Source of the DNA: a virus
Taxonomy: Duplodnaviria > Heunggongvirae > Uroviricota > Caudoviricetes
Virus record (IMG/VR): IMGVR_UViG_3300046518_000157
Location: 24,398 to 88,397 of that record
Strand: one strand, 5' to 3'
DNA: 64,000 nt
Shown here: piece after piece, positions 1-64,000 of the stretch
Position numbering within the stretch: position 1 is the first letter of the stretch
Layout: the number at the start of each line of letters is the position of its first letter
Program-made: the position numbers and the translations under genes
Notes under the pieces: generated by a model
The model's database searches: none
Told to the model about the DNA's origin: nothing
What the model saw: the letters and a program-made list of their open reading frames with translations, nothing else

Positions 1-662
1 AGCTTTGCAGCAGTCTCTGAAAGCCACACGTTATCTTCTACACCATTCCAAGTCTTAATGTAATACTCTCTATTTGAGTAAGCATCTGGACTGTAGATAC
101 CTTTCTTATACCCGTTTTTCCAACGAAGTTGATTCAGACAAACCTTGCCTACGAATAGAGCGTAAAAGTCTGAGATAGTCAACTTCAATGCAGAAACTAC
201 GTCGAAGAAGGAGTATAAAAGTTGACTGAAGAACGTCCCTTTTACAGCATGAACATCATAGTCTTCATCTCCTCGATTAGTATTCTTCTCGTTATCGTAA
301 TCGAGAATATCTGAGATGAGACACTTGATACGACGCTTAAGATACGCTACATCAATTTCACCACTGAAGTTTTTATAATCAGAATGGATCTTGACATGTT
401 TCTCAAAGATATTTTCATAACCTTCCGCCATTACTTCACTAAACAAGAAGTGACCTACATCAACGATTTCAAGCTTGACTTGATCCCAGTCGATCTTACG
501 GTCAATAGCACGCCACCATTCCCAGTTCAAATGGTTATATGCTTCGGTAGCCTCAGTGAACATTGCGTCCGGATAGGGCCAACCCTTTTCTTTCCACTCA
601 AGGCTGAGTTTCTGATTGAGAGTTTCTTGGATGGAGAGAAAGTTTTGAGCGATGCTTGTCAT
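1..662 (-). CDS. Hypothetical protein; start ATG at 660-662 and the 3' end runs off the window. All-alpha, possibly a MazG/dimeric-dUTPase-like NTP pyrophosphatase.
   Basis: Hand translation of the minus strand gives an uninterrupted ORF from 662 to position 1 (MTSIAQNFLSIQETLNQKLSLEWKEKGWPYPDAMFTEATEAYNHLNWEWW...). It is absent from the ORF track only because it has no stop inside the window. The listed plus ORF 384..665 lies entirely inside it on the opposite strand. Confidence 0.4.
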   Translation of the reverse strand, partial: MTSIAQNFLSIQETLNQKLSLEWKEKGWPYPDAMFTEATEAYNHLNWEWWRAIDRKIDWDQVKLEIVDVGHFLFSEVMAEGYENIFEKHVKIHSDYKNFSGEIDVAYLKRRIKCLISDILDYDNEKNTNRGDEDYDVHAVKGTFFSQLLYSFFDVVSALKLTISDFYALFVGKVCLNQLRWKNGYKKGIYSPDAYSNREYYIKTWNGVEDNVWLSETAAK

Positions 663-665
663 TGA

Positions 666-1358
666 TTATTTACCGTCTTCTGAATTGCTGAGAAACGTAG
701 TTCTAACGCCAGTGATGTTATCACCGAACGTTGTTGTTTCTTGTGGCATTCCGGGAAAGTCACCGGCACGATAGGGTTGACCAGGCAAGCCAACTGTTGG
801 AGCTGGTTGATATGGAATATAAGGCTGCGTTATAGGAACTACAGGTGCAGGCTGTACAACCGGATTTTTGTTGAGTTCAGCCTGAATTTCGATAAGTTCT
901 CTTTCTATGTTCAGGAAGAGTTGAGTAACGAAATTCTTTACAGTAGCGTCAGTTACGATGCTAAGCAAGTATTTATACTCTGTAATCTTTTTCTTTAGCT
1001 CGATTAGGCGTTGTTGAGCTGATAATGGAGCAACTGTTGGAGCCATGTTAATTGTTAGTTGATCTAGAGGCGATGGAGTCTTTGGACCGATTGTAGGATA
1101 CACCGGTGTTTGGATGATCCCTGTTACGGCTTGGTTAGGGCTGAGCTTATTGAAGTCTTCTACTAACTCTTTCAAAGACTTTGTTTTATTACCATTAGCA
1201 TCAATGCTTATGCGACGCTGTTTTCTTTCTTCTTCTGAGAGTTCTACCATTTGCTTTCTCACTTCCGTCATGTCTACATGGCCAAGAGACCATTCTTCAT
1301 AATTGGAAAGAGGGCTTTCGCCCTCAATCTTATCCGAACTTCTTTTTAAGATCTTCAT
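666..1358 (-). CDS. Hypothetical protein, Pro/Gln-rich middle region
   Basis: 230-aa ORF co-oriented with all neighbouring genes; no recognisable motif. Confidence 0.5.
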   Translation of the reverse strand: MKILKRSSDKIEGESPLSNYEEWSLGHVDMTEVRKQMVELSEEERKQRRISIDANGNKTKSLKELVEDFNKLSPNQAVTGIIQTPVYPTIGPKTPSPLDQLTINMAPTVAPLSAQQRLIELKKKITEYKYLLSIVTDATVKNFVTQLFLNIERELIEIQAELNKNPVVQPAPVVPITQPYIPYQPAPTVGLPGQPYRAGDFPGMPQETTTFGDNITGVRTTFLSNSEDGK

Positions 1359-1623
1359 ACTGCTTACGTTCTATTTCTTCTCGATTCTTAGCATAAAAAG
1401 CTTCTTGTTCAAGCCTACTCTTATACTCGTCATCGGTTTCGTCACGATGTACGTCTACGTAGAAATATACTTCCTCATTGTAGTCAGTGGTCCATTCAAT
1501 AGTAGACTCAGGGCCATACTTCGCTTCTAGACTCTGAAAGAATTTAACTGCTTCACTAGTCTTGCCAATAAAATCGTACTTACTGAAATCTTCTACGTTT
1601 TCAGAAATTTTTCTTTTCGTCAT
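1330..1623 (-). CDS. Hypothetical protein
   Basis: 97-aa ORF, co-oriented and tightly packed with flanking genes. Confidence 0.45.
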   Translation of the reverse strand: MTKRKISENVEDFSKYDFIGKTSEAVKFFQSLEAKYGPESTIEWTTDYNEEVYFYVDVHRDETDDEYKSRLEQEAFYAKNREEIERKQYEDLKKKFG

Positions 1624-1780
1624 TGCTCTGAAGCTTTAAGAACTTCTTTAATCAAATTAAAAACAGCGTCATCATTAACAACAGTCTCAGTCCATGAATC
1701 TTCATACCAAGACCGTTCACGACGCATTGTAAGATTGTTTCTGTGAGTATTTATAAACTCTTTTATGTCTTTGTCGCTAA

Positions 1781-2338
1781 TCATCGATTCTGACTTTCAC
1801 ATTCACCGAGCAGGCCTGCATATGCTGCGAGATCAACATAATCATCACGGTTATACTTACCATTACGACTACGTACAATCTTCAACACAACAAGGAACAT
1901 CCAAGCATCAGCCTCGTTAATGTTGTGACCGGTAATTGCATTAAACACTTCTGCAATCTTGGCCGCTGTGCGTTCCCCACCTTCTGCATCACGCAATGCT
2001 GCACGTTGCTTCATTGTGTTTGAAGCTTCGTCAAGAAAGCTGTGTGCGCTTTGCTTGTCAGGCTGAGGTTCTTTCTTTAGTTCCTTGATAAATGCTTGAG
2101 TTGCTAAATCAGGAACTTCTGTTGCTGGGAAGGATGGAAGTGGAGCAGCCTTGATCTTATTCTCAATAGGATTAGTCTCAACACCAATCTTACTGAGACG
2201 TCTCTCCATTGCTTCCATATCTTTTCGTACTTGTGCTTCTTGTGATTCTGAAAGCTTTACAACGTGCTCTACATCTTCAGGGTTTGAGTATAGAGCACGT
2301 GCCCAATCTACTGCGGTTGTCTTAAGTGGTTCTGTCAT
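1781..2338 (-). CDS. Hypothetical protein
   Basis: 185-aa ORF whose 3' end overlaps the next gene by 4 nt (ATGA-type coupling with 2335..2844). Confidence 0.5.
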   Translation of the reverse strand: MTEPLKTTAVDWARALYSNPEDVEHVVKLSESQEAQVRKDMEAMERRLSKIGVETNPIENKIKAAPLPSFPATEVPDLATQAFIKELKKEPQPDKQSAHSFLDEASNTMKQRAALRDAEGGERTAAKIAEVFNAITGHNINEADAWMFLVVLKIVRSRNGKYNRDDYVDLAAYAGLLGECESQNR

Positions 2339-2844
2339 GCTAGTTGTGGTTCGTTTGGTTCACTCGGAGTTTCCTCCGGTTCGTTAAGTTTTTCAATTTC
2401 AGTATCATACCAAATCGCTGCGATCAGAGGAAGTGCGGAACCGTAATTTTCGTCTTCCATCAAGTCCATAGCGTCTTTGATACAATTCATATCAGCCCAT
2501 TTGAGAATCTCAGGATCTGAATCCATGAGAAGTTTCTCAACTTCACGGCTGAAAGCGTTACCAATGATCTCTTGCTTACGACTACTAGGAATCGTCTTCA
2601 TAAACGAGTTAGTGATCTCGTCTTGAATACTCGTTTCTTCGCTAGCAATTTGATTGCCAATCGTAACATACGCATCCCGGCGATGCACGTAACCCATCAC
2701 CTTGACCTTCTCTTCCATATCTTCGAAATGCTGAGTGTAGAGATCAAATGCGTTTTTACATTGATACTTATCGAGATACGGCTGAATCTGCGTGGTAAGG
2801 AATTTGATGTTACCAGCGATCATTTGTTGAATTTTGCTATACAT
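2335..2844 (-). CDS. Hypothetical protein
   Basis: 169-aa ORF; its start overlaps the stop of the upstream DHH gene. Confidence 0.5.
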   Translation of the reverse strand: MYSKIQQMIAGNIKFLTTQIQPYLDKYQCKNAFDLYTQHFEDMEEKVKVMGYVHRRDAYVTIGNQIASEETSIQDEITNSFMKTIPSSRKQEIIGNAFSREVEKLLMDSDPEILKWADMNCIKDAMDLMEDENYGSALPLIAAIWYDTEIEKLNEPEETPSEPNEPQLA

Positions 2845-3701
2845 TATTCACTCCACCATTCGTCGTTAAGGATATGTTCAAGAATCTTGAAACCAACTCT
2901 ACAACCAGCAGCGTTGGGATGCCCGCCACCGCCTAGTGCTTTACATAGATCAGCTACGTTAACGCCACTATCTTTATGTGAGCGCATTGACAACACTACA
3001 TCATTGTCTTTGGTAATGAACCACATAATCGCAAGATCAACGTTAAGCGTTTTGTCTTCACAGATTGCTGCACCCTTCTCAGAGATGAACTCACCTGTGT
3101 TTAGAATCCCTGCTTGATACTTATCAAAGTTCACTACCCTGACTGTCTTTGGCACTGCTGCTTCAACGATTTGTTTCTGTTGTTGGAGCAAAGTGTTACC
3201 GATGTCGATAAGCTTTGGCAGTTCTTCTTCCTGCTCAGCATAGTTGTTCCATGCATCCATACGGCCTTTGAGAAGCCCAAGCCCTGAATGCACTGCTGCA
3301 CTTAGAGGAAACTTGAACTTCCACAAGTCACGGTCCTGAACGTACTGAAGCAACATCGGAACAGGGTCGTCGGGATGGAAATATTCCCAGGCTAGCACTG
3401 CCCCAGACTTGGTCATATCGAAGACCACGTCAGAAAGGCCTAGGAGGGCCTCCTGAGCAGTGGCGTGATGGTCGATGACTACTACCCTCTTGCAGCGGCT
3501 CCTGAGTGCCTCTAAAGCCGTCCTGGGCATACTGAAGTCTAACATGAATACCTCAGTGTAACTCGTCTGAGGAAAATCGGGTAGATTTTGACCATACTGA
3601 CAAGCATGGTATTCAGCATTGTCACCAAACTTCTTCCAAGCTGCGTAACGTGCACCCGTGCCATCCATGCATGAAGCATGGTAAAGAATTACTGTATTCA
3701 T
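2844..3701 (-). CDS. DHH-family phosphoesterase (NrnA/RecJ-like; candidate nanoRNase or pAp phosphatase)
   Basis: DHH motif VVIDHHATAQ and DHHA1-type GGGGHPNAAG motif near the C-terminus. Confidence 0.7.
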   Translation of the reverse strand: MNTVILYHASCMDGTGARYAAWKKFGDNAEYHACQYGQNLPDFPQTSYTEVFMLDFSMPRTALEALRSRCKRVVVIDHHATAQEALLGLSDVVFDMTKSGAVLAWEYFHPDDPVPMLLQYVQDRDLWKFKFPLSAAVHSGLGLLKGRMDAWNNYAEQEEELPKLIDIGNTLLQQQKQIVEAAVPKTVRVVNFDKYQAGILNTGEFISEKGAAICEDKTLNVDLAIMWFITKDNDVVLSMRSHKDSGVNVADLCKALGGGGHPNAAGCRVGFKILEHILNDEWWSE

Positions 3702-4561
3702 AGCTGAATCATGTCTGAGTCTGAGGTGATCAACTCACCATCAAAATATACCTCTGCTTCTACCGTGATTTCGCCATCTGATTCCTGAACGCTAAGACGC
3801 AGATCAAGACTCTCCTTAATGAGATCTCTGAGCATAGTCTTCAACTGTGATTCAGTAACAGTGAGCGGGGCTTCACTAACCGGTTCTCCAAAGATAGCAT
3901 TAGTGCCATTGGTAGAATTGCCGTTAGTGTAGTAGAAACTTCTATTCGTCGTGGTAGCAGGGGCAGCTGCCCACATACCTCCTCCAGTTGTAGCTGCTGA
4001 TGCAGCTGCTACTGTTGCGTACTCAATAGCTCCATTGGCATCATTCCCAAAAAGTCTACGAGTGGGACCTTCTTGGTTTAACCAGTCCTGTATAGCTATG
4101 CCAGCAGTTGCGCGGGCAGCATCAAAACCAACATGAACTGCAGCTAAAGATGGATGAACTCCATCCATAGTAGGCTCTGTAGTAGGCTGACCACGAGCCT
4201 GACGTCTTTGATTCTCTTGTTGCCTCAGACGTTGATCTGGGCGTTGATTCCACTGTGCCATGTCATCATTTCCTAAGTGTTGATCTACTTCGTATCGTAT
4301 ATCTCTAACAATTAACTCTGCGAAATCGGGCGATTCTCTACGTTGTAGAAAGAGAGGAACATGAGTTTGAACATAAAAGTACTCGATCGTACCTACCAGC
4401 CTAAATTGACATCTAATTGTATTAGAAGGCTCTGCTACATTGCCTGACCCTGCTAAATTAGGCAGTATTTGAATTTGTACAAAATTTACTCCCCTTGGAT
4501 ACCCGCGATAAGCCTCAGCGAGTAGATTTGATAAATCACTAACTACTTCTCGTATGTCCAC
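3698..4561 (-). CDS. Hypothetical protein
   Basis: 287-aa ORF with an Ala/Thr/Gly-rich central segment; no recognised motif. Confidence 0.5.
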   Translation of the reverse strand: MDIREVVSDLSNLLAEAYRGYPRGVNFVQIQILPNLAGSGNVAEPSNTIRCQFRLVGTIEYFYVQTHVPLFLQRRESPDFAELIVRDIRYEVDQHLGNDDMAQWNQRPDQRLRQQENQRRQARGQPTTEPTMDGVHPSLAAVHVGFDAARATAGIAIQDWLNQEGPTRRLFGNDANGAIEYATVAAASAATTGGGMWAAAPATTTNRSFYYTNGNSTNGTNAIFGEPVSEAPLTVTESQLKTMLRDLIKESLDLRLSVQESDGEITVEAEVYFDGELITSDSDMIQL

Positions 4562-4565
4562 ATTT

Positions 4566-4931
4566 CTATACCGTGTATTCTATTGATTCAATTCCTGCCT
4601 GTTTGATAGCCATCATGCATACGGGACAGGGCTTAGCCAGTCTAAGTTCACCAGCGTTACCTACCCTTACGACTACTATCTTGGCAGGGATTCCATTCTT
4701 TACTTTTACTAAAGCAGCTACCTCAGCATGTAGCCAGTGACGATGACTGTTCCCAGTCTTCTTAGCTAACTCAGCCTGTCGAGGATGAGTCTTCACATAT
4801 GAGTTAGTTCCAGTGGCTAAAATTTTGCCCTTGCGATCAAGCACCGCTGCTGCTATTCGATACCTACCTGTTTCTGGTTGAGCTGAGTCAAGAGCCAACC
4901 TTTTAAGTTTTTCTATAAGTCTACTACTCAT
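4566..4931 (-). CDS. CMP/dCMP-type zinc deaminase (dCMP deaminase or TadA-like)
   Basis: HAEVAAL (H-A-E zinc ligand) and PCPVCMMAI (P-C-x-x-C) motifs. Ends with a TAG stop codon. Confidence 0.65.
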   Translation of the reverse strand: MSSRLIEKLKRLALDSAQPETGRYRIAAAVLDRKGKILATGTNSYVKTHPRQAELAKKTGNSHRHWLHAEVAALVKVKNGIPAKIVVVRVGNAGELRLAKPCPVCMMAIKQAGIESIEYTV

Positions 4932-4978
4932 GGTTTACCCTACTGTGCGTCTCCCTTATACCAAGGATTCGCAAGAAA

Positions 4979-4994
4979 CTGGACACATGTCCAG
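4979..4994. promoter_or_regulatory. Perfect 16-bp palindrome ctggacacatgtccag (operator-like)
   Basis: Read directly from the sequence; a second near-identical palindrome lies at 5512-5527. Confidence 0.5.
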
Positions 4995-5511
4995 AAATGT
5001 CCGTTTTCATTGAAACGAGAAAACGTATATAGAACAATGAGTTATAGCACTGCTGTCCAATTTGTCCAGAAACTTTTTAGAAAACTGGACAGGCTCTAAG
5101 CCTTTGTATATAAGGCTCACAGCGATTTTGTCCAGTTTTTTTCACTTTTTTCTAAAAACCATACCTCACTTTCTATTAGAAATAAAAAACTAGCAAAAAG
5201 GTTACCTCACCCTCTTATATATAAATATATTTTTTAAAAGTTCAAATATAAATATATATATAGTACCCCCATATTCCTGGACTGTTAGGGTGAACCCTAT
5301 GTTGTTACTTTTTTGTTTTTTTATTTATCAAATAGAAAGTGAGGTATGGTTTTTGGAAAAAAGGCCAAAAAACTGGACAATCGGGCTCTCAGCCTTATGC
5401 AGCAAGGGTTTCAGCTGTCCAGTTTTTTTTAGAGAAATTGGACAAACTGGACACGCTCCCCGCAAACCCTTTGTTTATAAGGCTCTAAGGTTTTTGGACA
5501 AAATGAGATTT

Positions 5512-5527
5512 CTGGACATGTGTCCAG
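5512..5527. promoter_or_regulatory. Second perfect 16-bp palindrome ctggacatgtgtccag
   Basis: Read directly from the sequence. Confidence 0.5.
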
Positions 5528-5543
5528 TTTTTTCTCAGAAGGC

Positions 5544-5570
5544 TAAAAAAAGCCGAGTCGAAACCCGGCT
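5544..5570 (-). terminator. Rho-independent terminator downstream of rsr
   Basis: Hairpin agccgag-tcgaaac-ccggct followed, on the minus strand, by a T7 run. Confidence 0.6.
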
Positions 5571-5593
5571 TTTACTTACTACAACCTTTCAAC

Positions 5594-7252
5594 TTACAGG
5601 TTGCCAGCAATGAATTCCGAAATGAACCTCGGAGTTGCAGTATCGAAACCAACCACGTCAAGCATATTGCGGTCAGTCGGATCAGCAATGCTGAAGTTGT
5701 TCACAGCCATACCAACCGTGATCAGCTTAGCTTCAGGCTTGTTCATACCCTGACGATACTTGCGTACCGCTTGGAACACGTGTTGGCCGCCAGACCACGT
5801 TTCGTTATCCGTGTAAACACAGACAGCGTCAACGTCCCACTTATGTTGAAGCGCATACTCGAACGGCAATGCACAATTCGTACCACCGAAGTTGTGCGCA
5901 CGAACCTTACCACACGCCGTAGCCAAAGTATCTTTGGATGTGATCCCGAGATCCTTAAAGCCATTAGCGCCGCTCGTGAAACCACGGATCTCAGTCCACG
6001 GCTCTGTGCGAGCGGTGACCATAGCCATGATTGCCGTACCTTCAGCACAGCTCAACAGAGGCGTATTGCTGATCGGAGCACTCATTGAACCCGATACATC
6101 CAGGCCCAACAGAATGTTCTTACCGGACGGCTCTATCGCTTCAAACGAAACATAGAACGCATCTTCCAGATCAGCCACAATGGTACGGGCCGGAGTCCAT
6201 ACGAGTGAACCCTTATCGCCACGGCCTTGCGCGTAGATCTTCTGCGCAACTACGATTGACATCGGATGCAGACGTTCCTTGCGGATGGCTTCAACATCGT
6301 GGAGCTTGGCAGATACAATCTTGCTCGTTTCCGAGAAAGGCTTGATCAAACCAACTGCCGTGAGCTTGTTCAGGTTACGAACCAGCGCACCCAGACCCAT
6401 GTGAGGCACAAGAGCTTCCCAAACCTTCGGGTCATTCTTCTGCTCATTCGGAATCATTTCGTGCGTGAGCTTGAAATCCTGGATCAGCTTAATCAATGTC
6501 TTCGTATCTGCAGTCTTGGCTTGCTCTGCAGCAATCAGAAGTTGAGGCACGAGATCGCCTTGCGACAGCGACTCTGCACCCTTGTTGATAAACTTGTACA
6601 GGTTCTGACGAACCGGATCGGTGCCAGGCTTGACGTGAGCCAGACGCATGATGTCCTTGTGGGACCAGCCGTCACGTTGCTTGTACTTTACGATCTGGAA
6701 CGCAAGCTTATCGGTATCCTTTGAGGAATACCAGTTCTGAACTACATTCTTGAGCGAACGGCCCCAACCACGCATACCGTTTGCGAATGCAACGAAGTGC
6801 ATGAAGTGCGTGCCAGTACGAGCCACGAGATTCAGCTTATCCTTCGCATACAGCTTGGTTGCCACGTCGCCGTGGGTGAAGACCAGAGCCATGACCAGAA
6901 GCGCATAGTCATTGTTCTTTGCACGGCCAGCTTGGCTGATCTCTACCACACGATCAACCACAACCTTGCCATTTGCCTTGATGAGCTTCACGATCTCATC
7001 AGTGTTCTGCTTCGTGATATCCTTTTCGCTAGCGTAGAACGTACCGCCGCTCGTGCCGATGATAAGGAATCGATCCAGCTTTTGAAGGCCAGAGATCTCA
7101 AATACAAAGCCGCCAGCGTTGTTCTTGACCTGAGCTACCGGAGCGTTGCCAGCCGGGCGATTCTGCGGCGTGGTACGTGCAACAGTACGGGTATTGGTAT
7201 TCTTTGCGAGGGTATTGAATGACATTTGAGGCTCCTTAAGTTTAGGGAACAA
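5594..7252 (-). CDS. rsr: Ro60/Rsr ortholog (TROVE domain plus C-terminal vWA domain)
   Basis: RFLIIGTSGGTFYASEKD...ISQAGRAKNNDYALLVMALV matches the Ro60 TROVE signature (human Ro60 FLCFGSEGGTYY...[20 protein letters not shown]). A vWA MIDAS motif (LLGLDVSGSM) is present. RBS GGAG sits upstream of the ATG. Confidence 0.8.
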   Translation of the reverse strand: MFPKLKEPQMSFNTLAKNTNTRTVARTTPQNRPAGNAPVAQVKNNAGGFVFEISGLQKLDRFLIIGTSGGTFYASEKDITKQNTDEIVKLIKANGKVVVDRVVEISQAGRAKNNDYALLVMALVFTHGDVATKLYAKDKLNLVARTGTHFMHFVAFANGMRGWGRSLKNVVQNWYSSKDTDKLAFQIVKYKQRDGWSHKDIMRLAHVKPGTDPVRQNLYKFINKGAESLSQGDLVPQLLIAAEQAKTADTKTLIKLIQDFKLTHEMIPNEQKNDPKVWEALVPHMGLGALVRNLNKLTAVGLIKPFSETSKIVSAKLHDVEAIRKERLHPMSIVVAQKIYAQGRGDKGSLVWTPARTIVADLEDAFYVSFEAIEPSGKNILLGLDVSGSMSAPISNTPLLSCAEGTAIMAMVTARTEPWTEIRGFTSGANGFKDLGITSKDTLATACGKVRAHNFGGTNCALPFEYALQHKWDVDAVCVYTDNETWSGGQHVFQAVRKYRQGMNKPEAKLITVGMAVNNFSIADPTDRNMLDVVGFDTATPRFISEFIAGNL

Positions 7253-7265
7253 AGTTTAAATCGAC

Positions 7266-7305
7266 TAAAAAAAGAAGGTCTGAATCCAAGATGGAAACAG
7301 ACCTT
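7266..7305 (-). terminator. Rho-independent terminator at the 3' end of the tRNA-like ncRNA block
   Basis: 9-bp stem gaaggtctg/cagaccttc followed, on the minus strand, by a T7 run. Confidence 0.55.
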
Positions 7306-7689
7306 CGGGTACTTCTAACTTACCACATGTGGTGCTGAACTGGGGACATCTAGGGATCCTGGTTACCAGGGCCCTGGAGATGCTCCTCGTGCTCATCATC
7401 TCCGCTCCAGTAGAGGCGTAGCCGACACTGGGCGGAAAGCTATAACTTAGAGTTACTCTAAGCCAGCAATCTAACAACTGCTTGAGATACGTAAGTCTAG
7501 TGGTACTGCGGTCATGACCTGACCTCATGCTGGGCTGTAAAGCGACCCAGCGGATCTCCGGCTGTAGTGGAGTAGCGCAAGACGTAGCGCAGCGGAGTCT
7601 TGTGGTACGCAACGGAAGCGGGAAGTTGATACCTACAGAGTTACTCTATAGTCACTTTCCAAACTGCAAAGTTAAATACGAAAGGTCAT

Positions 7690-7835
7690 GATGGGGATAC
7701 GGGCAAAAGGCGTGCTAGAAGATTTTACGTGCTCTATCCGCTAAGCTATACAACCCTCAAGGCTGCAGTTGGATTCGAACCAACGCCACGACTTCCGAAT
7801 AGTGATAATCTAACACTAACGGCCCGTAAAGAGGA
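7690..7835 (-). ncRNA. Y-RNA-like tRNA mimic, unit 1 (permuted tRNA-like domain)
   Basis: Minus strand carries a T-arm (GTTGG-TTCGAAT-CCAAC, plus 7772-7790), then a closed 7-bp acceptor-like stem-loop (TGCAGCC-ttgag-GGTTGTA), then TA, then a D-arm (GCTT-AGCGGATA-GAGC, plus about 7735-7755). It is preceded by a GGGCCGTT...GATTATC element. Confidence 0.5.
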
Positions 7836-7899
7836 AGTGAGCAAATGAAAGTGATCTGGAGGAAATCTTAAAAGGATAATCCAAATCGAAACGGCTCAC

Positions 7900-8045
7900 A
7901 AAATTGAAGCTGAACAAAAGGCGTACTGGAATTTTTAGCGCTCTACCAACTGAGCTATGCGGCAACCCGTAAGGCAACCACAGAAGGACTCGAACCTTCG
8001 ACCTCTCTATTAACAGTAGATAAACCAATACAAGCGGTTCAGCGA
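7900..8045 (-). ncRNA. Y-RNA-like tRNA mimic, unit 2
   Basis: Minus strand carries a T-arm (GAAGG-TTCGAGT-CCTTC, plus 7988-8005), then an acceptor-like stem closed by an 11-nt loop (TGTGGTT...TGCCGCA), then TA, then a D-arm (GCTC-AGTTGGTAG-AGC, plus 7933-7960). There is no anticodon arm. Confidence 0.5.
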
Positions 8046-8289
8046 AACTGAGAAAACGAACAAATGTTTGCCAAGGGAGATACTGGATTCACCAGCTTAG
8101 CTTTAGCTCAAGCAGAGTACAACAATGTTAACCCTCTTGAAGTATCTCTCGTTTCCGAGTACTGCTGATACGACTGTCGTTTAACTTTCCGATAGTAGAT
8201 AACCCTTAATGCGTTCGGTTCGTTTGAAAATTGATACGGGCAAAGAAATGAAACTAGGGGAATCAGTAAGAGGGATAACCTAGCATCGA

Positions 8290-8445
8290 ACGGCCCGTGA
8301 AATGGGAATGGACAAGTAATCGAATGGATCTGGAATCGCTGTGTTTACCAATTTCACCAACCCCGCAACTGCAGCGGAGTACAGGACTCGAACCTGTAAT
8401 TTGCGATTTGGGTTTAGATAAACCATTCTATCGGTCCATGAACTT
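8290..8445 (-). ncRNA. Y-RNA-like tRNA mimic, unit 3
   Basis: Minus strand carries a GGACCGA...GGTTTATC 5' element, a T-arm (ACAGG-TTCGAGT-CCTGT, plus 8381-8400), a 7-bp closed acceptor-like hairpin (ACTCCGC-tgcagtt-GCGGGGT), then TG and a D-arm-like GTG-AAATTGGTAAA-CAC. The 3' tail can pair with the 5' element with an internal loop. Confidence 0.5.
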
Positions 8446-8566
8446 TAATTCAGGCACTGACTCTTTAGAATCAATGCGAGGATTAAAGCGAGGGTGAGCA
8501 AAAAGAATAATGCTGGGGAGTAATCACCAATTGATAACCCAACATAAGAACGGCTCACTAAGGTTA

Positions 8567-8575
8567 TTATACCAT
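8567..8575 (-). promoter_or_regulatory. Variant of the recurring promoter-like motif (minus aTGGTATAAt) inside the ncRNA block
   Basis: Resembles the TTGGTATAAG motif found upstream of most genes; oriented to drive minus-strand transcription through the tRNA-like modules. Confidence 0.35.
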
Positions 8576-8699
8576 TACTTCTTAAATTATTGAAAGCGAA
8601 TTTTGAACTGGAAGATTTTTTGGCAGATAATCCAATTCGACGGCTCTCGAAACTTTTACAACTATAAGCTTGAACACATTCTGTGCAGAACCTACGACG

Positions 8700-9200
8700 G
8701 TCTCTTCCAACCAGGGGTGCCTGGCCAAGAGGACGACGTCGTACCACAGCTCCAGAATTAGCTTTACCTAGCTACAAGCTAGGTAGAGTCTTTGCTTTGC
8801 CTTTCGGAAAAGCAACGTAGAGCACTGTTGCAGATACTCTCTGGCTTCCAACTTAACCCTTTCCCTAAAGAACGGATATCGCTATTGAACCAGTTTGATA
8901 CTTCAAACTCTGTGCGACCCGAAGGTCGTTGTTCATGATGAACTCATGCGGTGCTTGATGTCCATCACCTGCAGCTCATAACTTATAGTTAACTATATTA
9001 GATGAGCTGTTCTCGAACCCAGAGCATCTCGGTCCCTGGGTTTCGCTGCAGGCGAAGACAACTTTCGAAGAATGTTACATACTTCTAGTAACGTTGTCGT
9101 TACTTCTATACTTCATCATGCCCCCAAAAGGGGTTCAAAAAGCAATTCTGTAGGATAACCCCAGGTTGCTCAATCAAGGGAAGGAGAAAATGTCCTACTC
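8700..9200. ncRNA. Highly structured non-coding region (nested stems with UUCG/GNRA-type tetraloops); strand and boundaries uncertain
   Basis: Nested inverted repeats include cctgcag.../...ctgcagg, cagctcat/atgagctg, cgaacccag/ctgggtttcg, cgacc-cgaa-ggtcg and ccagg-ggtg-cctgg. No ORF with any coding signature. Confidence 0.35.
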
Positions 9201-9214
9201 ACCATGCACAGCTA

Positions 9215-9385
9215 TTACGTCAACATCGAGAGTCTATCACGAGTATTGTCAGTAAGCCAACAACGTGGAAACTCTAGTGATGTGATTTCGGGATTGTCCT
9301 TAGTCGCCAGGTATTTACCCTGAGTATCTTCGATCAGAGCAAAGCCTTCTTCGTACTCTACAACGCTAATGATTTCATTAAACAT
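9215..9385 (-). CDS. Possible 57-aa small ORF (MFNEIISVVEYEEGFALIEDTQGKYLATKDNPEITSLEFPRCWLTDNTRDRLSMLT)
   Basis: Hand-translated; below the ORF-track length cutoff. Confidence 0.2.
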   Translation of the reverse strand: MFNEIISVVEYEEGFALIEDTQGKYLATKDNPEITSLEFPRCWLTDNTRDRLSMLT

Positions 9386-9411
9386 TTTGAATCGCCCTCT
9401 GTTGTTCCCGA

Positions 9412-9450
9412 GATAAAAAACAGAAAGGAGCGTAGCTATATATACGCTCC
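9412..9450 (-). terminator. Rho-independent terminator downstream of the HTH gene
   Basis: Hairpin ggagcgtagc-tatata-tacgctcc followed, on the minus strand, by CTTTCTGTTTTTTAT. Confidence 0.5.
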
Positions 9451-9484
9451 GTCGAATACTACTATAAGCGATTTATTCTTTTTC

Positions 9485-9772
9485 TTACACTACGGTAAGT
9501 TCTTGCGTAATGAAGTCTTGCGGCGTAACATCTGCTGCGTTAGCCAGCTTGACCAGCGTCGAGAGTTGCGGACGATAGTTACCAGCCAGAGCACCAAGGC
9601 GGCTGAACTTTTCAATGCGACGGATAGTGCTTTCTGAGAGCTTGGTTGCAGCTGCCATATCACTGATCGTCACTTCGCTTTCAAGACGGAGATTGACAGT
9701 GTTGCGAACTACGTTACGTGCTGCTGTTTGAATATTGAGTGCTGACATCTTGAACCTAAAACAAAGCCACAT
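9485..9772 (-). CDS. Helix-turn-helix (XRE-like) transcriptional regulator
   Basis: TISDMAAATKLSESTIRRIEKF is a typical HTH segment. The true start is probably an internal Met (MSALNIQ...). Confidence 0.5.
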   Translation of the reverse strand: MWLCFRFKMSALNIQTAARNVVRNTVNLRLESEVTISDMAAATKLSESTIRRIEKFSRLGALAGNYRPQLSTLVKLANAADVTPQDFITQELTVV

Positions 9773-9814
9773 AAAAAGGAAATGAAGAACACTCGATGTG
9801 GCTATGAATGTCCT

Positions 9815-9824
9815 TCACAATATG
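9815..9824 (-). promoter_or_regulatory. Recurring promoter-like motif (minus TTGGTATAAG), upstream of gene 9485..9772
   Basis: Plus-strand cttataccaa. One of 14 copies, all in the same orientation and all 30-130 nt upstream of a minus-strand gene, tRNA or ncRNA. Confidence 0.45.
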
Positions 9825-9853
9825 CTTATACCAACAAGTACTAAATTATTGAA

Positions 9854-10066
9854 TTAAGAGAAGGGTAAACCTCTGTTCTCTCGCCTCTCATAATACTCTT
9901 TCAATCGCTGCTGTTCCTGTCTATTATACTCAGCGATTTCACTAGTGACTTGAGAACGTCCTTCCTTAATTCCTCGTAAGTACTCTGACCTTCCGTACTC
10001 AGCGATTTCTTCTTCACTCATACTTCTCTTTTTCAGTCCAGAGAATACGTCCTTGATATTCCTCAC
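9854..10066 (-). CDS. Hypothetical small protein
   Basis: 70-aa ORF; the real start may be the internal Met (MSEEEIAEY...). Confidence 0.35.
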   Translation of the reverse strand: MRNIKDVFSGLKKRSMSEEEIAEYGRSEYLRGIKEGRSQVTSEIAEYNRQEQQRLKEYYERRENRGLPFS

Positions 10067-10742
10067 CGTGAATCAAATGATTCAATTCAAAGTCTTTGCC
10101 AGTGAGTGCTGCCCCGCAGAGCAGAGTGTCATCAAGACTCAAGCCTTCACGCCCATCAGTCAATACAACGTCTTTCATTTGCTGTGGGAGAAAGTCATTG
10201 ATGTCATCTAGAATTACGTATGACTCGACTGTAACAGGTACTTTAGATAGACTCTGAATAAGTCTTCCATTCTGTACGAAAAAGTCTGGACCTGTGTAGT
10301 AACGTTTTTCTTTAATGCCTTGAAGGAAATCAAATATCTGTTCTCCACGATTCCCACGAAACTCAGGGGTCTTGCCTATAACACGAGTAGGATCAATACC
10401 CATAGCGCCAAGCACCAACCTAAGACTGTAGATGTCAACGCCTTCTCTCCACGTAGATGAGACAACGATATGAGCATTGGTAGCAACGAGGAGCTTGTTA
10501 AGCAGTCCAACTGCGTACTTATCAATGCCTTCCGGATACTTCACATACGGAGCTTTAACAACTTTAGCCCTTGGACCTCCGAAGTAGCCCATATCAGCTT
10601 CATGGTCCACCTCAAGGTTAGGCCATGCCCCTGCAAGAATGAAAGTCTTGTCAGAGTTCAAAACTCCGTCGATATCCAAAAACACAAGACGTGTTTTGGA
10701 TGTGTCAAGCGTAGGTGCTTCGTCTTTAAGGGCAACGTCCAT
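10014..10742 (-). CDS. HAD-superfamily phosphatase (polynucleotide 3'-phosphatase/nucleotidase-like)
   Basis: HAD motif I LVFLDIDGVLNSD (DxDGV) near the N-terminus. Confidence 0.55.
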   Translation of the reverse strand: MDVALKDEAPTLDTSKTRLVFLDIDGVLNSDKTFILAGAWPNLEVDHEADMGYFGGPRAKVVKAPYVKYPEGIDKYAVGLLNKLLVATNAHIVVSSTWREGVDIYSLRLVLGAMGIDPTRVIGKTPEFRGNRGEQIFDFLQGIKEKRYYTGPDFFVQNGRLIQSLSKVPVTVESYVILDDINDFLPQQMKDVVLTDGREGLSLDDTLLCGAALTGKDFELNHLIHGEEYQGRILWTEKEKYE

Positions 10743-10743
10743 T

Positions 10744-11112
10744 TTATATCCTCAGAAGTTTAACAAAGATATCAACCTTATTAGACAACGCCATTTCAAA
10801 AGCCATAACGTCTTCTTCATAAGAGCTATCTGGATCGTAATAATCAAGTCTAGATCCTAACTCGTAGCACAAGTCAAATACCTTACGTGAAATGCTAGGA
10901 CTAAAGATTAAGCCGTAAGCTTCTTCCCAAAGATTCTCATTTCGAGCATTGCACGTTATTTTGGTTACCGTTTCGTACATGCTCGCAAGTTCGTTAAGCT
11001 TTTGAGCTAAGGAACTCTCCAGCGAGTTTTGAGACGAGCTTTCCATCGTATTTCCCCGCGTAGTTGTTTTTGAAGATAGCCATGATTTTGCCGATGTTAT
11101 CCAGTGCAGCAT
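10744..11112 (-). CDS. Hypothetical protein (start likely internal, about 11046)
   Basis: ORF overlaps the upstream ORF by 118 nt in another frame, so the true start is probably the internal Met (MESSSQNS...). Confidence 0.4.
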   Translation of the reverse strand: MLHWITSAKSWLSSKTTTRGNTMESSSQNSLESSLAQKLNELASMYETVTKITCNARNENLWEEAYGLIFSPSISRKVFDLCYELGSRLDYYDPDSSYEEDVMAFEMALSNKVDIFVKLLRI

Positions 11113-11419
11113 TCTCGATGATTACCTTGATTTCAGTTTCTGACAACTGAGTCGGCATGAAGCCTTGAAGAAGCTGGCGTTCAGCAATGAGAGCGCCTCG
11201 CTTAAGGTCATCCTTCTCATGTGCAAGCATTTCCGCAATGCCTTCAAGACCTTTCTTGACGATGCTAACTACTTCTTCATCAGTAGGGTCACGATTCTCT
11301 TTCTTCGTAGCTACTTGCTTGGCTTCACCAAGGACAGTACCAAGCTTAGTAAACGAAAAAGAATCACCGAGTTTCAGGGCTTCAACCCGCAGTTGTTGAA
11401 GGTGTGCGTAAAGAGTCAT
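10994..11419 (-). CDS. Hypothetical protein
   Basis: 141-aa ORF in the co-oriented gene string. Confidence 0.45.
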   Translation of the reverse strand: MTLYAHLQQLRVEALKLGDSFSFTKLGTVLGEAKQVATKKENRDPTDEEVVSIVKKGLEGIAEMLAHEKDDLKRGALIAERQLLQGFMPTQLSETEIKVIIENAALDNIGKIMAIFKNNYAGKYDGKLVSKLAGEFLSSKA

Positions 11420-11727
11420 ACCGAGTACCCCTTGAATTCACCTTCCATACGATAGAACTCAACGAAGATACCAAGGTCGTCAGAGCTTACGGTACCAAGC
11501 TGCCACCAAGCGCCATTGATGTGATAGAAATCGGTTCCTTCAAACGTACTCTTGCGATAAGGTACCTTCACAGGAAGCGGATGTACGCCCATCGAAGCTT
11601 TTGATACATCGTTAACCAGGCGATAGATAAAACTCTTATATCGAGTAGGAGGAGGGATAACGCTATCGATAAGCCTTGCTACTTCAATAGCGTCTTGCTC
11701 AGTTTTGTCTAAATCTTGTGTGCTCAT
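11416..11727 (-). CDS. Hypothetical protein
   Basis: 103-aa ORF with a 4-nt start/stop overlap with the downstream gene. Confidence 0.45.
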   Translation of the reverse strand: MSTQDLDKTEQDAIEVARLIDSVIPPPTRYKSFIYRLVNDVSKASMGVHPLPVKVPYRKSTFEGTDFYHINGAWWQLGTVSSDDLGIFVEFYRMEGEFKGYSV

Positions 11728-11878
11728 TTTTTACTCTTGTTAAATTGATTGTTTTGAAAGGCTTTAATTCTATCTTTATGCATCTGCTTTTTCAAGCGCT
11801 TTGGCATACGACCAAGATCGCTGATTACCTGTGCGCCAAGCTGTCTGAATGCATCGCCTAGGAGTTGTTTCTCTGTCT

Positions 11879-12235
11879 TCATTTCTTCTTACGTATTTCA
11901 CGCATCTTACGCTTCAAATACAAACCAAACCACAAAGGCCACTGTACAAGCCATCCCATGCAAAAATACAAGCAAAGATATGGAACAGTAATTGGCCATG
12001 TAATACCTAGCATAACCCCAATTGCCTGCTCTCCGTTATAACGGATTAAGTACATGTTATCACCACGATATCCAATTACGATCAGGCTAATTGCGATAGC
12101 AAAGGGAATCGAGATTAGATATGCCAAAACGAAATGTACCGTAGTCATTCCGTCATCCTCCGTATACACTTCCCAATCCAAATTGGAAAATACCCTATGA
12201 AGAAAAGTGACAAGGCCACTGCGACAACAGGCCAA
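11879..12235 (-). CDS. Small integral membrane protein
   Basis: Several hydrophobic helices (FVLAYLISIPFAIAISLIVIGY..., ITWPITVPYLCLYFCMGWLV...). Confidence 0.45.
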   Translation of the reverse strand: MACCRSGLVTFLHRVFSNLDWEVYTEDDGMTTVHFVLAYLISIPFAIAISLIVIGYRGDNMYLIRYNGEQAIGVMLGITWPITVPYLCLYFCMGWLVQWPLWFGLYLKRKMREIRKKK

Positions 12236-12378
12236 AACACTGAGTAGATCAATGCCATAACACCACCGATGATCTTATCAAGCTCTTCTCCTCTTTGAAA
12301 GCCTACAAGTACCATTCCTAAAAATAGAGATACAGCAAGACCAATCAAATAAATATGAAAGATAAGCATTTCCACCAC
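12145..12378 (-). CDS. Small integral membrane protein
   Basis: Hydrophobic 77-aa ORF (LIGLAVSLFLGMVLVGF..., VFWPVVAVALSLFFIGYF...). Confidence 0.4.
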   Translation of the reverse strand: MVEMLIFHIYLIGLAVSLFLGMVLVGFQRGEELDKIIGGVMALIYSVFWPVVAVALSLFFIGYFPIWIGKCIRRMTE

Positions 12379-12413
12379 CTAAAGAAAAAGGGCCTGTGGA
12401 AGCGCCCTTTATA

Positions 12414-12719
12414 TCATTGATTCGAAACTCTCACACACTGAGTCCTCTTATCGTACGTATAAGGCACAGTCCATCTGCGCCCTTTGTAACCAGCACCGCT
12501 GTACAGAAACTCATCATCCTGGCAGTGTTGCATAGTGTCATACGTTCCGATTACCTCGTACTTAGGCTGAGGAATAACAGGATTGAGATATGGTGTCGTT
12601 GCAACGGTAACTACGATGAGTGCCCACATAGTTTCCCCTAAGGGGCTTGTGTGAACACCCCTGCAGTTAACGAAGATTATCCGTAGGCTTACGCCTCGGA
12701 AACAAGTCCATGAAGACAC
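12414..12719 (-). CDS. Secreted or periplasmic small protein
   Basis: Signal-peptide-like MWALIVVTVATTPYLNPVIP segment; multiple Cys. Confidence 0.4.
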   Translation of the reverse strand: MSSWTCFRGVSLRIIFVNCRGVHTSPLGETMWALIVVTVATTPYLNPVIPQPKYEVIGTYDTMQHCQDDEFLYSGAGYKGRRWTVPYTYDKRTQCVRVSNQ

Positions 12720-12849
12720 AGATCGGCCAAAGAATGGAACCGATAATATCTTCCAGTACTTCGCTTATACCATCCTGTTCGTAAAAGATTGACAACATCA
12801 GGAAGTAAGCCACTGCAAGACAGAGGTAGATGTGGACAAACGTATCCAT
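12667..12849 (-). CDS. Small membrane protein
   Basis: 60-aa hydrophobic ORF. Confidence 0.3.
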   Translation of the reverse strand: MDTFVHIYLCLAVAYFLMLSIFYEQDGISEVLEDIIGSILWPICVFMDLFPRRKPTDNLR

Positions 12850-13772
12850 TACTTCAGATCATTCCACGTCCACTTGCCTTGATCCGATTTGACAACGTTC
12901 TGCCATGCCGGACTCGTACCCGTCGTCTCCTGGAGATCATCCAGGTTGTTGTAGAAGCACTCACGATAGTTCTTGAGCGCATTCACGAACTTTGCCGACT
13001 TGTATTCACGCGTAACCAGAAGCGAAGTGATCGATACCGTCTGAACGCCAGCCGCACCCAGGTTACGGTAACTCACACGAGCCGGTTGATACACCGCCTT
13101 GAGCTTGTCTTGAACCGGAGCCGGAATAGCCAGGATCTTGAAGATCGACGGCAGAGCTTCGATTTCTTTCATGGGCTGACCACCTACTATAACCACAGCA
13201 TCGACTTGTTTGTTCGTCAGTGCGGACAGGGCATCAGCGTTAGTGTTGAATTCCTGAACGTTGTACGTAAGCCCGCCTTGGAATTTGATCACTTTCGCAG
13301 TCAATACCGAACCGCCAGCAGCGCCGATGGTACGACCATTCAGGTCCGAGACGTTGTTGAACTTGATCTCTTTCCCACCGATACCCATGAAGCCACCTTC
13401 CTTCACGCCATCGCCACGAGCCAGGAAGTGAACTTGCTCCGGGTGGAGCGAGAACAGCGTCTTGATCTTCGAGAGATCTTCGGTCTTCGCACGAAGCACG
13501 AGAACGTCGGTCTGCACGATTGCGCCGTTGACTTGGTTGGCAACCAGCTTGTCGATGTTGTCGTTCGAGCCTAGGCTGTTGATTTCCTTCACCTCGCCAA
13601 GACCACAGCGCTGATTCAATTCCTTGAACATTGCCGAGTACGTACCCTTCGGCCCGCCAGTTGCCACGGTGAGTGACTGAGCGTGTGCATTGTGCATGAC
13701 CATCCACGTGATCAGAGCGCCTACGATCATGCCGTAGATCCAACGACGGTTGTTGTACTTGTTGTTGAACAT
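12849..13772 (-). CDS. Periplasmic substrate-binding protein (type 2 PBP fold; TAXI/PhnD-like)
   Basis: Signal peptide (GMIVGALITWMVMHNAHAQS) followed by LTVATGGPKGTYSAMF, which resembles the TAXI/phosphonate-binding-protein N-terminal motif. The opposite-strand ORF 12789..13574 is rejected. Confidence 0.5.
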   Translation of the reverse strand: MFNNKYNNRRWIYGMIVGALITWMVMHNAHAQSLTVATGGPKGTYSAMFKELNQRCGLGEVKEINSLGSNDNIDKLVANQVNGAIVQTDVLVLRAKTEDLSKIKTLFSLHPEQVHFLARGDGVKEGGFMGIGGKEIKFNNVSDLNGRTIGAAGGSVLTAKVIKFQGGLTYNVQEFNTNADALSALTNKQVDAVVIVGGQPMKEIEALPSIFKILAIPAPVQDKLKAVYQPARVSYRNLGAAGVQTVSITSLLVTREYKSAKFVNALKNYRECFYNNLDDLQETTGTSPAWQNVVKSDQGKWTWNDLK

Positions 13773-13940
13773 GTCAATTCACCTTGAGGTCTTTGAAATT
13801 GTTATCGTCCGAAGACGTTGAGGCAGCCGGAGCCGCCGTTTGGGTTTGCACTGCGTCAGAAGCCTGCTGAGCGGATCCAGAGTCATGGTTGAAGGCGAAG
13901 TAGCCACCAACACAAACCAGGACCACCAAGAGGCTGCAAA

Positions 13941-14306
13941 TCAGTCGGTACACTTTTGTGACTCCTGCATCAGGGTGATCATCTTCACGTTGAATGCGGA
14001 CAGGCGATCCCGTGCATCTGTGGAATACTCATCCGACAACTTTTGACGATGAATAGGTGTATCAAAAGCCCCTGCGAAGGCCAGATACGCATCTTTCCAT
14101 TCGGCATACAGCTCTGCCGAAATGGTTACTTCTTTCTCAGGTCCGGGTTGGTGAAGCTGAGACCCGCCTTGGGGATCTACCCAGCAATACTGCGATAGCG
14201 GTGTCTGGTCTTCATAACGCTTCTTTCCTCGCCACATGTTTCCCGAAAGCCTCGTAGGAGCTAATACAATCGGGACCTTGCAGTGCTTACAAATGCCTTC
14301 GAACAT
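13941..14306 (-). CDS. Hypothetical Cys-containing protein; start revised to MFEGICKHCK...
   Basis: The ATG at 14304-14306 sits 2 nt after the TAA of the upstream microprotein (TAAacATG). The track's upstream extension to 14384 would read through that junction. Confidence 0.4.
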   Translation of the reverse strand: MFEGICKHCKVPIVLAPTRLSGNMWRGKKRYEDQTPLSQYCWVDPQGGSQLHQPGPEKEVTISAELYAEWKDAYLAFAGAFDTPIHRQKLSDEYSTDARDRLSAFNVKMITLMQESQKCTD

Positions 14307-14340
14307 GTTTAACCCCGGTTGAGATGGGAAAGGAGAACGT
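14303..14340. repeat. ~38-bp direct repeat, copy 1 (gaacatgtttaaccccggttgagatgggaaaggagaacgt)
   Basis: Second copy at 14433-14470, about 90% identical. The repeat is explained by paralogous gene junctions (conserved ...LLSHLNRG stop then start), not by a CRISPR array. Confidence 0.7.
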
Positions 14341-14436
14341 TGGCCTGAATCGTGGAGGTCACGAACACAATCGAGTCTCCACACGGATCATAAATATGCC
14401 AGCCGTCTGCTTCTTCATCGTACTCTTTTGTGTACA
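14309..14436 (-). CDS. 42-aa microprotein B (MYTKEYDEEADGWHIYDPCGDSIVFVTSTIQANVLLSHLNRG)
   Basis: Hand-translated; paralogous to microprotein A with an identical C-terminus LLSHLNRG. Coordinates are good to about 2 nt. Confidence 0.4.
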
Positions 14437-14470
14437 TGTTTAACCCCGGTTGAGATGGGAGAGAAGAGCG
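14433..14470. repeat. ~38-bp direct repeat, copy 2
   Basis: gtacatgtttaaccccggttgagatgggagagaagagcgt. Confidence 0.7.
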
Positions 14471-14568
14471 TCAGCTTGAGATCTCGAACTGACTTCTGCA
14501 ATTACATTTTCCTGCGGATCGAGAATATTCCAAGCACATTCAAGCCAGTTCCAGTCTTTCTTGTACAC
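14440..14568 (-). CDS. 42-aa microprotein A (VYKKDWNWLECAWNILDPQENVIAEVSSRSQADALLSHLNRG), GTG start
   Basis: The GTG start overlaps the TGA of the upstream zinc-ribbon ORF (TGAcGTG), and a GAGGAG RBS lies upstream. Confidence 0.35.
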   Translation of the reverse strand: MYKKDWNWLECAWNILDPQENVIAEVSSRSQADALLSHLNRG

Positions 14569-14569
14569 G

Positions 14570-14782
14570 TCAAAAGCTCCTCGTGGTTATTTCTTTGCGA
14601 CACTGGCCACAGTTAAAGCCATCACGGCCTTCGCTACCACCACCAATATCCCTTCCCCGATACAACTCTCGCACATCTACGGGGAGATACTCGTTGATAG
14701 CACCGCAGTTCTTGCACGTAATGCGCTTTGATACGGCGCTATCCTGGCCGACTACCTTAACCATGTCACACCTTTTGAGCAA
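14570..14782 (-). CDS. Small zinc-ribbon protein
   Basis: CKNCGAINEY...CGQCRKEI (two CxxC pairs). Confidence 0.45.
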   Translation of the reverse strand: MLKRCDMVKVVGQDSAVSKRITCKNCGAINEYLPVDVRELYRGRDIGGGSEGRDGFNCGQCRKEITTRSF

Positions 14783-15521
14783 CCTTCACAGTGGAGAAAT
14801 CCACCACTTGTGCAGGATCGTTGGTAAGAAGCGAAGCCGACTGCGGGGTTACAACCTGTCCCGGAACTTCAGTCAGCAGCGACGTTTCGAGCTGAGACAT
14901 AGCACGGTTCATGTTCTCGCTCACTTGATCGATGGCAGTCTTCGACTTCAGCTCTTCCAGCAACTTGTCCGAATCCATCTGGGCCATACTGTTGAGCTTC
15001 TGCATCTCCAGCGCCATCTCGTTGACAGCCTTGCATTTCTCGATTTCAGCAAAGTACGTATCGAGCGCAGCGTCAGCCAGACGATAATTGTCCTGCCACT
15101 TCTTCAGAACCAGCTTCATGTTCGCATGATTCGTTTCGAACACTTCCGCTTGATCAGGAAACTTCTGCTTGAATCCAGCCAGCTTGTCACCGAAGTTTTT
15201 GATCTGTGTGCTCAGATTAGCAATTGCAGTCTGAGCTTCCTTCAGCTTGTCCTGCCGAGCATGAGCAACGTTGATCATTGTTTCAATCGGATTGCTCTTG
15301 GCTTCAGCTACGATGGCCTTGATCTTCCAGTTGGCGAACTTCATCGAGATCACCGGCGCGAAGTTGACAATAGCCAACGCCACAATACCAGCGATACCGA
15401 TACCAACCAAGCCCTTTACTAGCAGCATGATTGCAGGAGCCAGGATAGCAATCGCTATAGCGCCGATTGCGATTTTGACGATCCCCGCAACCTTTTTACG
15501 TTTCAAATCGATGTCGTTCAC
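14766..15521 (-). CDS. Membrane-anchored coiled-coil protein
   Basis: N-terminal transmembrane segment (IAIGAIAIAILAPAIMLLVKGLVGIGIAGIVALAIV) followed by a long helical region. The opposite-strand ORF 14583..15422 is rejected. Confidence 0.5.
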   Translation of the reverse strand: MNDIDLKRKKVAGIVKIAIGAIAIAILAPAIMLLVKGLVGIGIAGIVALAIVNFAPVISMKFANWKIKAIVAEAKSNPIETMINVAHARQDKLKEAQTAIANLSTQIKNFGDKLAGFKQKFPDQAEVFETNHANMKLVLKKWQDNYRLADAALDTYFAEIEKCKAVNEMALEMQKLNSMAQMDSDKLLEELKSKTAIDQVSENMNRAMSQLETSLLTEVPGQVVTPQSASLLTNDPAQVVDFSTVKVAQKV

Positions 15522-15727
15522 TTTGATTCTCCCTTTCCGGATTGGTAACCTTTGTTCCAGGACGCATGAAGCGGACTGAAAACACTGTAATTATTTTGAA
15601 TCTTGCCGTCGCCAGTGATTGCTGCAGTACGGCCTTCTTCAAAAGCTTCTTTATGCCACTCACTATCAATCTGACGCCAGCCCATGATTTTCCTTAGTAA
15701 ACTTCGGTTCGTGTGCCTTCGTAGCAC
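15518..15727 (-). CDS. Hypothetical small protein
   Basis: 69-aa ORF with a 4-nt overlap coupling to the upstream gene. Confidence 0.3.
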   Translation of the reverse strand: MLRRHTNRSLLRKIMGWRQIDSEWHKEAFEEGRTAAITGDGKIQNNYSVFSPLHASWNKGYQSGKGESK

Positions 15728-15984
15728 TCGTAGACGTAAACATGTTCAGGCTTAGTACAACCTTTGCCGCAGAAAACCCTACGTCCAGTAGGAGCTTCAA
15801 TGACAAGATTACATCCGTGTATACGAAGATCTTCGCTGTGCTGATATCGTGCGTAAAGACTCGCTGCAACGAAGACCAGCACAATTAGGATTAATCCCCA
15901 TACCAGATTTTCCTGCGATAGAAAATCGTACTCTTGCCTTCTGTGCAGACTCATTTGTTGTACCACGATACATGAGTTGCCCAT
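15694..15984 (-). CDS. Small membrane protein with a Cys-rich C-terminal tail
   Basis: Transmembrane segment LVWGLILIVLVFVAASLYA; C-terminal region has 5 Cys. Confidence 0.4.
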   Translation of the reverse strand: MGNSCIVVQQMSLHRRQEYDFLSQENLVWGLILIVLVFVAASLYARYQHSEDLRIHGCNLVIEAPTGRRVFCGKGCTKPEHVYVYECYEGTRTEVY

Positions 15985-16154
15985 TCCGGCTTTGCAGCGA
16001 AACTGTCAACCACCGACTCTTGCTTCTCGCCTTTACACCAGAAACCAGTTCCATCAGAAGGAATGAAAGCACCACATTCGACACTTTCAGCCCAATCCTT
16101 CGCCGTCATAACGTCTGCGTATCCCGGCACTTCGGTGAACTCATACTCAGTCAT
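15951..16154 (-). CDS. Hypothetical small protein
   Basis: 67-aa ORF whose ATG overlaps the upstream stop (TGACATGA). Confidence 0.35.
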   Translation of the reverse strand: MTEYEFTEVPGYADVMTAKDWAESVECGAFIPSDGTGFWCKGEKQESVVDSFAAKPEWATHVSWYNK

Positions 16155-16155
16155 G

Positions 16156-16290
16156 TCACCACCACCACTTGGAAAGAAAATGGAATCCTACGAAAGCAAC
16201 CGTTCCGAGGACTCCGATACAGATGAGTGCCACCAACACGAACCACAGTTCGATAATGGTGAATCCTTTTTGTTTGTGTTTCGAGAGCAT
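16156..16290 (-). CDS. 44-aa prepilin-like peptide (MLSKHKQKGFTIIELWFVLVALICIGVLGTVAFVGFHFLSKWWW)
   Basis: Matches the type IV pilin/pseudopilin class III signal (K/Q-G, then F-T-[LI]-I-E-L, then a hydrophobic helix). Hand-translated; below the ORF-track cutoff. Confidence 0.35.
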   Translation of the reverse strand: MLSKHKQKGFTIIELWFVLVALICIGVLGTVAFVGFHFLSKWWW

Positions 16291-16305
16291 GGCACTCCTT
16301 GTTAG

Positions 16306-17886
16306 TTAATTGCCAGGTCCATAGAGATTTATAGTAAAACTTACAGCATCCGTCAACGCATCTGAGAGCGTAATCGTAACTACATTACCACTTACAGTCA
16401 TTTCTGCATTAGCCCCGCCTAGATCATTATCTGTACGGAACTGTGGGAACCAGTTTGAACGACTGCATGTTTCAAAGTCCAAAGCAGTGTAAGTCGCACT
16501 TAGCGAACCGGCAGGGATATTAATCACTGGCAGGTTATATGTTTGCGGAATAATACGTGCACGTGTTGTACCTGACAGGAATGTCTTTCCTGCAGCAGGA
16601 AGGTTGTGTAGTCTCGTAGCTGAAATGCCACGTGAGCTACTATTATTAACCTTGATGACACCAGAAGTAAATGCCGATAGTGTTCCAGCACCACCAGACT
16701 CTAGAGTATCATTAAGATCAAGACCTTCAATGTATCCAGCCTTGATTGCGAAGTCTTGAGCTTCACTAGGAATCACTGCTGCACCACTTACGAACGAATC
16801 CCAACCACTATCTTCAAGCTTTAGCTGATAGAAGTTTGAATCAGTAGGCAACAGGTTAATAAATGCGTTACCGAGTCGCTCACAGCCAATACGCCTCCAT
16901 CTACTAGAGACCGTCATACCGGCTGTTACTGTAGATGCTAGACGGGGATCAAGAACATTGTCCTGATAGACGAAGTAAGGCGCATAGCCATTAAAGTAAT
17001 CGTCCATGTCTGCATGTACGCCGAAGCTACCATTTCTCGGCAGATAAAATGCTGCACGTTGTTCTGCGTTACTGGAACATTCTTTCCATGTCCAGTCGCC
17101 ACCAGTGCTTAGGATATTCCACGTTGCGAAATTACCTGTTGCACCGACGTTATCAAGTGAGCTGTGACCGTCATTAGTCCAAGCTGTATATGCGAAACGC
17201 ACGCCTGTTACGAAGAGATCTTTAGCATCGAACTTGTGATTACCACCATTACCGAAAATAATGCCATCCATCAAACAACCGGTCGTTCCAATTACTGCAC
17301 CCTTCTGACCAGGACCCATAATCTTGAAGCCACGATACTTAGCTGTGTCAAGCTTCCTTGGACCGTTGTACATCTGTAGACATGCAGTGCCAGCACCCAT
17401 GTCTTGTGACCAACGAAGAATTACACCGTCGTTCTGCCCACCCATTCTGTAAGATGAGCAAATGATGTGTTTATCAACTGATTTGAGTTGTACGCCAGAG
17501 CATAGGTACATGCCCCGAACCAGTTTAACGTTTGCGGTTAGAGGCGAATCAAGAGCCGCTTGGACTTTTGTACCTGTTTGGCTTAGGCCAGTGAAGTCAG
17601 CGCCATACCATACTGCTGAGTGATAATCATTGTAGATAGCGCCAGCGATAGTGCCACCCTTAGACAGATCAAAGATCGTCTGATAATCGCTTGCGTCGAT
17701 AAACGCATTTAGAAAGGTTACTACTACACCTGCTGCTGGTTGAAGGACCCCACCTTCATCGAAGATACAACGTCCGCTAAACGTTGTGTTAGCTACTACT
17801 GGGGTTAGACCTGATATACGAGTTACGTTCATGTTTGTACACTTTAAGTTAGGGTGATGCTTATATGCAGAGAGCATGTAAGACAC
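16306..17886 (-). CDS. Large hypothetical protein, Gly/Thr/Ser/Asn-rich (possibly beta-helical)
   Basis: 526-aa ORF with no recognised catalytic motif. Confidence 0.5.
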   Translation of the reverse strand: MSYMLSAYKHHPNLKCTNMNVTRISGLTPVVANTTFSGRCIFDEGGVLQPAAGVVVTFLNAFIDASDYQTIFDLSKGGTIAGAIYNDYHSAVWYGADFTGLSQTGTKVQAALDSPLTANVKLVRGMYLCSGVQLKSVDKHIICSSYRMGGQNDGVILRWSQDMGAGTACLQMYNGPRKLDTAKYRGFKIMGPGQKGAVIGTTGCLMDGIIFGNGGNHKFDAKDLFVTGVRFAYTAWTNDGHSSLDNVGATGNFATWNILSTGGDWTWKECSSNAEQRAAFYLPRNGSFGVHADMDDYFNGYAPYFVYQDNVLDPRLASTVTAGMTVSSRWRRIGCERLGNAFINLLPTDSNFYQLKLEDSGWDSFVSGAAVIPSEAQDFAIKAGYIEGLDLNDTLESGGAGTLSAFTSGVIKVNNSSSRGISATRLHNLPAAGKTFLSGTTRARIIPQTYNLPVINIPAGSLSATYTALDFETCSRSNWFPQFRTDNDLGGANAEMTVSGNVVTITLSDALTDAVSFTINLYGPGN

Positions 17887-17928
17887 CTACCCTAAACATA
17901 AAAGTAAGTACTATTCCTACAACTCTCT

Positions 17929-17938
17929 TATACCAAAA
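17929..17938 (-). promoter_or_regulatory. Promoter-like motif TTGGTATAAG (minus), upstream of gene 16306..17886
   Basis: Plus-strand cttataccaa. Confidence 0.45.
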
Positions 17939-17951
17939 TTAGGCTTTGTAA

Positions 17952-18593
17952 TTAAAGTCCGGACCGGTAATATCTGGATTCTTTTAGATACTTTTTAGAT
18001 TCCTTTAGAAGATGTTTCTTCAAGATATCCCATTGGCTCCATTCAAAAGTACACTGAGCCGTGCTCGGGGTATAAGGTTGTTTCAGATGAATATGTTTCC
18101 ACTGAGGATCCACGGCACCAGTAATCACAGGTTTATCATCAATGAGATAATCCCCGCGAACTACAGTTTTATCCTTTGTAAGGATCATTCGTTTAAGCCA
18201 GAAATCTCCGAGGATTTTCTTAACCCACTGAGCCTTCTCAGAATGACAGAGCAGGTCTTCAAAGTCAAGTTCAGGGGCGCTACAGATGTAAGGTTCGATA
18301 AAGTCCTTACAATTCTCTTCAATGTCCTTCATCGCCTCAATTGAACCAGGAATGGTTTCAAGTGAAGCATAGAAACCTTTCGTACGGGGAATCTTGAGAA
18401 GATCTTCCCGGTGTTCTTCCGGAAACAACCCTTCAATGAAAAACTCTGTTACATCTTCTTGCTTGGGAACGAACCGGTCAGGGTACTTTTCTGCATACGT
18501 GCTCAGTACACGCTTGGTCCAATCGGCTTGAACGCCGTCCATGTCAATCAACAGAATTACTTTATTAGTCATCAATTTCCCCGAAGAATACAA
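17952..18593 (-). CDS. 5'(3')-deoxyribonucleotidase (HAD family)
   Basis: N-terminal ILLIDMDGVQADW (DxDGV) motif, length and overall pattern typical of phage/bacterial dNMP nucleotidases. Confidence 0.55.
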   Translation of the reverse strand: MYSSGKLMTNKVILLIDMDGVQADWTKRVLSTYAEKYPDRFVPKQEDVTEFFIEGLFPEEHREDLLKIPRTKGFYASLETIPGSIEAMKDIEENCKDFIEPYICSAPELDFEDLLCHSEKAQWVKKILGDFWLKRMILTKDKTVVRGDYLIDDKPVITGAVDPQWKHIHLKQPYTPSTAQCTFEWSQWDILKKHLLKESKKYLKESRYYRSGL

Positions 18594-18719
18594 AAAGAAT
18601 ACAACAGATTACTACTACGATTTCAATCGCTGCTGTTACGTAGTTACCCCAACCAATTGCTAGACCAGCAATAAAAGCATTTAGTAAAGCAATGCTTAGT
18701 AAAGTCTTATGTGGCATGT

Positions 18720-18938
18720 TCACCTCGTTATTACCTCAGCTTCAGTTTCCAGCCACACTCGTGCTCCACATGATAGAGGTTTGTCAGGCGAGTATACCAG
18801 TTTGGAGGGGCCGTTGATTTCTACTTCACGACATTTCGTGTTTGACTTATAAGTCTTTACGCTAATAACAGGCAAGTCAGTACCGTTCTTACGGTTTGCT
18901 CTGATAGCGTGTTGGTCAATATGAATTCTGCTTTTCAT
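18720..18938 (-). CDS. Hypothetical small protein
   Basis: 72-aa ORF. Confidence 0.35.
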   Translation of the reverse strand: MKSRIHIDQHAIRANRKNGTDLPVISVKTYKSNTKCREVEINGPSKLVYSPDKPLSCGARVWLETEAEVITR

Positions 18939-18940
18939 TG

Positions 18941-18974
18941 TTAAACAAAAAAGAAAGCCCGAGAATACCCGGGC
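18941..18974 (-). terminator. Rho-independent terminator
   Basis: Hairpin agcccg-agaatac-cgggct followed, on the minus strand, by a T-rich run. Confidence 0.55.
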
Positions 18975-18984
18975 TTGAAATTTA

Positions 18985-19263
18985 TTAACTACCCTTCTGT
19001 CCAGCCCTTGCTTCTGTCGAATTCACCAACTCTTCGAGCGTAGACTTCAATCCTGAAATCGACTCGGACAGTGCCTTGCTGGCTTCCCGTTGTTCGTCTT
19101 GACGACGAACGTAGCCTGCGACGAACATGTTCAGCAGTTCAGCACGAACAAGCATTGTTTGACCAGGAGTCAATTGGATTTCTCCAAGCTCAATGGTCTC
19201 CATTGCCGAGTCGATCATGCCGTTCATGTGTTCAACCGTTTTCGAAGCGTTTACCGTCATCAT
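18985..19263 (-). CDS. Hypothetical protein
   Basis: 92-aa ORF. Confidence 0.4.
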   Translation of the reverse strand: MMTVNASKTVEHMNGMIDSAMETIELGEIQLTPGQTMLVRAELLNMFVAGYVRRQDEQREASKALSESISGLKSTLEELVNSTEARAGQKGS

Positions 19264-19283
19264 TTTCAGTTCCTGTTATTAAA

Positions 19284-19640
19284 TTAAACTTCGATGTTGA
19301 TGCGGCCATAGTTCTGACGCGAGAACATATGGTACGGAAAGCCGAGTTCCGGCGAGTAGTGCGTGCGGTTCAAGAACTCTTGCACACCTTCGTCCCAGAA
19401 GATTTGGTGCGCTGCGATATCCGGATGCGGCTGATCCGCAAACACAGTATGGAAGGTGGGGAAATGCAAGTCGGTGAGCTGAACTGCAATTCGCTCTTGC
19501 AAGTGGAACGAGCTTTGCAGTTTGTACGCAACCCTGTCTTTCCAGGCTTCGGTATTCATTTTGCACTGCGTATAAGCAACGCAGATAATCGCCAGCGTGA
19601 AGATTGCGAAAATCACAAGAATCAGTTGAACGATAAACAT
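19284..19640 (-). CDS. Small membrane protein
   Basis: N-terminal transmembrane segment MFIVQLILVIFAIFTLAIICVAY. Confidence 0.4.
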   Translation of the reverse strand: MFIVQLILVIFAIFTLAIICVAYTQCKMNTEAWKDRVAYKLQSSFHLQERIAVQLTDLHFPTFHTVFADQPHPDIAAHQIFWDEGVQEFLNRTHYSPELGFPYHMFSRQNYGRINIEV

Positions 19641-19695
19641 TTTTGGTTAGGTCCTTAGGTCGATGAAAAATAATATAATTTTCTACTACAAGATT

Positions 19696-19705
19696 CTTAT
19701 ACCAA
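19696..19705 (-). promoter_or_regulatory. Promoter-like motif TTGGTATAAG (minus)
   Basis: Plus-strand cttataccaa, 55 nt upstream of the start at 19640. Confidence 0.45.
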
Positions 19706-19721
19706 GTTTGTATCGAAAAAC

Positions 19722-19758
19722 TAAAAAAAGAACAAATGAAAACGGAGCCGAAGCTCCG
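19722..19758 (-). terminator. Rho-independent terminator
   Basis: Hairpin cggagc-cgaa-gctccg followed, on the minus strand, by a T-rich run. Confidence 0.55.
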
Positions 19759-19762
19759 TGTG

Positions 19763-19951
19763 TTAGTCGTTTTCTAACATGTCCTTAGCTTTCGCCAAGG
19801 CTTTGCTGATAGAGTAAAACCGATTACCCTGACACCAGTTGCAACTGCCGTGATTACGACATGTACGGTCCACGCTTTTGGCATAGTTATACTTGTAAAC
19901 ACGACGGTTGTCTTTGCGGTTAGGATAGTTCTTATCAGTTTCAAAAGCCAT
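19763..19951 (-). CDS. Small Cys-rich protein
   Basis: CRNHGSCNWCQGNRF. Confidence 0.35.
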   Translation of the reverse strand: MAFETDKNYPNRKDNRRVYKYNYAKSVDRTCRNHGSCNWCQGNRFYSISKALAKAKDMLEND

Positions 19952-19991
19952 GAGTAACTCCGTATAGAATTATTTCATAGCAATTCTCCTT

Positions 19992-21398
19992 TTATATTGC
20001 AGCGTTCCTGCGAACTTCATTGAACGTCAGTTCCTTCACGAGCTTACCACCAGTGTACACGACTTCGAGATGATCGTCACGACCCATTGCATTTTCACGA
20101 CGGATCGTAGTCAGTTCACCGCTTTCGTCACTGACAAGTGCCAGACGCCCCTTCTTGCTAGTCTTGCCACCAGCAACAGGATCCTTGTACACGTCATTCC
20201 ACTTGCCATCGATTTGAATTGCCGAAGCCTTCATTGCAAAGCCAAACGTATCACGGTCAAGCTTCTGGTGAAGAGCACCACCCATACCGAATGCAACGTT
20301 CTCAGCACTGAAACCATCCATCTTCAGAGCTGTGAGAATAGCTGCGATTGAGATCGGGTTTACACCGTCGCCTTGGATGACACGAACCTTGTTCAGGACT
20401 TTGAACCCTTTACCGTTCGTCGCGTATCCGAACTTGTCTGCGAGAATCCCAACAACCGTCCTAACAACCGACACCGGATCTCCGGAATCAGGTCTAACAA
20501 CGAGAGTACCAGGCAAAGCAAGGACAAAATCACGAAGGGTATCGCCCCAGACGTTTTTGACAGCATTAAAGATGTCGTAACTATCAGAGACAACTGCGAA
20601 AAGGCCACTGCCGAACTTCTCAGCCATATTACGATATGCGTCCGCTTCTCCTGAACGCCCCCAACTAGTAATAGTACTATGCTCAGCAGCAGGGATGCTA
20701 AACCCAAGAGAATCACGTTCTGCTCCGTAGAATTGATGAGCGTACTCCATGCCGAGCATGGTGTCCGTACCCATGAAGTTCACCAAGTGTGCGGCACCAG
20801 CAATAGCAGAAGTTTCTGCAGAACTAGCACCACGAGCACCGAAGTCATGAAGCTTAAAAGGAAGCTCGTCAAGCGGCTTATCGCACGTATCGACCAGTCC
20901 TTTGAAGATGATTTCTTTACAGTGACGGCTGATCGTCGCAACTGTGGTACCAAACCAGGCCGCACGAAGGATTTGCGTTTCATAGAATGAACCCATCCAA
21001 AGCATTTCGGGATCGTGACATTCGACGTCAATGATAGCATTGCCGATAGGCACTTGCGTACCTTCAGCTACAGCACGGATCGTGATAGGCGCACGACCTC
21101 CGTACACTTCCACCACTTTACGGAATGCGCCTTCTGCAAACGGCTCTCCGTGAAGCTTACAGATACGTCCTGCTTCAATCACGTCGTCAAGCGCAATCGG
21201 AGTCAGAAGGTGATCCTTGATGTAGCCTTGAAGGCCAAACGGAGTTACGTGTGTGATACCGAAACCGCTATTGTCCTTACGGGGTTCTACGTAAGAAGAC
21301 AGAGCAGTTGCACCAGCCGGGTATTGCAGGAAATGGCTGTGCTTGTATGAATCGGTATTGAGAAGCGGATTGATTTTGAATTGTGACATTATTAACAC
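19992..21398 (-). CDS. nadV: Nicotinamide phosphoribosyltransferase (NAMPT/NadV)
   Basis: LLNTDSYKHSHFLQYP, KLHDFGARGASS, SIPAAEHSTITSWG, VVSDSYDIFNA, RPDSGDP, VIQGDGV and KKGRLAL all match NAMPT conserved blocks. Confidence 0.85.
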   Translation of the reverse strand: MLIMSQFKINPLLNTDSYKHSHFLQYPAGATALSSYVEPRKDNSGFGITHVTPFGLQGYIKDHLLTPIALDDVIEAGRICKLHGEPFAEGAFRKVVEVYGGRAPITIRAVAEGTQVPIGNAIIDVECHDPEMLWMGSFYETQILRAAWFGTTVATISRHCKEIIFKGLVDTCDKPLDELPFKLHDFGARGASSAETSAIAGAAHLVNFMGTDTMLGMEYAHQFYGAERDSLGFSIPAAEHSTITSWGRSGEADAYRNMAEKFGSGLFAVVSDSYDIFNAVKNVWGDTLRDFVLALPGTLVVRPDSGDPVSVVRTVVGILADKFGYATNGKGFKVLNKVRVIQGDGVNPISIAAILTALKMDGFSAENVAFGMGGALHQKLDRDTFGFAMKASAIQIDGKWNDVYKDPVAGGKTSKKGRLALVSDESGELTTIRRENAMGRDDHLEVVYTGGKLVKELTFNEVRRNAAI

Positions 21399-21442
21399 CT
21401 CGTTAATTAGAATGCCCAGAATCTATTTCTGGGACTTTTGTT

Positions 21443-22600
21443 TTAGATACCAAGCATCTTGCGAATGATCGATGAGTGATCTTCGAAGATCAGTTCAGCG
21501 TGACTTAGTACATAGTCGATCTCGTACCAGTCTGTAGCCTTTTGCAAAGCGGTGCTTGCGACTGCATCGTCGCCACCCTTTACCTTAGGAAGCCCCGGCT
21601 TTTTGTCCGACTTATCCAGGTCAAAAAGAAAAGCGTGCGAAATAGTGCGCCCACGCAAACTACGGCCAGGATGATCAAAAACAACACCGGCAGACATACT
21701 ACCGCTAAGAAGACCTCTTGGAAGGTCAATCGAAGTTTCCTCTTGTAATTCACGGATCGCCGCATCTTCAAGCCTTTCATTTTGTTCCAGGAATCCTCCG
21801 GGTAATGCAAGGAGTCCTTCCCCCGGTGCAGCTTTACGCTTCACCATCAAAATATGACCAGCCTTCTTGACAATCGCATCGACAGTCACAAAGGTAGGTG
21901 CATACGGTGCTGCTTTCCAGGAGTCTTTGTACTTCTGCACCATCTTGTATTCACGTCCAAGACGCAGATACTCCGGAGTTTTGATGAACTCCTTGATGAA
22001 GCTAAAAGTGTACTCCGGAACCAAACTTTTGAGAAGCTCAATGAAACCAGGCTTCTCAAAGATTACTTCACGGATAGCTGTAGCATCAAAGCCAAGCTTG
22101 ACTTCGTCTACTGCAACGTAATCGTACTGCGGAAAGAGATCAAGGTAGTACGAGCTTTCGTCTTTCTTGTTACCGACGATTGCAACCTTGCTTTTTACAT
22201 CTTTGTCTGTCCAACCCTTTCCTGCCAAGAGAACAGTTGCTACTTCGTTTTGCACGGAAGTAACCCACTCATCATCTGAGTAGAGGTTATCCACAAGCGG
22301 AGCCGTGAAAATGTTCGAAGTACCAGCCGCTTGAATAACCATTTGCGAACGTTCATCGTACGTAAATGGATTCTTGATAGTGCGTGGTGCGTGCGAAGAA
22401 CCGATAAGAACCAATACCTTGTCAGCCACCATGAACGCCTTATTCAAAAGGATCTGGTGACCTACATGCAAGGGTTCGAAACGACCAATGACTACAGCCA
22501 GGTCGTATTGATTTTCTTCTGTGGATACTGCAAGTTGTTTACTGCCAAAAGTAGCTGCGTACATTTCAGCCACTTCATGATAAAGTTTACTATGTGACAT
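21443..22600 (-). CDS. nadM: Bifunctional NMN adenylyltransferase/ADP-ribose pyrophosphatase (NadM-Nudix)
   Basis: N-terminal nucleotidyltransferase motif VIGRFEPLHVGHQ (HxGH) and C-terminal Nudix box LPGGFLEQNERLEDAAIRELQEETSI. Confidence 0.8.
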   Translation of the reverse strand: MSHSKLYHEVAEMYAATFGSKQLAVSTEENQYDLAVVIGRFEPLHVGHQILLNKAFMVADKVLVLIGSSHAPRTIKNPFTYDERSQMVIQAAGTSNIFTAPLVDNLYSDDEWVTSVQNEVATVLLAGKGWTDKDVKSKVAIVGNKKDESSYYLDLFPQYDYVAVDEVKLGFDATAIREVIFEKPGFIELLKSLVPEYTFSFIKEFIKTPEYLRLGREYKMVQKYKDSWKAAPYAPTFVTVDAIVKKAGHILMVKRKAAPGEGLLALPGGFLEQNERLEDAAIRELQEETSIDLPRGLLSGSMSAGVVFDHPGRSLRGRTISHAFLFDLDKSDKKPGLPKVKGGDDAVASTALQKATDWYEIDYVLSHAELIFEDHSSIIRKMLGI

Positions 22601-22659
22601 TCGAGCCTCTCGAAAGTTAAAAGAAGCGGTAACTCTCTGCTACCGCTGATAAATCAATT

Positions 22660-23127
22660 TTACTCGGATTTGCCGAGATTATCAAGCATGCTTTTCACAG
22701 ACTCCATGCTGATACCCTTAAGCGGAGATTCTTCACCACCTTCAACCGACTTGATGACCAGGTTGTGTTCAAGCATAAGGTCCGTCAGTTCGAAAAGCGC
22801 CTTCTCGAAGTTTGATGCAAAGCGCTCGCAGTCAGCCTTCATTTCGTCAAGCTTGAAGTTCTCCCACAGCCCTTCGGTAACTTTGAGTTCCGCTTCCGAC
22901 ATGAATTCCTTCGTCGCTTGGAAACGCCTCCAGCTACGCTCGGTCTGCTCCACCAACTTACGTTCTTGCATTGCAAGGCCGTGAACGGTCTTACGCATGT
23001 CGTTGAAAATGTCGTCAATGCTCTTGCCAGGAGCTTCGCCTACGAGTTCCAACTTGTCTTCCTTTTCTTCGATGACGAAGCAAGAAACGCCAATCGGGAT
23101 GATGATGTAGTTACCGGACTTGATCAT
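22660..23127 (-). CDS. Hypothetical protein
   Basis: 155-aa ORF. Confidence 0.45.
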   Translation of the reverse strand: MIKSGNYIIIPIGVSCFVIEEKEDKLELVGEAPGKSIDDIFNDMRKTVHGLAMQERKLVEQTERSWRRFQATKEFMSEAELKVTEGLWENFKLDEMKADCERFASNFEKALFELTDLMLEHNLVIKSVEGGEESPLKGISMESVKSMLDNLGKSE

Positions 23128-23187
23128 TTTGAGTCTCCTTAACGCTAAAGAAAAAGTGCCGAAAACGTTATTGTTCCCGACACTGTG

Positions 23188-23197
23188 CTTATACCAA
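23188..23197 (-). promoter_or_regulatory. Promoter-like motif TTGGTATAAG (minus)
   Basis: Plus-strand cttataccaa, 60 nt upstream of the start at 23127. Confidence 0.45.
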
Positions 23198-23204
23198 TAT
23201 TTAG

Positions 23205-24608
23205 TTACTTCTTGACAATGTCTTGCTCACCACGGCGAACAGTCCAGTCATCAACGTCCTTATCATAGAAAACTGGGACACCATAGTCTTCCAGATACTT
23301 ACCAAGTGCCTGAGCAAATGGACGGACAGTAGCGTGAACAGTTTTACCAGAACGAAGTTCAGCTACGTACATAGCTTGTTGAACGGTGTACTTGAAAGCC
23401 ACCTGAACAACATTACCCATCGGGAGAATGTATTGACCGAAAGCTAAGAAAGCTTCGTCGCTTTCACGAACATCCAACCTGTCATACGTATCCTCAATTT
23501 TTTCAAGCAACTCATCAGCCTTCTTCTGAAGTTCAGGCGTAAGATTGTCGTAGTACCAAGGATGAATACCATACTCTCCTGTTACAACTGGCATTGTGCA
23601 GTAGCCATTACGATGACGTTGGATATCCCGGAATGAACCGAAGTCCATTCTAGACTCGGTCCAAATAGTGGTTTGAGAAACAAGGGAATGTTTATGGAGT
23701 TTGGTACGCTTGGGGCGATTTTTAAACCCAGGACACAGAGCCCTGGAATCTTCGTCTTCAATAGCGACAGTAAATGTTCCCAATTCAATAGGGTCTGTTA
23801 TCCTTTCGTAGCCCGTCACCTCTTGATACATAGCGTAGAAGTTCTGGAAGTCAGAGTTAAACTCATACACGTTATTGCCTTCGATGTTCCTAAGCTCACG
23901 CTCAAACTCTTCTTGTGTTGAGCAATTAGCTACGATTGCGTAATCCAGACGGAACGAATTAGGATACTTCATCTGCATCTGTTGATACGCCTTAGCTCCA
24001 AGAACTCGAACTTCCTCAAGCGGATGGTGCATCATCCAAATGAGATGCTCACCAGCGTTGCTAAGTCGTCCAGTCCAAGCCACATTGGTAGTAGCACCGA
24101 CAGGGAGAAAACCACGAAGAATATCAAAAGCACGTGCAGCAATAGCCTTGTCATAGGTAACTAGCTTGTCGCCTTCCTTGATTGGGTACACTGTCTTGAG
24201 ATGAGCCTTCAGAGGCTCAAGACTCTCGACATAGAACTTACGATACTCAGCGTAAAGATTTGCAATCCGACCGCTCATTTCTGAGTTCTTCGGAGCAGGA
24301 TCATAGAAGGGTTGATAGCTGAAATCGATGTAACGTGAGCTACACTCCTGTCCTACGAAAAGAGGGTTATCTTCAATAGCCTTTGCAGCTAGCATTGAGA
24401 TACCCTCGAAATACATTGTTTCAGAACCGCAGTCACCAATAGACGCATGTCCGTATCCCAGGTAGTATCGGGACATGAAATTACTTGAACCGACCTCATC
24501 AATCTTCTTGATGTGATCGGCTACGCTATCGATACTACGTGAGTACAACGCTTGAAGCATTGCGTTGTCTTCTGCATTCATGCAGGTATGAAGGATGATT
24601 CTGGACAT
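23205..24608 (-). CDS. ThyX-like flavin-dependent thymidylate synthase, long form
   Basis: N-terminal half has GHASIGDCGSETMYFEGIS...SSRY, which matches the ThyX block GHASVFEHASATFLVEGIS...SQRY. An RHR motif occurs only in the C-terminal half (DIQRHRNGY), consistent with a duplicated, fused ThyX. Confidence 0.45.
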   Translation of the reverse strand: MSRIILHTCMNAEDNAMLQALYSRSIDSVADHIKKIDEVGSSNFMSRYYLGYGHASIGDCGSETMYFEGISMLAAKAIEDNPLFVGQECSSRYIDFSYQPFYDPAPKNSEMSGRIANLYAEYRKFYVESLEPLKAHLKTVYPIKEGDKLVTYDKAIAARAFDILRGFLPVGATTNVAWTGRLSNAGEHLIWMMHHPLEEVRVLGAKAYQQMQMKYPNSFRLDYAIVANCSTQEEFERELRNIEGNNVYEFNSDFQNFYAMYQEVTGYERITDPIELGTFTVAIEDEDSRALCPGFKNRPKRTKLHKHSLVSQTTIWTESRMDFGSFRDIQRHRNGYCTMPVVTGEYGIHPWYYDNLTPELQKKADELLEKIEDTYDRLDVRESDEAFLAFGQYILPMGNVVQVAFKYTVQQAMYVAELRSGKTVHATVRPFAQALGKYLEDYGVPVFYDKDVDDWTVRRGEQDIVKK

Positions 24609-24820
24609 AATATGTTTTCTTGTTTACTACTTTGTTGTTTTGGGCCTTCTTTCCGAATGTGCCATGCGTCACACTCTTTACAGAAGTAAGCTTTGTACTG
24701 ACCTAACGCACTACCAGTCTTCGGCTTCTGAAACCTATCCTTGCGGGTAAGTCTCACAGCTTCATTCTTTGCAGTAAGTTGATCGTACTTCTTTTCGTGA
24801 CACTTCTTTTCAGTTGACAT
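24578..24820 (-). CDS. Small basic protein
   Basis: 80-aa ORF. Confidence 0.35.
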   Translation of the reverse strand: MSTEKKCHEKKYDQLTAKNEAVRLTRKDRFQKPKTGSALGQYKAYFCKECDAWHIRKEGPKQQSSKQENILCPESSFIPA

Positions 24821-24876
24821 GGTGTGAGCCCCCTTTGAGCGCAGTGGTTTCTGGAATTAGAATTTTTACCATTATC

Positions 24877-24886
24877 CTTATACCAA
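24877..24886 (-). promoter_or_regulatory. Promoter-like motif TTGGTATAAG (minus)
   Basis: Plus-strand cttataccaa. Confidence 0.45.
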
Positions 24887-24903
24887 ATACGCTCTTGGCT
24901 AAT

Positions 24904-24932
24904 CAAAAAAAAAGGCGCTTAGAAACAAGCGC
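24904..24932 (-). terminator. Rho-independent terminator
   Basis: Hairpin ggcgctt-agaaac-aagcgcc followed, on the minus strand, by a T9 run. Confidence 0.6.
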
Positions 24933-24962
24933 CAGAAAGGAGGACCACGATCAAATCTTTGA

Positions 24963-25211
24963 TTAGTTCAGTGTCACACGACTTCCCGTAGGACAATCTT
25001 GAAGAGGACAGGAGCGGTATTCTACCCCGCCACGAAACTCGTGTCCACACTCACCGCATACAGCGATGACGGGATTGTGCAGCGGCGGGTTGATAGGCTT
25101 TTTCGGAATCAGAGGGACTCCGAGACGAGAAGCTTTCTGCTTAGGAGTTTCTTTCTCGAATTCTAAATCAGCAGCTACGAAAGGCTTTTTACCAGGAGGA
25201 TCGATATACAT
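24963..25211 (-). CDS. Small zinc-finger protein
   Basis: CGECGHEF...CPLQDCP. Confidence 0.4.
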   Translation of the reverse strand: MYIDPPGKKPFVAADLEFEKETPKQKASRLGVPLIPKKPINPPLHNPVIAVCGECGHEFRGGVEYRSCPLQDCPTGSRVTLN

Positions 25212-25388
25212 TTAAACTTAGTCCTGCTTGTAGATGATACGAACTTCCCAACCCGGACTGCGCTGAAGAACTTCGTAGTTGGTGATGAGAATTACTTCCC
25301 ACGGATTTCCCATGAACCGACCTTCGTAGCGAAGGACTTCTTGCCCAACTGCGAGGTCAACAGCATCACGAGCAGACATGTTCTACTC

Positions 25389-25661
25389 CTATTTGACTAC
25401 CGGTTCGAGAAGACGAATGAGAGTTGCACGATCACCAGCATTTACTTCTTGCGTAGCATCATTCAACCGGAACAGAAGTCTTTTGAAGGCTTCCTTGTTT
25501 TCCTCGATTTCATAGAGCATCTTTGACTCAGCGTGTTCGAGGCCACAATCCATGCAGAATATTTCACTTAGAGTCATGTTATTCTCCAGCCAGTTCGGAG
25601 GTAAGTTCCTTCTCAAACTGTTTCTTGGTAGTGCGTTTATCTTTGCGGTTTTTATGCTCAC
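25389..25661 (-). CDS. Hypothetical small protein
   Basis: 90-aa ORF. Confidence 0.35.
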   Translation of the reverse strand: MSIKTAKINALPRNSLRRNLPPNWLENNMTLSEIFCMDCGLEHAESKMLYEIEENKEAFKRLLFRLNDATQEVNAGDRATLIRLLEPVVK

Positions 25662-25898
25662 CGCCTGTTTTAGCCTTTACTACCAGGCCTTCGTTTAACT
25701 GCTCGTGCCTCGGAGGTCTTGGTTTAGAGGCTCGTCGTTGAGAGGCCATAAGAAGCGGTATCCTTCACGAAGAATGCGGGTGCGGGCTGCGTAGCGCAAC
25801 TCGCCATTGTCATCAGCATGACCATCAGTACAAATCTGTTCTTGAGTTTCATGATTGGTTTCCATTTTGAATACTGCTCCGATTGGAAAAGCCTTAGG

Positions 25899-25972
25899 CA
25901 TCACTGATTGGACTCGAACCAATTACCCCAAGCTTAGAAGGCTTGTGCTCTATCCGGATGAGCTACAGTGAT
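25899..25972 (-). tRNA. tRNA-Arg (anticodon TCT)
   Basis: Hand-folded cloverleaf: acceptor ATCACTG/CAGTGAT, D-arm GCTC...GAGC, anticodon arm CAAGC-CTTCTAA-GCTTG, T-arm ATTGG-TTCGAGT-CCAAT. Confidence 0.65.
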
Positions 25973-26085
25973 CCTAAGACCTTTCGATTGGTGGACGTGA
26001 CGAGACTCTCACTCGCAAGGGGGACTCAATTCAGCCCCTACCGTATTACGCAGGTTCGGCCTGCTACGATTCGCACGCCCATAGA

Positions 26086-26484
26086 TTACTTAGAGATTTG
26101 ATCGAGTGCAAACGTCTTGTACATCGAGCTTGCTATTTCGAAGTTATGGCTCCAGCCCCACTCGTTCTGAACGTACTGTTTGAACAGTGTCTGATCCAGT
26201 TCGATGGTGTCGCTGACCGACCATTCGAGCATTTTGATTGCATCGACGTACTCCTTCTCATAGCTCTGAGGTGGAGCGAACTGGACTGCACGGACTTTGA
26301 GAGCGTCTGTTGCTGAGCTGGCCCCTACTTCATACAGCTTTACCTCCAGATCGTCCATCAGTTTCAAACGATAGCCGACTACCGCTTCAGCGTAGTCAAT
26401 CTTGTGCTGAGCCAGGTTTACTTTCAGTTGTTCGATAAGCTTGAGACGATCAACCGTAACAGAGCGTTGGTGTGAATTCATCAT
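26086..26484 (-). CDS. Hypothetical protein
   Basis: 132-aa ORF. Confidence 0.45.
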   Translation of the reverse strand: MMNSHQRSVTVDRLKLIEQLKVNLAQHKIDYAEAVVGYRLKLMDDLEVKLYEVGASSATDALKVRAVQFAPPQSYEKEYVDAIKMLEWSVSDTIELDQTLFKQYVQNEWGWSHNFEIASSMYKTFALDQISK

Positions 26485-26948
26485 GGTCTATTCCATGTTA
26501 GTTAAATGGTCGGCGCATCCGGGTACGATCCGGAAAAGGAAGATTAAAAGTCTTCTATGATACCAGTTTCATCATACGCCGCTTACCAGAAGAACGTGTA
26601 ATTATACACGGACTAAAGAATTTTTCAAGAGAAATAAGAACTGGGCCACCGGTTAGGTTTGCCCAGTCCTCAGATACAACGCTTCTGCCATGCTATCGAG
26701 TAGTCTTAACAGAAGTTTCACATTTTGGAGCAAGTCCCGGCAGTAGATGCCGCAATATCCAAAGTATAAATCTCTACAAATATAGTAGTAGAGATGGGTG
26801 CAACCTAGTAAATATGACAGCTAACGTACTCCCAGTCCCCCAGGAGATACAGCCTTTTCAACGGGAGGCCACCCACGAGTCATTGAGCGTAGCGAGGGAA
26901 CCGAAATTCCCCCGACCCTGAGTTTCACAGGGTACTACCTAGCTGACC

Positions 26949-27923
26949 TTACTCCGATTTCGGAGCAGCCTTCGGCGTCCAGTCGGTCGGAACCTTCAGC
27001 AGTTCCTTGTTTTCGACACGGTGCGACCCAACGTGGCCGACCAGAATGCCCAGCGGAACGAAGTTGTTCGTTTCCAGGCCATACGCCTTCGCACGGTTGA
27101 TGTCGGCAATACGAGTCTTTGCAGCTTCGACGGTGTTGCGAGCCGAACGGATTTCTGATACGTTTTCTTCGATTACGATTTCAGCAGCGTTCAGAACGCC
27201 CATCACTTCCTTAGCCGCCGCGATGGCCGCTTCCTTCTTCTGCGCTGCTTGCATGTCTTGCAGTGCTTCACGCAGATCCACGTTCAGACCGCCGAAGTCA
27301 GCGACTTCCTTGGTGAATTGCGAATCTGCCAGACGGATTATTGCGTTGCTCATGGTCGTTTCTTCCTTTTTGGTTGTAGGTACTTCGAGTTTATTGCAGA
27401 TGGTCTTGCCAGGGCGGAAATGCCGTTTCTTAAGATACTCCACCTTGACCTGATCGGTGATAGGGGTGCCGTCAGTATACTCAAACTGCACACCTTCCCT
27501 TGACACAATTACCGTGTAATCGTTGCATGGAATCAGATCTTCTACTGGCAAAAGGTGAAGGTGAAGCTGATACGGACGGGACTTGGAGTCTGTTGACTCT
27601 ATCTTCTTGGCGAGGTATAACTTACAAGAGCCGCCCATTACTTCAGGCTGTTTGATTTCAAGGAGAAAAGATCCGCTCGCACTAGGACAGTGCCCGCCAA
27701 CGAGCCTGTCGCATTTGGAGCAGCTCTGTTTCTTGGCGTCGAGTTTTTCCTTAAGCAACTGGCCGAGATTGGGCACTGCAGTTACTGGCTCATTCTCCTT
27801 CTGCTCAAAGTCGTTCATGCAAGGTCCGACCTTTGCGCTGACCGGTGTGAACCGATGGTCGAGATACTTTCCACCGCACGCAACACCAGGCCCTTTGAAT
27901 TTTTTGCAATCACCGCACGGCAT
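26949..27923 (-). CDS. Hypothetical protein with an N-terminal Cys cluster
   Basis: 324-aa ORF; CGDCKKFKGPGVACGG and further Cys residues. Confidence 0.5.
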   Translation of the reverse strand: MPCGDCKKFKGPGVACGGKYLDHRFTPVSAKVGPCMNDFEQKENEPVTAVPNLGQLLKEKLDAKKQSCSKCDRLVGGHCPSASGSFLLEIKQPEVMGGSCKLYLAKKIESTDSKSRPYQLHLHLLPVEDLIPCNDYTVIVSREGVQFEYTDGTPITDQVKVEYLKKRHFRPGKTICNKLEVPTTKKEETTMSNAIIRLADSQFTKEVADFGGLNVDLREALQDMQAAQKKEAAIAAAKEVMGVLNAAEIVIEENVSEIRSARNTVEAAKTRIADINRAKAYGLETNNFVPLGILVGHVGSHRVENKELLKVPTDWTPKAAPKSE

Positions 27924-28019
27924 TATTTCTCCTTATCTACAACGATTAAGTTCTGCAGCCTAAGACAAAGCTTAAGCGTTGAAGGGAACCCCGTACTGGA
28001 CTACGGGGGTACTGCGGTT

Positions 28020-28330
28020 TAGTTTCGGTGGTCCAAACACCTAGTTGGTTTCGCTGCCTTACCAACAGAAGTTCCAACAGAAAGAGTGCAACTACATCTC
28101 TCTCTTCAGCTTTCCAACAGCGCTCCGTCCTTTATAGAGCTTCGCCTCATCAGCGCCAGAATCGAACCGGCCCCTCTGTTGGAAGTTTCCCCTTAACTGA
28201 TTCGTTTAACTCTCAGCTAATCCGGTAGCGACTCCACTCTACCTCTCGACAGTTAGTTAATCCTCGTCAGGACTTTGGTGATTCGAACACCATCGCTTGG
28301 TTCAGGGGAAAAGAAAGGCATCGAATAAAT
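28020..28330 (-). ncRNA. Structured non-coding region with two tRNA T-arm-like hairpins (not complete tRNAs)
   Basis: Minus strand has GGTG-TTCGAAT-CACC (plus 28277-28291) and GCCGG-TTCGATT-CTGGC (plus 28155-28173), plus a long-range stem CTTCCAACAG/CTGTTGGAAG. No matching acceptor strands. A promoter-like motif lies upstream at 28349-28358. Confidence 0.3.
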
Positions 28331-28348
28331 ACAATGCTTCCTAATAAA

Positions 28349-28358
28349 CTTATACCAA
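28349..28358 (-). promoter_or_regulatory. Promoter-like motif TTGGTATAAG (minus), upstream of the T-arm-containing non-coding region
   Basis: Plus-strand cttataccaa; the next protein-coding start lies about 430 nt downstream (27923). Confidence 0.4.
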
Positions 28359-28384
28359 TTCGAAATGTCGAAATTGAATAAAAC

Positions 28385-28756
28385 TTACAGACAACGCTCA
28401 ATCACGTTTGCGATTTGCTTGAAGCTCAGCCTATCCGTATCATTCAGGTTTACCAGGGTAGTTGCCTGACCACGATACGTAACATTGATATCAGTAGGCT
28501 CTGCTGCATCTTTCTCGCTTGCAACCTCCATCAAACCTGCCCACTCTACAACTGCAGGAGGAAGATGCCCGAATGCGTCCATATAGCTAAATTTGCTAGT
28601 CTCTTTTGCAGCAAGTTCCGGATGCTCTTGAGCATGAATGTTGCATAGAACGCCGAGGCAACAGAATCCAATATCGTCACGGAGTTGGCCAGTAGTACGG
28701 GGGTAGTCACCGCTGCGAAGAGCTTTGAGCCACTTAGTTTTTACACGCTTTTTCAT
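28385..28756 (-). CDS. Member 8 of the tandem CCLGVL paralog family
   Basis: MKKRVKTKWLKALRSGDYPRTTGQ...GFCCLGVLCNIHAQEHPE...FKQIANVIERCL shares the N-terminal K-W-x-x-AL-x-SG-[ED]-Y, CCLGVL core and C-terminal I-A-x-[LV]-I-E pattern with its 7 neighbours. Confidence 0.6.
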   Translation of the reverse strand: MKKRVKTKWLKALRSGDYPRTTGQLRDDIGFCCLGVLCNIHAQEHPELAAKETSKFSYMDAFGHLPPAVVEWAGLMEVASEKDAAEPTDINVTYRGQATTLVNLNDTDRLSFKQIANVIERCL

Positions 28757-28785
28757 TTCAATTCTCGTTTAAAGTTGTTTACGAC

Positions 28786-29145
28786 TTACAGTTGTGCTTC
28801 AATAAGATCAGCGATTCCGGAAAATCCGGGATTCAAGCTAGGGCTATCGTTGAGAGTCCAAAGATCTTTCTTTGAGCCTTCGAACATTACCTTGCCATCA
28901 TCATCAAGGCCGGCCCACCTACGGACTTCATCTGCAAGCATTCCCGGCGAATTTCCGTAAACAACCACTCCCTCAAGACCGTCGGGGTAGTGAAATCCCT
29001 TGCTCTCAGGATGCTCTTTGAGATGAAGTTCACAAAGAACGCCGAGGCAACAGTGACCTTCAGTCTTTTTAAGCTGACCTGTAGTCTGCTTGTACTCACC
29101 GCTACGAAGAGCGGCTACCCATTTTGCTTTTACCACTTGGTTCAT
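28786..29145 (-). CDS. Member 7 of the tandem CCLGVL paralog family
   Basis: MNQVVKAKWVAALRSGEYKQTTGQ...GHCCLGVLCELHLKEHPE...FSGIADLIEAQL. Confidence 0.6.
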   Translation of the reverse strand: MNQVVKAKWVAALRSGEYKQTTGQLKKTEGHCCLGVLCELHLKEHPESKGFHYPDGLEGVVVYGNSPGMLADEVRRWAGLDDDGKVMFEGSKKDLWTLNDSPSLNPGFSGIADLIEAQL

Positions 29146-29147
29146 AT

Positions 29148-29504
29148 TTAAAGATCGTACTTAATAAGATCAACGATTTGTGAAAACGGCATATCGTGGT
29201 CGTTAAGGTTTGAAAGCCAAACTTCTCCGCCTTGCCTATTCGTGATCGACAATCCCCCGTCGAAAGACGCAAGACCAGACCACTTTTTAACTTGTACAGG
29301 CAAGTTACCTTCCGCTTTAAGAATGAGCTTCTTACCATAATCGAAATTGGAATTAACCCACGGCTCGCCCGTTTCCTTGGAATAGATATCGCAAAGAACC
29401 CCAAGGCAGCAGAACTGTTCATCTTTGTTGAGATTGAACTTTCCCTGCTTATACTCTCCGCTCTCAAGAGCAGCAATCCATTTCTGTTTGACTTCTTCGT
29501 TCAC
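29148..29504 (-). CDS. Member 6 of the tandem CCLGVL paralog family
   Basis: MNEEVKQKWIAALESGEYKQ...QFCCLGVLCDIYSKETGE...FSQIVDLIKYDL. Confidence 0.6.
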   Translation of the reverse strand: MNEEVKQKWIAALESGEYKQGKFNLNKDEQFCCLGVLCDIYSKETGEPWVNSNFDYGKKLILKAEGNLPVQVKKWSGLASFDGGLSITNRQGGEVWLSNLNDHDMPFSQIVDLIKYDL

Positions 29505-29845
29505 AGTTGAGCCTCGATAAGGTCTGCGATTTGGTGAAAGTTGTATCCACGGCCATCATTAAGAAAAGGGATAGACGAATGCATCGAATATCCTTCAACC
29601 TTAAATCTTATAGCCTGAAAGTTAACATCAGCCCATTCAGAGATATGGGAAGGAGGAAATCCTTCCATCGAATCAAACGATTGCTTCTTAGCACCAGTCT
29701 CTTTATCATGAACCTCGCACAAGACACCAAGGCAGCAGTGAGATGTACTACCATCTACCTCGTTTTGCTTAAGCCTATACCGGGTCTGTTTGTACTCCCC
29801 GCTGCGCAAGGCTTCAACCCACAGTTTCTTTACACGTTCGTTCAT
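29501..29845 (-). CDS. Member 5 of the tandem CCLGVL paralog family
   Basis: MNERVKKLWVEALRSGEYKQ...SHCCLGVLCEVHDKETGA...FHQIADLIEAQL; 4-nt overlap with both flanking paralogs. Confidence 0.6.
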   Translation of the reverse strand: MNERVKKLWVEALRSGEYKQTRYRLKQNEVDGSTSHCCLGVLCEVHDKETGAKKQSFDSMEGFPPSHISEWADVNFQAIRFKVEGYSMHSSIPFLNDGRGYNFHQIADLIEAQL

Positions 29846-30282
29846 AGCGCGTATTTGATAACGTCAGCGATTTGAGAGAAGGTGAGACCGGAGTCGTTCA
29901 GAGTTGCCAGAGTGAAGTAGTCGTATTGATTTATAGGATCATCTCCTTCTACCCAGCTCTTAGCCGGAACCACTGCTGGGTTCTCACCTTCGATGCCTGC
30001 CCAATCTTGGACTTTCTTATCAAGAGTCTTACCATTACCCTCGAAACGGAAAAGCGGTTTGTTGAGCAATTCCGTTGGGTAATAGTCTTCGTCATCGACA
30101 ATTTCATCAAGTGGCTTAACAGTGTGCGGTTCCCACTTGGCACCTTGATTCTCCTGGATATACAGATCCGTGAGAACTCCAAGGCAGCACATGCCTTCAC
30201 CGGTATTAAGACACTTCGTGGCTTGTTTATACTTACCACTTTCCAGTGCCCACACCCACTTTTCTTTGACTTGTTCGTTCAC
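29842..30282 (-). CDS. Member 4 of the tandem CCLGVL paralog family
   Basis: MNEQVKEKWVWALESGKYKQ...GMCCLGVLTDLYIQENQG...FSQIADVIKYAL. Confidence 0.6.
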   Translation of the reverse strand: MNEQVKEKWVWALESGKYKQATKCLNTGEGMCCLGVLTDLYIQENQGAKWEPHTVKPLDEIVDDEDYYPTELLNKPLFRFEGNGKTLDKKVQDWAGIEGENPAVVPAKSWVEGDDPINQYDYFTLATLNDSGLTFSQIADVIKYAL

Positions 30283-30662
30283 AGTTGAGCCTCGATGATG
30301 TCAGCGATTTGGTTGAAGTCGAACGACAAATCATCGTTCAAGTCCATCAAGTTGGAATTACGAGACCTAATATCGGCCTCTTCGTCGGAAAGAATAACCG
30401 GAGCATCCCCATGATTCGCAAGAATACCGGCCCATGCTCCAACTTCGCTAGGAAGAGACGTGTATTCTCTGTCAAACCTGTACCGTCCCAACTTAGCATC
30501 GAACTCCCATTTGAACTCTGGAAACTCTTTGGAGTAAACATCACACAGAACACCGAGGCAGCAGAAGCCTTGATTATCCTTGAGTGAGTATTGGGTCTGC
30601 TTATACTCCCCGCTTCGAAGCGCAGTAAGCCACTTGGCTTTAACTTCTTGATTCATCTTCAT
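30279..30662 (-). CDS. Member 3 of the tandem CCLGVL paralog family
   Basis: MNQEVKAKWLTALRSGEYKQ...GFCCLGVLCDVYSKEFPE...FNQIADIIEAQL. Confidence 0.6.
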   Translation of the reverse strand: MKMNQEVKAKWLTALRSGEYKQTQYSLKDNQGFCCLGVLCDVYSKEFPEFKWEFDAKLGRYRFDREYTSLPSEVGAWAGILANHGDAPVILSDEEADIRSRNSNLMDLNDDLSFDFNQIADIIEAQL

Positions 30663-31057
30663 TACAGAAACGCCTTGATAAGATCTGCGATTTCAGGAAA
30701 GGTAATGCCTTCGTCGTTCAGAGCTGCAATACTTGTGCTGATGTCGGCTTCCGGAATAGGTTCAGGATCTTTCCCTATAAAATTTGCACGTTCAGCGAAC
30801 GGAAGATACGGAACATTTGTGTCAATACCGGACCATGCCTGAACATCTAGAGGGGTTAGGTAAACCTCTCCATCGAAACCAGGCTTGCCTTCATCTTCAA
30901 TGAATTCCCACTCCAGGCCATGTTCTTTTGCGTAAATATCTGTCAGAACTCCTAGGCAACAAAAGCCGCCCTGGCCATTGTTCAAACAGCTCTTACCTTG
31001 GCTATATTCGCCGCTAGTAAGAGCTTCAACCCATTTCTGTTTGATTAGTTCATTCAT
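30662..31057 (-). CDS. Member 2 of the tandem CCLGVL paralog family
   Basis: MNELIKQKWVEALTSGEYSQ...GGFCCLGVLTDIYAKEHGL...FPEIADLIKAFL. Confidence 0.6.
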   Translation of the reverse strand: MNELIKQKWVEALTSGEYSQGKSCLNNGQGGFCCLGVLTDIYAKEHGLEWEFIEDEGKPGFDGEVYLTPLDVQAWSGIDTNVPYLPFAERANFIGKDPEPIPEADISTSIAALNDEGITFPEIADLIKAFL

Positions 31058-31605
31058 TACAGAAACGCCTTGATAAGATCTGCGATTTGAGGAAAAGAAA
31101 TACCAGCGTCATTTGCGCCAGCTACGCTTTCGTGGTATTCGGACATTTTGTCTTCATCAATCTCAATGTCTTCGCTATTGTGATCTTCGTCACGAGGAAT
31201 AAAAGGAAGAAGAGGAATCGGTTCTTTCAAACCAGCCCAGTCTCTTACTATGGAGGTAAGTACTCCAGCTTCATCCCATTCATTAGGATTCCCACCAGGA
31301 GCATCCAGTGCATACCGCGTAACACCTGCCTTAACTCCGTAATCGCTCAGTTTCCACTTGCCACCATTTTCCTTGATGTACAGATCCGTGAGAACACCGA
31401 GACAGCACATTCCTTGGCCATCGTTAAGACAACCTTTAGTCTGTAAATATTCCCCGCTGTTCAAAGCTTCAATCCATTCCTGCTTAATTTGTTCGTTCAT
31501 GGTCTTGATCCGGTATAGGTTATTATTACAATACAGGCTAACGCAATTGCGACGCCCAGTGTCCAAACTGATGCCTTTAGAGCGGCCTTCATTTTGAGAA
31601 GCCAA
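31057..31605 (-). CDS. Member 1 of the tandem CCLGVL paralog family (true start probably the internal MNEQIKQEW, near 31500)
   Basis: ...MNEQIKQEWIEALNSGEYLQ...GMCCLGVLTDLYIKENGG...FPQIADLIKAFL. The extra N-terminal 35 aa in the track ORF have no counterpart in the other paralogs. Confidence 0.55.
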   Translation of the reverse strand: MASQNEGRSKGISLDTGRRNCVSLYCNNNLYRIKTMNEQIKQEWIEALNSGEYLQTKGCLNDGQGMCCLGVLTDLYIKENGGKWKLSDYGVKAGVTRYALDAPGGNPNEWDEAGVLTSIVRDWAGLKEPIPLLPFIPRDEDHNSEDIEIDEDKMSEYHESVAGANDAGISFPQIADLIKAFL

Positions 31606-31648
31606 AAAAGAGAGTGTAGAATTAAAGAGCTACTTCTTATACAACTCT

Positions 31649-31658
31649 CTTATACCAA
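31649..31658 (-). promoter_or_regulatory. Promoter-like motif TTGGTATAAG (minus), upstream of the paralog array
   Basis: Plus-strand cttataccaa at 31649-31658; a partial copy (cttatacaac) sits at 31636-31645. Confidence 0.45.
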
Positions 31659-31673
31659 AATTGAGGACTATAA

Positions 31674-32291
31674 TTAGTCGTCGTGCTTGCCGTCGTAATG
31701 ACCTTTCCAGTACCCTTTATTCAATTCTCCGTTTATTGCCTTAACAAGAGTTTGAGCGGGAGCTTCTCTCAGAGCAAGCATCATTGCGAAGTTAGCAATA
31801 TCGGTAGGGTCACCCTTGTACAAGTGTTCAACCAACATATCTGCAAGTTTATCAACACTGCACCTTTCAGGATTGTCCCAACCGCCACGACCTTTCTCCC
31901 GAGCTTTAGCGAGCTTCGCTTTCATCATTGCTGCAAACTTATCCACAGCAACGTCGTCGGGATGAGGTTCTTCAACGGGTTGTTTGAAGCCCTGAAACAT
32001 CTTCCTCAACTCTTCCATTCCCGCTTCAACTTGTCGAGCAGCTTCTGCAAAGGCCTCATACTGAGCAAATTGAACCGGAGACTTTTCATGTCCCAGAGCT
32101 TCAAGCATCATCTTCAGATCTTGCAAAGCAATTTCTCTATTCTTGTGCTGAGACCTGTGCGTATCACATGTAGCAGAAGCTCCTGTCGGGATATGAGTTG
32201 CACGAACCCCTACCCCCATAGAGGAGCCTACCCACGTTCTAGGCTCCGTATAAAACACATCTAACTTAATGTCTTTTGGATCAAGTTCCAT
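31674..32291 (-). CDS. Release-factor-like protein (class I RF / ArfB GGQ-domain homolog) lacking the GGQ motif, plus a C-terminal helical domain
   Basis: VRATHIPTGASATCDTHRSQHKNREIALQDL aligns with the RF1/RF2 segment RITH[LI]PTGIVVxCQxERSQHKNKxxALxxL. The preceding GGQ loop is replaced by the shorter GSSMGVGV. Confidence 0.55.
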   Translation of the reverse strand: MELDPKDIKLDVFYTEPRTWVGSSMGVGVRATHIPTGASATCDTHRSQHKNREIALQDLKMMLEALGHEKSPVQFAQYEAFAEAARQVEAGMEELRKMFQGFKQPVEEPHPDDVAVDKFAAMMKAKLAKAREKGRGGWDNPERCSVDKLADMLVEHLYKGDPTDIANFAMMLALREAPAQTLVKAINGELNKGYWKGHYDGKHDD

Positions 32292-32544
32292 TTTTAGTAT
32301 CTCTCATTGCATAGGCGAAGTCACCAAGGCTTGAGGCTTCTTCTGCCATTTGTTTAAGTTCTTTGATTCTTTCGGCCAGCGTAATCACTGCCTGAGCCGA
32401 TGTGCTGATTACACCTTCAGCTTTGTACTTCTCCGCCAGCGCCAGAGCTTCGTTGATTGTCATTGTTGACATTCTCCGTTTCGTCTTTGTAAAGATGAGC
32501 CTCACAGAACATGAAAGCTCGTCCCAGTTTGTCCACATGCACAA
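32281..32544 (-). CDS. Hypothetical small protein
   Basis: 87-aa ORF. Confidence 0.35.
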   Translation of the reverse strand: MCMWTNWDELSCSVRLIFTKTKRRMSTMTINEALALAEKYKAEGVISTSAQAVITLAERIKELKQMAEEASSLGDFAYAMRDTKNGT

Positions 32545-32857
32545 GCGAGCCGCTAAATTGACTCAGCTTAGTCGGTGACTTGGACCTACACCCGTCGCAT
32601 TGATTGATCATTTTAGGTAAAGCACGATAGAGACGAAAGAAAATACAAAGAATCCTCCTGCAAAGAAAAGTTCGAATACAGTTGAGACTTTTCTTCCAGT
32701 AGGAAGATTTGTTTCTCGAATAGTAAGCACACCGAGAAGTAAACTGAGAATACAAAGAGTAATGTCGAGAATAATATGAAACATAGATATACAAAAAGAA
32801 AAGTTAGGGGATACAGCACCAGGACCAGCCTAAGCCAGTCCCGGTGCGGTTCAGTTG

Positions 32858-33070
32858 TTACGCCGAACGTCGCGGATGATCCGGACCAGGCTTGATTTTG
32901 AACGGCATCAGAGCCGTTGCTTTACCGATGTTGTTGCCATTTTCAGCGAGTGCTTTCTGAAGATCGAAACCAGCGTCTTTGTTAAGCTGGTCACGGACCT
33001 TCTTCAGTTCTTGCTTGTTGTCGTGCGAGTGCTCGCCGTTCGTGCCACGGATGATCCAAACTTTCTTCAT
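32858..33070 (-). CDS. Hypothetical small protein
   Basis: 70-aa ORF (MKKVWIIRGTNGEHSHDNKQELKK...). Confidence 0.35.
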   Translation of the reverse strand: MKKVWIIRGTNGEHSHDNKQELKKVRDQLNKDAGFDLQKALAENGNNIGKATALMPFKIKPGPDHPRRSA

Positions 33071-33130
33071 TTACAACTCCAGTATGGTTATTTTGTGAGA
33101 AGCCTAGAACTAGTCTAGGCACATGAATAC

Positions 33131-33523
33131 TTACTTGTTCATCTTGTAAGCGATGACAACCCGCTCGTTGCCCTTGCCCGTCACAACCGTGCGATTCTTC
33201 TTGCCGTTGCACGAGTTGAACGGGAAGTTGCCCGTCGAAGCCTTGTTGTCATGCTGCCAGCTGACACGGCTGGACTTGTTTTCCAGGTTACGACGCATCG
33301 CACCGTTCGCACGGTCCTTGGCAGTCTTGCCGACACGGGCACGCGGGTGATTCTCCGGGCCGATTTCCATGCCCTTCCAGAGAATCGTGACCTTCTCGCC
33401 ACGGGTGATGGTGGTCTTGTGACCGTCCTTCACGACGATTTCCTTCGGACCTGCGTTCTTGAACTCCGGCTTCTTGCCGTTGAACTTTTGTTGGCGATTG
33501 TCAGCCATTTTATTACTCTCCAT
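33131..33523 (-). CDS. Hypothetical basic protein
   Basis: 130-aa Lys/Arg/Gly-rich ORF. The opposite-strand ORFs in this span are rejected. Confidence 0.4.
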   Translation of the reverse strand: MESNKMADNRQQKFNGKKPEFKNAGPKEIVVKDGHKTTITRGEKVTILWKGMEIGPENHPRARVGKTAKDRANGAMRRNLENKSSRVSWQHDNKASTGNFPFNSCNGKKNRTVVTGKGNERVVIAYKMNK

Positions 33524-33648
33524 TTCTTGGTTTAAAACTTCATCGAGTTTTGATAAGGAAAAAACAAACTACTACTACAGTTGACCCACTACTTGTGTGT
33601 ACTCCGAGTAGTGAGCCGTAAAGAAATGATTATGTGTTCCGTAATATA

Positions 33649-33658
33649 CTTATACCAA
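33649..33658 (-). promoter_or_regulatory. Promoter-like motif TTGGTATAAG (minus)
   Basis: Plus-strand cttataccaa, about 130 nt upstream of the start at 33523. Confidence 0.4.
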
Positions 33659-33679
33659 GCCATATCACGAAACTTGAAA

Positions 33680-34585
33680 TCAGTTTGCTTTGAACTGAAA
33701 CTGGGTGCTTGCACCGGAACCGAGTTGATAGACCGGAAGTTTACCGTCCCATTTCTCGATCCACATCTGTTGCAGGATTTCCGGATTCTTGGCTAGTGCT
33801 TGACCACGAATAACCGTAGCCTGAGCATCGTTTGCTGCGATCTTCAGATCAGCATCCGAGTTTGCAATACGCTTTGCAGCTTCAGCCTGCGTCTTCTGCA
33901 GTTGGTTTTGCGAAGTGATTGCATCCATCTTTGCTTGTTGCTGTGCATTGATAGAAGCCTGGATTGCTTCCGGCCAATGGAAGGCACCGACGTTCGAAAG
34001 AAGCTCTACCGTCAGGCCATTAGGTGCTGCACGCTTGATAAGTTCAGCGTTGACCTTCGACATGAACGCGGGAATGTCATTGCTGATTTCATCGAACGTC
34101 AGATTGCCAGCAACTTCATTCAGGCTGTCACGAATCAGGTTACGAAGCGGACCCATCGTAATGCCATCAAGGTCTTTGTGATACTTCTGGAAGACGAGCG
34201 GAGCATTGTCTGCCGATATGTGGTACGAAATGCCGAAGTCAGCGTTGATGGCTACGCCGCCCTTTGCTTGAAACGTTACCGATTCATCGCTCGGATGACC
34301 TTCTTCCGGAGCCTTGCTGTACACGTAGTTTTCCGTGAACGTCGGATACTCGTACACAGTCGTGTTCCAGCCAGTAAAGTAACGGCCAGGGCCAAGAACC
34401 TTGGTTTGTACGCCACGGTCGCTGCCGTACATGTCTACCTGAACACCTACGAAGCCCGTTTCGACTTTGCTACAAGCAGCGAGAAGCAGGGCTGCGATGA
34501 TGAGGAAAATACGCTTCATTTCTTGGTTTTGCCTTTGAGAAAAAAGTGCCACACACAGAATGCTGTGAGTGGAATTGTGAGCCAC
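33680..34585 (-). CDS. SPFH/band-7 (prohibitin/HflK-C-like) lipoprotein
   Basis: Lipoprotein signal MKRIFLIIAALLLAAC, an SPFH-like core (VGVQVDMYGSDRGVQTKVLGPGRYFTGWNTTVYEYPTF) and a C-terminal Ala/Gln-rich coiled coil. Confidence 0.6.
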   Translation of the reverse strand: MAHNSTHSILCVALFSQRQNQEMKRIFLIIAALLLAACSKVETGFVGVQVDMYGSDRGVQTKVLGPGRYFTGWNTTVYEYPTFTENYVYSKAPEEGHPSDESVTFQAKGGVAINADFGISYHISADNAPLVFQKYHKDLDGITMGPLRNLIRDSLNEVAGNLTFDEISNDIPAFMSKVNAELIKRAAPNGLTVELLSNVGAFHWPEAIQASINAQQQAKMDAITSQNQLQKTQAEAAKRIANSDADLKIAANDAQATVIRGQALAKNPEILQQMWIEKWDGKLPVYQLGSGASTQFQFKAN

Positions 34586-42858: not shown

Positions 42859-43272
42859 TTACAACAACGGTAATCCGCCAGTGATGCTATCGATCTTATC
42901 TTCGAAGTCCGGACCTACTGCAATGCAGGTATTCGTTGGGACTCCGTTGAACTCAGTTAATCCTGCATCGGTGATCAAAGAAGTAATTATGCCAGCTTCC
43001 ATCGCTTTTGCATAGAGTGCCAGTAGCTCTTCTTCAGAATTTACATACACACATACTTTTTTGAAATTTCCTAAGAGCCAGTCTTTCATCCGCGTGTCTA
43101 CATGCAGATGAAAATATGTAAGCTCCTGCTCATTAACTCTTACCTCAGTGAGGTTTTCGTAATGGCCTTGATCTAGAATCGCCTTCATACTCGCATGAGC
43201 ACCTTGAGCGATCATCTTGCCTTTGCGCATATTCAAATCTTTGCGCATCACAATTACTTGCTTATGACTCAT
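42859..43272 (-). CDS. pth2: Pth2-family peptidyl-tRNA hydrolase
   Basis: QVIVMRKDLNMRKGKMIAQGAHAS and C-terminal LITDAGLTEFNGVPTNTCIAVGP match the archaeal/eukaryotic PTH2 conserved blocks. Confidence 0.7.
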   Translation of the reverse strand: MSHKQVIVMRKDLNMRKGKMIAQGAHASMKAILDQGHYENLTEVRVNEQELTYFHLHVDTRMKDWLLGNFKKVCVYVNSEEELLALYAKAMEAGIITSLITDAGLTEFNGVPTNTCIAVGPDFEDKIDSITGGLPLL

Positions 43273-43437
43273 AGTTCTCCTCTATCTTTCATTTCCTGCA
43301 TTACTCGAAGGACCCTTGCTCGCAGAGCAGCTTGGAACTCCTGCTCTCTAAGCAAGGCACGTTCAAACGGTGCCATCTGTCTACGTCTGTTCCATTCGAT
43401 GAACCAAGCCTTAAGCTTTTTCATACGAACCTTTGTT

Positions 43438-43521
43438 GGTGAGTCAGGAAGGATTTGAACCTACGTACCCGGAGGGATCGCTTTTACAGAGCGACGTCTT
43501 TAACCACTCGACCACTGACCC
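43438..43521 (-). tRNA. tRNA-Tyr (anticodon GTA), type II with a long variable arm
   Basis: Acceptor GGGTCAG/CTGACTC-A-CCA, anticodon arm TCGCT-CTGTAAA-AGCGA, variable CCC-tcc-GGG, T-loop TTCAAAT. Confidence 0.55.
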
Positions 43522-43767
43522 TTTGTTAATCTTTAGAAGGATACGGTTTCCAGCCTGGATTGGCCTTATGAAACGCATCATTCAATTCTTTATACATCTT
43601 TGTAGCTTTGTCTGGCTCATTCGCCAGAAGTGCCTTGAACAGGTCGCTGTTCGTTGACAGGAGCATGTCCTTGTACTGCATCGTCTTCGCTGACATCTGG
43701 ACCTCTCTCATCCATAAGTCTCAATTTTTCAAACAACTCTTTACGTTCTTCGTAGAGTTGCTGGAGC

Positions 43768-44097
43768 TTAGCCTTGGTTGTTTCCGATAACATCTGCCAC
43801 CTTCCTGTATTTCTTTACAACGACTTCATACTCTTCCATTTCTGGGCATTCGATTTCTGGACCCTCGTATTCGAAAGGCATTTCATCCTGATTCTCAGTA
43901 GCACCTCTACTATAACTAGTAAAGTAAACTTTGTCACCATGCTTGAATAGTAGATTATGGATAACTGACCACCGACTATTATCGACTACCTTATCGGAGA
44001 CAATGTCAATCGGTTGTTCTTCAAATTCGTAAATGTCTTCGCGAAGAAGATCTTGAAGGACACGCTTAGGAAACTTCTTTACTGGCATTTGAAACAA
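43768..44097 (-). CDS. Hypothetical protein
   Basis: 109-aa ORF. Confidence 0.4.
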   Translation of the reverse strand: MFQMPVKKFPKRVLQDLLREDIYEFEEQPIDIVSDKVVDNSRWSVIHNLLFKHGDKVYFTSYSRGATENQDEMPFEYEGPEIECPEMEEYEVVVKKYRKVADVIGNNQG

Positions 44098-44461
44098 GCC
44101 CTAATTCACGTTGGAGTTTAGCAAGTTGTTCGAGTTTCTTTTCCCGAGCAGCAGCTTCGTTTTTAACGCGGTTGGCTTCTATTGCAGCTTTACGCTGAGC
44201 CTTTTTACGTTCCGCTTCTTCTTGTTTCTTTTTAACTTCGTCCAAGAGCGATGCTACAGTCTCTCGTACGAAGACTTCGTGATTCATAGGGAATTCAATA
44301 AGCTTGTATCCCTTTTGCCATTGGTAATCGTGAAGGAGTTGAAATTCCTCCTGAGTCACAATGGTCCACTCAGTGATATGTTCGATTATCTTTCGATAAC
44401 TTTCTTCTCTGTCATCCCATTGTTCGTCTGAGAAGATAATGGCGATTTTACGGTCAGCCAT
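44066..44461 (-). CDS. Hypothetical protein with a charged coiled-coil C-terminus
   Basis: 131-aa ORF. Confidence 0.4.
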   Translation of the reverse strand: MADRKIAIIFSDEQWDDREESYRKIIEHITEWTIVTQEEFQLLHDYQWQKGYKLIEFPMNHEVFVRETVASLLDEVKKKQEEAERKKAQRKAAIEANRVKNEAAAREKKLEQLAKLQRELGLVSNASKEVS

Positions 44462-44473
44462 GAGAACCTCTTT

Positions 44474-44562
44474 GTGGCGGTAGCTATCCGAGTCGAACGG
44501 ATGGACCTGTTACAGTCGGCAGTTTAGCAAACTGCTGGGTTAGGCCTCTCCCCCAAACTACC
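44474..44562 (-). tRNA. tRNA-Ser (anticodon GCT), type II
   Basis: Acceptor GGTAGTT/AGCTACC-G-CCA, anticodon arm GCAGT-TTGCTAA-ACTGC, long variable arm, T-arm ATCCG-TTCGACT-CGGAT. Confidence 0.6.
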
Positions 44563-44570
44563 TATGTTAA

Positions 44571-44645
44571 TGGAGTCGCATATGGGAATCAAACCCATCT
44601 CTACACCGTGAAAGGGTGTTGACCTAATCGATAGTCGAATGCGAC
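44571..44645 (-). tRNA. tRNA-Glu (anticodon TTC)
   Basis: Acceptor GTCGCAT/ATGCGAC-T-CCA, anticodon arm ACACC-CTTTCAC-GGTGT, T-arm ATGGG-TTTGATT-CCCAT. Confidence 0.6.
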
Positions 44646-44654
44646 GTTGTTACT

Positions 44655-44745
44655 GGAGGAAGATGCGTGGATTTGAACCCGCGAGTCCTTTCGGACTGTC
44701 ACTTTTCAAGAGTGGTGCAATAAGCCAGACTCTGCCAATCTTCCA
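44655..44745 (-). tRNA. tRNA-Ser (anticodon TGA), type II
   Basis: Acceptor GGAAGAT/ATCTTCC-T-CCA, anticodon loop CTTGAAA, variable hairpin GTCC-GAAA-GGAC. Confidence 0.55.
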
Positions 44746-44754
44746 TATTTGTTA

Positions 44755-44831
44755 CTGGCAACGGCGACAGGACTCGAACCTGTGACACACGGAATCAAAA
44801 TCCGTTGTTCTACCAACTGAACTACGCCGCA
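44755..44831 (-). tRNA. tRNA-Gln (anticodon TTG)
   Basis: D-arm GTTC AGTTGGTAG AAC, anticodon arm ACGGA-TTTTGAT-TCCGT, T-arm ACAGG-TTCGAGT-CCTGT, 3' CGCCGTT-G-CCA (position 1-72 mismatch). Confidence 0.55.
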
Positions 44832-44832
44832 A

Positions 44833-45039
44833 CTAAACCTTTACAGGTTCTTTTAGTTCTACGCCGTTAAGATGGGTTGCTACTGCTTCGCCCGTCTCTT
44901 CGTCAAACTTGATTCTGATGCCTACTTCGTAGCAGACATACGCAAATTTGTAAGCGTCTTCTTTCGACAGCATTAACTCTTTTGCTTGATGATAGTTACT
45001 CTCTTTACTGCTATGCAAATAAATAGTTGTTTCTACCAT
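44833..45039 (-). CDS. Hypothetical small protein
   Basis: 68-aa ORF between tRNA genes. Confidence 0.35.
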   Translation of the reverse strand: MVETTIYLHSSKESNYHQAKELMLSKEDAYKFAYVCYEVGIRIKFDEETGEAVATHLNGVELKEPVKV

Positions 45040-45048
45040 AATTATCCT

Positions 45049-45127
45049 TTGGTACGACTGGTCAGACTCGAACTGACAGGCTACTCGTTCTAAGCGAGCA
45101 AGGTATACCGGATTCCCTTCACAGTCG
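45049..45127 (-). tRNA. Type-I tRNA with anticodon UAG (reads CUA); identity ambiguous because it lacks the long variable arm of bacterial tRNA-Leu
   Basis: Acceptor GCGACTG/CAGTCGT-A-CCA, D-arm AAGG...CCTT, anticodon arm GCTCG-CTTAGAA-CGAGT, 5-nt variable loop, T-arm GTCAG-TTCGAGT-CTGAC. Confidence 0.5.
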
Positions 45128-45133
45128 CATTAT

Positions 45134-45209
45134 TTGGTGGAGAATACCGGGATCAAACCGGTCACCTCCGAGGTGCAAGCTCGGCGCTCTCTCAAATGAG
45201 CTAATTCCC
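45134..45209 (-). tRNA. tRNA-Ala (anticodon TGC)
   Basis: GGGGAAT/ATTCTCC with the G3-U70 Ala identity pair, anticodon loop CTTGCAC, CCA encoded. Confidence 0.65.
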
Positions 45210-45234
45210 CATAAACTTTACTTATCGATGCTGT

Positions 45235-45309
45235 GCTCCGGCCCCGGGAATCGAACCCAGCTTTATATTGATTAACAGTCAATCGCCTACACCTTGCTTG
45301 CTCGACCGG
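45235..45309 (-). tRNA. tRNA-Asn (anticodon GTT)
   Basis: Acceptor TCCGGTC/GGCCGGA-G, anticodon arm ATTGA-CTGTTAA-TCAAT, T-arm CTGGG-TTCGATT-CCCGG. Confidence 0.5.
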
Positions 45310-45371
45310 AACAAAGCACCGATAAGTAAAAATGATTTTAATACGGAAAACTGAATTGTGTCAACACTTTT

Positions 45372-45632
45372 CTATCGACAAAAGTCAGGACGATGTAAAG
45401 CCTGCATAATAAGCTCCATATCTTCTGGTTTAGAATCGATGTTGAAACCCTCGCTTCTGCCGTATGTATATAGCTTTCCGTCGTTATCAGCACCGATATA
45501 ACCGGCGCCAGTAACCTTGCCACCAGATGTTCCACTTCTGAAAAATAGAAACGCATCCTTGTGATACAACGCGTCCGGAAAAATAAGCGCATGCTTATCA
45601 TTCACAATAATATACTTCATCCCCGTATCCAT
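45372..45632 (-). CDS. Hypothetical small protein
   Basis: 86-aa ORF. Confidence 0.35.
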   Translation of the reverse strand: MDTGMKYIIVNDKHALIFPDALYHKDAFLFFRSGTSGGKVTGAGYIGADNDGKLYTYGRSEGFNIDSKPEDMELIMQALHRPDFCR

Positions 45633-45653
45633 GTCTAACCCCGTAGTATTATG

Positions 45654-46025
45654 TTATTTGAAAGTGACGTATGGTGGTTTAGTATATTGATACTTCATTC
45701 CATACTGCGTTATTTTGTGGCTGAAGTTATCCTTGCGTTCATCAGCAAGTTGAGCTTTCTGCTCTCTTAAAGTTTTCTGCTTAGGCCCGTGTCCAAGCCA
45801 GTTACCATTCCTAGTGCGCAAAACCTTAGTGTCGATCCACCATACTTTCATGATGGCCCACTCTCTGATATCCCGCTTAGGTGGTGCTTTGAACTTAGGA
45901 CCTACATTATGCATAGGCTGTTTACAGGATGGGCAGATACTTGTTTCTTTGAATACATGTCTACAGTCGAAACAAGCGTGCTTACCCTTTCCTCCGCCTC
46001 TTTTCTTAGACGGTTCTCTGAACAT
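45654..46025 (-). CDS. Zinc-ribbon-containing basic protein
   Basis: CFDCRHVF...CPSCKQPMH. Confidence 0.4.
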   Translation of the reverse strand: MFREPSKKRGGGKGKHACFDCRHVFKETSICPSCKQPMHNVGPKFKAPPKRDIREWAIMKVWWIDTKVLRTRNGNWLGHGPKQKTLREQKAQLADERKDNFSHKITQYGMKYQYTKPPYVTFK

Positions 46026-46270
46026 CAGTGATACGTTGGCTTCAAAGCCATACGTTCCTCTACCGGCATCGCTTCGATTTGTTTGCAGATTTCTTCGTAA
46101 GCTTCCGGGTCTTCTTGCTCAAGCTCTTCAAGATTAAGAGGCTCAGAGTCGGCAAAGAAAGAACCGTCTGCGACTGACTCTTCGATTTCTTTGATAATCC
46201 TTTGTGCTTCTTCTTCACCGACTTCCTCTACGAGGTTAGCTAGAGCTTGGGGAGCGAACACTACTTTCAT
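46025..46270 (-). CDS. Small acidic protein
   Basis: 81-aa Glu-rich ORF. Confidence 0.35.
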   Translation of the reverse strand: MKVVFAPQALANLVEEVGEEEAQRIIKEIEESVADGSFFADSEPLNLEELEQEDPEAYEEICKQIEAMPVEERMALKPTYH

Positions 46271-46402
46271 TTTTAGTCCCGTCCAAAAAAATTGGGATCA
46301 CCATCGTCTTTAATGGAATCCTCGGGTACATCATCGGCCTTAAATAGCTGGAGATCACCGTCGTCTTTTAGCGACTTCCAACCCTCGTTTTCAAATACGT
46401 CT

Positions 46403-46798
46403 TTAAACAGATTCATACTTATTCAATACTTCTTTACTGAGATTGTATCTAGTAGCAATAATATACAATCCATCGAGCCACATATCAGGAGTATCCTCAT
46501 CGTGAAGTGACTGAAGACCAGATAGCACGATGCCTACTTCGTCTACGTTTTCAAACAATCCTTGAAGCTTAGGATAGGCTGAAAGAACGTGGCTTGAAGT
46601 ATGATTCTCCATTCGTGGATCATAGAGGTCGTCAGGGATCAAACATCCTACCGCACACATCTTTCCGTTTTCTCCACGATATGCGCAGTCTGTAGTAAAA
46701 AAGCCAGAGTCTACAGTAACGGTGCTGGTACTCTGCTCCATCTGCGCCATAAGATGATCTGCAACTTTGTCAAACGTTTGTTGAACCGTCAAAGCCAT
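46403..46798 (-). CDS. Hypothetical protein
   Basis: 131-aa ORF. Confidence 0.4.
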   Translation of the reverse strand: MALTVQQTFDKVADHLMAQMEQSTSTVTVDSGFFTTDCAYRGENGKMCAVGCLIPDDLYDPRMENHTSSHVLSAYPKLQGLFENVDEVGIVLSGLQSLHDEDTPDMWLDGLYIIATRYNLSKEVLNKYESV

Positions 46799-46814
46799 GA
46801 TGACTCCAAATTGT

Positions 46815-46901
46815 TGGTCCGACTGACCAGATTTGAACTGGTACGCCCATTCGGGCCCGAGGGTTTAAGTCTCGTGCGGCTACCAATTACGCCACAGTCG
46901 G
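46815..46901 (-). tRNA. tRNA-Leu (anticodon TAA), type II
   Basis: Acceptor CCGACTG/CAGTCGG-A-CCA, anticodon loop CTTAAAC, variable hairpin GCCC-GAAT-GGGC, T-arm ACCAG-TTCAAAT-CTGGT. Confidence 0.55.
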
Positions 46902-46959
46902 AAAGCTAAAAGTTATAAGAGCAAAAAGAGCAAGGAGAAAACTTTTTCTCCGTAATACT

Positions 46960-46969
46960 CTTATACCAA
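46960..46969 (-). promoter_or_regulatory. Promoter-like motif TTGGTATAAG (minus), upstream of the tRNA cluster
   Basis: Plus-strand cttataccaa, 60 nt upstream of the 5' end of tRNA-Leu. Confidence 0.45.
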
Positions 46970-46981
46970 ATAACGTCCGTT

Positions 46982-47386
46982 TTAGGAACGGACAAATCCT
47001 ATTCCATGACATGCATCTACGAAAATGAACGGTTGTTTAATTCTCGTATATAGCTGGTCAAGCCAAGCGTCAACTTCTTCGTTCTCGAATGACAATCTCA
47101 GCAATGCGTCGTACCGATCCCGGCTAATTGCTGCAACATCACTCGATGCTGTAAATCTAGCCTTCAGATAATCGTAGTCAAGTTCAGCAAGAGTTTTTGG
47201 TTTCTCAGGTTTAGCAGGCGCTGGATTGGCTTCAGTATTCCAACTATCGAAAACTACCTTACCATCTTTGTCAGTGATAATAACCTGACCTGGTCTTCCA
47301 TCTTCCCCTAGAAAAACCTCTGTAGATCGCTTCTTAAAAATTGAGGATAAACGGGAGCCCAGCCAAGCAAATAGCGTCAGCTTCAT
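46982..47386 (-). CDS. Hypothetical protein
   Basis: 134-aa ORF. Confidence 0.4.
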   Translation of the reverse strand: MKLTLFAWLGSRLSSIFKKRSTEVFLGEDGRPGQVIITDKDGKVVFDSWNTEANPAPAKPEKPKTLAELDYDYLKARFTASSDVAAISRDRYDALLRLSFENEEVDAWLDQLYTRIKQPFIFVDACHGIGFVRS

Positions 47387-47888
47387 GATCTGTCTTAATT
47401 TCCTTTACGTTGGCAACGGCTTTCGCTGCTGCGATGCTAAATTTCTTATCCAGCTTATCGCTGGGGTTTTGAAAGCCTTGTTGCTTGAACAAAGCCTTGA
47501 CGATATTCATCTTCCAATCAATAGCCCTGAATAAACGTACTTCATGGCTAGTGTAATAATCGGTGCCTACCATCAAAGCACCGACCATCATTGTAATCGT
47601 TTCACTTTCCGTAGTCACAACATTGTTGTACGGAACGTATCTCTCGATACAGACTTTGACATTGTCTCTCGGCCCTGTCAGAGCCATAGGAACGTTTTCG
47701 TCAATGATCTTAGAGATGTGATTGACTGTTCCAACAATACCCATTGTGGACGGGTTAATAGCAGAAGAGTATACAAGCTCAATAGGCTCGCCTTCAGATA
47801 CTTTCTTGACGATGGCAAAGCCCAGATTCTTCCAACCTGGATCAATGCCAATCCCAAACTTATGACTGGCAACGACTTCGCTAATCAT
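47334..47888 (-). CDS. RuvC-like Holliday junction resolvase
   Basis: FGIGIDPGWKNLGFAIV matches the RuvC G[IL]DPG motif. Confidence 0.55.
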   Translation of the reverse strand: MISEVVASHKFGIGIDPGWKNLGFAIVKKVSEGEPIELVYSSAINPSTMGIVGTVNHISKIIDENVPMALTGPRDNVKVCIERYVPYNNVVTTESETITMMVGALMVGTDYYTSHEVRLFRAIDWKMNIVKALFKQQGFQNPSDKLDKKFSIAAAKAVANVKEIKTDHEADAICLAGLPFILNF

Positions 47889-48139
47889 GCAAGTACGATC
47901 CGCTTTTCTTCATTCGGTGGTTCCTTCTTCATTGCATATTCCAGGAAATTAGCAACTGCGTTAGGACCGTAGAGTGTGCTCATCACTTCGATTGCCATAT
48001 ACTGATACTCGTCATTGGCAGTCTTAAGATCTCCGCTCATCGTAGCTGCGGCTGCTCTAATGGCGTATCTTTTTACTTCGTCCCAGTCAGGATCTGAAAT
48101 CTGATCGGGAACAACGTAGGGTTCTCTATTAATGTTCAT
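47885..48139 (-). CDS. Hypothetical small protein
   Basis: 84-aa ORF coupled by 4-nt overlaps on both sides. Confidence 0.4.
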   Translation of the reverse strand: MNINREPYVVPDQISDPDWDEVKRYAIRAAAATMSGDLKTANDEYQYMAIEVMSTLYGPNAVANFLEYAMKKEPPNEEKRIVLA

Positions 48140-49245
48140 AGTTCAATATCATCAAATGTTGATTCATCAAGTGTATTAACGATACCCTTAACGTAGGAAG
48201 TCTTTTCAGTCTCTTGTGGAGCAGGCTGCATATCACCTTCATTCAGCCACTTACCCATCCAAGGAAGCGGACGAGTCTTAGGTGAAGCATCAGGATATTC
48301 CATATGAATAGCCCGCATACGTTTTGCAGCTGTAAAGTCAAGTTCTGAATTAAGCATCGATTCATTAAGACCGATCAACGAACCTTCTTTGAAAAGAAAC
48401 TTGTTAAAGGTCTTTTCTTCACTCACGACTTCCATGAAAATATGCATGGATTCTTCAAGACAATCTTGTCTGATAACAAAGAATTCTTCATCGTCATCAG
48501 GTAGTGTACGAAGCAGCGCAGTCGTGAAGGCAACGTGCATCAATTCATCATTTGCAATCAACTTAATCAGACTCGAATTACCGATCATACGGCCAGTCTG
48601 ACCAAACGAAAAACTACAAGCGAAGGAAACAAAGAATCGAATACCTTCAAGAGCATTGATCGACTGCAGAGCCAGCCAAAGCTTCTTTTTCAGCTGATGC
48701 AAAGTAGTCATGTTAAGACGATACTTCGCAGTTTCCATCAACAGTTCATCGTAATAGCGGCTAATACTTTCACCGGCCCTGACGATAATGTCAATGTCCT
48801 TAATGCTTTCCGTTACTTCTGTCGGATTATTATATACGTTTTTCAGAATGTGTTCATAAGTCATGTTATGAACTTCTTCGAAATACGTGATGATATTGAT
48901 ACAACGTTTAATCATCGGATCCGAAGCCAGAGGTAGCAAAGCTTCTGCCAAGCCTAGACTCTGAATCGTATCCAGCATCATTTGACGCTTAAGATTCGAC
49001 GTAAAGATAAACTGTTCGTTAGTAGTTAGTACGTCATAGAAATCAATCTTGTCTTTCGTCAAGTTGATCTCAGTACGTTCCCACTTTGCTTCATCCATCG
49101 CCTGCGCTTGCTTCTCGAAGATCTTGTACTTGACAATATCCGAACGAGAAATATCAACAGTACCGGACTCGTCTAGAAACAACTTGATATCAAGCGGAGA
49201 CTTGTCGCGGATTTTAAATACGTGTAGGGGTGATTCTTGTGTCAT
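48136..49245 (-). CDS. nrdB: Ribonucleotide reductase class Ia small subunit (NrdB-like)
   Basis: Di-iron ligand pattern (EEVHNMTYEH, FFVSFACSF, ...ELMH...) and an acidic C-terminal tail. Confidence 0.65.
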   Translation of the reverse strand: MTQESPLHVFKIRDKSPLDIKLFLDESGTVDISRSDIVKYKIFEKQAQAMDEAKWERTEINLTKDKIDFYDVLTTNEQFIFTSNLKRQMMLDTIQSLGLAEALLPLASDPMIKRCINIITYFEEVHNMTYEHILKNVYNNPTEVTESIKDIDIIVRAGESISRYYDELLMETAKYRLNMTTLHQLKKKLWLALQSINALEGIRFFVSFACSFSFGQTGRMIGNSSLIKLIANDELMHVAFTTALLRTLPDDDEEFFVIRQDCLEESMHIFMEVVSEEKTFNKFLFKEGSLIGLNESMLNSELDFTAAKRMRAIHMEYPDASPKTRPLPWMGKWLNEGDMQPAPQETEKTSYVKGIVNTLDESTFDDIEL

Positions 49246-49508
49246 TCGCCAATCTTATACTCGTTAATAAGTCTAAGCATAAATTCGTTCTCTGCTTCCA
49301 GTCGTGCGCTCTGTGTAAGCATAGTTATAAATTCATGAGATAGACTGTCGTGCTTATCGCAAATCTTTAGGTACTCTCGCGCCAACTCTTGAGCGTCTAC
49401 CGCAGTGTAGTTTTGACTAGGATAAATAAACTTATTAGCCAACGCATAATTTCGTCTACTTCTAGTGTATTCTAAAGCCCTATTTGCTATTGCCCAAATT
49501 ATACCCAT
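49242..49508 (-). CDS. Hypothetical small protein
   Basis: 88-aa ORF between nrdA and nrdB. Confidence 0.4.
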   Translation of the reverse strand: MGIIWAIANRALEYTRSRRNYALANKFIYPSQNYTAVDAQELAREYLKICDKHDSLSHEFITMLTQSARLEAENEFMLRLINEYKIGE

Positions 49509-49511
49509 GAT

Positions 49512-49533
49512 GAAAAAGCCGGGTTTCCCCGGC
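49512..49533 (-). terminator. Rho-independent terminator
   Basis: Hairpin gccggg-tttcc-ccggc followed, on the minus strand, by a T5 run. Confidence 0.5.
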
Positions 49534-49538
49534 TCCTC

Positions 49539-49757
49539 TTATTCCCCTTCTATTCTATCCGCATCACTGACTCTTACTTCATCAGTGCCGAACAGATCGA
49601 AGAACGCTAGTGTGTATGCAGATGCTTTCTCATACCCTTTGTCATGGTAGTAGTCTCCGAACTCCTGGAGAATCTCACCGTCCATTTCGACAGTCACTTT
49701 CGTGTACATGTCGCTTTCTTCATTATCGAAATGTCTAACAATAACTAGATTGTACAT
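49539..49757 (-). CDS. Hypothetical small protein
   Basis: 72-aa ORF. Confidence 0.35.
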   Translation of the reverse strand: MYNLVIVRHFDNEESDMYTKVTVEMDGEILQEFGDYYHDKGYEKASAYTLAFFDLFGTDEVRVSDADRIEGE

Positions 49758-49765
49758 CTTCTACC

Positions 49766-52063
49766 TCAAATATGGCAAGCGCCACCTTCACAACCTGCAT
49801 CTGAATTATCCTCTACGAAACCGAGAATTTCTGCTTCGCCCGGCTTCTTTGTATTTTGGTAATAATGGTTTTTATTACCCAAGGAATAACTGTACATAAT
49901 GTCCTGACCAAGAGTTGCTGAATCAAGCTTTTCATCTTTAAAGAACTTCGGGTTATACGACATGTTTACAGAAATAGCTTGGTCTACATACTTCTGTAGA
50001 ACAGCGATTACTTCCAAATACCCACGTGGACTTCTTTGATCCCACAGCCAATCATAACTGTGTCTAAGTTCATCGATCTCCGGAACTGCAATCGGAGGTG
50101 CTGCGTCTTTAGATGACTTAACAATGATCGGACCCATTGCTGGCTCAACGCCATTGGTTTCGTTTGACAGCTGGCTTGAAGTCTCTGAGGGCATCAGAGC
50201 CATTACCGTGCTGTTACGAATACCATGCTTCTGGATCATTGCACGGAGCCAAGCCCAATCCATGCGTTCGACGTGCGGCAGGATCTTATCCAGCGCAGCA
50301 GTACGAGTCATGTTCGGAGTCCAGCCATCTGCATACTTTGTCTCTTTCCAAAGCGGGCAAGGGCCTTTCTCGATAGCCAGTTCCATCGACGCCTTAAGCA
50401 GATAGAACGACCAGGCTTCAGCAAACTCGTCAACCAGTTGCAGTGACATGCGGCTGTACGGCATACCCTTCTTTGCCAAGAAGTGAGCGAAGCCGATGAT
50501 ACCGATGCCAATAGGTCTACGAGCCATTGTAGACTGTCTTGCTGCCTCTACTGGGTAGTCTTGGTAGTCCAGTACTGAATCAGCCAGACGAACCGCTATA
50601 CGGCACGGAACTTCAAAGTCTGATGGCTTGTTAATCTTGCCCCAGTTCACAGCACCGAGTGTACAGATGCTAATCTCTGAAGGAAAGCCAGCTTTGATAT
50701 CGTCAAACGGAGTCGTCGGAAGAGTAATTTCAACGCACAGGTTCGTCATGTAAATGGGAACCTTGAACGAAGACTTATCATTGACGTGGTCAACGTTACT
50801 GATATAGATCCGGCCAGTGTTACTACGTTGTGTAATCAGATCATTAAAAAGCTTTTGTGCTGATACAGTACGACGACGAATGCTTTTATCTGCTTCATAC
50901 TTTTCATACAGATATTCAAAGGCAACTTGGTCTGCAAAGAATGCATCATACAGCCCTGGTACTTCATGTGGGCTGAACAGAGCCAGCTCTTTGTTCTCTT
51001 TAATACGCTTGTAAATGAACCTATTGAACTGAACACAGTAATCTGCTTGACGATTAGTCTGTTCTGCAGGAAGCGTTGAATCTTTAAGCAGAATTAGTTC
51101 TGGAGATTCGTAATGCCAAATCGGGAAGTTAAATGTTACCGCACCATCTCGCATACCACCTTGTGAACAACTTTTGGTTGTTGCCGTCGCTTGCTTAATA
51201 AACGGAATCAAACCAGTATGTACTGCTTCACCACCTTTAATAGGACAACCGAGGCCACGATTACGACCTACGTTTACACCTAGTCCAGCTTTGTTTGATA
51301 CGTATCGTTGAATCGCATGGTTAGATGCGCTGATACTATCAATGGTATCCCCCATGTCTACTAGAACACAGGATGAGAATTGTTTTAGAATTGTACGAAC
51401 ACCAGACATAATCGGGCTGGGTTCACTGATGTCAAATAGACTCAATGCGTCATACGCTTCTTTGATAAGTTCCATGCGGTTAGTTTCGTTGCGCAGTAAT
51501 ACTGCAGGAACGAGAATAAACGGAATCTGGAAACTTTCGTAAATCTGTTTTGTTACTCGATTCTTACTAAGGTACTTGACACGCATTTGTTCTGCGCCAG
51601 CTAGACGAAACAGTTCATCACGATCATGATCAACCATTTTATTAAGCTGTTTCCATTCTTCCTCGTTATACATACCGAGAATATCTGGATCATACCGGCC
51701 AATCTCTATATTTCGTTTTACAGTGTCATACAGAGCTGGAACTTTATATGAACCATATGCATCCTTACGTACGATAAAGGAGATGATCTTACCACCGACT
51801 TTATCATAATGTGACTTACCTTCGATCATCAGGCTTTTACAAGCTGAGACAATGAACTCGTTAATCTCACGAGTAGTCATATCATCATGAAAGTTCTTAG
51901 CGATTTCCATTTCCAATTCTGATGGAGAAACGCCTTCAATACCTTCACAACCATAAGCACATACTTTGTGAATCTTATTACGTTCTAGTTGAACCTTTTT
52001 ACCACTCTTCTTTGTTACATACTTCATTTGCGTTACTTCACTGTCTTGGTTTTCGATAATCAT
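49766..52063 (-). CDS. nrdA: Ribonucleotide reductase large (alpha) subunit (NrdA-like) with an N-terminal ATP-cone
   Basis: ATP-cone (VTKKSGKKVQLERNKIHKV), active-site NxCxE (MTNLCVEITLP) and a C-terminal Cys pair (CEGGACHI). Confidence 0.8.
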   Translation of the reverse strand: MIIENQDSEVTQMKYVTKKSGKKVQLERNKIHKVCAYGCEGIEGVSPSELEMEIAKNFHDDMTTREINEFIVSACKSLMIEGKSHYDKVGGKIISFIVRKDAYGSYKVPALYDTVKRNIEIGRYDPDILGMYNEEEWKQLNKMVDHDRDELFRLAGAEQMRVKYLSKNRVTKQIYESFQIPFILVPAVLLRNETNRMELIKEAYDALSLFDISEPSPIMSGVRTILKQFSSCVLVDMGDTIDSISASNHAIQRYVSNKAGLGVNVGRNRGLGCPIKGGEAVHTGLIPFIKQATATTKSCSQGGMRDGAVTFNFPIWHYESPELILLKDSTLPAEQTNRQADYCVQFNRFIYKRIKENKELALFSPHEVPGLYDAFFADQVAFEYLYEKYEADKSIRRRTVSAQKLFNDLITQRSNTGRIYISNVDHVNDKSSFKVPIYMTNLCVEITLPTTPFDDIKAGFPSEISICTLGAVNWGKINKPSDFEVPCRIAVRLADSVLDYQDYPVEAARQSTMARRPIGIGIIGFAHFLAKKGMPYSRMSLQLVDEFAEAWSFYLLKASMELAIEKGPCPLWKETKYADGWTPNMTRTAALDKILPHVERMDWAWLRAMIQKHGIRNSTVMALMPSETSSQLSNETNGVEPAMGPIIVKSSKDAAPPIAVPEIDELRHSYDWLWDQRSPRGYLEVIAVLQKYVDQAISVNMSYNPKFFKDEKLDSATLGQDIMYSYSLGNKNHYYQNTKKPGEAEILGFVEDNSDAGCEGGACHI

Positions 52064-52228
52064 TATTTGCCATTACTGTCTGAGTAGGGTCATGGACTTA
52101 TTCCATGACACGAATTCTTGGAGGGAATTCTTAGTATAACCGTTTCTCAGAATACTGCAGCAATGGCTTCGTCAGTATTTTTAGCACCGACATAATACCC
52201 ATACTACGTAATACTTTTCTTTTTCCGA

Positions 52229-52260
52229 CTAAAAAAAGAAGGTGCGAAATACCGCTACGC
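52229..52260 (-). terminator. Rho-independent terminator (shares the leader cgactaaaaaaagaagg with the terminator at 7266)
   Basis: Hairpin ggtgcg-aaataccgcta-cgcacc followed, on the minus strand, by a T7 run. Confidence 0.55.
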
Positions 52261-52279
52261 ACCCCCTCTCTTCCGTACT

Positions 52280-52633
52280 TTACTGAACTGCCTTAATGAG
52301 TTCATTCGACAGACGTTCTGCCAAAGCATTGTCTTGCGCTTCGGTAGGGTCGTCTTGATTCACAGGCTCACCAGTCGTAATGTAAAGCCAACGACCTTTC
52401 TTCAGAGCACCGATTTGGTTGGAGTCCGTAATTTCAGGACAGATTTCCCAACCAGGTTCGGTGCGAGGATGAAAACGACAATCCGTGGGAGCATTGTCAG
52501 GGCATGCGCAATAACGTGTCCGGATAGCTGTTGGATAAACAATAGCTGGACCTTCCGCGTTTGCGGCATTGAGACGGTCACGAAGACTGAACTCGAATGC
52601 CTGAATTTCTTCTACGTTTCTTTCAGACGACAC
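52280..52633 (-). CDS. Hypothetical Cys-containing protein
   Basis: 117-aa ORF; YCACPDNAPTDCRFHP...CPEI. Confidence 0.4.
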   Translation of the reverse strand: MSSERNVEEIQAFEFSLRDRLNAANAEGPAIVYPTAIRTRYCACPDNAPTDCRFHPRTEPGWEICPEITDSNQIGALKKGRWLYITTGEPVNQDDPTEAQDNALAERLSNELIKAVQ

Positions 52634-52956
52634 TTATTTCTCCTTATTGCACAAGTGTACTTGCAACTCGTTCCCGTTAGGGAGGCTCGGGTCGAGGACG
52701 GCGTAGCCGTTCTAAGTAGGGACCCGAAGTTTATTACCAGAAAGTTACTCGCTGGCCTTCGTTTTAAAACACTAAAACAAACACATACTTGCAAGCTACC
52801 GTAAAACATCTACGGTATTAAAGGTACTACTGGGGTAAACTCGTGGTTGTGTACCTGGTCTGGGTAAAGACATCCTTCGATGTCTTCCCAGAGAGTAAAA
52901 GAGGAAGTAGCTTCCTCTACCATCTGCTATTACGATGACTATACTTTACCCAGATA
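52634..52956 (-). ncRNA. Structured ~320-nt leader or ncRNA between a promoter-like motif and gene 52280..52633
   Basis: Multiple strong hairpins, including gcaagt-gt-acttgc, acggc-gta-gccgt nested inside cgggtc/gacccg, gaagacatc-cttc-gatgtcttc and gaggaag-ta-gcttcctc. No ORF. Confidence 0.35.
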
Positions 52957-52966
52957 CTTATACCAC
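52957..52966 (-). promoter_or_regulatory. Promoter-like motif (minus GTGGTATAAG)
   Basis: Plus-strand cttataccac. Confidence 0.4.
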
Positions 52967-52981
52967 GATTACGTCATTTAT

Positions 52982-55402
52982 TTAAAGACGCGGATCCATT
53001 TCTTTCTCTTGGTTGAGTTGCGAGATCATCTTCACAATCAACTCAGTCATTGCAGGACCGTTGTCAGCCGAAAGCATCTTCGTTGCCAGTTCGAACTCCT
53101 TGATAGAGACCTTCAGTTTACCACCAACTCGCTTCTGCTTGCACAGTGCTTCGTAGCGACGTTTGTAGTCGAAGCCATAGACGAGAGTCAGGTAATTTTC
53201 ATTCCGGACTTTCATATACGGTGCTACGTCTTCAGGTCCGGCGAGAGGTTTAATGACAACACCCTCCATGCCGTGTTCGATAGTCAGTTCCTTGAAGAAG
53301 TTTTCAGCCATTTGCAGCTGGCTCTCATCATCGAGATCGATGACCAGCCAGTCATCCCCATTCACTTCATCGAATGAGTCAGCTTGTTCAACGCGAGTAA
53401 ATACATTGCCATCGATTTTCAGAATTGCAAACGGCTTGTAATATGGCTCGCCAGTTGCGGAGTACAGATTCAGCGTATCCGAAAACGTCTTCAGATCGTT
53501 CTCAAGCAAATCCTGAGCATCGATCTTCTGCTTAAAGTCAAGCTTAGCAAATTCTTCGTCCTGAGCAAGTGTCGAAAGCTCATAGTGTACAAGACCTTCA
53601 TACGCTTTGAACTGCTCTTCAACAAGACCAGTACCAAGAGTCGTCCACGGCAGAAGCTCACCGTCCAGAATAAGTTCATCGAACGAATTCGGAAGGAACT
53701 TTTCTTCATACTCAGCAAGAAGCTTCTGAAGCATAACAGTAAGCTCTTCTGTCATGCGAATCTTGAATCCATTTCTGGAAACAAGGAAACACTTCTCCGG
53801 TTGACCGTGATACAGATACGCCTGACAACGTGAGCCCATGTACTTCGGTTGAATAGCAACCTGATCTACACCCTTGTCTTTGAAGTACTTAAGACCAGCT
53901 TCAAGGCTTTCGATCTTACCTTCGGTTGACGGAGCCGGAGCCATCGTACCAGAAATGTACTTAATGCCGTTCTTCAGCGTACGATTCAAAAACTTCATGT
54001 CGTCTGGAGACAACTTATAATCATAAATGCTGAAGGGACGCTCCTTCAAACCGATAGGTACGGTCAAGTCAGACTTCAACTCTTTTTGATGCTCGACCAG
54101 CGACTCGGTCTTGACATCGACGTAAACATATCGATTGTTTTTGTACGAAAACGCAGTAAGCTTGTTACCGTACACTGCTCCGGTATCCAGGAAGATCTTG
54201 TTACGGAACTCAATCTTACCGGCATTGTGAGCAACGTGACCGAATACATGAATAGGATGGTTACGAACAGCCTGATCGAAGATGAACTTGTACGCTTCAC
54301 GATAGTCTTTATCACGACGACCGAAAAGATTACGCTGCGCCTTAAGTGCATCATTGCTCAGCTTACCCAGATACTTGTTTTCACAAGGAGCATGGGTTAC
54401 ATACACGGTTCGTATATCCCGTCCAAATACTTTCAGGAACGGAGTAGAGTGATTGTCAAACAAGTCAACAAGCACGGCGGCAAGGTCAGGACGTTCCAGG
54501 AGAACCTTAAGTGAAGACATATACTTAGCCTCCAGTTCAAGATCAGGATTTTTGATTTCGCCCTTGATACGCTTCACAGCGTAGCTCTCATGGTTTCCGT
54601 GAATGATACGGCCACCTTCGTCAACAAACTTTGAAACCAGCCGAAGCATGTTCTCCGTGTCATTGCCTTTGTCTAGATAATCACCTACAAGAACGTTGAT
54701 ACTGTCCTTAGGCAACTTCTCCAGCATTTCAGTAAGACCCTTAACGTGCTCATGGGTATCACCGATGATGTTCAGCTCTTTGTTCGAAGTCAAGTACAAG
54801 CTGCTCTTGGCATAAACATCGAGGTCTTTGATTTCAACTTCGATATCAGCCCAGTACTTCGGATCACGTTCACGGATACGGATGTTTCCGTCGTGTTCTT
54901 TTCGGCCAAGGTTAGGAAGAACGTGCTGCTTAAAACGAGCTGCACTGCTGTCTACTACTAGCTTTTCTTCCGGCGTAGATTCAGACGAATATGACTTATT
55001 GGTGTACTCGAAAGTAACCAGTTCAGTACGATACTCGTTGGTTTCCGCAAGAGTCCTGACTTTCTTTCGGAACTCGTCGTTCATGCCAGTCGTATCAACG
55101 ATCACGAACTCGCTGTTGACAGGGAACATGATCGCAGCTTCAAGTTTCGCCATCAAGACCTTAAACGCGGCCTCTGAAGCCTCCGCCATGAGCGGGGAAT
55201 ACCGATGGAGGTTCTTATGGCCGTAAAGGCTCTCACGCTCGGAATCGGAGCTGATAATAGGAATTGCACAGCTCGCTCCAAGCCCTGCTTTGGCCATTTC
55301 TTCGCCAAGCGCAAGTTGAAGTTGGTGTGAGAACGTGCTCTTACCGCACATCGAAGGTCCGACGAGAATAAAAACGGTATGGAGCTTAGTTTCGATTTTC
55401 AT
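52982..55402 (-). CDS. pnkp: Polynucleotide kinase-phosphatase with a C-terminal ligase-like domain (bacterial Pnkp-type RNA repair enzyme)
   Basis: N-terminal P-loop (LVGPSMCGKST), a central calcineurin-like phosphoesterase (IIGDTHEH, GDYLDKGND, HGNHE), and a ~350-aa C-terminal domain with a candidate nucleotidyltransferase lysine (QPKYMGSR). Confidence 0.7.
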   Translation of the reverse strand: MKIETKLHTVFILVGPSMCGKSTFSHQLQLALGEEMAKAGLGASCAIPIISSDSERESLYGHKNLHRYSPLMAEASEAAFKVLMAKLEAAIMFPVNSEFVIVDTTGMNDEFRKKVRTLAETNEYRTELVTFEYTNKSYSSESTPEEKLVVDSSAARFKQHVLPNLGRKEHDGNIRIRERDPKYWADIEVEIKDLDVYAKSSLYLTSNKELNIIGDTHEHVKGLTEMLEKLPKDSINVLVGDYLDKGNDTENMLRLVSKFVDEGGRIIHGNHESYAVKRIKGEIKNPDLELEAKYMSSLKVLLERPDLAAVLVDLFDNHSTPFLKVFGRDIRTVYVTHAPCENKYLGKLSNDALKAQRNLFGRRDKDYREAYKFIFDQAVRNHPIHVFGHVAHNAGKIEFRNKIFLDTGAVYGNKLTAFSYKNNRYVYVDVKTESLVEHQKELKSDLTVPIGLKERPFSIYDYKLSPDDMKFLNRTLKNGIKYISGTMAPAPSTEGKIESLEAGLKYFKDKGVDQVAIQPKYMGSRCQAYLYHGQPEKCFLVSRNGFKIRMTEELTVMLQKLLAEYEEKFLPNSFDELILDGELLPWTTLGTGLVEEQFKAYEGLVHYELSTLAQDEEFAKLDFKQKIDAQDLLENDLKTFSDTLNLYSATGEPYYKPFAILKIDGNVFTRVEQADSFDEVNGDDWLVIDLDDESQLQMAENFFKELTIEHGMEGVVIKPLAGPEDVAPYMKVRNENYLTLVYGFDYKRRYEALCKQKRVGGKLKVSIKEFELATKMLSADNGPAMTELIVKMISQLNQEKEMDPRL

Positions 55403-56709
55403 GCTTGATCCTTGTTCTTAGTTACTACCACCATCGTCGAAGTAGCAATGTTATTTACACTATCACCGATTCCTTGAACAGAAATAGAGATTGCATGACC
55501 TTCCGAAACATTCCAGAACCAGTCACCGAATTCTTTAAGGCCCGGCTCCCACTTGTGATCATCATGACGGAACTGTGTTTCGTCCATCAGATAGTTCACA
55601 TTGAATTCCTTGTTAGGAACCGTGAGAATCAGCTTGTTGAAGTTAGTCTTCAGCACGGCTTGAATCAGCTCTGCTGCGACATCCTTTTCCATGTGTTCAA
55701 GCACTTCAGTGATGAGTACATCAGCTCCATCGAATAGAGCGCTGCAATCGTCAATTGATTCAGGAGTTGCTGCTTCTTTGAAGGTGATATTCTCAACTCC
55801 TCGACCACTGGCTTTCCCCACGGCGTTCTCACGTACTTCGTCATCCGCTTCATACGCAAGGATTTGTTCATACTTTGCACTGAGCGGGATCGAATAATTG
55901 AGTTCGCCGCACCCAATGTCAATGAGGACCGACCCTCCTCCCAAATGCGGGAAGATAGCCTCTTTACGTTGACTGAGAGTGTCCCCGTGCCAGAGGTTAA
56001 TACTGGGCGTATCGAGCAACGGCTTGTTTTTAGCAAAGGTTTCACGATTCGTAAACACATTCCGTTTAAAGAGGTATCGGATGAAGTAAGGTGCATCGAT
56101 GCGATTAATTGCATTGATGTACTTTTCAATGATATCTCCCTTAAGGTTGACGTAAATGCTCTTTGTCGTAACGCAGAACATCAAGAAAATAACCATTGCT
56201 GCATTCAGAAGATGATGAACACTAGGTCCGACAATGCGAACTTTGTATGCATGACCAGAAATCAGTTCTGCATGAAAGCTGTAGCCTTGATCGAAACCAA
56301 ACGGCCCATTGAAATGTTGCTCCATGTGCCTAAGCGTGCTTGCACTGCGAATCTCAACCGTAGTTTCGAGCCATGCGCTAAAAGGAACACTAGCATCTTC
56401 TTCCTGATGTTCTTTGAACGCAGTTGCCAGGCAGTTCGTCATCAGGCTAATCGGAAGGTACGGCGAAGCATAGCGAGTACGATCAAGATACTCAAACTCC
56501 TGGTCCCGCCCTTCGGCAAATGAGCAGTGCAGAGCATGATCCTTGAACCACAACCTAAAAGCTTGGTCTCCTTCTAGAAACCATCCGTACACTGAACCTT
56601 GTCGGATGGACTTCTTAAACGGATCTTTCGATTCACGAATCGTTGCGGGGTTTTTCTGAATGACCCAAGAAAACTTCGGGTTACTAGACCCAAGAGTAAG
56701 CACTGACAT
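55399..56709 (-). CDS. hen1: Hen1-like RNA 3'-terminal 2'-O-methyltransferase
   Basis: C-terminal Rossmann MTase motif I (VLIDIGCGE) with Hen1-type metal ligands (EVLEH ... RHDDH). A 4-nt overlap couples it to pnkp. Confidence 0.6.
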   Translation of the reverse strand: MSVLTLGSSNPKFSWVIQKNPATIRESKDPFKKSIRQGSVYGWFLEGDQAFRLWFKDHALHCSFAEGRDQEFEYLDRTRYASPYLPISLMTNCLATAFKEHQEEDASVPFSAWLETTVEIRSASTLRHMEQHFNGPFGFDQGYSFHAELISGHAYKVRIVGPSVHHLLNAAMVIFLMFCVTTKSIYVNLKGDIIEKYINAINRIDAPYFIRYLFKRNVFTNRETFAKNKPLLDTPSINLWHGDTLSQRKEAIFPHLGGGSVLIDIGCGELNYSIPLSAKYEQILAYEADDEVRENAVGKASGRGVENITFKEAATPESIDDCSALFDGADVLITEVLEHMEKDVAAELIQAVLKTNFNKLILTVPNKEFNVNYLMDETQFRHDDHKWEPGLKEFGDWFWNVSEGHAISISVQGIGDSVNNIATSTMVVVTKNKDQA

Positions 56710-56780
56710 TATTTAACCTTTTTGGAAGAGAGGTTTATGGACGACATAAATGATAGGACGAATCCTATCGTAATACTTCA

Positions 56781-56790
56781 CTTATACCAA
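56781..56790 (-). promoter_or_regulatory. Promoter-like motif TTGGTATAAG (minus), upstream of hen1-pnkp
   Basis: Plus-strand cttataccaa, 72 nt upstream of the start at 56709. Confidence 0.45.
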
Positions 56791-56792
56791 AA

Positions 56793-56981
56793 TCATAGGT
56801 ATTGTGTGAAAGGTCCAGTTGGATCTGGTTGGCGAGTGAAGGTTGCTGGGCCTTTAAAGGCGTCTTCATAATAACCGCAAGACTTACATTCTACCCAAAG
56901 AGGTGCATTGACTAGACGGTGTTTATTCAATTCGCCGCATTCAGGGCATTCTTCTAGGATATTGGTCATTGCAGTTTCCAC
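56793..56981 (-). CDS. Small zinc-ribbon protein
   Basis: CPECGEL...CKSCGYY. Confidence 0.4.
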   Translation of the reverse strand: METAMTNILEECPECGELNKHRLVNAPLWVECKSCGYYEDAFKGPATFTRQPDPTGPFTQYL

Positions 56982-57970
56982 ATTTCGTAAGACCGTTTTA
57001 CATCTTCGGTCAGTTGTTCCAATTTCAGACTATCTACCATTCTCTGAAAGGCTTCTCTGTCTTCACCTCTGTAATCAGACATGAAGTTTCCAAGCTCTTT
57101 ACCGGTAAGGCCAGTCCACTCAGATACGTTATTACCGTTGAACTTATCCTTAACACGCTCTGCTCGGAAATAGTCAAGCGTGGCCTTGATAAAGTTCAGA
57201 CCTATCTCTTGTGGCTCAGCTTCAGAAGCCAGCAGGATGCCGAGATCTTTTGAACCTCGCTTATCATTAAGATGTTTATTATCCATCCACTCCAAGAAAA
57301 GCATATACGTATTGCGTTTCTTATCACGGACTCGGCCTACAGCATTACGATTTTCCAACAGGTAATTCCACTTAGTGAAGTACTTGCTTGAGATTACGTA
57401 TTCAAAGATAGCTTCCAGGTTATCAAATCCCAATGCATACCTGGAAGGGTCGTATCCGAGAAGATCGAGGGCCTTTTCAAAGTTCTGAGTGATACAGATT
57501 TCTTTGACAAGAGTGGTTCCGACGATGTACTTATACCAGAGACCGTCGTGGCCAAACTTGAGACCGAGCCCATGAGCAGTCTGACCGATAAGATTACCAA
57601 GATCATTGAAAGCAAAATACTTAAAGGCAAAGTCATGGATTTCTCTAGGGACGGTAATGAAATCAATTTGAAAAATGGTTCGCTTAAACATCAAACCAGA
57701 AATGTCTAAAGCGAAAGAGATAACGTTTCCGTTAGTGTGAACCTCAGGAGAGTTAAGAGCTTTTTCGCAAAACTCTCTAAGAGTCTTTATCTCAATACCT
57801 GAAATCAGAATGTCAAGATCACCAAAACTCTCTTTCTCTCTATATGCCGGAATAACTGAAATGATTGCGTCTGGAAAAGCTTCTTTAAGAACAGTACTCG
57901 TACCTTCTGCTACATAGTCGTAGTACTGTTTCTCCAGACGGACTGCATTGCTGATTGCATTACCGCCCAT
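56966..57970 (-). CDS. Putative pol-beta-superfamily nucleotidyltransferase
   Basis: KESFGDLDILIS resembles the minimal nucleotidyltransferase hG[GS]...D[IL]D[IL] motif. The rest is unassigned. Confidence 0.35.
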   Translation of the reverse strand: MGGNAISNAVRLEKQYYDYVAEGTSTVLKEAFPDAIISVIPAYREKESFGDLDILISGIEIKTLREFCEKALNSPEVHTNGNVISFALDISGLMFKRTIFQIDFITVPREIHDFAFKYFAFNDLGNLIGQTAHGLGLKFGHDGLWYKYIVGTTLVKEICITQNFEKALDLLGYDPSRYALGFDNLEAIFEYVISSKYFTKWNYLLENRNAVGRVRDKKRNTYMLFLEWMDNKHLNDKRGSKDLGILLASEAEPQEIGLNFIKATLDYFRAERVKDKFNGNNVSEWTGLTGKELGNFMSDYRGEDREAFQRMVDSLKLEQLTEDVKRSYEMWKLQ

Positions 57971-57977
57971 GACTTCC

Positions 57978-58196
57978 TCACTTTTTTGCAGCTACAAGAT
58001 CTGAACCAAACTTTACAACGATAATTACGAGTGCAACCGGAAGGGTGATCGGCCAGAACAGACAAGCAAAGCCAAGCAGAAGTCCATACACAAACATATG
58101 AATCGTGTGGTAAGGCAACTGACGTTTCTTGTTAAGACCAAGAGCTACCGTAAAGGCAGCTACCCACAACAGAATTGCGAATAACAGATAGTCCAC
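57978..58196 (-). CDS. Small two-helix membrane protein
   Basis: 72-aa hydrophobic ORF. Confidence 0.35.
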   Translation of the reverse strand: MDYLLFAILLWVAAFTVALGLNKKRQLPYHTIHMFVYGLLLGFACLFWPITLPVALVIIVVKFGSDLVAAKK

Positions 58197-58922
58197 TTAA
58201 TTCTCCTTGACGGCCTTATCGACCTTATCCAAAATAGTAAGCACCTTGTCAATATCAAACTTGTCTTCAGTGCGAGCACCGGATTCAAGATCGATCCAAA
58301 CGAAGCCTTCTTCCACATCTTTGTGTTGCTGTAGCAATTCGAACACTGTTTGTTCTACGTTGTCTACGTTGATTCCACCTGCATAACCTACGTCATACCG
58401 GCTAGCCCAAGGTTCTGGAATATCCGGCCATCCTGCTTCCTGCCAGGAAATACCTCTGCCGCCAGAAGCGTCAAGGAGAATTTTCAGATCAGGAGGTACA
58501 TCTTCATCGAACATTCCATTGAGAAGAATGTCGGTGTTCTGACTATACTGGACGATTACAGTATTCTTCTCAGCCTTTGCGAATTCAAAGATCAAGTCTT
58601 TGTTTTCCGCAGTCAAGAAATTGAACTGAACTGCGTTGTACCCTAGCGTTACTTCGTTTTCGAAATGTTTCCAAGAAGACAGAAACGCCTCTACCGATTT
58701 GCCACAAAGATGCGCAGCAAGAGTGTAGTATTCACCTCTATCGTTCGTTGCCCAGTACAGCTTCTCCCTCCACTGTGCTGTTGGGTAACGAGGTTGGCCC
58801 TCACGGGATTTAGAAAATAGAATGCCCCATTCAACGAATGGATATTCACGACCGATATCATCCAGAATCGACGGATCAACTTCGTCGTCTGCGCCGGTAA
58901 TAGTAACGCCTAGTTCAATCAT
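58197..58922 (-). CDS. Hypothetical protein
   Basis: 241-aa ORF. Confidence 0.45.
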   Translation of the reverse strand: MIELGVTITGADDEVDPSILDDIGREYPFVEWGILFSKSREGQPRYPTAQWREKLYWATNDRGEYYTLAAHLCGKSVEAFLSSWKHFENEVTLGYNAVQFNFLTAENKDLIFEFAKAEKNTVIVQYSQNTDILLNGMFDEDVPPDLKILLDASGGRGISWQEAGWPDIPEPWASRYDVGYAGGINVDNVEQTVFELLQQHKDVEEGFVWIDLESGARTEDKFDIDKVLTILDKVDKAVKEN

Positions 58923-58931
58923 TGTTATTCC

Positions 58932-59426
58932 TTACGCTAGAGCTGCGGCTTCCGTAGCCAATTTATCTGCAAACTCGTTCCACTTATTTCCCGAATGGCC
59001 TTTTACCCATTGCCATTTAAGCGGAGGAGCCTTTTCTACCAAAGAGTCTAGTCGTTTCCAAAGATCCTGGTTCTTTACAGGCTTCTTATTGGAGCCAATC
59101 CAGCCTTTAGCTTTCCAACCCTTAATCCATTCTGTAATACCTTGCATGACGTATTTGGAGTCAGTAATGATAGTAATATCCTTTTCTCCGTCCAGCATCT
59201 CTAATGCAGAAATAACAGCCATTAACTCCATACGATTATTTGTCGTATCTTTTTCCCCACCATTACCACTGTGCAGATACTCCCCATCATTATAGGTGAA
59301 TACATATCCGTGCCCACCCTTACCAGGGTTATTAAGGCATGCACCGTCAGTGTAAATTACTACTTTATCTACTTCCATTATTTCTTTCGCCAAAAGCGTG
59401 TTGATTGAGACGTTTATCTTCTTCAA
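58932..59426 (-). CDS. rnhA: Ribonuclease HI
   Basis: VIYTDGACLNNPGKGGHGYV, NNRMELMAVISALE, ITDSKYV and QWVKGHSGNKWNEFADKLA match the RNase H catalytic motifs. Confidence 0.8.
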   Translation of the reverse strand: MKKINVSINTLLAKEIMEVDKVVIYTDGACLNNPGKGGHGYVFTYNDGEYLHSGNGGEKDTTNNRMELMAVISALEMLDGEKDITIITDSKYVMQGITEWIKGWKAKGWIGSNKKPVKNQDLWKRLDSLVEKAPPLKWQWVKGHSGNKWNEFADKLATEAAALA

Positions 59427-60012
59427 AAGCTCGTTCTACAGACCATCTATTTTCTATTATCCTGCTATACATCAATTTTCTATCCAAGTGTAATCTATTA
59501 CACCAGTTCACTAGCAAATCAGTTTCGCCTTTATATGTCAGCTTCACCGTAACGCCTCTATTAAGCGTCTGTTCTAAAGGAGTAGACCATCTACAATTTT
59601 CAAGGCTGTATTCTTTATCGGAGTCTATCCTATCCAAAGTCATACCCTCCGGACGTTCGCCCATATCTGCTAAGAAACCTTCGAACGATAACCATTTTTC
59701 ACATATAAAGATGCCTCTGCCCCCATACAAATAGTAGTTATCGTCGTTAGGATTTAAACATCTACTTTTCATTTTTGACCAGGAAGTGTAAGTCCTGGAG
59801 GTATGCATCCCATGTTTTAAATTTGACGTTCTACCTACACATCCGCATGATACAGTTGCCCCTGATTTCAAGGCATCTCTACTTATAGATTTATCAATGC
59901 CACATTGACATTTGCAAATCCACATTCTACTGTCTCCGCTTTCGAAGTCCGGTTTAATAACCGTCACCTTCCCAAACACTTGACCGGTTATGTCTTTCCG
60001 GACTTTCCACAT
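59365..60012 (-). CDS. HNH homing-endonuclease-like protein
   Basis: LDRIDSDKEYSLENCRWSTPLEQ is a typical HNH motif; Cys-rich N-terminus. It overlaps the RNase H start by about 60 nt, so the true start may be internal. Confidence 0.55.
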   Translation of the reverse strand: MWKVRKDITGQVFGKVTVIKPDFESGDSRMWICKCQCGIDKSISRDALKSGATVSCGCVGRTSNLKHGMHTSRTYTSWSKMKSRCLNPNDDNYYLYGGRGIFICEKWLSFEGFLADMGERPEGMTLDRIDSDKEYSLENCRWSTPLEQTLNRGVTVKLTYKGETDLLVNWCNRLHLDRKLMYSRIIENRWSVERAFEEDKRLNQHAFGERNNGSR

Positions 60013-60013
60013 A

Positions 60014-61723
60014 TTACGCCTTCTTTTTAAATAACATATCGTTAATTGCTTCTTGAGTTACTCCACGATGGACTTGTTCCACCTGGCCCCAGTTAAAACC
60101 GATTTCACCTTCAACACCAATCGGAAGAGTCAGCCAATCGAAATTCTCTACTGGCCATTCATTCATGTAATAGAATGCCGTCTCGATTACTTCTGCCGCA
60201 CGCTCAATCGGTACTTCGAATTCAACTGAGTCATACACAGTACAGATACTTTTACAACGAGGGTCGATCTTTTGAATTGCTTGGTTAAGATGCGCAAATG
60301 TAACTAGACCAAGAGTCGAAGTTGCACTTTGAATCCGTACATTCTGAGCATTGCGCAGTGATGCGTTATAAGCTGCGGTCTTCTTGAATACTTCCTGTGC
60401 TACATACTCATGTTTGTACTGACCAAATGGTGTCCAGACTTTCTGGTTCCAACGTGCCATATTGTGTGACTCTTCAATATAATCCTTAACTCCAGGGTAT
60501 GCATTGAAGTACATATTAACCAGACGTTCAGCTTCAGACTTGTCCAACTGCAACTGCATTGCAATACCACCTACTGAAGAACCATAAAGTATCGAAAAAG
60601 TTAAAACTTTTGCAACTTGTCGCATGCGTTTGTATTCTTTTTGGAGAGAATTACTCTTATCTTCCAAAATATGAATATATTCTTCGTATGACACGCCCAT
60701 CATCGCACTGGCAGAATACGAGTGAAAGTCCAAGCCCTCGGCAATCGCCTTAAGCATATTCTTGTCACGACAGATTGCGCCTAGAATCTTAACTTCAGCA
60801 GAACTAAAGTCAAAGGCAATAAATACATTGCCGCTATCAACGATGTAGCACTCTCGTACATTGTATCCATGTTTAGGACGTGGAAGCTGCGTAAGATTAG
60901 GACTGTCGCCAGTGATCCGAAAGCTGCTAGTGCCAAACATGTTATAGCTAGGATGAATCCGACCATCACGCTTAACAAAGTCCTCCACATACGTCTTGAT
61001 GAAAGTATTGTGAACACTATTAATATCCTTTCTCTTAGCCATATCTGCAAGGAACTGCAGCTTAGGATCTGGAGCATCATACTGGTTAGCCAGAGGATTT
61101 AACCCTGCCAGTGTGAGCAATGCCGCACCGTCAGTTGCATCATCACCAGACTTTGTCTTAAACGGAGCTACGAATCCAAGTTCTTCATAAAGCAGCTTAC
61201 CAACTTCTGTACCAGAGTCTAGATTGATTCTTTTACCGATTGCAGTAAAGATTTTTTCATCAAACTCTTCAACTTCACGAACCATCTGTTCAGAGATCTT
61301 GCGGTTACGATCAACGTCGTATGCCATGCCATTGATTTCAAGATCGATAATGAACTCGTGACAGAACATTTCTGTGTTGATCACTGATTCGATGATCGCC
61401 GGAGCCTTTGCCTTAATCGGCGCTCCATTGGGACCTACAATCTGCACTTCTTGAGGTTTTACTAAATCAGACCATAGACCTGTCAGGACTTCTGAAGTGA
61501 CAATGTTATCAATACCTGCATAGACGTAAAGATCTTCACTATCATAATCTTCATACGTTCTATAAATCTTCTTCTCAGCTACAGGTTCTTCAACCTTCGG
61601 TTTAGGCTCTGCTTTCTTGCGAGTCTTTTTCCCAACAGGTGTTTCTCGTACTTCAGCAATGACCTTCTCTTCTAGTACTTGCTCAGTCGAGGTCTTTGGC
61701 TTTGGGTCAATACGCTTAATCAC
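60014..61723 (-). CDS. DNA polymerase I (family A), polymerase domain
   Basis: Motif A (DFSSAEVKILG), motif B (RQVAKVLTFSILYG) and motif C region (VHDSVEFE). Confidence 0.8.
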   Translation of the reverse strand: MIKRIDPKPKTSTEQVLEEKVIAEVRETPVGKKTRKKAEPKPKVEEPVAEKKIYRTYEDYDSEDLYVYAGIDNIVTSEVLTGLWSDLVKPQEVQIVGPNGAPIKAKAPAIIESVINTEMFCHEFIIDLEINGMAYDVDRNRKISEQMVREVEEFDEKIFTAIGKRINLDSGTEVGKLLYEELGFVAPFKTKSGDDATDGAALLTLAGLNPLANQYDAPDPKLQFLADMAKRKDINSVHNTFIKTYVEDFVKRDGRIHPSYNMFGTSSFRITGDSPNLTQLPRPKHGYNVRECYIVDSGNVFIAFDFSSAEVKILGAICRDKNMLKAIAEGLDFHSYSASAMMGVSYEEYIHILEDKSNSLQKEYKRMRQVAKVLTFSILYGSSVGGIAMQLQLDKSEAERLVNMYFNAYPGVKDYIEESHNMARWNQKVWTPFGQYKHEYVAQEVFKKTAAYNASLRNAQNVRIQSATSTLGLVTFAHLNQAIQKIDPRCKSICTVYDSVEFEVPIERAAEVIETAFYYMNEWPVENFDWLTLPIGVEGEIGFNWGQVEQVHRGVTQEAINDMLFKKKA

Positions 61724-62969
61724 TTTCTACCTCATCTTCTTCAGTTTCTTCAGTTTCTTCGGCGGCATTCTTAGTTAGTTTAGGTAGGAGGTCTTCATAA
61801 CCACCTAATCCAGTCCAAGGAACAATATCCCAGACTGCAGTTTTCAAACTATAAGTACCCTGCGCACCACTATCAAGACTATGAAGAACAAGCAAAGTAT
61901 CAAAAGCCATATTTTTCACCCGTACTTTGGTAGTGTGCCAAATGTACAAGATATCGAACTTAATGTTGTGCCCTACCTTCGGTCTTGGCCCTTCTAAGAA
62001 AGGAGTAACCAAAGCCCATGCTTCGTCTCCACTATACATCTTGTTCTCACGATGCCACAGTGGAACTACCAATGCTTTAACTTCTTTGTCAATTGGATCT
62101 CGATACCCGAACTGAATACAAAGCAGTTTGGCATTTTCAGCCAGCCCGTCTAAGCTGGTCGTTTCAGTATCTAGACTGATGATTGAGTTTGCTGGCAAAC
62201 CATCAATGATAGCCATGAACTCTTTTACTTCTTCAATGCTTCGTGCAATGCGAATACGGTTCTGTTTATAAAACTCAATCGCTTCAGCTAACGTAGGCGG
62301 TTTAAGATGACCACGAGCCATTGCTGCGGCCTTCTTGAAGTCTCGGAGAATCACACCATACAACTCTTGTCCCCAGAAGGCTCCAGAGGCGTTCTGACGA
62401 ATCATCGTCAATGCTCTTGGATGGATTGTGATAACTACGTTATCAACATACTCACCACGATTACCAGTATTGCTGTGTTTCTTATAACCCAACGCTTTAG
62501 TCACAACTGTTGCCAGACTGATGATGACCTTTGGTTTACAACGATCTATCTCAGCTAAAAGATAAGGTTTACATTTCATTAGCCGTGTTGCAGTTGGTGC
62601 TTTCCCTTTTGGAAAGTCTTCTTCTGTCGGACTACATTTAAGCAAGTTCACCAATCGGTACTTCAACGTTCCAAACCCTGCTTGTTTACAGAGATGGTGA
62701 ATGATATCCTGCTGGATCTTTTCTTGCTGACCCTCTACTCTATCCCACTTCCCAGCGGGTGCCGCGTGATCCTGGATAATCAGAATATCAACTTCGTTTT
62801 GAGCAAGGCGAACAGCATCATACGATTTACATTTGAGCTTACAGACTTTGTCGCAATACGTCTTACTGATCTTGCTAAAGTCTTCCTTGCTATGGATTGC
62901 CACTTCTACAGACGTTGTAATCTTTCTCTCATACAACTCGTTCAGTGGAAGATCTGAGATCTTCGCCAT
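61716..62969 (-). CDS. 3'-5' exonuclease domain protein of the split family-A polymerase (N-terminal extra domain possibly UDG-like)
   Basis: Exo I motif ISLDTETTSLD; ends 8 nt into the polymerase gene start. Confidence 0.6.
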   Translation of the reverse strand: MAKISDLPLNELYERKITTSVEVAIHSKEDFSKISKTYCDKVCKLKCKSYDAVRLAQNEVDILIIQDHAAPAGKWDRVEGQQEKIQQDIIHHLCKQAGFGTLKYRLVNLLKCSPTEEDFPKGKAPTATRLMKCKPYLLAEIDRCKPKVIISLATVVTKALGYKKHSNTGNRGEYVDNVVITIHPRALTMIRQNASGAFWGQELYGVILRDFKKAAAMARGHLKPPTLAEAIEFYKQNRIRIARSIEEVKEFMAIIDGLPANSIISLDTETTSLDGLAENAKLLCIQFGYRDPIDKEVKALVVPLWHRENKMYSGDEAWALVTPFLEGPRPKVGHNIKFDILYIWHTTKVRVKNMAFDTLLVLHSLDSGAQGTYSLKTAVWDIVPWTGLGGYEDLLPKLTKNAAEETEETEEDEVESD

Positions 62970-63034
62970 TTGTTTCTTATTCCTTGTAAAACACTATTAT
63001 CTCATTGAACGAGCGGCTCAACAAGACTTGACTT

Positions 63035-63517
63035 TTAGTGACTATAGTACGCTGAAACCATCATTACTGGTTCCGTGTAGCTTATACCATACTTCTCACA
63101 AAAATTGCGCAGCCTATCGATATCATCTTGTGTTACGCCAAGACATTCTTTATCAAGCTCTGCTGGTTCCCAGATTTCTCCTAGAGATAAATTCTTAGTA
63201 TACAGAATATAACCAGGATAGTCACACGTGCCATACTTGGTAATACCTACTCCATAGTTTTCGAAAGCGTTATTTTTCCGCTTCCAGTACTCGCTGTATT
63301 CCTTGCTATTTTTCTCACAGTACTCTTCTTCAGGGCGCTTAATATTGAGTTCTTTTAAAATCAATTCCTGAATAGCATCTTCGACACCATCTTCAAGCTC
63401 TTCTATACCCAGAGCATTAGCGAGAGCTTTCTCGAATTCTTCGAACTCTTCCCATGCACTATCTGAACTACCTACATTTATCCCGAAGGACAAATTCATA
63501 TGAATATCCAAACCCAT
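63035..63517 (-). CDS. Hypothetical acidic protein
   Basis: 160-aa ORF. Confidence 0.4.
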   Translation of the reverse strand: MGLDIHMNLSFGINVGSSDSAWEEFEEFEKALANALGIEELEDGVEDAIQELILKELNIKRPEEEYCEKNSKEYSEYWKRKNNAFENYGVGITKYGTCDYPGYILYTKNLSLGEIWEPAELDKECLGVTQDDIDRLRNFCEKYGISYTEPVMMVSAYYSH

Positions 63518-64000
63518 TACTTACCTTCATGAAAAATCTTGAATGAACCTTGACTTACCGGCAGGGACGTAAGCTTAGGAACTTCCTTTATAACCTCGAT
63601 TGAACTTCGCATTACTTCTCTTGAAGCTGGTTTGTTAGCATCGGGAATCAACGACCAGGTATGATCATCGATAGCCACCAGCCTCTTTACCTTCCTAGTG
63701 AACGTACCTTGCCTGAAGCATTCAAGGTAGTCGTAGAAGTTAATGCCTACTTCGTGAAGCATTTGAATCTTCTCAGCAGTGTTTTTATGAAGCAACTCTG
63801 AGTTGTTGAAGACCGAGTGCGCAGCCATGCTGACACTGTTCTTACGAGCATCCCACTGACGCCAAACAAAGTAATCATACGCCTGATCCCATTTTGGGAA
63901 TTGAAATACACGAGCGTCGAACACAGGACGTGCTGCGAACTTGTTTGGCAAAAAGCCTTGAAGATAGCTGTTAAAGATCACCGAGCACTTAGCAGCGTAC
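63517..64000 (-). CDS. Possible Thg1-like protein (tRNA 5'-end 3'-5' nucleotidyltransferase), C-terminal part; the 5' end lies beyond the window
   Basis: DARVFQFPKWDQAYDYFVWRQWDARKNSVSMAAHSVF resembles the Thg1/TLP conserved segment (...R.V.YP....V.DYF.WRQ.D..INNLYNT.FW), recalled from memory. The reading frame continues open to the window edge. Confidence 0.35.
   Translation of the reverse strand, partial: YAAKCSVIFNSYLQGFLPNKFAARPVFDARVFQFPKWDQAYDYFVWRQWDARKNSVSMAAHSVFNNSELLHKNTAEKIQMLHEVGINFYDYLECFRQGTFTRKVKRLVAIDDHTWSLIPDANKPASREVMRSSIEVIKEVPKLTSLPVSQGSFKIFHEGK

Follow-up and report, generated by a model that had tools for sequence, protein, structure and literature searches.

The 662-bp non-coding gap (4932-5593) between the rsr stop codon and the deaminase start contains a single large, imperfect palindrome in which an array of TGGACA half-sites and a pair of inverted 17-mers surround an AT core. 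The first-pass annotation of the window (the whole 64,000-nucleotide stretch of DNA analysed here) had treated this region as a local feature of the rsr-deaminase gap, but it is in fact one of three dispersed copies of a cassette of ~560-600 bp, carried in the ~180-kb genome of an uncultivated phage. Judged from its sequence, the cassette is most likely a bidirectional replication origin that acts as a symmetric initiator-loading site, a reading that we place above the others but hold tentatively. For almost all large uncultivated phages it is not known where replication starts or which regions exert global control, and the cassette offers a sharply defined cis element in three copies.

Architecture of the cassette

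The gap lies in a window whose genes serve nucleotide metabolism, replication and RNA repair. The two flanking genes and the features between them are as follows.

4566-4931, minus strand: cytidine/dCMP-deaminase-like gene, 121 aa
4955-4963, minus strand: promoter-like 9-mer TGGTATAAG at the outer edge of the cassette, facing outward into the deaminase gene
4979-4994, both strands: perfect 16-bp palindrome CTGGACACATGTCCAG (CTGGACA-CA-TGTCCAG), a terminal site pair
5054-5068, minus strand: tandem half-site pair, 9 bp apart (TGTCCA on the plus strand at 5054 and 5063), mirroring 5439-5453
5082-5142, both strands: inverted half-site pair (TGGACA 5086-5091, TGTCCA 5129-5134), 43 bp from start to start
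5158-5174, plus strand: 17-mer ACCATACCTCACTTTCT, with 13-15 nt invariant across all copies and lineages
5199-5215, plus strand: degenerate version of the 17-mer in direct orientation, GGTTACCTCACCCTCTT, immediately next to the AT core and partly conserved elsewhere
5216-5262: AT core, 45 of 47 bp A/T (95.7%), with invariant runs of 24 and 11 bp
5263-5300: conserved asymmetric block, ACCCCC...TAGGGTGAACCCTA
5334-5350, minus strand: inverted copy of the 17-mer ACCATACCTCACTTTCT
5367-5431, both strands: inverted half-site pair (TGGACA 5374-5379, TGTCCA 5416-5421), mirroring 5082-5142
5439-5453, plus strand: tandem half-site pair, 9 bp apart (TGGACA at 5439 and 5448)
5495-5500, plus strand: extra outer half-site without an exact mirror partner
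5512-5527, both strands: perfect 16-bp palindrome CTGGACATGTGTCCAG (CTGGACA-TG-TGTCCAG), a terminal site pair
5545-5573, minus strand: intrinsic terminator of rsr (GCCGGG...CTCGGC, then T7), adjoining the cassette but outside the repeat
5594-7252, minus strand: Ro60/Rsr gene (Pfam TROVE and vWA_Ro60)
5062-5193 (plus), 5328-5465 (minus) and 5339-5488 (plus): smaller open reading frames in the gap

The segment 4973-5533 forms one imperfect palindrome with its axis at about 5253.5, a symmetry that had not been noticed in the first-pass annotation. Its arms pair 5093-5200 with 5308-5415, 4973-5006 with 5500-5533 and 5054-5092 with 5415-5453, and all core sites are mirrored around the axis. The foldback of the 561-nt strand has a predicted energy of -131.9 kcal/mol, compared with -51.7 +/- 4.4 for shuffled sequences (z = -18.4).

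Both 16-bp palindromes were found where they had been placed earlier, and they are the only matches to CTGGACA-N2-TGTCCAG in the window even when two mismatches are allowed (0.26 expected). The high density of half-sites also withstood comparison with base composition, and is far from chance: 13 of the 30 exact TGGACA/TGTCCA sites in the window fall within 4980-5526 (547 bp), where 0.26 would be expected from composition and 0.15 from the rate outside this segment (Poisson P ~2e-21). Outside the element, TGGACA is rarer than expected (17 sites in the rest of the window, with ~30 expected). The direct repeats that had been described in the region do exist (5098-5118 and 5465-5485; 21 nt, 90% identical), but they carry no separate signal: each is the interior of a spacer between two sites, where conservation is poor.

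A second invariant motif, overlooked in the earlier annotation, is the inverted ACCATACCTCACTTTCT pair around the AT core. The AT-rich tract reported at 5180-5270 is indeed 78% A+T. No other 50-bp duplex in the window is as unstable as the AT core (-44.3 kcal/mol; next lowest -53.1), which is 5.6 standard deviations less stable than the window mean of -67.7 kcal/mol (sd 4.2). We consider it to be a candidate DNA-unwinding element. Beside it, the block at 5263-5300 breaks the dyad symmetry. The sequence of the AT core is itself conserved, which speaks against an unwinding element in so far as mere melting does not need it; a specific binding site or a promoter would fit equally.

Several simpler identities for these features were considered and rejected. 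The 17-mer has CCTCACT in common with the T3 promoter, but as a motif of a T7/T3-type single-subunit RNA polymerase promoter it fails because it is confined to the cassettes; outside them there are two weak chance matches, one of which (45659) is within a coding region. A T4-late-type promoter in the core was dismissed because TATAAATA occurs only four times in the window, with no enrichment. Nor does the gap appear to encode a protein. The open reading frame at 5290-5613 (plus strand), previously described as the only one, exists and has no Pfam match, but the three smaller frames listed above are present too, and none of the gap's frames is kept in the related copies, where they are broken by stops and by non-triplet, frame-shifting indels.

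Three copies and their conservation

The three copies occupy the same loci in every related metagenomic lineage found, ~49, 58 and 75 kb apart. The type 2 copy lies between divergent operons and has the opposite orientation to types 1 and 3, and the type 3 copy lies within a replication module in the order exonuclease, 984-aa DnaG-type primase, HU/IHF-family-like DNA-binding protein, element, Thg1-like protein and split PolA. The orientation of the core relative to the downstream genes is identical in all three. The variable parts are homogenised among the copies of one genome, and thus the copies do recombine.

Conservation was assessed across seven complete copies from several lineages, in which Rsr is 73-99% identical. 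The half-site array is conserved in relatives, and WWWYTGGACA is invariant in 91 of 91 sites in these copies. The other invariant runs are the 17-mers, the two stretches of the AT core given above, and GGGGGT and TAGGGTT (minus-strand reading) in the asymmetric block, while the spacer interiors, including that of 5082-5142, drop to 35-58% identity. The core sites stand at -208R, -199R, -176F and -134R on one side of the axis line and at 111F, 154R, 177F and 186F on the other, and these offsets shift by no more than 4 bp in almost all copies for which the arm in question was sequenced. The main exception is the L013 copy, which has a single site instead of the right tandem pair; the half-sites at 5054 and 5063 have counterparts at matching offsets in six of the seven complete copies, and L013 retains one, whose offset is shifted. 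Three tandem sites in L011 and five in L008 are spaced exactly 10 bp apart, and the copy in the window has only 9-bp tandem pairs and inverted pairs. Outer sites differ in number and position from copy to copy. Overall, the centre-proximal sites are the most conserved and those nearest the flanking promoters the least, and this peak of conservation near the centre suggests that the element does its work at the core rather than at the flanking promoters. We read the pattern as the footprint of protein binding and not of RNA structure or coding; exact 10-bp phasing is expected of a protein array, and RNA stems cannot account for it.

The cassette is clade-specific and not a fixed part of the replication module, because a distant relative (L053; PolA 58% identical) has no cassette between primase and polymerase; the TGGTATAAG motif is present there. 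The isolate phages in INPHARED gave no DNA match. The nearest isolates by PolA, at ~46% identity, are Salmonella phage Arash and Vibrio phages D69, D181 and D148, which are too distant to supply homologues of the cassette; Arash is not syntenic here, and its published description makes no mention of repeats or origins. The cassette is absent from bacterial genomes, where the extended palindrome has 21 scattered matches, at about chance level and with no clue to the host. A literature search returned nothing relevant on comparable multi-copy palindromic phage elements.

Promoters, terminators and competing readings

The alternative that fares best, and which we regard as possible but less probable than an origin, is a cassette for transcription control and insulation. 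A dimeric HTH-type phage regulator on the TGGACA palindromes and half-sites would repress or time the outward TGGTATAAG promoters, the inverted pairs with their A/T-run flanks would serve as intrinsic terminators, in one or both directions, that isolate operons, and the AT core may drive ~150-nt non-coding transcripts bearing GAAAGUGAGGUAUGG and ending at those terminators. If this were correct, the cassette would mark operon boundaries and provide a new regulator-operator pair.

The edges of the cassette lend themselves to such a role. The motif TGGTATAAG has at least 16 copies, with 16 exact matches within the window that all precede genes on the coding strand, and an outward-facing match adjoins one outer edge of each copy whose edge was sequenced (the right edge in types 1 and 3, the left edge in type 2). 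Each copy has, at one of its outer edges, a perfect palindrome 4-31 bp upstream of the motif. However, this distance varies by copy (4, 15 or 31 nt), TGGACA sites occur near only one of the window's 16 TGGTATAAG promoters, and it is the least conserved outer sites that are close to promoters, whereas the eight well-conserved core sites are 100-200 bp from them. Furthermore, simple operators need neither 10-bp tandem arrays nor strict mirror symmetry around an AT core.

The 7-N2-7 geometry of the palindromes suits a dimeric HTH operator, and a real Cro/C1-type HTH protein is encoded 4 kb from the element (9485-9772). The first-pass annotation had proposed this protein as a candidate ligand, but that link could not be upheld: the promoter of the HTH gene (TGGTATAAG at 9825-9833) has no TGGACA site near it, and nothing ties the protein to the element. 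An operator array would be expected to have an adjacent, autoregulated regulator gene, and none was found here. In the search for candidate binding proteins, the immediate neighbours of all copies gave no Pfam, PHROG or PDB match.

The case for insulation is made by the hairpins. Hairpins with energies between -22 and -31 kcal/mol precede T-runs here, and four terminator-like sites were counted, against 1.0 expected. The inverted pairs at 5082-5142 (-26 to -29 kcal/mol) and 5367-5431 (-22 kcal/mol) are flanked by A-runs and T-runs (T6-T8) and can form terminator-like hairpins on either strand, and the base of the former remains paired in both lineage groups. Both 16-bp palindromes also resemble intrinsic terminators. 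Read on the minus strand, 4979-4994 forms a small hairpin followed by TTTCTT, and on the plus strand 5512-5527 is followed by TTTTTT, as in a terminator for transcription leaving toward rsr. Since the stems consist of invariant half-sites, terminator function and site pairs are inseparable by pattern alone. The rsr terminator (5545-5573) is kept in relatives, and neither the type 2 nor the type 3 copy has it in its left flank.

For transcription from the core itself, there are TATAAG-like -10 hexamers on both sides of the AT core, and the constant orientation of the core to downstream genes would also suit a control cassette. Against this, the core has no convincing conserved sigma-70 promoter (one 9/12 match, whose -35 is lost in other lineages) and lacks the TGG of the phage 9-mer. 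In the putative core transcript, folding predicts nothing but the half-site hairpin, with no conserved structure or covariation beyond the invariant half-site stems; RNAalifold on the hairpin units likewise found no conserved inner structure (covariation term -0.11, about 0), and Rfam gave no match within the element. A structured non-coding RNA was rejected on these grounds, as was the idea that rsr is followed by a Y RNA or another known RNA, for which Rfam returned only sub-threshold noise inside the element. A YrlA-like RNA is found upstream of rsr, at 7907-8028.

We think it improbable that the cassette is a relic or domesticated foldback (MITE-like) element, whose arms would be transposon ends with subterminal transposase-binding hexamers and whose copies would be ancient insertions. 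It does have the size (560-600 bp), AT-richness and nearly perfect foldback of such elements, its ends form terminal inverted repeats (AAAAACTGGACA ... TGTCCAGTTTTT), short motifs in both orientations near the ends resemble the subterminal repeats of some transposons, and its three intergenic copies, one of them inverted, are restricted to one clade. However, comparison of the flanks showed no target-site duplication at any copy, no transposase was found in the window or the fetched flanks, and there is no presence/absence polymorphism, the three loci being occupied wherever they could be examined, even at 73-76% Rsr identity. The strong purifying selection on the 17-mers and AT core is also unexpected for a dead MITE.

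Least probable is another kind of DNA-handling site with clustered short repeats (centromere-like partition or positioning, pac-like packaging, or recombination or inversion between copies): the 16-bp palindrome shares its 7-N2-7 geometry with the F-plasmid SopB site, P1 pac also has hexamer clusters around a central region, and the dispersed copies with type 2 inverted, their homogenisation by recombination and the scarcity of TGGACA elsewhere in the window would all fit, but neither the window nor the flanks showed a ParA/ParB, TubZ/R, recombinase or invertase gene, none of the genes seen in the window serves plasmid maintenance, and headful packaging would hardly call for three pac sites in mixed orientation.

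Origin-like features and their implications

The first-pass annotation had offered two functions for the region, a multi-operator hub or an iteron-type origin. The idea of a protein-binding array on the TGGACA sites gains support here, and both functional options remain, with an origin-like role ranked first. As a replication origin, the cassette might work as follows. A phage-encoded or host protein would bind the ~10-bp WWWYTGGACA sites, which are laid out in each arm as tandem pairs (9-10 bp), inverted pairs (~42-43 bp, or about four helical turns) and a terminal 7-N2-7 palindrome. The inverted ACCATACCTCACTTTCT 17-mers, which bracket ~160 bp with the 47-bp AT core, would be recognized by a further factor or by the same complex. 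Binding on the two arms could then bend or wrap the DNA and open the AT core, allowing helicase and primase loading in both directions. The hairpin-plus-T-run features, together with the rsr terminator, may shield the core from read-through transcription, and the standard phage promoter at the edge would restart transcription of the downstream genes. In this scheme we infer protein binding and the identities of the proteins, core melting, and the start of replication at the cassette from sequence patterns.

The genomic context bears on this proposal in several ways. An AT-rich, unwinding-prone region beside repeated sites is present, as in iteron origins, and the third copy does lie within the replication module. 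However, no recognisable initiator gene (Rep, DnaA-like, lambda O-like or Orc-like) is found beside any copy, and the element has no DnaA box (TTATCCACA with up to one mismatch, or TTWTNCACA), no IHF site (WATCAANNNNTTR with up to one mismatch) and no GATC cluster. GC and AT skew do not change at copies 1 or 3, but skew is uninformative about an origin here because it follows the direction of transcription.

Known origins offer several partial parallels. HSV-1 has three origin copies of the oriS/oriL type, one of them between divergent transcription units. Like these and the SV40-type core origins, the cassette is an imperfect palindrome centred on an AT-rich, meltable segment with inverted short initiator-type sites on both arms, and like oriS/oriL it is present in several homogenised copies per genome, one between divergent units. 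Unlike them, it spans 560 bp rather than 45-144 bp, has two motif classes and an asymmetric conserved block beside the core, and has yielded no UL9- or T-antigen-like initiator. Similarly, the iteron origins of phage lambda (ori), F (ori2) and pPS10 have short repeated sites with 9-10 bp helical phasing beside an AT-rich region, and the use of one half-site both as an inverted-repeat 'operator' by a promoter and in direct repeats recalls RepE/RepA dimers and monomers. However, iterons are 17-22 bp long, whereas the sites of the cassette are 10 bp and mirrored on both sides of the AT region, and the cassette is neither in nor beside an initiator gene and lacks the host-factor sites noted above.

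The inverted 17-mers that bracket a candidate unwinding element resemble the inverted ORB elements around the unwinding element of archaeal oriC, and three origin-like loci per genome recall the multi-origin chromosomes of archaea, but there is no adjacent Orc1/Cdc6 gene, the 17-mer is dissimilar to ORB, and the host and virus type are different. Among phages, SPP1 (oriL/oriR) and P4 (ori/crr) also carry a cluster of initiator-binding repeats in more than one copy at distant loci. In P4, a short (8-bp) site in both orientations is bound by the primase-helicase, through a domain of the alpha protein. The SPP1 and P4 clusters are not large palindromes, however, and in contrast to the known alpha domain, no domain that binds a DNA site has been demonstrated in the 984-aa primase near copy 3. 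Finally, the lambda OR/OL-type operator arrays share palindromic sites beside promoters with the cassette, and the promoter-early stem-loop (PeSL) modules of T4-type phages are also repeated intergenic units with a terminator-like stem-loop and a promoter, but most sites of the cassette are far from promoters and set around an AT core, and compared with PeSLs the cassette is ten times larger and has only three copies.

Should the cassette prove to be an origin, its multi-origin, dyad-symmetric design would be one of few on record for a tailed phage, and the TGGACA arrays and 17-mer could be used as bait to find a new initiator among the many phage proteins whose function is unknown. A more speculative extension, to which we give rather low odds, is a multi-copy phage 'orisome' of an undescribed type, in which three homogenised 560-bp foldback origins would split the ~180-kb genome into replicons, with two unrelated invariant motifs (the 10-bp site array and the inverted 17-mer pair) read by proteins without known homologues, and with insulated transcription boundaries. 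Under this orisome reading, the one inverted copy means that recombination between copies would give genome isomers. Equally unexplored would be a novel class of cis element whose hairpin-forming arms might act as extruded cruciforms or as single-strand initiation signals.

The cassette also leaves its mark on metagenomic assemblies of this phage clade, which break at all three copies. For example, a 134-kb contig runs from the type 2 core to the type 1 core, the complementary arms apparently bound a 46-kb contig of the same sample, and a 107-kb contig has its two ends in copies 2 and 3. Such ends within the element raised the idea of a genome terminus or hairpin telomere, which was set aside because breaks in the assembly at a dispersed repeat were the preferred explanation, and recognising the cassette allows such contigs to be joined into ~180-kb genomes.

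Palindromic architecture of the element

The source of the window is a large phage, and all genes in these 64 kb lie on the minus strand. Gene content includes 21 tRNAs, ribonucleotide reductase, NAD-salvage genes, a split family-A DNA polymerase and a Pnkp/Hen1 RNA-repair pair. No DNA-level match to isolate phages was found in INPHARED; by polymerase, Salmonella phage Arash (181 kb) and ~187-kb Vibrio phages come closest among the isolates, at ~46% identity. The polymerase split (exonuclease gene 61716-62969, polymerase gene 60014-61723, both minus strand) recurs in the nearest isolates, Arash and Vibrio phages D69, D181 and D148. The element occupies most of a 662-bp non-coding gap (4932-5593), with the following features.

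4566..4931, minus strand: cytidine/dCMP-deaminase-like gene (121 aa), its start bounding the gap
4955-4963, minus strand: 9-mer TGGTATAAG at the element's edge, present in the window as 16 exact copies
5158-5174, plus strand: 17-mer ACCATACCTCACTTTCT, the element's second motif
5216-5262: AT core, 45 of 47 bp being A/T
5334-5350, minus strand: inverted copy of ACCATACCTCACTTTCT
5545-5573: strong terminator of rsr itself
5594..7252, minus strand: Ro60/Rsr gene, rsr (Pfam TROVE 3.9e-35, vWA_Ro60 4.9e-54), its stop bounding the gap

The first-pass annotation had described this gap as holding an array of TGGACA half-sites, two 16-bp palindromes, direct repeats and an AT tract, and each of these stands. 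Thirteen of the window's 30 TGGACA sites fall within 4980-5526, where 0.15 would be expected from the rate outside and 0.26 from base composition, so that the annotation's own ground for dismissing the array, a density within that expected from composition, clearly does not apply; allowing up to two mismatches, the window has no further match to the palindromes of 4979 and 5512; and a repeat search recovered the direct repeat (21 nt). Placement of TGGACA gave no support for the proposed link of the element to the HTH gene at 9485..9772. Outside 4932-5593, TGGACA/TGTCCA is scarcer than composition predicts (17 observed, ~30 expected), possibly because stray binding sites are avoided, or just through codon usage.

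What the annotation had missed is that the entire stretch from 4973 to 5533 is a single imperfect palindrome. Repeat searches revealed nested inverted arms (4973-5006/5500-5533, 88%; 5054-5092/5415-5453, 77%; 5093-5200/5308-5415, 77%), and the single strand forms one long foldback (-131.9 kcal/mol; shuffled sequences, -51.7 +/- 4.4; z = -18.4). The half-sites mirror one another about 5253.5, where 5054/5063 pair with 5448/5439, 5086 with 5416 and 5129 with 5374, and the terminal 16-bp palindromes are each other's partners about the same axis. Between the paired 17-mers lie ~160 bp, which include a third, degenerate 17-mer copy, the AT core and, at 5263-5300, a conserved block that is asymmetric. 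No other 50-bp duplex of the window is as unstable as the AT core (-44.3 kcal/mol; mean -67.7, sd 4.2; next-lowest -53.1).

Dispersed copies and their conservation

In all five IMG/VR contigs encoding Rsr relatives (73-99% identity), the element lies just downstream of rsr. Scanning the same contigs for the core motif and the 17-mer-plus-half-site pattern uncovered further copies, making the cassette a dispersed repeat that occupies three conserved settings.

Type 1: downstream of rsr (the window copy)
Type 2: flanked by divergent operons, inverted relative to types 1 and 3 and ~49 kb from type 1
Type 3: ~58 kb from type 1, on the side opposite to type 2

Alignment with the relatives places the expected type 3 core ~0.8 kb past the right end of the window. 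Several contigs begin or finish within a copy: a 134-kb contig runs from type 2 core to type 1 core, a 107-kb contig from copy 2 to copy 3, and a 46-kb contig, assembled from the sample that gave the 134-kb one, is apparently bounded by complementary arms. We considered these as physical genome ends and rejected that, reading them as assembly breaks at a repeat; the pieces sum to ~180 kb. The family was seen in this phage clade only: a metagenome scan yielded no additional members, none of 185,579 bacterial genomes carries the cassette, and the more distant relative L053 (PolA 58% identical) lacks it at the corresponding position. In their variable parts, copies from the same genome are more alike than orthologous copies across genomes, so recombination homogenises the copies.

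Across an alignment of the seven complete copies, 39% of columns are invariant. Invariant runs of at least 5 nt coincide nearly exactly with the half-sites, both 17-mers, two stretches of the AT core (24 + 11 bp), GGGGGT and TAGGGTT, with one T-run besides. The interiors between paired half-sites share just 35-58% identity across lineage groups. The extended site is WWWYTGGACA, with G/C nearly excluded at -4 to -2 and a pyrimidine at -1 in 90 of 91 sites. The offsets of the eight core sites from the centre vary by no more than 4 bp in almost all copies that include them, the main exception being contig L013, whose right tandem pair is down to one site; outer sites vary in number and include tandem runs of three and five at exactly 10 bp. 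RNAalifold on 16 hairpin units found only the stem formed by the invariant half-sites (covariation term -0.11 kcal/mol), and putative transcripts out of the core showed no other conserved structure. Taken together, the invariant sequence, its direct and inverted arrangements, the helical phasing and a spacing that stays fixed while the spacers themselves drift mark the element as an array of putative protein-binding sites that would form a stereospecific complex. Such a pattern is not expected of conserved RNA or coding sequence.

Candidate functions

The cassette is a real, highly non-random and conserved cis element, undescribed so far; it belongs to no Rfam sequence family and no annotated phage feature searched. 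We class its putative function as a protein-array origin or control region. Ranked first, tentatively, is a symmetric origin-type site for initiator loading, because conservation centres on the core, the axis of mirror symmetry runs through the most easily melted DNA of the 64 kb, an inverted 17-mer pair brackets that DNA, the site arrays are phased, three loci are conserved and copy 3 is embedded in the replication module (exonuclease, 984-aa DnaG-type primase, HU/IHF-family-like protein, element, Thg1-like, PolA). Against this reading count the lack of a recognisable initiator gene beside any copy, of DnaA or IHF sites in the element and of a skew signal, the absence of the cassette from the corresponding position in L053, and conservation of the core in sequence, beyond composition alone. 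The design is closest to the dyad-symmetric HSV-1 origins oriS/oriL, archaeal origins with inverted ORBs, and iteron origins, although the cassette is larger and more complex than these and, unlike classical iteron origins, has no recognisable initiator gene adjacent to it and no host-factor sites. HSV-1 has three oriS/oriL origins per genome.

All 16 copies of TGGTATAAG in the window (4955, 9825, 12764, 17927, 19696, 23188, 24877, 28349, 31649, 33649, 37541, 46960, 52957, 56781, 57530 and 63081, all minus strand) are on the coding strand and precede genes, which makes it a general promoter-type motif of the phage. No conserved -35 was found at these copies; a weak TTGTA/TTAC signal lies a few bases downstream, and L053 has the 9-mer too. 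The 9-mer probably represents a promoter class of the phage itself; it resembles an extended -10, except that a G is invariant at the position for which sigma-70 favours T. In all three element types an outward-facing TGGTATAAG lies at an outer edge, 4-31 nt past the half-site or palindrome that ends the array. Two inverted site pairs (5082-5142 and 5367-5431), flanked by A-runs and T-runs and folding at -22 to -29 kcal/mol, look like terminators; the other lineage group retains the T-runs mainly in the direction of the flanking genes. Together with the rsr terminator and the edge TGGTATAAG, these pairs lead us to propose that the core would be shielded from read-through and transcription restarted at the edge. 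The main rival reading of the whole, a somewhat less likely one, is a cassette for transcription control and insulation, possibly with short core transcripts. It accounts for the hairpins that resemble terminators and for the presence of palindromes next to promoters, but not for promoter-proximal sites being the least conserved, nor for TGGACA-type sites at just one of the 16 window promoters. A MITE-like relic is improbable, with neither target duplications, polymorphism nor transposase, and a partition, packaging or recombination site, for which no cognate gene was found, slightly more so.

Neighbouring genes and RNAs

The window is unusually rich in genes for RNA repair and tRNA maintenance, beside its 21 tRNA genes; the set includes Rsr/YrlA and the following.

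10994-11419, minus strand: tRNA amidotransferase-like protein
52982-55402, minus strand: Pnkp (kinase-phosphatase-ligase)
55399-56709, minus strand: Hen1
63517-63981, minus strand: Thg1-like tRNA-His guanylyltransferase fragment

Just upstream of rsr is a YrlA-like Y RNA (7907-8028, minus strand; Rfam RF02553, 39.8 bits, E = 6e-7, under the gathering score of 69) whose tRNA-like domain matches well, adjoined by a weaker YrlA/tRNA-like match (7731-7788, minus strand). Together, rsr and this RNA look like a phage Ro60-Y RNA module.

To the right of the type 2 copy in contig L011, a gene for a ~200-aa protein (8996-9640, minus strand) is the first after a conserved sigma-70-like promoter (TTGACA-17-GAGAAT) and is probably an early gene. 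The protein has no Pfam or PHROG match; by eye, a D...(E)SK pattern resembles PD-(D/E)xK nucleases. Just after the type 3 copy in L013 (~11350-11560), ~150 nt with no ORF or Rfam match lie between TGGTATAAG and a strong terminator (CCGG...CCGG then T8). The stretch precedes the Thg1-like gene, is conserved in three contigs (L013, L014 and L009) and may encode a small RNA.

Finally, the tRNA at 38676-38751 (minus strand; ARAGORN call Pyl, top Rfam tRNA score of 74.8 bits) has a CUA anticodon and is thus of amber-suppressor type, and its neighbour at 37443-37515 (minus strand) was called with an abnormal 2-nt anticodon. The two may hint that stop codons are reassigned or suppressed.

What the first reader, a model, noticed from the sequence alone, without database searches (positions are those of the whole stretch)
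4955..56790. Recurring minus-strand promoter-like motif TTGGTATAAG (14 copies)
The plus-strand decamer cttataccaa/c occurs at 4955, 9815, 17929, 19696, 23188, 24877, 28349, 31649, 33649, 37541, 46960, 52957 and 56781. A variant occurs at 8567. Every copy has the same orientation, lies in an intergenic gap, and sits 30-130 nt upstream of a minus-strand gene, tRNA cluster or ncRNA. The embedded TATAAG resembles a -10 box or phage late-promoter TATAAATA-type box. This defines the transcription-unit structure of the window.
Basis: seen in the sequence. Interest (0 to 1): 0.5.

Follow-up and report, generated by a model that had tools for sequence, protein, structure and literature searches.

The report
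Phage-specific promoter motif TGGTATAAG
The repeated TGGTATAAG is real and is almost certainly the core of this phage's own promoters for its non-structural genes, shared by a barely described group of ~180-kb phages that carry a bacterial-type RNA polymerase and their own sigma factors.

Summary
TGGTATAAG occurs 16 times, all on the minus strand (0.26 expected), and 13 copies lie in the 12.5% of the window that is non-coding. Three listed coordinates are slightly off, and three copies inside ORFs were missed. The window is the non-late gene block of a ~181-kb phage.

The same 9-mer marks the same strand across a large phage clade with 39-55% GC: 86 copies versus 0 in 656 kb. It is the most frequent 8- and 9-mer of Salmonella phage Arash. 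Some sublineages use TGTTATAAG, so the clade consensus is T-15 G-14 n TATAAG-7. A conserved T-G(+1)-T-A follows 5 nt downstream, and a weak T(C/T)AA sits at -35.

This is extended -10 promoter geometry, but with an invariant G where sigma-70 needs T. A near-identical genome (99.55% over 19.4 kb) encodes a bacterial-type RNA polymerase. Arash packages that polymerase and a sigma factor in its virion.

My best reading is a phage-specific early/middle promoter read by a phage sigma factor. It is not a T4-type late promoter: late genes in relatives carry a different motif, cTAAAATa. Which sigma and which core enzyme read the motif is inferred, not shown. No sigma gene was located in the window's own lineage.

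The parts
105..113 (-). Variant site GGGTATAAG, intergenic, followed by aaaGGTATC
   Evidence: GGTATAAG without the T at -15 is common in Arash (12 of 30 sites).
4955..4963 (-). TGGTATAAG, 23 nt upstream of the dCMP-deaminase gene 4566-4931. The hairpin+T terminator 4994-4979 lies just upstream.
8566..8574 (-). Variant TGGTATAAT (T at -7) with TTCAAT at -35. It is followed by a strongly structured ~66-nt RNA (z = -4.3). It lies in the gene-poor region that holds the YrlA-like RNA.
   Evidence: 28-nt repeat shared with the 9825 site
9825..9833 (-). TGGTATAAG, 52 nt upstream of the Cro/C1-type HTH gene 9485-9772. TTCAAT at -35.
12764..12772 (-). TGGTATAAG inside a doubtful 60-aa ORF, 44 nt upstream of ORF 12414-12719. 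Possible internal promoter.
17927..17935 (-). TGGTATAAG, 40 nt upstream of the 526-aa ORF 16306-17886. TTAATT at -35.
19696..19704 (-). TGGTATAAG, 55 nt upstream of ORF 19284-19640. Terminator-like hairpin 19759-19742 just upstream.
23188..23196 (-). TGGTATAAG, 60 nt upstream of ORF 22660-23127. The predicted transcript starts with hairpin 23184-23155 followed by a T-run.
24877..24885 (-). TGGTATAAG, 56 nt upstream of ORF 24578-24820. Strong terminator 24933-24914 just upstream.
28349..28357 (-). TGGTATAAG heading a 425-nt stretch with no ORF before gene 26949-27923. Leader hairpin 28337-28318. TCAATT at -35.
31649..31657 (-). TGGTATAAG, 43 nt upstream of ORF 31057-31605. A second near-copy, TTGTATAAG, lies at 31636-31644.
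33649..33657 (-). TGGTATAAG, 125 nt upstream of ORF 33131-33523
37541..37549 (-). TGGTATAAG, 25 nt upstream of the tRNA pair 37443-37515 / 37352-37426. TCAATT at -35.
46960..46968 (-). TGGTATAAG, 58 nt upstream of tRNA-Leu 46815-46901. Hairpin 46994-46974 upstream and leader hairpin 46951-46934 downstream.
52957..52965 (-). TGGTATAAG, 147 nt upstream of ORF 52612-52809. TTAAAT at -35 with a 17-bp spacer. The motif is invariant in three relatives while the spacer diverges.
56781..56789 (-). TGGTATAAG, 71 nt upstream of the Hen1-Pnkp RNA-repair genes (55399-56709, 52982-55402). Invariant in three relatives.
57530..57538 (-). TGGTATAAG in frame (Trp-Tyr-Lys) in the middle of the 334-aa gene 56966-57970. 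No counterpart was seen in relatives L001-L003. Probably not functional.
   Evidence: the gene is called independently
63081..63089 (-). TGGTATAAG in the 3' end of ORF 63035-63517, 111 nt upstream of the UDG/3'-5' exonuclease gene 61716-62969. Possible internal promoter for the split DNA polymerase genes.

Best explanation
TGGTATAAG is the core element of this phage's own promoters for its non-late genes: nucleotide metabolism, replication, RNA repair and tRNAs.

Anatomy: a weak T(C/T)AA(T) element at about -35, a 17-bp spacer ending in T-15 G-14 G-13, the hexamer T-12 A T A A G-7, five variable bases, then a conserved T(-1) G(+1) T A where transcription most likely starts. This is the geometry of a sigma-70-family 'extended -10' promoter. 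The base that host sigma-70 needs at -7 (T) is replaced by an invariant G.

I infer that the motif is read by a phage-encoded sigma-70-family factor and not by the host's primary sigma. The most likely reader is the Gp10-type sigma that phage Arash carries in its virion. It would act with the phage's own bacterial-type RNA polymerase (beta, beta' N-half, beta' C-half), delivered with the DNA, so that these genes are transcribed from the start of infection independently of host sigma-70. A second phage sigma (Gp196 type) would then serve the late cTAAAATa promoters.

Shown: the motif, its anatomy, its conservation, and the polymerase gene in a near-identical genome.
Inferred: promoter activity, the start site, which sigma and which core enzyme read it, and the timing.
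For: Motif statistics and placement:
- 16 vs 0.26 expected, one strand only, 13/16 intergenic.
- It precedes tRNAs as well as ORFs, so it is not a translation signal.
- Terminator hairpins lie directly upstream of sites 4955, 19696, 24877 and 46960.

Anatomy:
- T[CT]AA at -35/-34 occurs in 10/17 sites vs 9.4% background, P = 6e-7.
- T-1 G+1 T+2 (A+3) is conserved at the same distance in the window and in Arash.
- In Arash, 29/30 GGTATAAG sites are followed by a Shine-Dalgarno sequence and a start codon, mostly 27-29 nt downstream.

Footprints:
- The 9-mer is invariant while neighbouring spacer and leader sequence diverge, in three relatives with ~80% PolA identity.

Clade-wide conservation independent of host composition:
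- TGGTATAAG 86 vs 0 and TGTTATAAG 14 vs 3 by strand, in 36 loci, 656 kb, GC 39-55%. Canonical TGnTATAAT shows no strand bias (14 vs 11).
- CTTATACC is the most frequent 8-mer and CTTATACCA the most frequent 9-mer of Arash.
- Vibrio phage D69 uses TGTTATAAG.
- In divergent intergenic regions the motif sits at the 5' edge of the leftward unit, back to back with the late motif. There is no upstream transcript there to process.

Not host type:
- G at -7 in every copy. The A-11 and T-7 bases are the ones bound in sigma pockets (PMC7598289).
- Generic sigma-70 sites are not enriched in the window: 24 vs 29.4, 16 vs 22.6, 37 vs 35.1.
- Only 2 TATAAT hexamers lie on the minus strand in intergenic DNA, against 17 TATAAG.

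Phage transcription machinery:
- Contig Ga0495648_0000041 (181,476 bp) is 99.55% identical to the window over 19.4 kb. It encodes RNAP beta (1133 aa) and a beta' N-terminal fragment on the opposite strand, with 5 more TGGTATAAG copies, all on the non-RNAP strand.
- Arash Gp206 is a bacterial-type beta fused to the beta' N-half. Gp10 and Gp196 are sigma-70-family proteins.
- Gp206, Gp216, Gp217 and Gp10 are abundant in Arash virions (PMC10585845).
Against: - No transcription start sites or expression data exist for any member of the clade.
- No sigma homologue was found in the parts of the window's own lineage that I could fetch. The nearest relative with the RNAP gene, a Gp196-type sigma gene and the motif on one contig has an RNAP beta only 66% identical.
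- The assignment of the motif to Gp10 rather than Gp196 rests on virion presence, on Gp196 having canonical -10-reading residues, and on gp196 having its own sigma-70-type promoter. None of this is a direct test.
- Sequence differences in Gp10 between TGG- and TGT-using lineages are confounded by phylogeny.
- An extended -10 TG can compensate for a poor hexamer, so weak use by host sigma-70 cannot be excluded.
- Virion packaging of the polymerase is known only for Arash.
Confidence: 0.55

Rival explanations
1. Middle-class promoter. A phage sigma made early (Gp196 type, whose gene carries a host-type promoter) redirects an RNA polymerase core, host or phage, to TGnTATAAG. This would resemble SPO1 gp28 or T4 gp55. 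The virion enzyme would use some other, unidentified signal.
For: - gp196 homologues are preceded by TTGACT-17-TACTAT, or by TTCAAT-N15-TGTTATAAT in the TGT lineages, so they look host-transcribable.
- Gp196-type sigma is widespread in the clade, including the split-beta lineages closest to the window.
- The motif heads replication and nucleotide-metabolism genes, which are 'middle' genes in many phages.
Against: - No other abundant motif exists in the non-late block that could serve the injected enzyme.
- Gp196 keeps the canonical YAGWW -10-reading segment. That fits the T-7-containing late motif TAAAAT better than TATAAG.
- Under this model Gp10 would have to drive late genes although it is encoded in a late-strand structural operon and is present in virions.
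Confidence: 0.22
2. Ordinary host-dependent early promoters. The host's primary sigma holoenzyme reads TGnTATAAG as an extended -10 promoter, and the G at -7 is merely tolerated.
For: - TG at -15/-14, A at -11 and 17-bp spacing to a -35-like element all match the sigma-70 class.
- One window site (8566) and the gp196 promoters of the TGT lineage carry T at -7 in an otherwise identical context.
Against: - G at -7 is invariant in more than 100 copies across hosts with 39-55% GC, while TGnTATAAT shows no strand bias.
- T-7 is one of the two bases held in sigma pockets (PMC7598289).
- The clade encodes its own polymerase and sigma factors.
- Genuine sigma-70-consensus promoters do exist in the window, but only before three tRNA units. 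The phage therefore 'knows' the host consensus and does not use it here.
Confidence: 0.15
3. Not a promoter. The motif is an RNA-level signal on the transcribed strand (an endonuclease processing site) or the binding site of a DNA-binding regulator.
For: - Strand specificity and intergenic location would also fit an RNA processing site.
- Hairpins often follow the motif.
Against: - A -35-like element lies at fixed DNA spacing.
- Terminators lie immediately upstream.
- Some copies sit at the 5' edge of divergent units where no upstream transcript exists.
- The match to -10 geometry is close, and a start-site-like TGTA is conserved.
Confidence: 0.05

Closest known systems
Bacterial extended -10 promoters (TGnTATAAT, read by sigma-70 regions 3.0 and 2.4)
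   Same: TG one base upstream of the hexamer, T-12 and A-11, a weak or dispensable -35 at 17±1 bp, and a likely start 6-7 nt after the hexamer (class definition from established knowledge).
   Different: The last hexamer base is an invariant G instead of the nearly invariant T-7. Position -13 is fixed within a lineage (G here, T in D69-like phages). Canonical TGnTATAAT is not enriched or strand-biased in the clade.
Early promoters of jumbo phages with virion-packaged multisubunit RNA polymerases (phiKZ, AR9, phiR1-37)
   Same: A highly conserved ~10-nt motif centred near -10. It can be found bioinformatically upstream of early operons in a phage that encodes a multisubunit polymerase carried in the virion (PMC7598289; PMC10585845).
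   Different: Those polymerases are highly diverged and split into 4-5 pieces. They have no sigma homologue (PMC7824862; PMC13282480), and their motifs are AT-rich and unrelated in sequence. Here the enzyme is close to bacterial beta/beta' (E = 7e-72 to bacterial beta). It co-occurs with sigma-70-family genes, and the motif has sigma-type geometry. The genomes are ~180 kb, below the jumbo threshold.
T4-type late promoters (TATAAATA, gp55/gp33)
   Same: A single A/T-rich -10-like element without a strong -35, read by a phage-encoded sigma-like factor (established knowledge).
   Different: The sequence differs. The motif here heads non-late genes and is absent from the late strand. The clade's late genes carry cTAAAATa, which resembles the T4 late box more closely than the motif under study does.
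Promoters specific to phage-encoded sigma factors used with host core (SPO1 gp28/gp34, phiEco32 gp36), and the extended -10 middle/late promoters of Thermus phage P23-45
   Same: A phage-specific consensus distinct from the host's, used to switch transcription to a class of phage genes (from my own knowledge, not checked here).
   Different: Those phages have no polymerase core of their own. Here a phage core enzyme exists and, in Arash, is in the virion together with a sigma.

Membership tests
Sigma-70-type extended -10 promoter | TG dinucleotide at -15/-14, one base upstream of the -10 hexamer | tested here: met
   G-14 in 17/17 window sites and T-15 in 94%. The clade consensus is TGnTATAAG, with n = G or T by lineage.
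Sigma-70-type extended -10 promoter | -10 hexamer with T-12, A-11 and T-7 | tested here: not met
   T-12 and A-11 are invariant, but -7 is G in 16/16 window copies, in 30/30 Arash sites and in 100 of the early-strand clade copies. A scan requiring T at that position finds none of the sites.
Sigma-70-type extended -10 promoter | -35 element, often weak, at 17±1 bp | tested here: inconclusive
   T[CT]AA at -35/-34 occurs in 10/17 window sites (P = 6e-7). The signal is much weaker in Arash, and the element is not TTGACA-like beyond T and A.
Sigma-70-type extended -10 promoter | Transcription starts 6-8 nt downstream and depends on a sigma-70-family protein | not testable with these tools
   Only indirect evidence: T-1 G+1 T A is conserved at a fixed distance, and sigma-family genes exist in the clade.
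T4-type late promoter | Consensus TATAAATA at -10 | tested here: not met
   The motif is TGGTATAAG. There is no TATAAATA-like enrichment in the window.
T4-type late promoter | Located upstream of late (structural) genes | tested here: not met
   The motif heads dCMP deaminase, Hen1/Pnkp, polymerase-exonuclease, tRNA and similar genes. There are 0 copies on the structural-gene strand in 656 kb of relatives.
Early promoters of phages with virion multisubunit RNA polymerase (phiKZ/AR9 class) | Conserved ~10-nt motif near -10 upstream of early operons | tested here: met
   Class description from PMC7598289.
Early promoters of phages with virion multisubunit RNA polymerase (phiKZ/AR9 class) | Phage encodes a multisubunit RNA polymerase | tested here: met
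   RNAP beta (P0149) and a beta' N-fragment lie on contig Ga0495648_0000041, which is 99.55% identical to the window over 19.4 kb. The window itself does not contain these genes.
Early promoters of phages with virion multisubunit RNA polymerase (phiKZ/AR9 class) | Polymerase is packaged in the virion and injected | not testable with these tools
   Known only from published mass spectrometry of Arash virions (PMC10585845).
Early promoters of phages with virion multisubunit RNA polymerase (phiKZ/AR9 class) | Enzyme of the phiKZ type: beta and beta' split into several diverged pieces, no sigma homologue | tested here: not met
   The Arash enzyme matches bacterial beta at 7e-72 and the cyanobacterial gamma subunit at 3e-46. 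Sigma-70-family genes co-occur with it on at least 8 contigs.

The most novel reading that the evidence does not exclude
The motif is the early-promoter signature of a widespread but essentially undescribed clade of ~170-190-kb phages. These phages inject a bacterial-type RNA polymerase together with a sigma-70-family factor. The invariant G at -7 (with lineage-specific -13) is the specificity switch. It makes phage promoters invisible to host sigma-70 and host promoters invisible to the phage holoenzyme. The result is a self-contained, orthogonal sigma/core/promoter system carried in a virion. This combination is said not to exist among known phage multisubunit polymerases (PMC7824862, PMC13282480).
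Probability: 0.4. Interest if true: 0.8.

Novelty: new variant of a known kind. Interest (0 to 1): 0.6.

Why it matters
- The motif gives a first transcription map for a phage group with one described isolate (Arash) and no promoter information. That group is common in metagenomes: more than 350 RNAP-beta relatives at E <= 1e-100.
- It yields a simple testable hypothesis about sigma specificity. A T-to-G change at -7, the base held in a sigma pocket, may be how a phage holoenzyme is insulated from host promoters.
- If a phage sigma with a phage-encoded bacterial-type core reads the motif, the clade fills a gap. On one side are phages that bring only sigma factors. On the other are jumbo phages with sigma-less, highly diverged polymerases.
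- Such a system would also offer a compact orthogonal promoter/sigma/polymerase set.
- Practically, TGnTATAAG together with cTAAAATa can be used to recognise and orient contigs of this clade.

Tried and rejected
- Megablast of 12 kb of the window against 50,697 phage records found no match. Relatives were reached only through proteins.
- A full-text search for the literal motif returned only primers and unrelated sequences. The Arash paper never mentions promoters. Searches for YerA41 promoters and for virion polymerase plus sigma found nothing on this clade.
- I tried to locate a sigma gene in the window's own lineage by:
  - tblastn and HMM searches of all held regions;
  - a profile search plus cluster look-ups;
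  - walking 10 kb beyond the window's left end.
  None found it. The reachable contigs are partial, or the regions fetched are too short.
- An exact look-up of the PolA protein failed. The PolA region later proved only ~80% identical to the near-identical contig.
- No homologue of the 'Srd anti-sigma factor' annotated in D69 exists in the window or in Arash.
- Rfam found nothing in the 425-nt ORF-free leader after site 28349.
- The T4-late-promoter reading was rejected on gene class and strand.
- The RNA-processing-site reading was rejected on the -35 spacing, the upstream terminators and the divergent-region copies.
- Covariation between Gp10 sequence and the -13 base was examined but set aside as phylogenetically confounded.

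Full report
**1. The observation**

The plus-strand decamer CTTATACCAA occurs 11 times against 0.10 expected. Its 9-nt core, read on the minus strand as TGGTATAAG, occurs 16 times. Every copy is on the minus strand. Dinucleotide-preserving shuffles give 0.26 copies on average and never more than 2. It is the most frequent 8-, 9- and 10-mer of that strand.

Four copies were missed:
- 12764, 57530 and 63081, which lie inside maximal ORFs;
- a GGGTATAAG variant at 105.

I defined coding sequence generously, as maximal minus-strand ORFs of at least 50 aa plus the tRNAs. On that definition only 12.5% of the window is non-coding, yet 13 of the 16 exact copies lie there. They sit 23-147 nt upstream of the next minus-strand ORF or tRNA. 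The one exception is 28349, at 425 nt.

**2. What the window is**

All genes run on the minus strand. The window holds:
- at least 22 tRNAs;
- ribonucleotide reductase, ThyX, NAMPT and NMNAT/Nudix;
- dCMP deaminase;
- a split family-A DNA polymerase (a UDG/exonuclease gene and a polymerase gene);
- RNase H;
- Hen1/Pnkp RNA-repair genes;
- a Ro60 (TROVE) protein.

This is the non-structural block of a large phage. No nucleotide-level relative exists among 50,697 phage records. The closest isolates by PolA are Salmonella phage Arash (47% aa identity) and Vibrio phages D69, D148 and D181.

An exact look-up of the window's RNR protein leads to JGI contig 3300046524 Ga0495648_0000041, 181,476 bp long. 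That contig is 99.55% identical to the window over 19.4 kb. Over the PolA region it is only about 80% identical, so the two genomes are mosaic relatives and not the same sequence.

**3. Anatomy of the sites**

I aligned the sites on the motif and numbered positions as if TATAAG were a -10 hexamer (-12 to -7). On that numbering:
- T is at -15 in 94% of sites.
- G-14, G-13 and TATAAG are invariant.
- Five poorly conserved bases follow, then T(-1) 76%, G(+1) 65%, T(+2) 53%.
- Upstream, T[CT]AA starts at -35 or -34 in 10 of 17 sites, against a 9.4% background (P = 6e-7). This gives hexamers such as TTCAAT, TCAATT and TTAAAT at a 17-bp spacing.

Hairpin-plus-T terminators lie directly upstream of sites 4955, 19696, 24877 and 46960. 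Two sites feed tRNAs and not ORFs (37541 and 46960), so the motif is not a translation signal.

Of the three copies inside ORFs:
- 12764 and 63081 lie 44 and 111 nt before the next gene start and may be internal promoters.
- 57530 is an in-frame Trp-Tyr-Lys in mid-gene, has no counterpart in relatives, and is probably fortuitous.

**4. Conservation elsewhere**

Three IMG/VR contigs with about 80% PolA identity, and one with 58%, carry the 9-mer only on the coding strand. At two orthologous positions the 9-mer is invariant while the adjacent spacer and leader have diverged.

In Arash (180,819 bp, 53% GC):
- CTTATACC is the most frequent 8-mer of the genome, and 30 of the 31 GGTATAAG copies are on the minus strand.
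- TGGTATAAG occurs 18 times, all on the minus strand.
- The sites share the same downstream T-1 G+1 T A.
- 29 of 30 sites are followed by a Shine-Dalgarno sequence and a start codon, most often 27-29 nt downstream.

I then counted 36 loci (656 kb, GC 39-55%) drawn from the clade defined by Arash's RNA polymerase gene:

| Motif | Non-late strand | Other strand |
|---|---|---|
| TGGTATAAG | 86 | 0 |
| TGTTATAAG | 14 | 3 |
| TGnTATAAT (canonical) | 14 | 11 |

Vibrio phage D69 and loci L018 and L022 use TGTTATAAG instead. The clade consensus is therefore T-15 G-14 n T A T A A G-7.

**5. The transcription machinery of the clade**

Arash Gp206 (1525 aa) is a bacterial-type beta subunit fused to the N-terminal half of beta'. 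It matches Pfam Rpb2_6 at 2.8e-56 and also Rpb1_1/Rpb1_2. Its best solved relatives are bacterial beta (7e-72) and the cyanobacterial gamma subunit (3e-46). Gp216 is the C-terminal half of beta', and Gp217 is a SNF2 helicase.

Arash also has two sigma-70-family genes:
- Gp10 (234 aa) has regions 2-3 and an HTH-like C-terminus. It hits SigA at about 1e-4.
- Gp196 has a canonical ...LTYAGWWV... region 2.3.

Published virion mass spectrometry lists Gp206 as the most abundantly detected protein, together with Gp216, Gp217 and Gp10. Gp196 is absent from the part of that table seen (PMC10585845).

Distribution of the polymerase:
- 53 IMG/VR loci carry it.
- More than 350 proteins in the large collection match the beta subunit at E <= 1e-100.
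- Among isolates, only Arash and D69/D148/D181 have it.
- At least eight long contigs carry both the polymerase and a Gp10-type sigma.

For the window's own lineage:
- Contigs L003 and L002 also carry the beta gene (L060, L065).
- The near-identical contig Ga0495648_0000041 encodes beta (P0149, 1133 aa) and a beta' N-fragment on the strand opposite to the window's genes. Five further TGGTATAAG copies lie there, all on the non-polymerase strand.

I could not locate a sigma gene in this lineage. The regions I could fetch do not contain one. The nearest relative showing the RNAP gene, a Gp196-type sigma gene and the motif on one contig has a beta 66% identical to that of the window's sublineage.

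Reviews state that known phage multisubunit polymerases lack sigma homologues, and that sigma-encoding large phages lack polymerases (PMC7824862; PMC13282480).

**6. A second promoter class**

In Arash, the plus-strand genes (structural genes, portal, beta' C-half) are preceded by cTAAAATa about 25-35 nt before the start codon. In the polymerase-region loci, CTAAAATA occurs 40 times on that strand and 5 times on the other. The same element precedes plus-strand genes in L122. The window has none.

In divergent intergenic regions the two motifs lie back to back, as in ...CTTATACCCTAAAATA.... This places TGnTATAAG at the 5' edge of a transcription unit and argues against an RNA-processing role.

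The gp196 gene probably starts at Met60. It is preceded by a host-type promoter:
- TTGACT-17-TACTAT in the Arash lineage;
- TTCAAT-N15-TGTTATAAT in the TGT lineage.

**7. Interpretation**

The geometry is that of a sigma-70-family extended -10 promoter: TG at -15/-14, A at -11, a 17-bp spacing to a weak -35, and a start-like purine 6-7 nt after the hexamer.

The defining T at -7 is replaced by G in every copy. T-7 is one of the two bases held in sigma pockets (PMC7598289).
- The G is conserved across phages whose genomes range from 39 to 55% GC.
- Canonical forms show no strand bias.
- Generic sigma-70-type sites are not enriched in the window.
- The window does have three consensus-quality host-type promoters, but only ahead of tRNA units.

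The clade carries its own bacterial-type core and sigma factors. I therefore conclude that TGnTATAAG is a phage-specific promoter read by a phage sigma.

The most coherent assignment is as follows:
- Virion-delivered polymerase plus Gp10 reads TGnTATAAG from the start of infection.
- Gp196, made from its host-type promoter, reads the T-7-containing cTAAAATa late class. That class includes the polymerase and structural operons whose products are packaged.

This assignment is an inference. The alternative, with Gp196 reading TGnTATAAG as a middle class, is not excluded. Weak use by host sigma-70 also remains possible.

**8.

The late-promoter analogy is not. The statement that the motif defines the window's transcription units is only partly right.

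As a kind of element, a phage-specific promoter consensus is known. The new points are:
- the sigma-type architecture with an invariant G at -7;
- its conservation across a large and almost undescribed clade;
- its association with a phage-encoded bacterial-type polymerase plus sigma factors.

I rate it a new variant of a known kind, with interest 0.6.

Noticed in passing
window 7907-8028 (-), weaker 7731-7788 (-); Ro60/TROVE gene 5594-7252 (-): A full-length but sub-threshold match to the Y-RNA-like family YrlA (39.8 bits, E = 2e-6, model 1-114). It lies just upstream of a phage Ro60 orthologue, in a ~2-kb gene-poor stretch (7265-9484). This suggests a phage-borne Ro60/Y-RNA module.
   Followed up: partly
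window 4973-5533: A ~560-bp ORF-free region built as nested inverted repeats: 108-nt arms 5093-5200/5308-5415 and 34-nt arms 4973-5006/5500-5533. It contains 10 of the window's 15 CTGGACA/TGTCCAG heptamers. TGTCCAGTTTTTTT also appears next to a promoter in relatives L001/L002. It may be an origin, an operator array or a bidirectional terminator cluster. Unexplained.
   Followed up: partly
window 26628-26601, 38789-38761, 45364-45335 (all -): Three near-consensus host-type promoters: TTGAAA-16-TATAAT, TTGACA-17-TAAACT and TTGACA-18-TAAAAT. They lie directly upstream of tRNA-Lys, the CTA-anticodon tRNA and the tRNA-Asn cluster, in a window where such sites are otherwise not enriched. Some tRNA units may therefore be transcribed by host polymerase.
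   Followed up: no
window 38676-38751 (-), 37443-37515 (-), 31674-32291 (-): An amber-suppressor-type tRNA (anticodon CTA), a tRNA with an odd anticodon loop, and a protein with an RF-1 (peptide-release-factor) domain. No in-frame TAG problem was seen in the window's ORFs. Stop-codon reassignment in late genes was not examined.
   Followed up: no
L006-L009 (Arash), L010-L041, L122: A second strand-specific motif, cTAAAATa, lies 25-35 nt upstream of late-strand genes (structural, portal, beta' C-half). CTAAAATA occurs 40 vs 5 times by strand in 32 loci. It is a candidate late promoter and lies back to back with the early motif in divergent spacers.
   Followed up: partly
L008 ~20780-20835 (Arash 120,780-120,835); L129, L132, L133, L137, L139, L140: The Gp196-type sigma gene probably starts at Met60 of the annotated protein. 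It is preceded by a conserved sigma-70-consensus promoter (TTGACT-17-TACTAT). In TGT-type lineages the promoter is TTCAAT-N15-TGTTATAAT, which is the early motif with T at -7.
   Followed up: partly
L006 11588-11595 (+) and L090-L098 ~3697-3704: The only late-strand GGTATAAG in Arash sits 4 nt before the ATG of gp9, the gene preceding the virion sigma gp10. It is conserved in relatives down to 61% sigma identity. It could be a leaderless early promoter for the sigma operon, or just a ribosome-binding context.
   Followed up: partly
window 60013-62697 vs L114 1-2691: The window is 99.55% identical to contig Ga0495648_0000041 over 39766-59159 but only 79.7% over the DNA polymerase genes. A recent exchange of the polymerase module between co-occurring relatives seems likely.
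   Followed up: no
window 23184-23155, 28337-28318, 46951-46934, 52918-52900, 56769-56752 (-); L002 ~5020-5060, L003 ~5580-5615: Many predicted transcripts begin with a stem-loop at or near +1, several followed by a U-run. In L002/L003 this looks like a full intrinsic terminator right after the promoter. These may be 5' stabilisers or attenuators. z-scores are modest except after site 8566 (z = -4.3).
   Followed up: partly
L122 10001-17509; L008 30093-34670: The polymerase gene layout varies within the clade. Beta and the beta' N-half are fused in Arash (1525 aa). In the window's lineage they are separate genes with five small ORFs between them. Some loci have extra insertions: the matches span 5.5-6.4 kb, and a homing endonuclease is annotated in D148/D181. 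The beta' split point resembles the cyanobacterial gamma/beta' split.
   Followed up: no
window 52982-56709 (-), 10014-10742 (-): An RNA-repair set: a Pnkp-like kinase/phosphatase/ligase (806 aa), a Hen1 methyltransferase (436 aa), and a HAD domain of 'Swiss Army Knife' RNA-repair proteins. With about 22 tRNAs, this suggests defence against host tRNA-cleaving systems.
   Followed up: no

What the first reader, a model, noticed from the sequence alone, without database searches (positions are those of the whole stretch)
5594..9480. Ro60/Rsr gene followed by a ~2.2-kb block of permuted tRNA-like (Y-RNA-like) modules
Gene 5594-7252 is a clear Ro60/Rsr ortholog (TROVE signature plus vWA MIDAS). 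Directly upstream on the same strand lies a protein-free 2.2-kb region (7253-9480). It contains at least three modules with the order T-arm, then a closed 7-bp acceptor-like hairpin, then TA/TG, then a D-arm. That is a tRNA cloverleaf whose 5' and 3' ends are joined by a loop and which lacks an anticodon arm. This is the architecture reported for bacterial YrlA-type Y RNAs, which are tRNA mimics bound by Rsr. The block has its own promoter-like motif (8567-8575) and terminator (7266-7305). Several tandem Y-RNA-like genes next to a phage rsr would be unusual.
Basis: partly seen in the sequence, partly recalled or inferred. Interest (0 to 1): 0.85.

Follow-up and report, generated by a model that had tools for sequence, protein, structure and literature searches.

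The report
Phage Ro60 gene with Y-RNA array
A phage carries a Ro60/Rsr RNA-binding protein gene preceded by eight tandem Y-RNA-like genes (three of them tRNA mimics) and four larger structured RNAs of unknown kind, which expands a known RNA–protein partnership rather than revealing a new one.

Summary
The gene at 5594-7225(-) is a Ro60/Rsr ortholog.

The ~2-kb stretch 5' of it (7226-9214) has no conserved ORF. It is conserved, with compensatory base changes, in six related phage contigs.

It holds eight Y-RNA-like hairpin units, not three. Each has a 6-8 bp lower stem, a 'C-CG' bulge side, an upper stem and then UUAUC.
- Three units carry the T-arm / closed 7-bp acceptor-like stem / TA / D-arm domain that defines YrlA.
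- Four are minimal ~60-nt hairpins.
- One carries a different ~110-nt module.

A conserved extended -10 promoter sits 7 nt before unit 2. An intrinsic terminator sits just before rsr. About half of the block is something else: four 180-245-nt structured modules (Z1-Z4) with no Rfam match.

- 9215-9385 is a real 56-aa gene.
- Tandem Y-RNA arrays of 3-8 units beside rsr are common in 34 distant metagenomic rsr loci, and a published-type mycobacteriophage has three. The array is large but not unique.

The UUAUC motif and bulged C match metazoan Y RNAs and nematode sbRNAs. Distant relatives score below threshold on a nematode sbRNA model.

Verdict: a new variant of a known kind, of moderate interest.

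The parts
5594..7225 (-). rsr (Ro60 ortholog), 543 aa from the ATG at 7225. RBS AAGGAG at 7237-7232. The mechanical ORF start is the TTG at 7252.
   Evidence: Pfam TROVE plus vWA_Ro60. PDB 2NVO at 1e-110, and animal Ro60 chains (9NEN, annotated RO60; Xenopus 1YVP) at ~1e-94. The conserved region starts at MSFN. Sequence read.
7267..7306 (-). Intrinsic terminator (GAAGGTCTG...CAGACCTTC followed by T7), 41 nt before the rsr ATG.
   Evidence: Sequence. Conserved in all loci with compensatory changes, e.g. GAAGGCCTG/CAGGCCTTC in L002.
7316..7498 (-). Z4: structured ~183-nt module, a paralog of Z3. Closing helix GACTTAC..GTAAGT, GUAU on the 5' side and CAUGUGG on the 3' side, and an invariant hairpin AGAGUAACUCU.
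   Evidence: Alignment and alifold. CM R2 scores 115 bits. No Rfam match.
7499..7690 (-). Z3: structured ~192-nt module. Closing helix ATGACCT..AGGTCAT, which is TTACCT..AGGTAG in L003.
   Evidence: 135 bits. nhmmer finds it only in the close clade.
7698..7828 (-). U8: YrlA-type Y RNA. T-arm GTTGG-TTCGAAT-CCAAC, closed acceptor-like stem TGCAGCC/GGTTGTA, TA linker, D-arm GCTT-AGCGGATA-GAGC.
   Evidence: Rfam YrlA partial match, 22.3 bits.
7837..7899 (-). U7: minimal Y-like hairpin, 63 nt.
   Evidence: R1 scores 70.6 bits. Covariation.
7909..8043 (-). U6: YrlA-type Y RNA.
   Evidence: Rfam YrlA 39.8 bits, E=1.3e-6. Arm parse.
8054..8225 (-). U5: Y-type stem (AAACGAAC-CGAACG...GGG-UUAUC) carrying a ~110-nt multi-hairpin module that is not tRNA-like.
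   Evidence: alifold gives 41 pairs, 17 of them with compensatory change.
8236..8298 (-). U4: minimal Y-like hairpin.
   Evidence: R1 scores 62.4 bits.
8308..8439 (-). U3: YrlA-type Y RNA, with a TG linker before the D-arm.
8443..8490 (-). Spacer hairpin. The outer part (CTTTAATCC/GGAATTAAAG) is conserved; the inner helix changes on both strands between loci. A possible processing site (inferred).
8494..8558 (-). U2: minimal Y-like hairpin. Its first base lies 7 nt after the -10 box.
   Evidence: R1 scores 64.3 bits.
8566..8594 (-). Sigma-70-type promoter: TTCAAT, 17-nt spacer, TGGTATAAT (extended -10).
   Evidence: Sequence. Invariant -10 in all six loci, at a constant 6-7 nt from U2. The only TGnTATAAT in the window. 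The consensus scan missed it because the -35 matches only 3 of 6.
8592..8648 (-). U1: minimal Y-like hairpin. Its 3' strand overlaps the -35 box.
   Evidence: R1 scores 52.4 bits.
8667..8910 (-). Z2: structured ~244-nt module. Closing helix AGTTTGAA..TTCAAGCT, GUAU on the 5' side and AAUGUG on the 3' side.
   Evidence: alifold on A4 gives 112 pairs, 33 with compensatory change. Boundaries.
8911..9120 (-). Z1: structured ~210-nt module. Closing helix CATGATGAA..TTCATCATG, which is ATGACGAA..TTCGTCAT in L009.
9121..9214 (-). Conserved leader with small hairpins, including GAGCAACCTGGGGTTATCC. Role unknown.
9215..9385 (-). Conserved 56-aa protein gene of unknown function, directly 5' of the RNA block in all six related phages.
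   Evidence: tblastn 71-84% identity; differences favour the third codon position. No Pfam or PHROG hit.

Best explanation
Coordinates 7226-9214(-) are a polycistronic non-coding RNA locus that supplies the phage's own Ro60/Rsr protein with a set of Y RNAs.

What each unit looks like (shown):
- The RNA's 5' and 3' ends pair into a 6-8 bp lower stem.
- Next comes an unpaired C followed by G.
- A 5-9 bp upper stem ends in G-UUAUC.
- A pyrimidine-rich 3' internal strand completes the stem.
This is the layout of the Ro60-binding stem of known Y RNAs.

What differs between units (shown): the part attached to the upper stem.
- U3, U6 and U8 carry a tRNA-like T-arm, closed acceptor-like stem and D-arm domain (YrlA type).
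- U5 carries a ~110-nt multi-hairpin domain.
- U1, U2, U4 and U7 carry only a small loop.

How it probably works (inferred):
- Transcription from the conserved extended -10 promoter starts at the first base of U2. It runs through U2-U8 and Z3-Z4 to the terminator at 7306-7267.
- An unidentified upstream promoter gives Z1-Z2-U1.
- rsr has no room for a promoter of its own, so it is probably read by terminator read-through. That would give RNA in excess over protein.
- The precursor is cut in the 8-12-nt U-rich spacers and at the spacer hairpin.
- Each Y RNA binds Rsr through the common stem. Its variable module tethers Rsr to a different partner or gates the Rsr cavity. The models are the D. 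radiodurans Rsr-Y RNA-PNPase machine and the Thermus phage phiLo Ro60-Yrl-PNPase complex (PMC4201824, PMC12135203).
- The RNP would then reshape, repair or degrade structured RNA during infection. The phage also carries 21 or more tRNA genes and a Pnkp/Hen1 RNA-repair pair.

Shown here: sequence, structure, conservation, covariation and linkage. Inferred: transcription start, processing, Rsr binding, partners and role.
For: Linkage and strand:
- The whole array lies directly 5' of rsr on the same strand.

Non-random motif:
- 8 of the 9 CCG-N7-16-G[GAT]TTATC sites in the 64 kb lie in 7810-8643(-).

Structure of the units:
- Each unit folds as stem / internal loop / stem.
- On 16 short units from 5 phages, 97.9% of cells pair, against 26-46% when the partner is slid. 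8 of 12 pairs change on both sides.
- On 41 distinct units, including distant loci, 96.9% of cells pair and 11 of 12 pairs change on both sides. That alignment is fitted to the model.

tRNA-like domains:
- All 11 units examined have a 5/5 T-stem with a TTCGAnT loop, a closed stem pairing 6-7 of 7, a two-base linker (TA in 9, TG and TC in one each) and a D-arm with a GG loop. Stem sequences differ between units and loci.
- Rfam YrlA scores 39.8 bits, E=1.3e-6. Mycobacteriophage Ava3, from the phage group in which YrlA was first reported, scores 36.1 bits.

Conservation:
- The block is conserved in contigs whose Rsr is 73-99% identical.
- No ORF in it is conserved.

Generality:
- CM R1, built from this clade, finds units beside rsr on the rsr strand in more than 15 distant loci.
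- G[GA]TTA[TC]C occurs 85 times on the rsr strand and 17 on the other strand within 1.5 kb upstream or 1 kb downstream of rsr. On inspection of the 85 sites, most are preceded by a GNCGAA-like motif, which is Chen et al.'s proposed Rsr-binding motif (PMC4201824).

Promoter and terminator.

Precedents:
- A polycistronic Yrn2-tRNA-Yrn1 precursor in D. radiodurans (PMC4201824).
- Three abundant RNAs within 2 kb upstream of an Rsr-like gene in Listeria phage CKA15 (PMC12282133).
Against: - No expression or binding data exist for this phage.
- No unit reaches the Rfam YrlA gathering score (39.8 and 22.3 bits against 69).
- The window's short units match no Rfam Y RNA family at all.
- The canonical GNCGAA...ACUUG Rsr-binding motif is degenerate here. 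Six of eight units have CGU/CGC in place of CGA, and U-rich 3' strands. Binding to Rsr is therefore less secure than in the distant relatives.
- U1 lies upstream of the only recognisable promoter.
- The four Z modules, about half of the block, are not explained by the Y-RNA model.
Confidence: 0.85

Rival explanations
1. The tRNA-like pieces are decayed or tandem tRNA genes: the T-arm of one tRNA followed by the D-arm of the next. On this view the region is a degenerating part of the phage's tRNA array, not a set of Y RNAs.
For: - The phage has 21 or more tRNA genes.
- Chen et al. warn that dimeric tRNAs can mimic YrlA in covariance searches (PMC4201824).
- Rfam tRNA gives weak sub-threshold matches here: 17.9 bits and 26.4 bits.
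- Distant rsr loci sit inside tRNA arrays.
Against: - ARAGORN finds no tRNA in 7226-9214.
- There is no anticodon arm and no open acceptor stem.
- The stem between the T-arm and the D-arm is a closed hairpin, with the 7 pairs next to the arms conserved and 3-25 further nt between them. It is kept by compensatory changes in 11 units.
- Every tRNA-like domain sits inside a covarying Y-type stem.
- Five of the eight units have no tRNA-like part.
- The arrangement is conserved across phages whose Rsr is only 73-80% identical.
Confidence: 0.03
2. The block is a long structured 5' leader that acts in cis as a regulator of rsr, by attenuation or processing control. It would not be a set of trans-acting RNAs.
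For: - A terminator lies 41 nt before the rsr ATG, and rsr has no promoter of its own. rsr expression must therefore depend on read-through from the block.
- The block and rsr are always adjacent.
Against: - Eight independent closed hairpins share one motif but carry variable payloads. That is not what a single leader looks like.
- The same units occur downstream of rsr in some distant loci (L010, L039, L014), and dispersed kilobases away in L017.
- Rsr's known ligands are exactly such RNAs (PMC4201824).
Confidence: 0.07
3. The units are decoys or sponges. They would not serve the phage Rsr but titrate host factors: host Rsr, tRNA-modifying or tRNA-cleaving defence enzymes, RNase P or the CCA-adding enzyme. 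Rsr would only stabilise them.
For: - YrlA RNAs are substrates of tRNA-recognising enzymes (PMC4201824).
- The phage invests in tRNA supply and RNA repair, with Pnkp/Hen1 and 21 or more tRNAs. That suggests pressure from host tRNA-targeting defences.
Against: - The domains lack the anticodon loop, which is the usual target of anticodon nucleases.
- Five units have no tRNA-like part, yet keep the Rsr-type stem.
- Strict co-occurrence with rsr argues that Rsr is the primary partner.
Confidence: 0.05

Closest known systems
YrlA-type bacterial and phage Y RNAs (Rfam RF02553; Chen et al. 2014, PMC4201824)
   Same: - Encoded within 4 kb of rsr on the same strand.
- The RNA's 5' and 3' ends form the Rsr-binding stem.
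- The internal domain has a T-arm, a closed acceptor-like stem, U8/A9-like TA and a D-arm, with no anticodon loop.
- Already reported in 22 phages.
   Different: - Scores only 39.8 bits against the curated 69.
- The stem carries CCG(U/A) and UUAUC in place of the Rfam consensus GGCGAAUGC...GGGGAACUA (alignment).
- There are three YrlA-type units in one locus, interleaved with five units that are not tRNA-like.
'Long hairpin' Y RNAs: S. Typhimurium and M. smegmatis YrlB, D. radiodurans Yrn2 (PMC4201824); Thermus phage phiLo Yrl1/Yrl2 with phage Ro60 (PMC12135203)
   Same: - A second, simpler Y RNA type is encoded beside rsr: a hairpin with a pyrimidine-rich loop.
- Precursors can be polycistronic.
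- In phiLo the phage Ro60 binds them and forms a complex with host PNPase.
   Different: - Four such minimal units occur here, rather than one or two.
- No sequence model for YrlB, Yrn2 or Yrl exists in Rfam, so homology could not be tested.
- phiLo Ro60 is only distantly related to this Rsr (E=1e-9).
Metazoan Y RNAs and nematode stem-bulge RNAs (Rfam RF00019, RF01656; PMC4726728, PMC4450293)
   Same: - A lower stem followed by a bulged C.
- An upper stem that ends in GG.
- UUAUC as the first five bases of the loop. Compare hY4, GGCUGGUC-C-GAUGGUAGUGGG-UUAUC (PMC6096425).
- A pyrimidine-rich 3' side.
- Short units of distant rsr loci match RF01656 end to end at 26-29 bits.
   Different: - The window's own units do not match RF00019 or RF01656.
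- The relatives stay below the gathering score of 38.
- The phage units have a bacterial-type promoter and are made as an array, with no Pol III or oligo-U features.
- The published view is that bacterial Y RNAs are not homologous to the vertebrate clades (PMC4726728).
Listeria phage CKA15 (P100-like): abundant RNAs upstream of an Rsr-like gene (PMC12282133)
   Same: Several highly transcribed non-coding regions lie within 2 kb upstream of a phage Rsr-like gene, in the same orientation. The authors propose that they are Y RNAs.
   Different: The proposal rests on transcriptomics, and no structure was defined. The relation to the present units was not tested.

Membership tests
YrlA (RF02553 / Chen et al. 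2014) | Encoded within ~4 kb of a Ro60/Rsr gene, on the same strand | tested here: met
   The units lie 470-1420 nt 5' of the rsr ATG, all on the minus strand.
YrlA (RF02553 / Chen et al. 2014) | T-arm: 5-bp stem with a 7-nt T-loop (GUUCGAAUC-like) | tested here: met
   U3, U6, U8 and their orthologs pair 5/5, with a TTCGA(A/G)T loop, in 11 of 11 units.
YrlA (RF02553 / Chen et al. 2014) | Closed acceptor-like stem-loop (AS) directly between the T-arm and the D-arm | tested here: met
   The seven positions flanking the arms pair 6-7 of 7, with 3-25 further nt between them. There are at least six different stem sequences, i.e. compensatory change.
YrlA (RF02553 / Chen et al. 2014) | U8/A9-like linker and a D-arm with GG in the loop | tested here: met
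   The linker is TA in 9 units, TG in one and TC in one. The D-stems pair 3-4 of 4, with loops of the form A..GG..A.
YrlA (RF02553 / Chen et al. 2014) | Rsr-binding stem with the GNCGAA(N0-1)G motif on the 5' strand | tested here: inconclusive
   A (G/A)NCG core (GCCG or ACCG) is present in 8 of 8 window units. CGAA occurs only in U5 and CGAU in U3; the rest have CGU or CGC. Distant relatives carry the full motif.
YrlA (RF02553 / Chen et al. 2014) | Score at or above the Rfam gathering threshold (69 bits) | tested here: not met
   39.8 and 22.3 bits. As a calibration, mycobacteriophage Ava3 reaches 36.1 bits and the distant loci 23-49 bits.
YrlA (RF02553 / Chen et al. 2014) | Bound and stabilised by Rsr; carries tRNA-type modifications | not testable with these tools
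   Needs RIP or EMSA and modification mapping.
Metazoan Y RNA / nematode sbRNA (RF00019, RF01656) | Lower stem with a single bulged C, upper stem, and UUAUC at the 5' end of the loop | tested here: met
   All 8 units have this layout; U3 and U6 read UUUAUC. The motif definition comes from PMC4450293 and PMC4726728.
Metazoan Y RNA / nematode sbRNA (RF00019, RF01656) | Match to the family covariance model | tested here: not met
   The window gives no hit at E<=10, even in 81-nt and 481-nt searches. Relatives L044 and L041 reach 26-29 bits, below the gathering score of 38.
tRNA (RF00005) | Cloverleaf with an anticodon arm and an open acceptor stem | tested here: not met
   ARAGORN finds none in the block. 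Rfam tRNA gives 17.9 and 26.4 bits, below 29. The arm order is permuted and there is no anticodon arm.
Known large phage-associated ncRNAs (GOLLD, ROOL, others in Rfam 15), considered for Z1-Z4 | Match to any Rfam covariance model | tested here: not met
   Nothing matches across 7306-7697 or 8660-9214 at E<=10, apart from chance hits on the terminator.

The most novel reading that the evidence does not exclude
The minimal rsr-linked hairpins of phages and bacteria may be true homologs of metazoan Y RNAs and nematode sbRNAs. They share the lower stem, bulged C, upper stem, UUAUC and a (A)CUUG 3' strand. On this reading the Ro60-Y RNA pair moved between phages or bacteria and eukaryotes as a unit, and UUAUC has an ancestral role tied to Ro60, not a metazoan-specific role in DNA replication. 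Separately, Z1-Z4 may be a new class of large structured RNAs that work with Rsr.
Probability: 0.3. Interest if true: 0.8.

Novelty: new variant of a known kind. Interest (0 to 1): 0.6.

Why it matters
Ro60-Y RNA particles are conserved from bacteria to humans, and Ro60 is a major lupus and Sjogren autoantigen. What the RNA's variable part does is known for only one or two bacterial cases.

This locus gives eight Y RNAs with one common stem and four kinds of payload, all under one promoter. That is a compact natural experiment in how Y RNA modules direct Ro60, and it can be cloned and tested directly.

It also shows that current curated models miss most phage Y RNAs. No unit here, nor in the 15 distant loci scanned at the gathering threshold, reaches the Rfam score.

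The metazoan UUAUC motif turns out to be general in rsr-linked phage RNAs. That reopens the question of whether bacterial and animal Y RNAs share ancestry.

The co-occurrence with Pnkp/Hen1 and a large tRNA set points to a phage RNA-maintenance toolkit. This is relevant to defence systems that target tRNA.

Tried and rejected
- Rfam at gathering threshold over the whole window found only tRNAs, all elsewhere.
- Rfam Y_RNA and sbRNA models on the window's short units gave nothing, even in 81-nt and 481-nt searches.
- A nucleotide search of 50,697 phage records with the whole locus matched only short stretches of rsr at ~70% identity, so no close cultured relative exists.
- A relaxed stem-parsing script (score >=11) proved non-specific, with ~25 spurious hits in the window. 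I did not use it for counting.
- MAFFT misaligned the D-arm between unit types, so I counted the arms with an explicit parse instead.
- CM R2, built on Z3/Z4, found only its own training sequences. It found neither Z1/Z2 nor anything in 35 distant loci. The 'Z family' therefore rests on motif-level resemblance for Z1/Z2, and it is clade-restricted as far as I searched. nhmmer profiles of both large domains gave the same result.
- Protein coding in the block is rejected. The longest ORFs (115 and 100 aa) are not conserved.
- An apparent cluster of G[GAT]TTATC at 17.6-19.6 kb is not hit by R1 and I dropped it.
- The 2020 review of bacterial Ro60 (PMC10870794) and the supplementary tables of Chen et al. 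2014 were not available. I therefore could not check how many phages were already listed with several YrlAs.

Full report
**1. What is at the coordinates**

The ORF at 5594-7252(-) is a Ro60/Rsr ortholog.
- Pfam gives TROVE (3.9e-35) and the Ro60 vWA domain (4.9e-54).
- The nearest solved structure is D. radiodurans Rsr, 2NVO (1e-110). Animal Ro60 chains (9NEN, Xenopus 1YVP) follow at about 1e-94.
- The MIDAS DVSGS motif is invariant among relatives.
- The conserved protein starts at MSFN. The real start is therefore most likely the ATG at 7225, behind AAGGAG at 7237-7232. The TTG at 7252 is only the mechanical ORF start.

Upstream on the same strand the order is as follows.
- An HTH gene at 9772-9485 with its own terminator at 9450-9427.
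- A 56-aa ORF at 9385-9215. It is conserved in every relative, and substitutions favour the third codon position, so it is a real gene.
- 1,989 nt (9214-7226) in which no ORF is conserved between relatives.

**2. The Y-RNA array**

Reading the minus strand shows a recurring signature, (G/A)(G/A)(G/A)C-CG...G(G/A/T)TTATC. The pattern CCG-N7-16-G[GAT]TTATC occurs eight times in 7810-8643(-) and once in the rest of the 64 kb on both strands.

Each occurrence starts a closed hairpin built from:
- a 6-8 bp lower stem formed by the unit's two ends;
- an unpaired C followed by G;
- a 5-9 bp upper stem that ends just before UUAUC;
- a variable insert;
- a 7-12-nt pyrimidine-rich strand on the 3' side.

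The eight units are:

| Unit | Coordinates (-) | Type |
|---|---|---|
| U1 | 8648-8592 | minimal |
| U2 | 8558-8494 | minimal |
| U3 | 8439-8308 | tRNA-like |
| U4 | 8298-8236 | minimal |
| U5 | 8225-8054 | ~110-nt module |
| U6 | 8043-7909 | tRNA-like |
| U7 | 7899-7837 | minimal |
| U8 | 7828-7698 | tRNA-like |

From U3 to U8 the units are separated by only 8-12 U-rich nucleotides. The U1-U2 gap holds the promoter and the U2-U3 gap holds the spacer hairpin.

**3. The tRNA-like domains**

I parsed these three and their orthologs in four related phages, 11 units in all. Every one has:
- a 5/5 T-stem with a TTCGA(A/G)T loop;
- immediately after it, a closed stem pairing 6-7 of the seven positions next to the arms, with 3-25 further nt between them;
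- a two-base linker: TA in nine units, TG in U3 and TC in its L002 ortholog;
- a D-arm pairing 3-4 of 4, with a GG-containing loop.

The stems differ in sequence between units and between phages but stay paired. Examples are ACTCCGC/GCGGGGT, TGCAGCC/GGTTGTA, CAGTGGC/GCTACTG and CGGCAGG/CCTGCTG.

RNAalifold on these units finds the lower stem, the T-arm and the acceptor-like stem, with compensatory change in 14 of 18 pairs.

Rfam's YrlA model matches U6 at 39.8 bits (E=1.3e-6 in 3 kb) and U8 partially at 22.3 bits. Both are below the curated 69 bits. That shortfall is normal for phage YrlAs. Mycobacteriophage Ava3 belongs to the group in which phage YrlAs were first reported, and it reaches only 36.1 bits. 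Distant rsr loci reach 23-49 bits.

ARAGORN calls no tRNA in the block.

**4. Support from relatives**

Rsr relatives with the same block were found in:
- IMG/VR: L001 at 99%, a 144,968-bp contig that is probably the source phage; L002 at 93%; L003-L005 at 73-76%;
- metagenomes: L009 at 80%.

The whole block aligns (L009 read). All six loci (window, L002-L005 and L009) carry the array, with 7-9 units each. Units are gained and lost:
- L002 lacks U6.
- L002, L003 and L009 have an extra unit with only a T-arm.
- L004 and L005 have U5 split in two, and an HNH endonuclease gene sits where U8 should be.

Covariation in the stems:
- On 16 short units, the two-helix structure pairs in 97.9% of cells, against 26-46% when the 3' partner is slid. 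Eight of 12 pairs change on both sides.
- A covariance model built from these units (R1) finds nothing else in the 64-kb window.
- On the 41 distinct sequences that R1 collects, including distant loci, 96.9% of cells pair and 11 of 12 pairs show double changes. That alignment is fitted to the model.
- U5's module is also structured, with 17 of 41 pairs showing compensatory change.

**5. Promoter, terminator and transcript layout**

TTCAAT-17 nt-TGGTATAAT lies at 8594-8566.
- It is the only TGnTATAAT in the window.
- The -10 box is invariant in all six loci and sits a constant 6-7 nt before the first base of U2's lower stem.
- By inference, U2 starts at the transcription start site.
- U1's 3' strand overlaps the -35 box, so U1, together with Z1 and Z2, must come from an unidentified upstream promoter.

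Other features of the transcript:
- A long hairpin at 8490-8443 has conserved outer pairs, and its inner sequence changes on both strands between loci. It separates U2 from U3 and could be a processing site (inference).
- The terminator at 7306-7267 is conserved, with compensatory changes.
- Only 41 nt separate the terminator from the rsr ATG. rsr therefore probably depends on read-through (inference).

**6. The other half of the block**

Coordinates 9120-8667 and 7690-7316 are conserved, with many compensatory pairs: 33 of 112 and 24 of 69. They match nothing in Rfam.

They resolve into four modules:
- Z1, 9120-8911
- Z2, 8910-8667
- Z3, 7690-7499
- Z4, 7498-7316

Z3 and Z4 are clear paralogs. 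They share:
- a closing helix;
- GUAU after its 5' strand;
- a variable hairpin;
- an invariant AGAGUAACUCU hairpin;
- a GC-rich variable region;
- CAUG(A/U)GG before the 3' strand.

The closing helices show compensatory changes:
- Z3: ATGACCT/AGGTCAT against TTACCT/AGGTAG in L003.
- Z1: ATGATGAA/TTCATCAT against ATGACGAA/TTCGTCAT in L009.

Z1 and Z2 share the closing-helix/GUAU/AUG(A/U)G plan and a hairpin loop G(U/C)AAC. I see this only by eye. A covariance model of Z3/Z4 recovers neither Z1/Z2 nor anything in 35 distant rsr loci. nhmmer profiles of both large domains likewise hit only this clade. I cannot say what the Z modules are. The most economical guess is that they are further structured RNAs co-transcribed with the Y RNAs.

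**7. How unusual is the array?**

The metagenome scan returned 34 non-redundant rsr loci with 35-45% protein identity.
- R1 finds units on the rsr strand, mostly within 1 kb upstream of rsr, in more than 15 of them.
- Without any model, G[GA]TTA[TC]C occurs 85 times on the rsr strand and 17 times on the other strand within 1.5 kb upstream or 1 kb downstream of rsr.
- On inspection of the 85 rsr-strand sites, most are preceded 12-16 nt upstream by G-N-(C/T)-(C/T)-G-(A/G)-(A/C). That is the GNCGAA motif Chen et al. proposed as the Rsr-binding site (PMC4201824).
- Clusters are common: about five sites each in L011, L026, L028 and L032, and four each in L023, L024, L027 and L041. A looser pattern counts seven in L032.
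- Several loci carry two or three sub-threshold YrlA matches.
- Many of these loci lie inside tRNA arrays.
- Mycobacteriophage Ava3 has three units in the 485-nt gap before rsr.

The literature I could read describes at least two Y RNAs per bacterium, 355 YrlA candidates in 254 bacteria and 22 phages, and two Yrl RNAs in Thermus phage phiLo (PMC4201824, PMC12135203). I found no description of arrays of five to nine. The 2020 review and the 2014 supplementary tables were not available.

**8. Resemblance to animal Y RNAs**

Three features are the hallmarks of vertebrate Y RNAs and nematode stem-bulge RNAs (PMC4726728, PMC4450293):
- a bulged C after the lower stem;
- an upper stem ending in GG;
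- UUAUC as the first bases of the loop.

Compare hY4, GGCUGGUC-C-GAUGGUAGUGGG-UUAUC-AGAAC (PMC6096425).

In an unbiased scan of all 4,227 Rfam families, two short units of the distant locus L044 match the nematode sbRNA family RF01656 end to end. They score 28.9 and 26.3 bits, with E=4e-4 and 2e-3 in a 331-nt search. A unit in L041 scores 27.9 bits. All three are below the gathering score of 38.

The window's own units have a degenerate 3' strand and CGU in place of CGA, and they do not match.

The link is therefore indirect: window units to distant units through R1, and distant units to sbRNAs through RF01656. I could not find the UUAUC link to bacterial or phage Y RNAs in the searchable literature. 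One review states that bacterial Y RNAs are not homologous to the vertebrate clades (PMC4726728). I treat homology as possible but unproven.

**9. Genomic context**

- The phage has no close cultured relative.
- The window also encodes 21 or more tRNAs, including a CUA-anticodon tRNA.
- It encodes a Pnkp/Hen1 RNA-repair pair, an NAD-salvage pair, ribonucleotide reductase, ThyX and family A DNA polymerase.
- A DHH phosphoesterase gene lies just downstream of rsr.
- This fits a role for the Rsr-Y RNA particles in RNA maintenance or turnover during infection. The Salmonella rsr-yrlBA-rtcBA operon is a parallel (PMC7790460). That role is inference.

**10. Verdict**

- The locus is richer than described: eight units of three kinds plus four unexplained large modules.
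- It is less exceptional than claimed, because arrays are widespread beside rsr in uncultured phages.
- It is a new variant of a known kind.
- The most novel open readings are deep homology with animal Y and stem-bulge RNAs, and the nature of Z1-Z4.

Noticed in passing
window 38676-38751 (-) and 37443-37515 (-): A tRNA with a CUA (amber-reading) anticodon is the best-scoring tRNA in the window (74.8 bits). Beside tRNA-Met is a tRNA-like gene for which ARAGORN reports a 2-nt anticodon. A suppressor tRNA could mean that TAG is read through or recoded in some phage genes.
   Followed up: no
window 52982-55402 (-) and 55399-56709 (-): A Pnkp gene (kinase, phosphoesterase and ligase domains) and a Hen1 gene, with overlapping stop and start codons. 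Together they form a complete bacterial-type RNA repair pair, in the same phage as rsr, the Y-RNA array and 21 or more tRNAs.
   Followed up: partly
window 19992-21398 (-) and 21443-22600 (-): Adjacent genes for NAMPT-like nicotinamide phosphoribosyltransferase and for a cytidylyltransferase-like (possible NMN adenylyltransferase)/Nudix protein. Together these could form an NAD+ salvage pair.
   Followed up: no
window 9215-9385 (-): A 56-aa ORF with no family match. It is conserved directly 5' of the RNA block in all six related phages, and substitutions favour the third codon position. It may belong to the rsr/Y-RNA module.
   Followed up: partly
window 7316-7690 (-) and 8667-9120 (-): Four conserved, covarying structured modules of 180-245 nt (Z1-Z4) flank the Y array. 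Z3 and Z4 are paralogs with an invariant AGAGUAACUCU hairpin. They match nothing in Rfam and occur only in this phage clade. Their function is unknown.
   Followed up: yes
L004 5124-5570 (and the same position in L005): An HNH endonuclease gene occupies the position that unit U8 holds in the other phages. This looks like a homing-endonuclease insertion that replaced a Y RNA gene.
   Followed up: partly
L044 455-523 and 648-711; L041 419-482: Minimal rsr-linked hairpins in distant metagenomic loci match the Rfam nematode stem-bulge RNA family RF01656 end to end, at 26-29 bits against a gathering score of 38.
   Followed up: partly
L047 (Mycobacterium phage Ava3) 2060-2400: The 485-nt gap before the Ro-like gene of this cultured phage holds three units with GGCCGA...CGGTTA(C/T)C. 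One of them is the tRNA-like YrlA. None is annotated in the record.
   Followed up: partly
L032 1281-1365: A tmRNA-like match at 46.4 bits, against a gathering score of 47, lies immediately after a 7-8-unit Y-RNA array that is interleaved with tRNA genes.
   Followed up: no
window U2/U7 and U4/U8: U2 and U7 have identical lower stems (GTGAGC/GCTCAC), and so do U4 and U8 (ACGGGC/GCCCGT). The U4/U8 identity recurs in L003 with a different sequence (ACGGAC/GTCCGT). This suggests unit duplication or concerted evolution.
   Followed up: no
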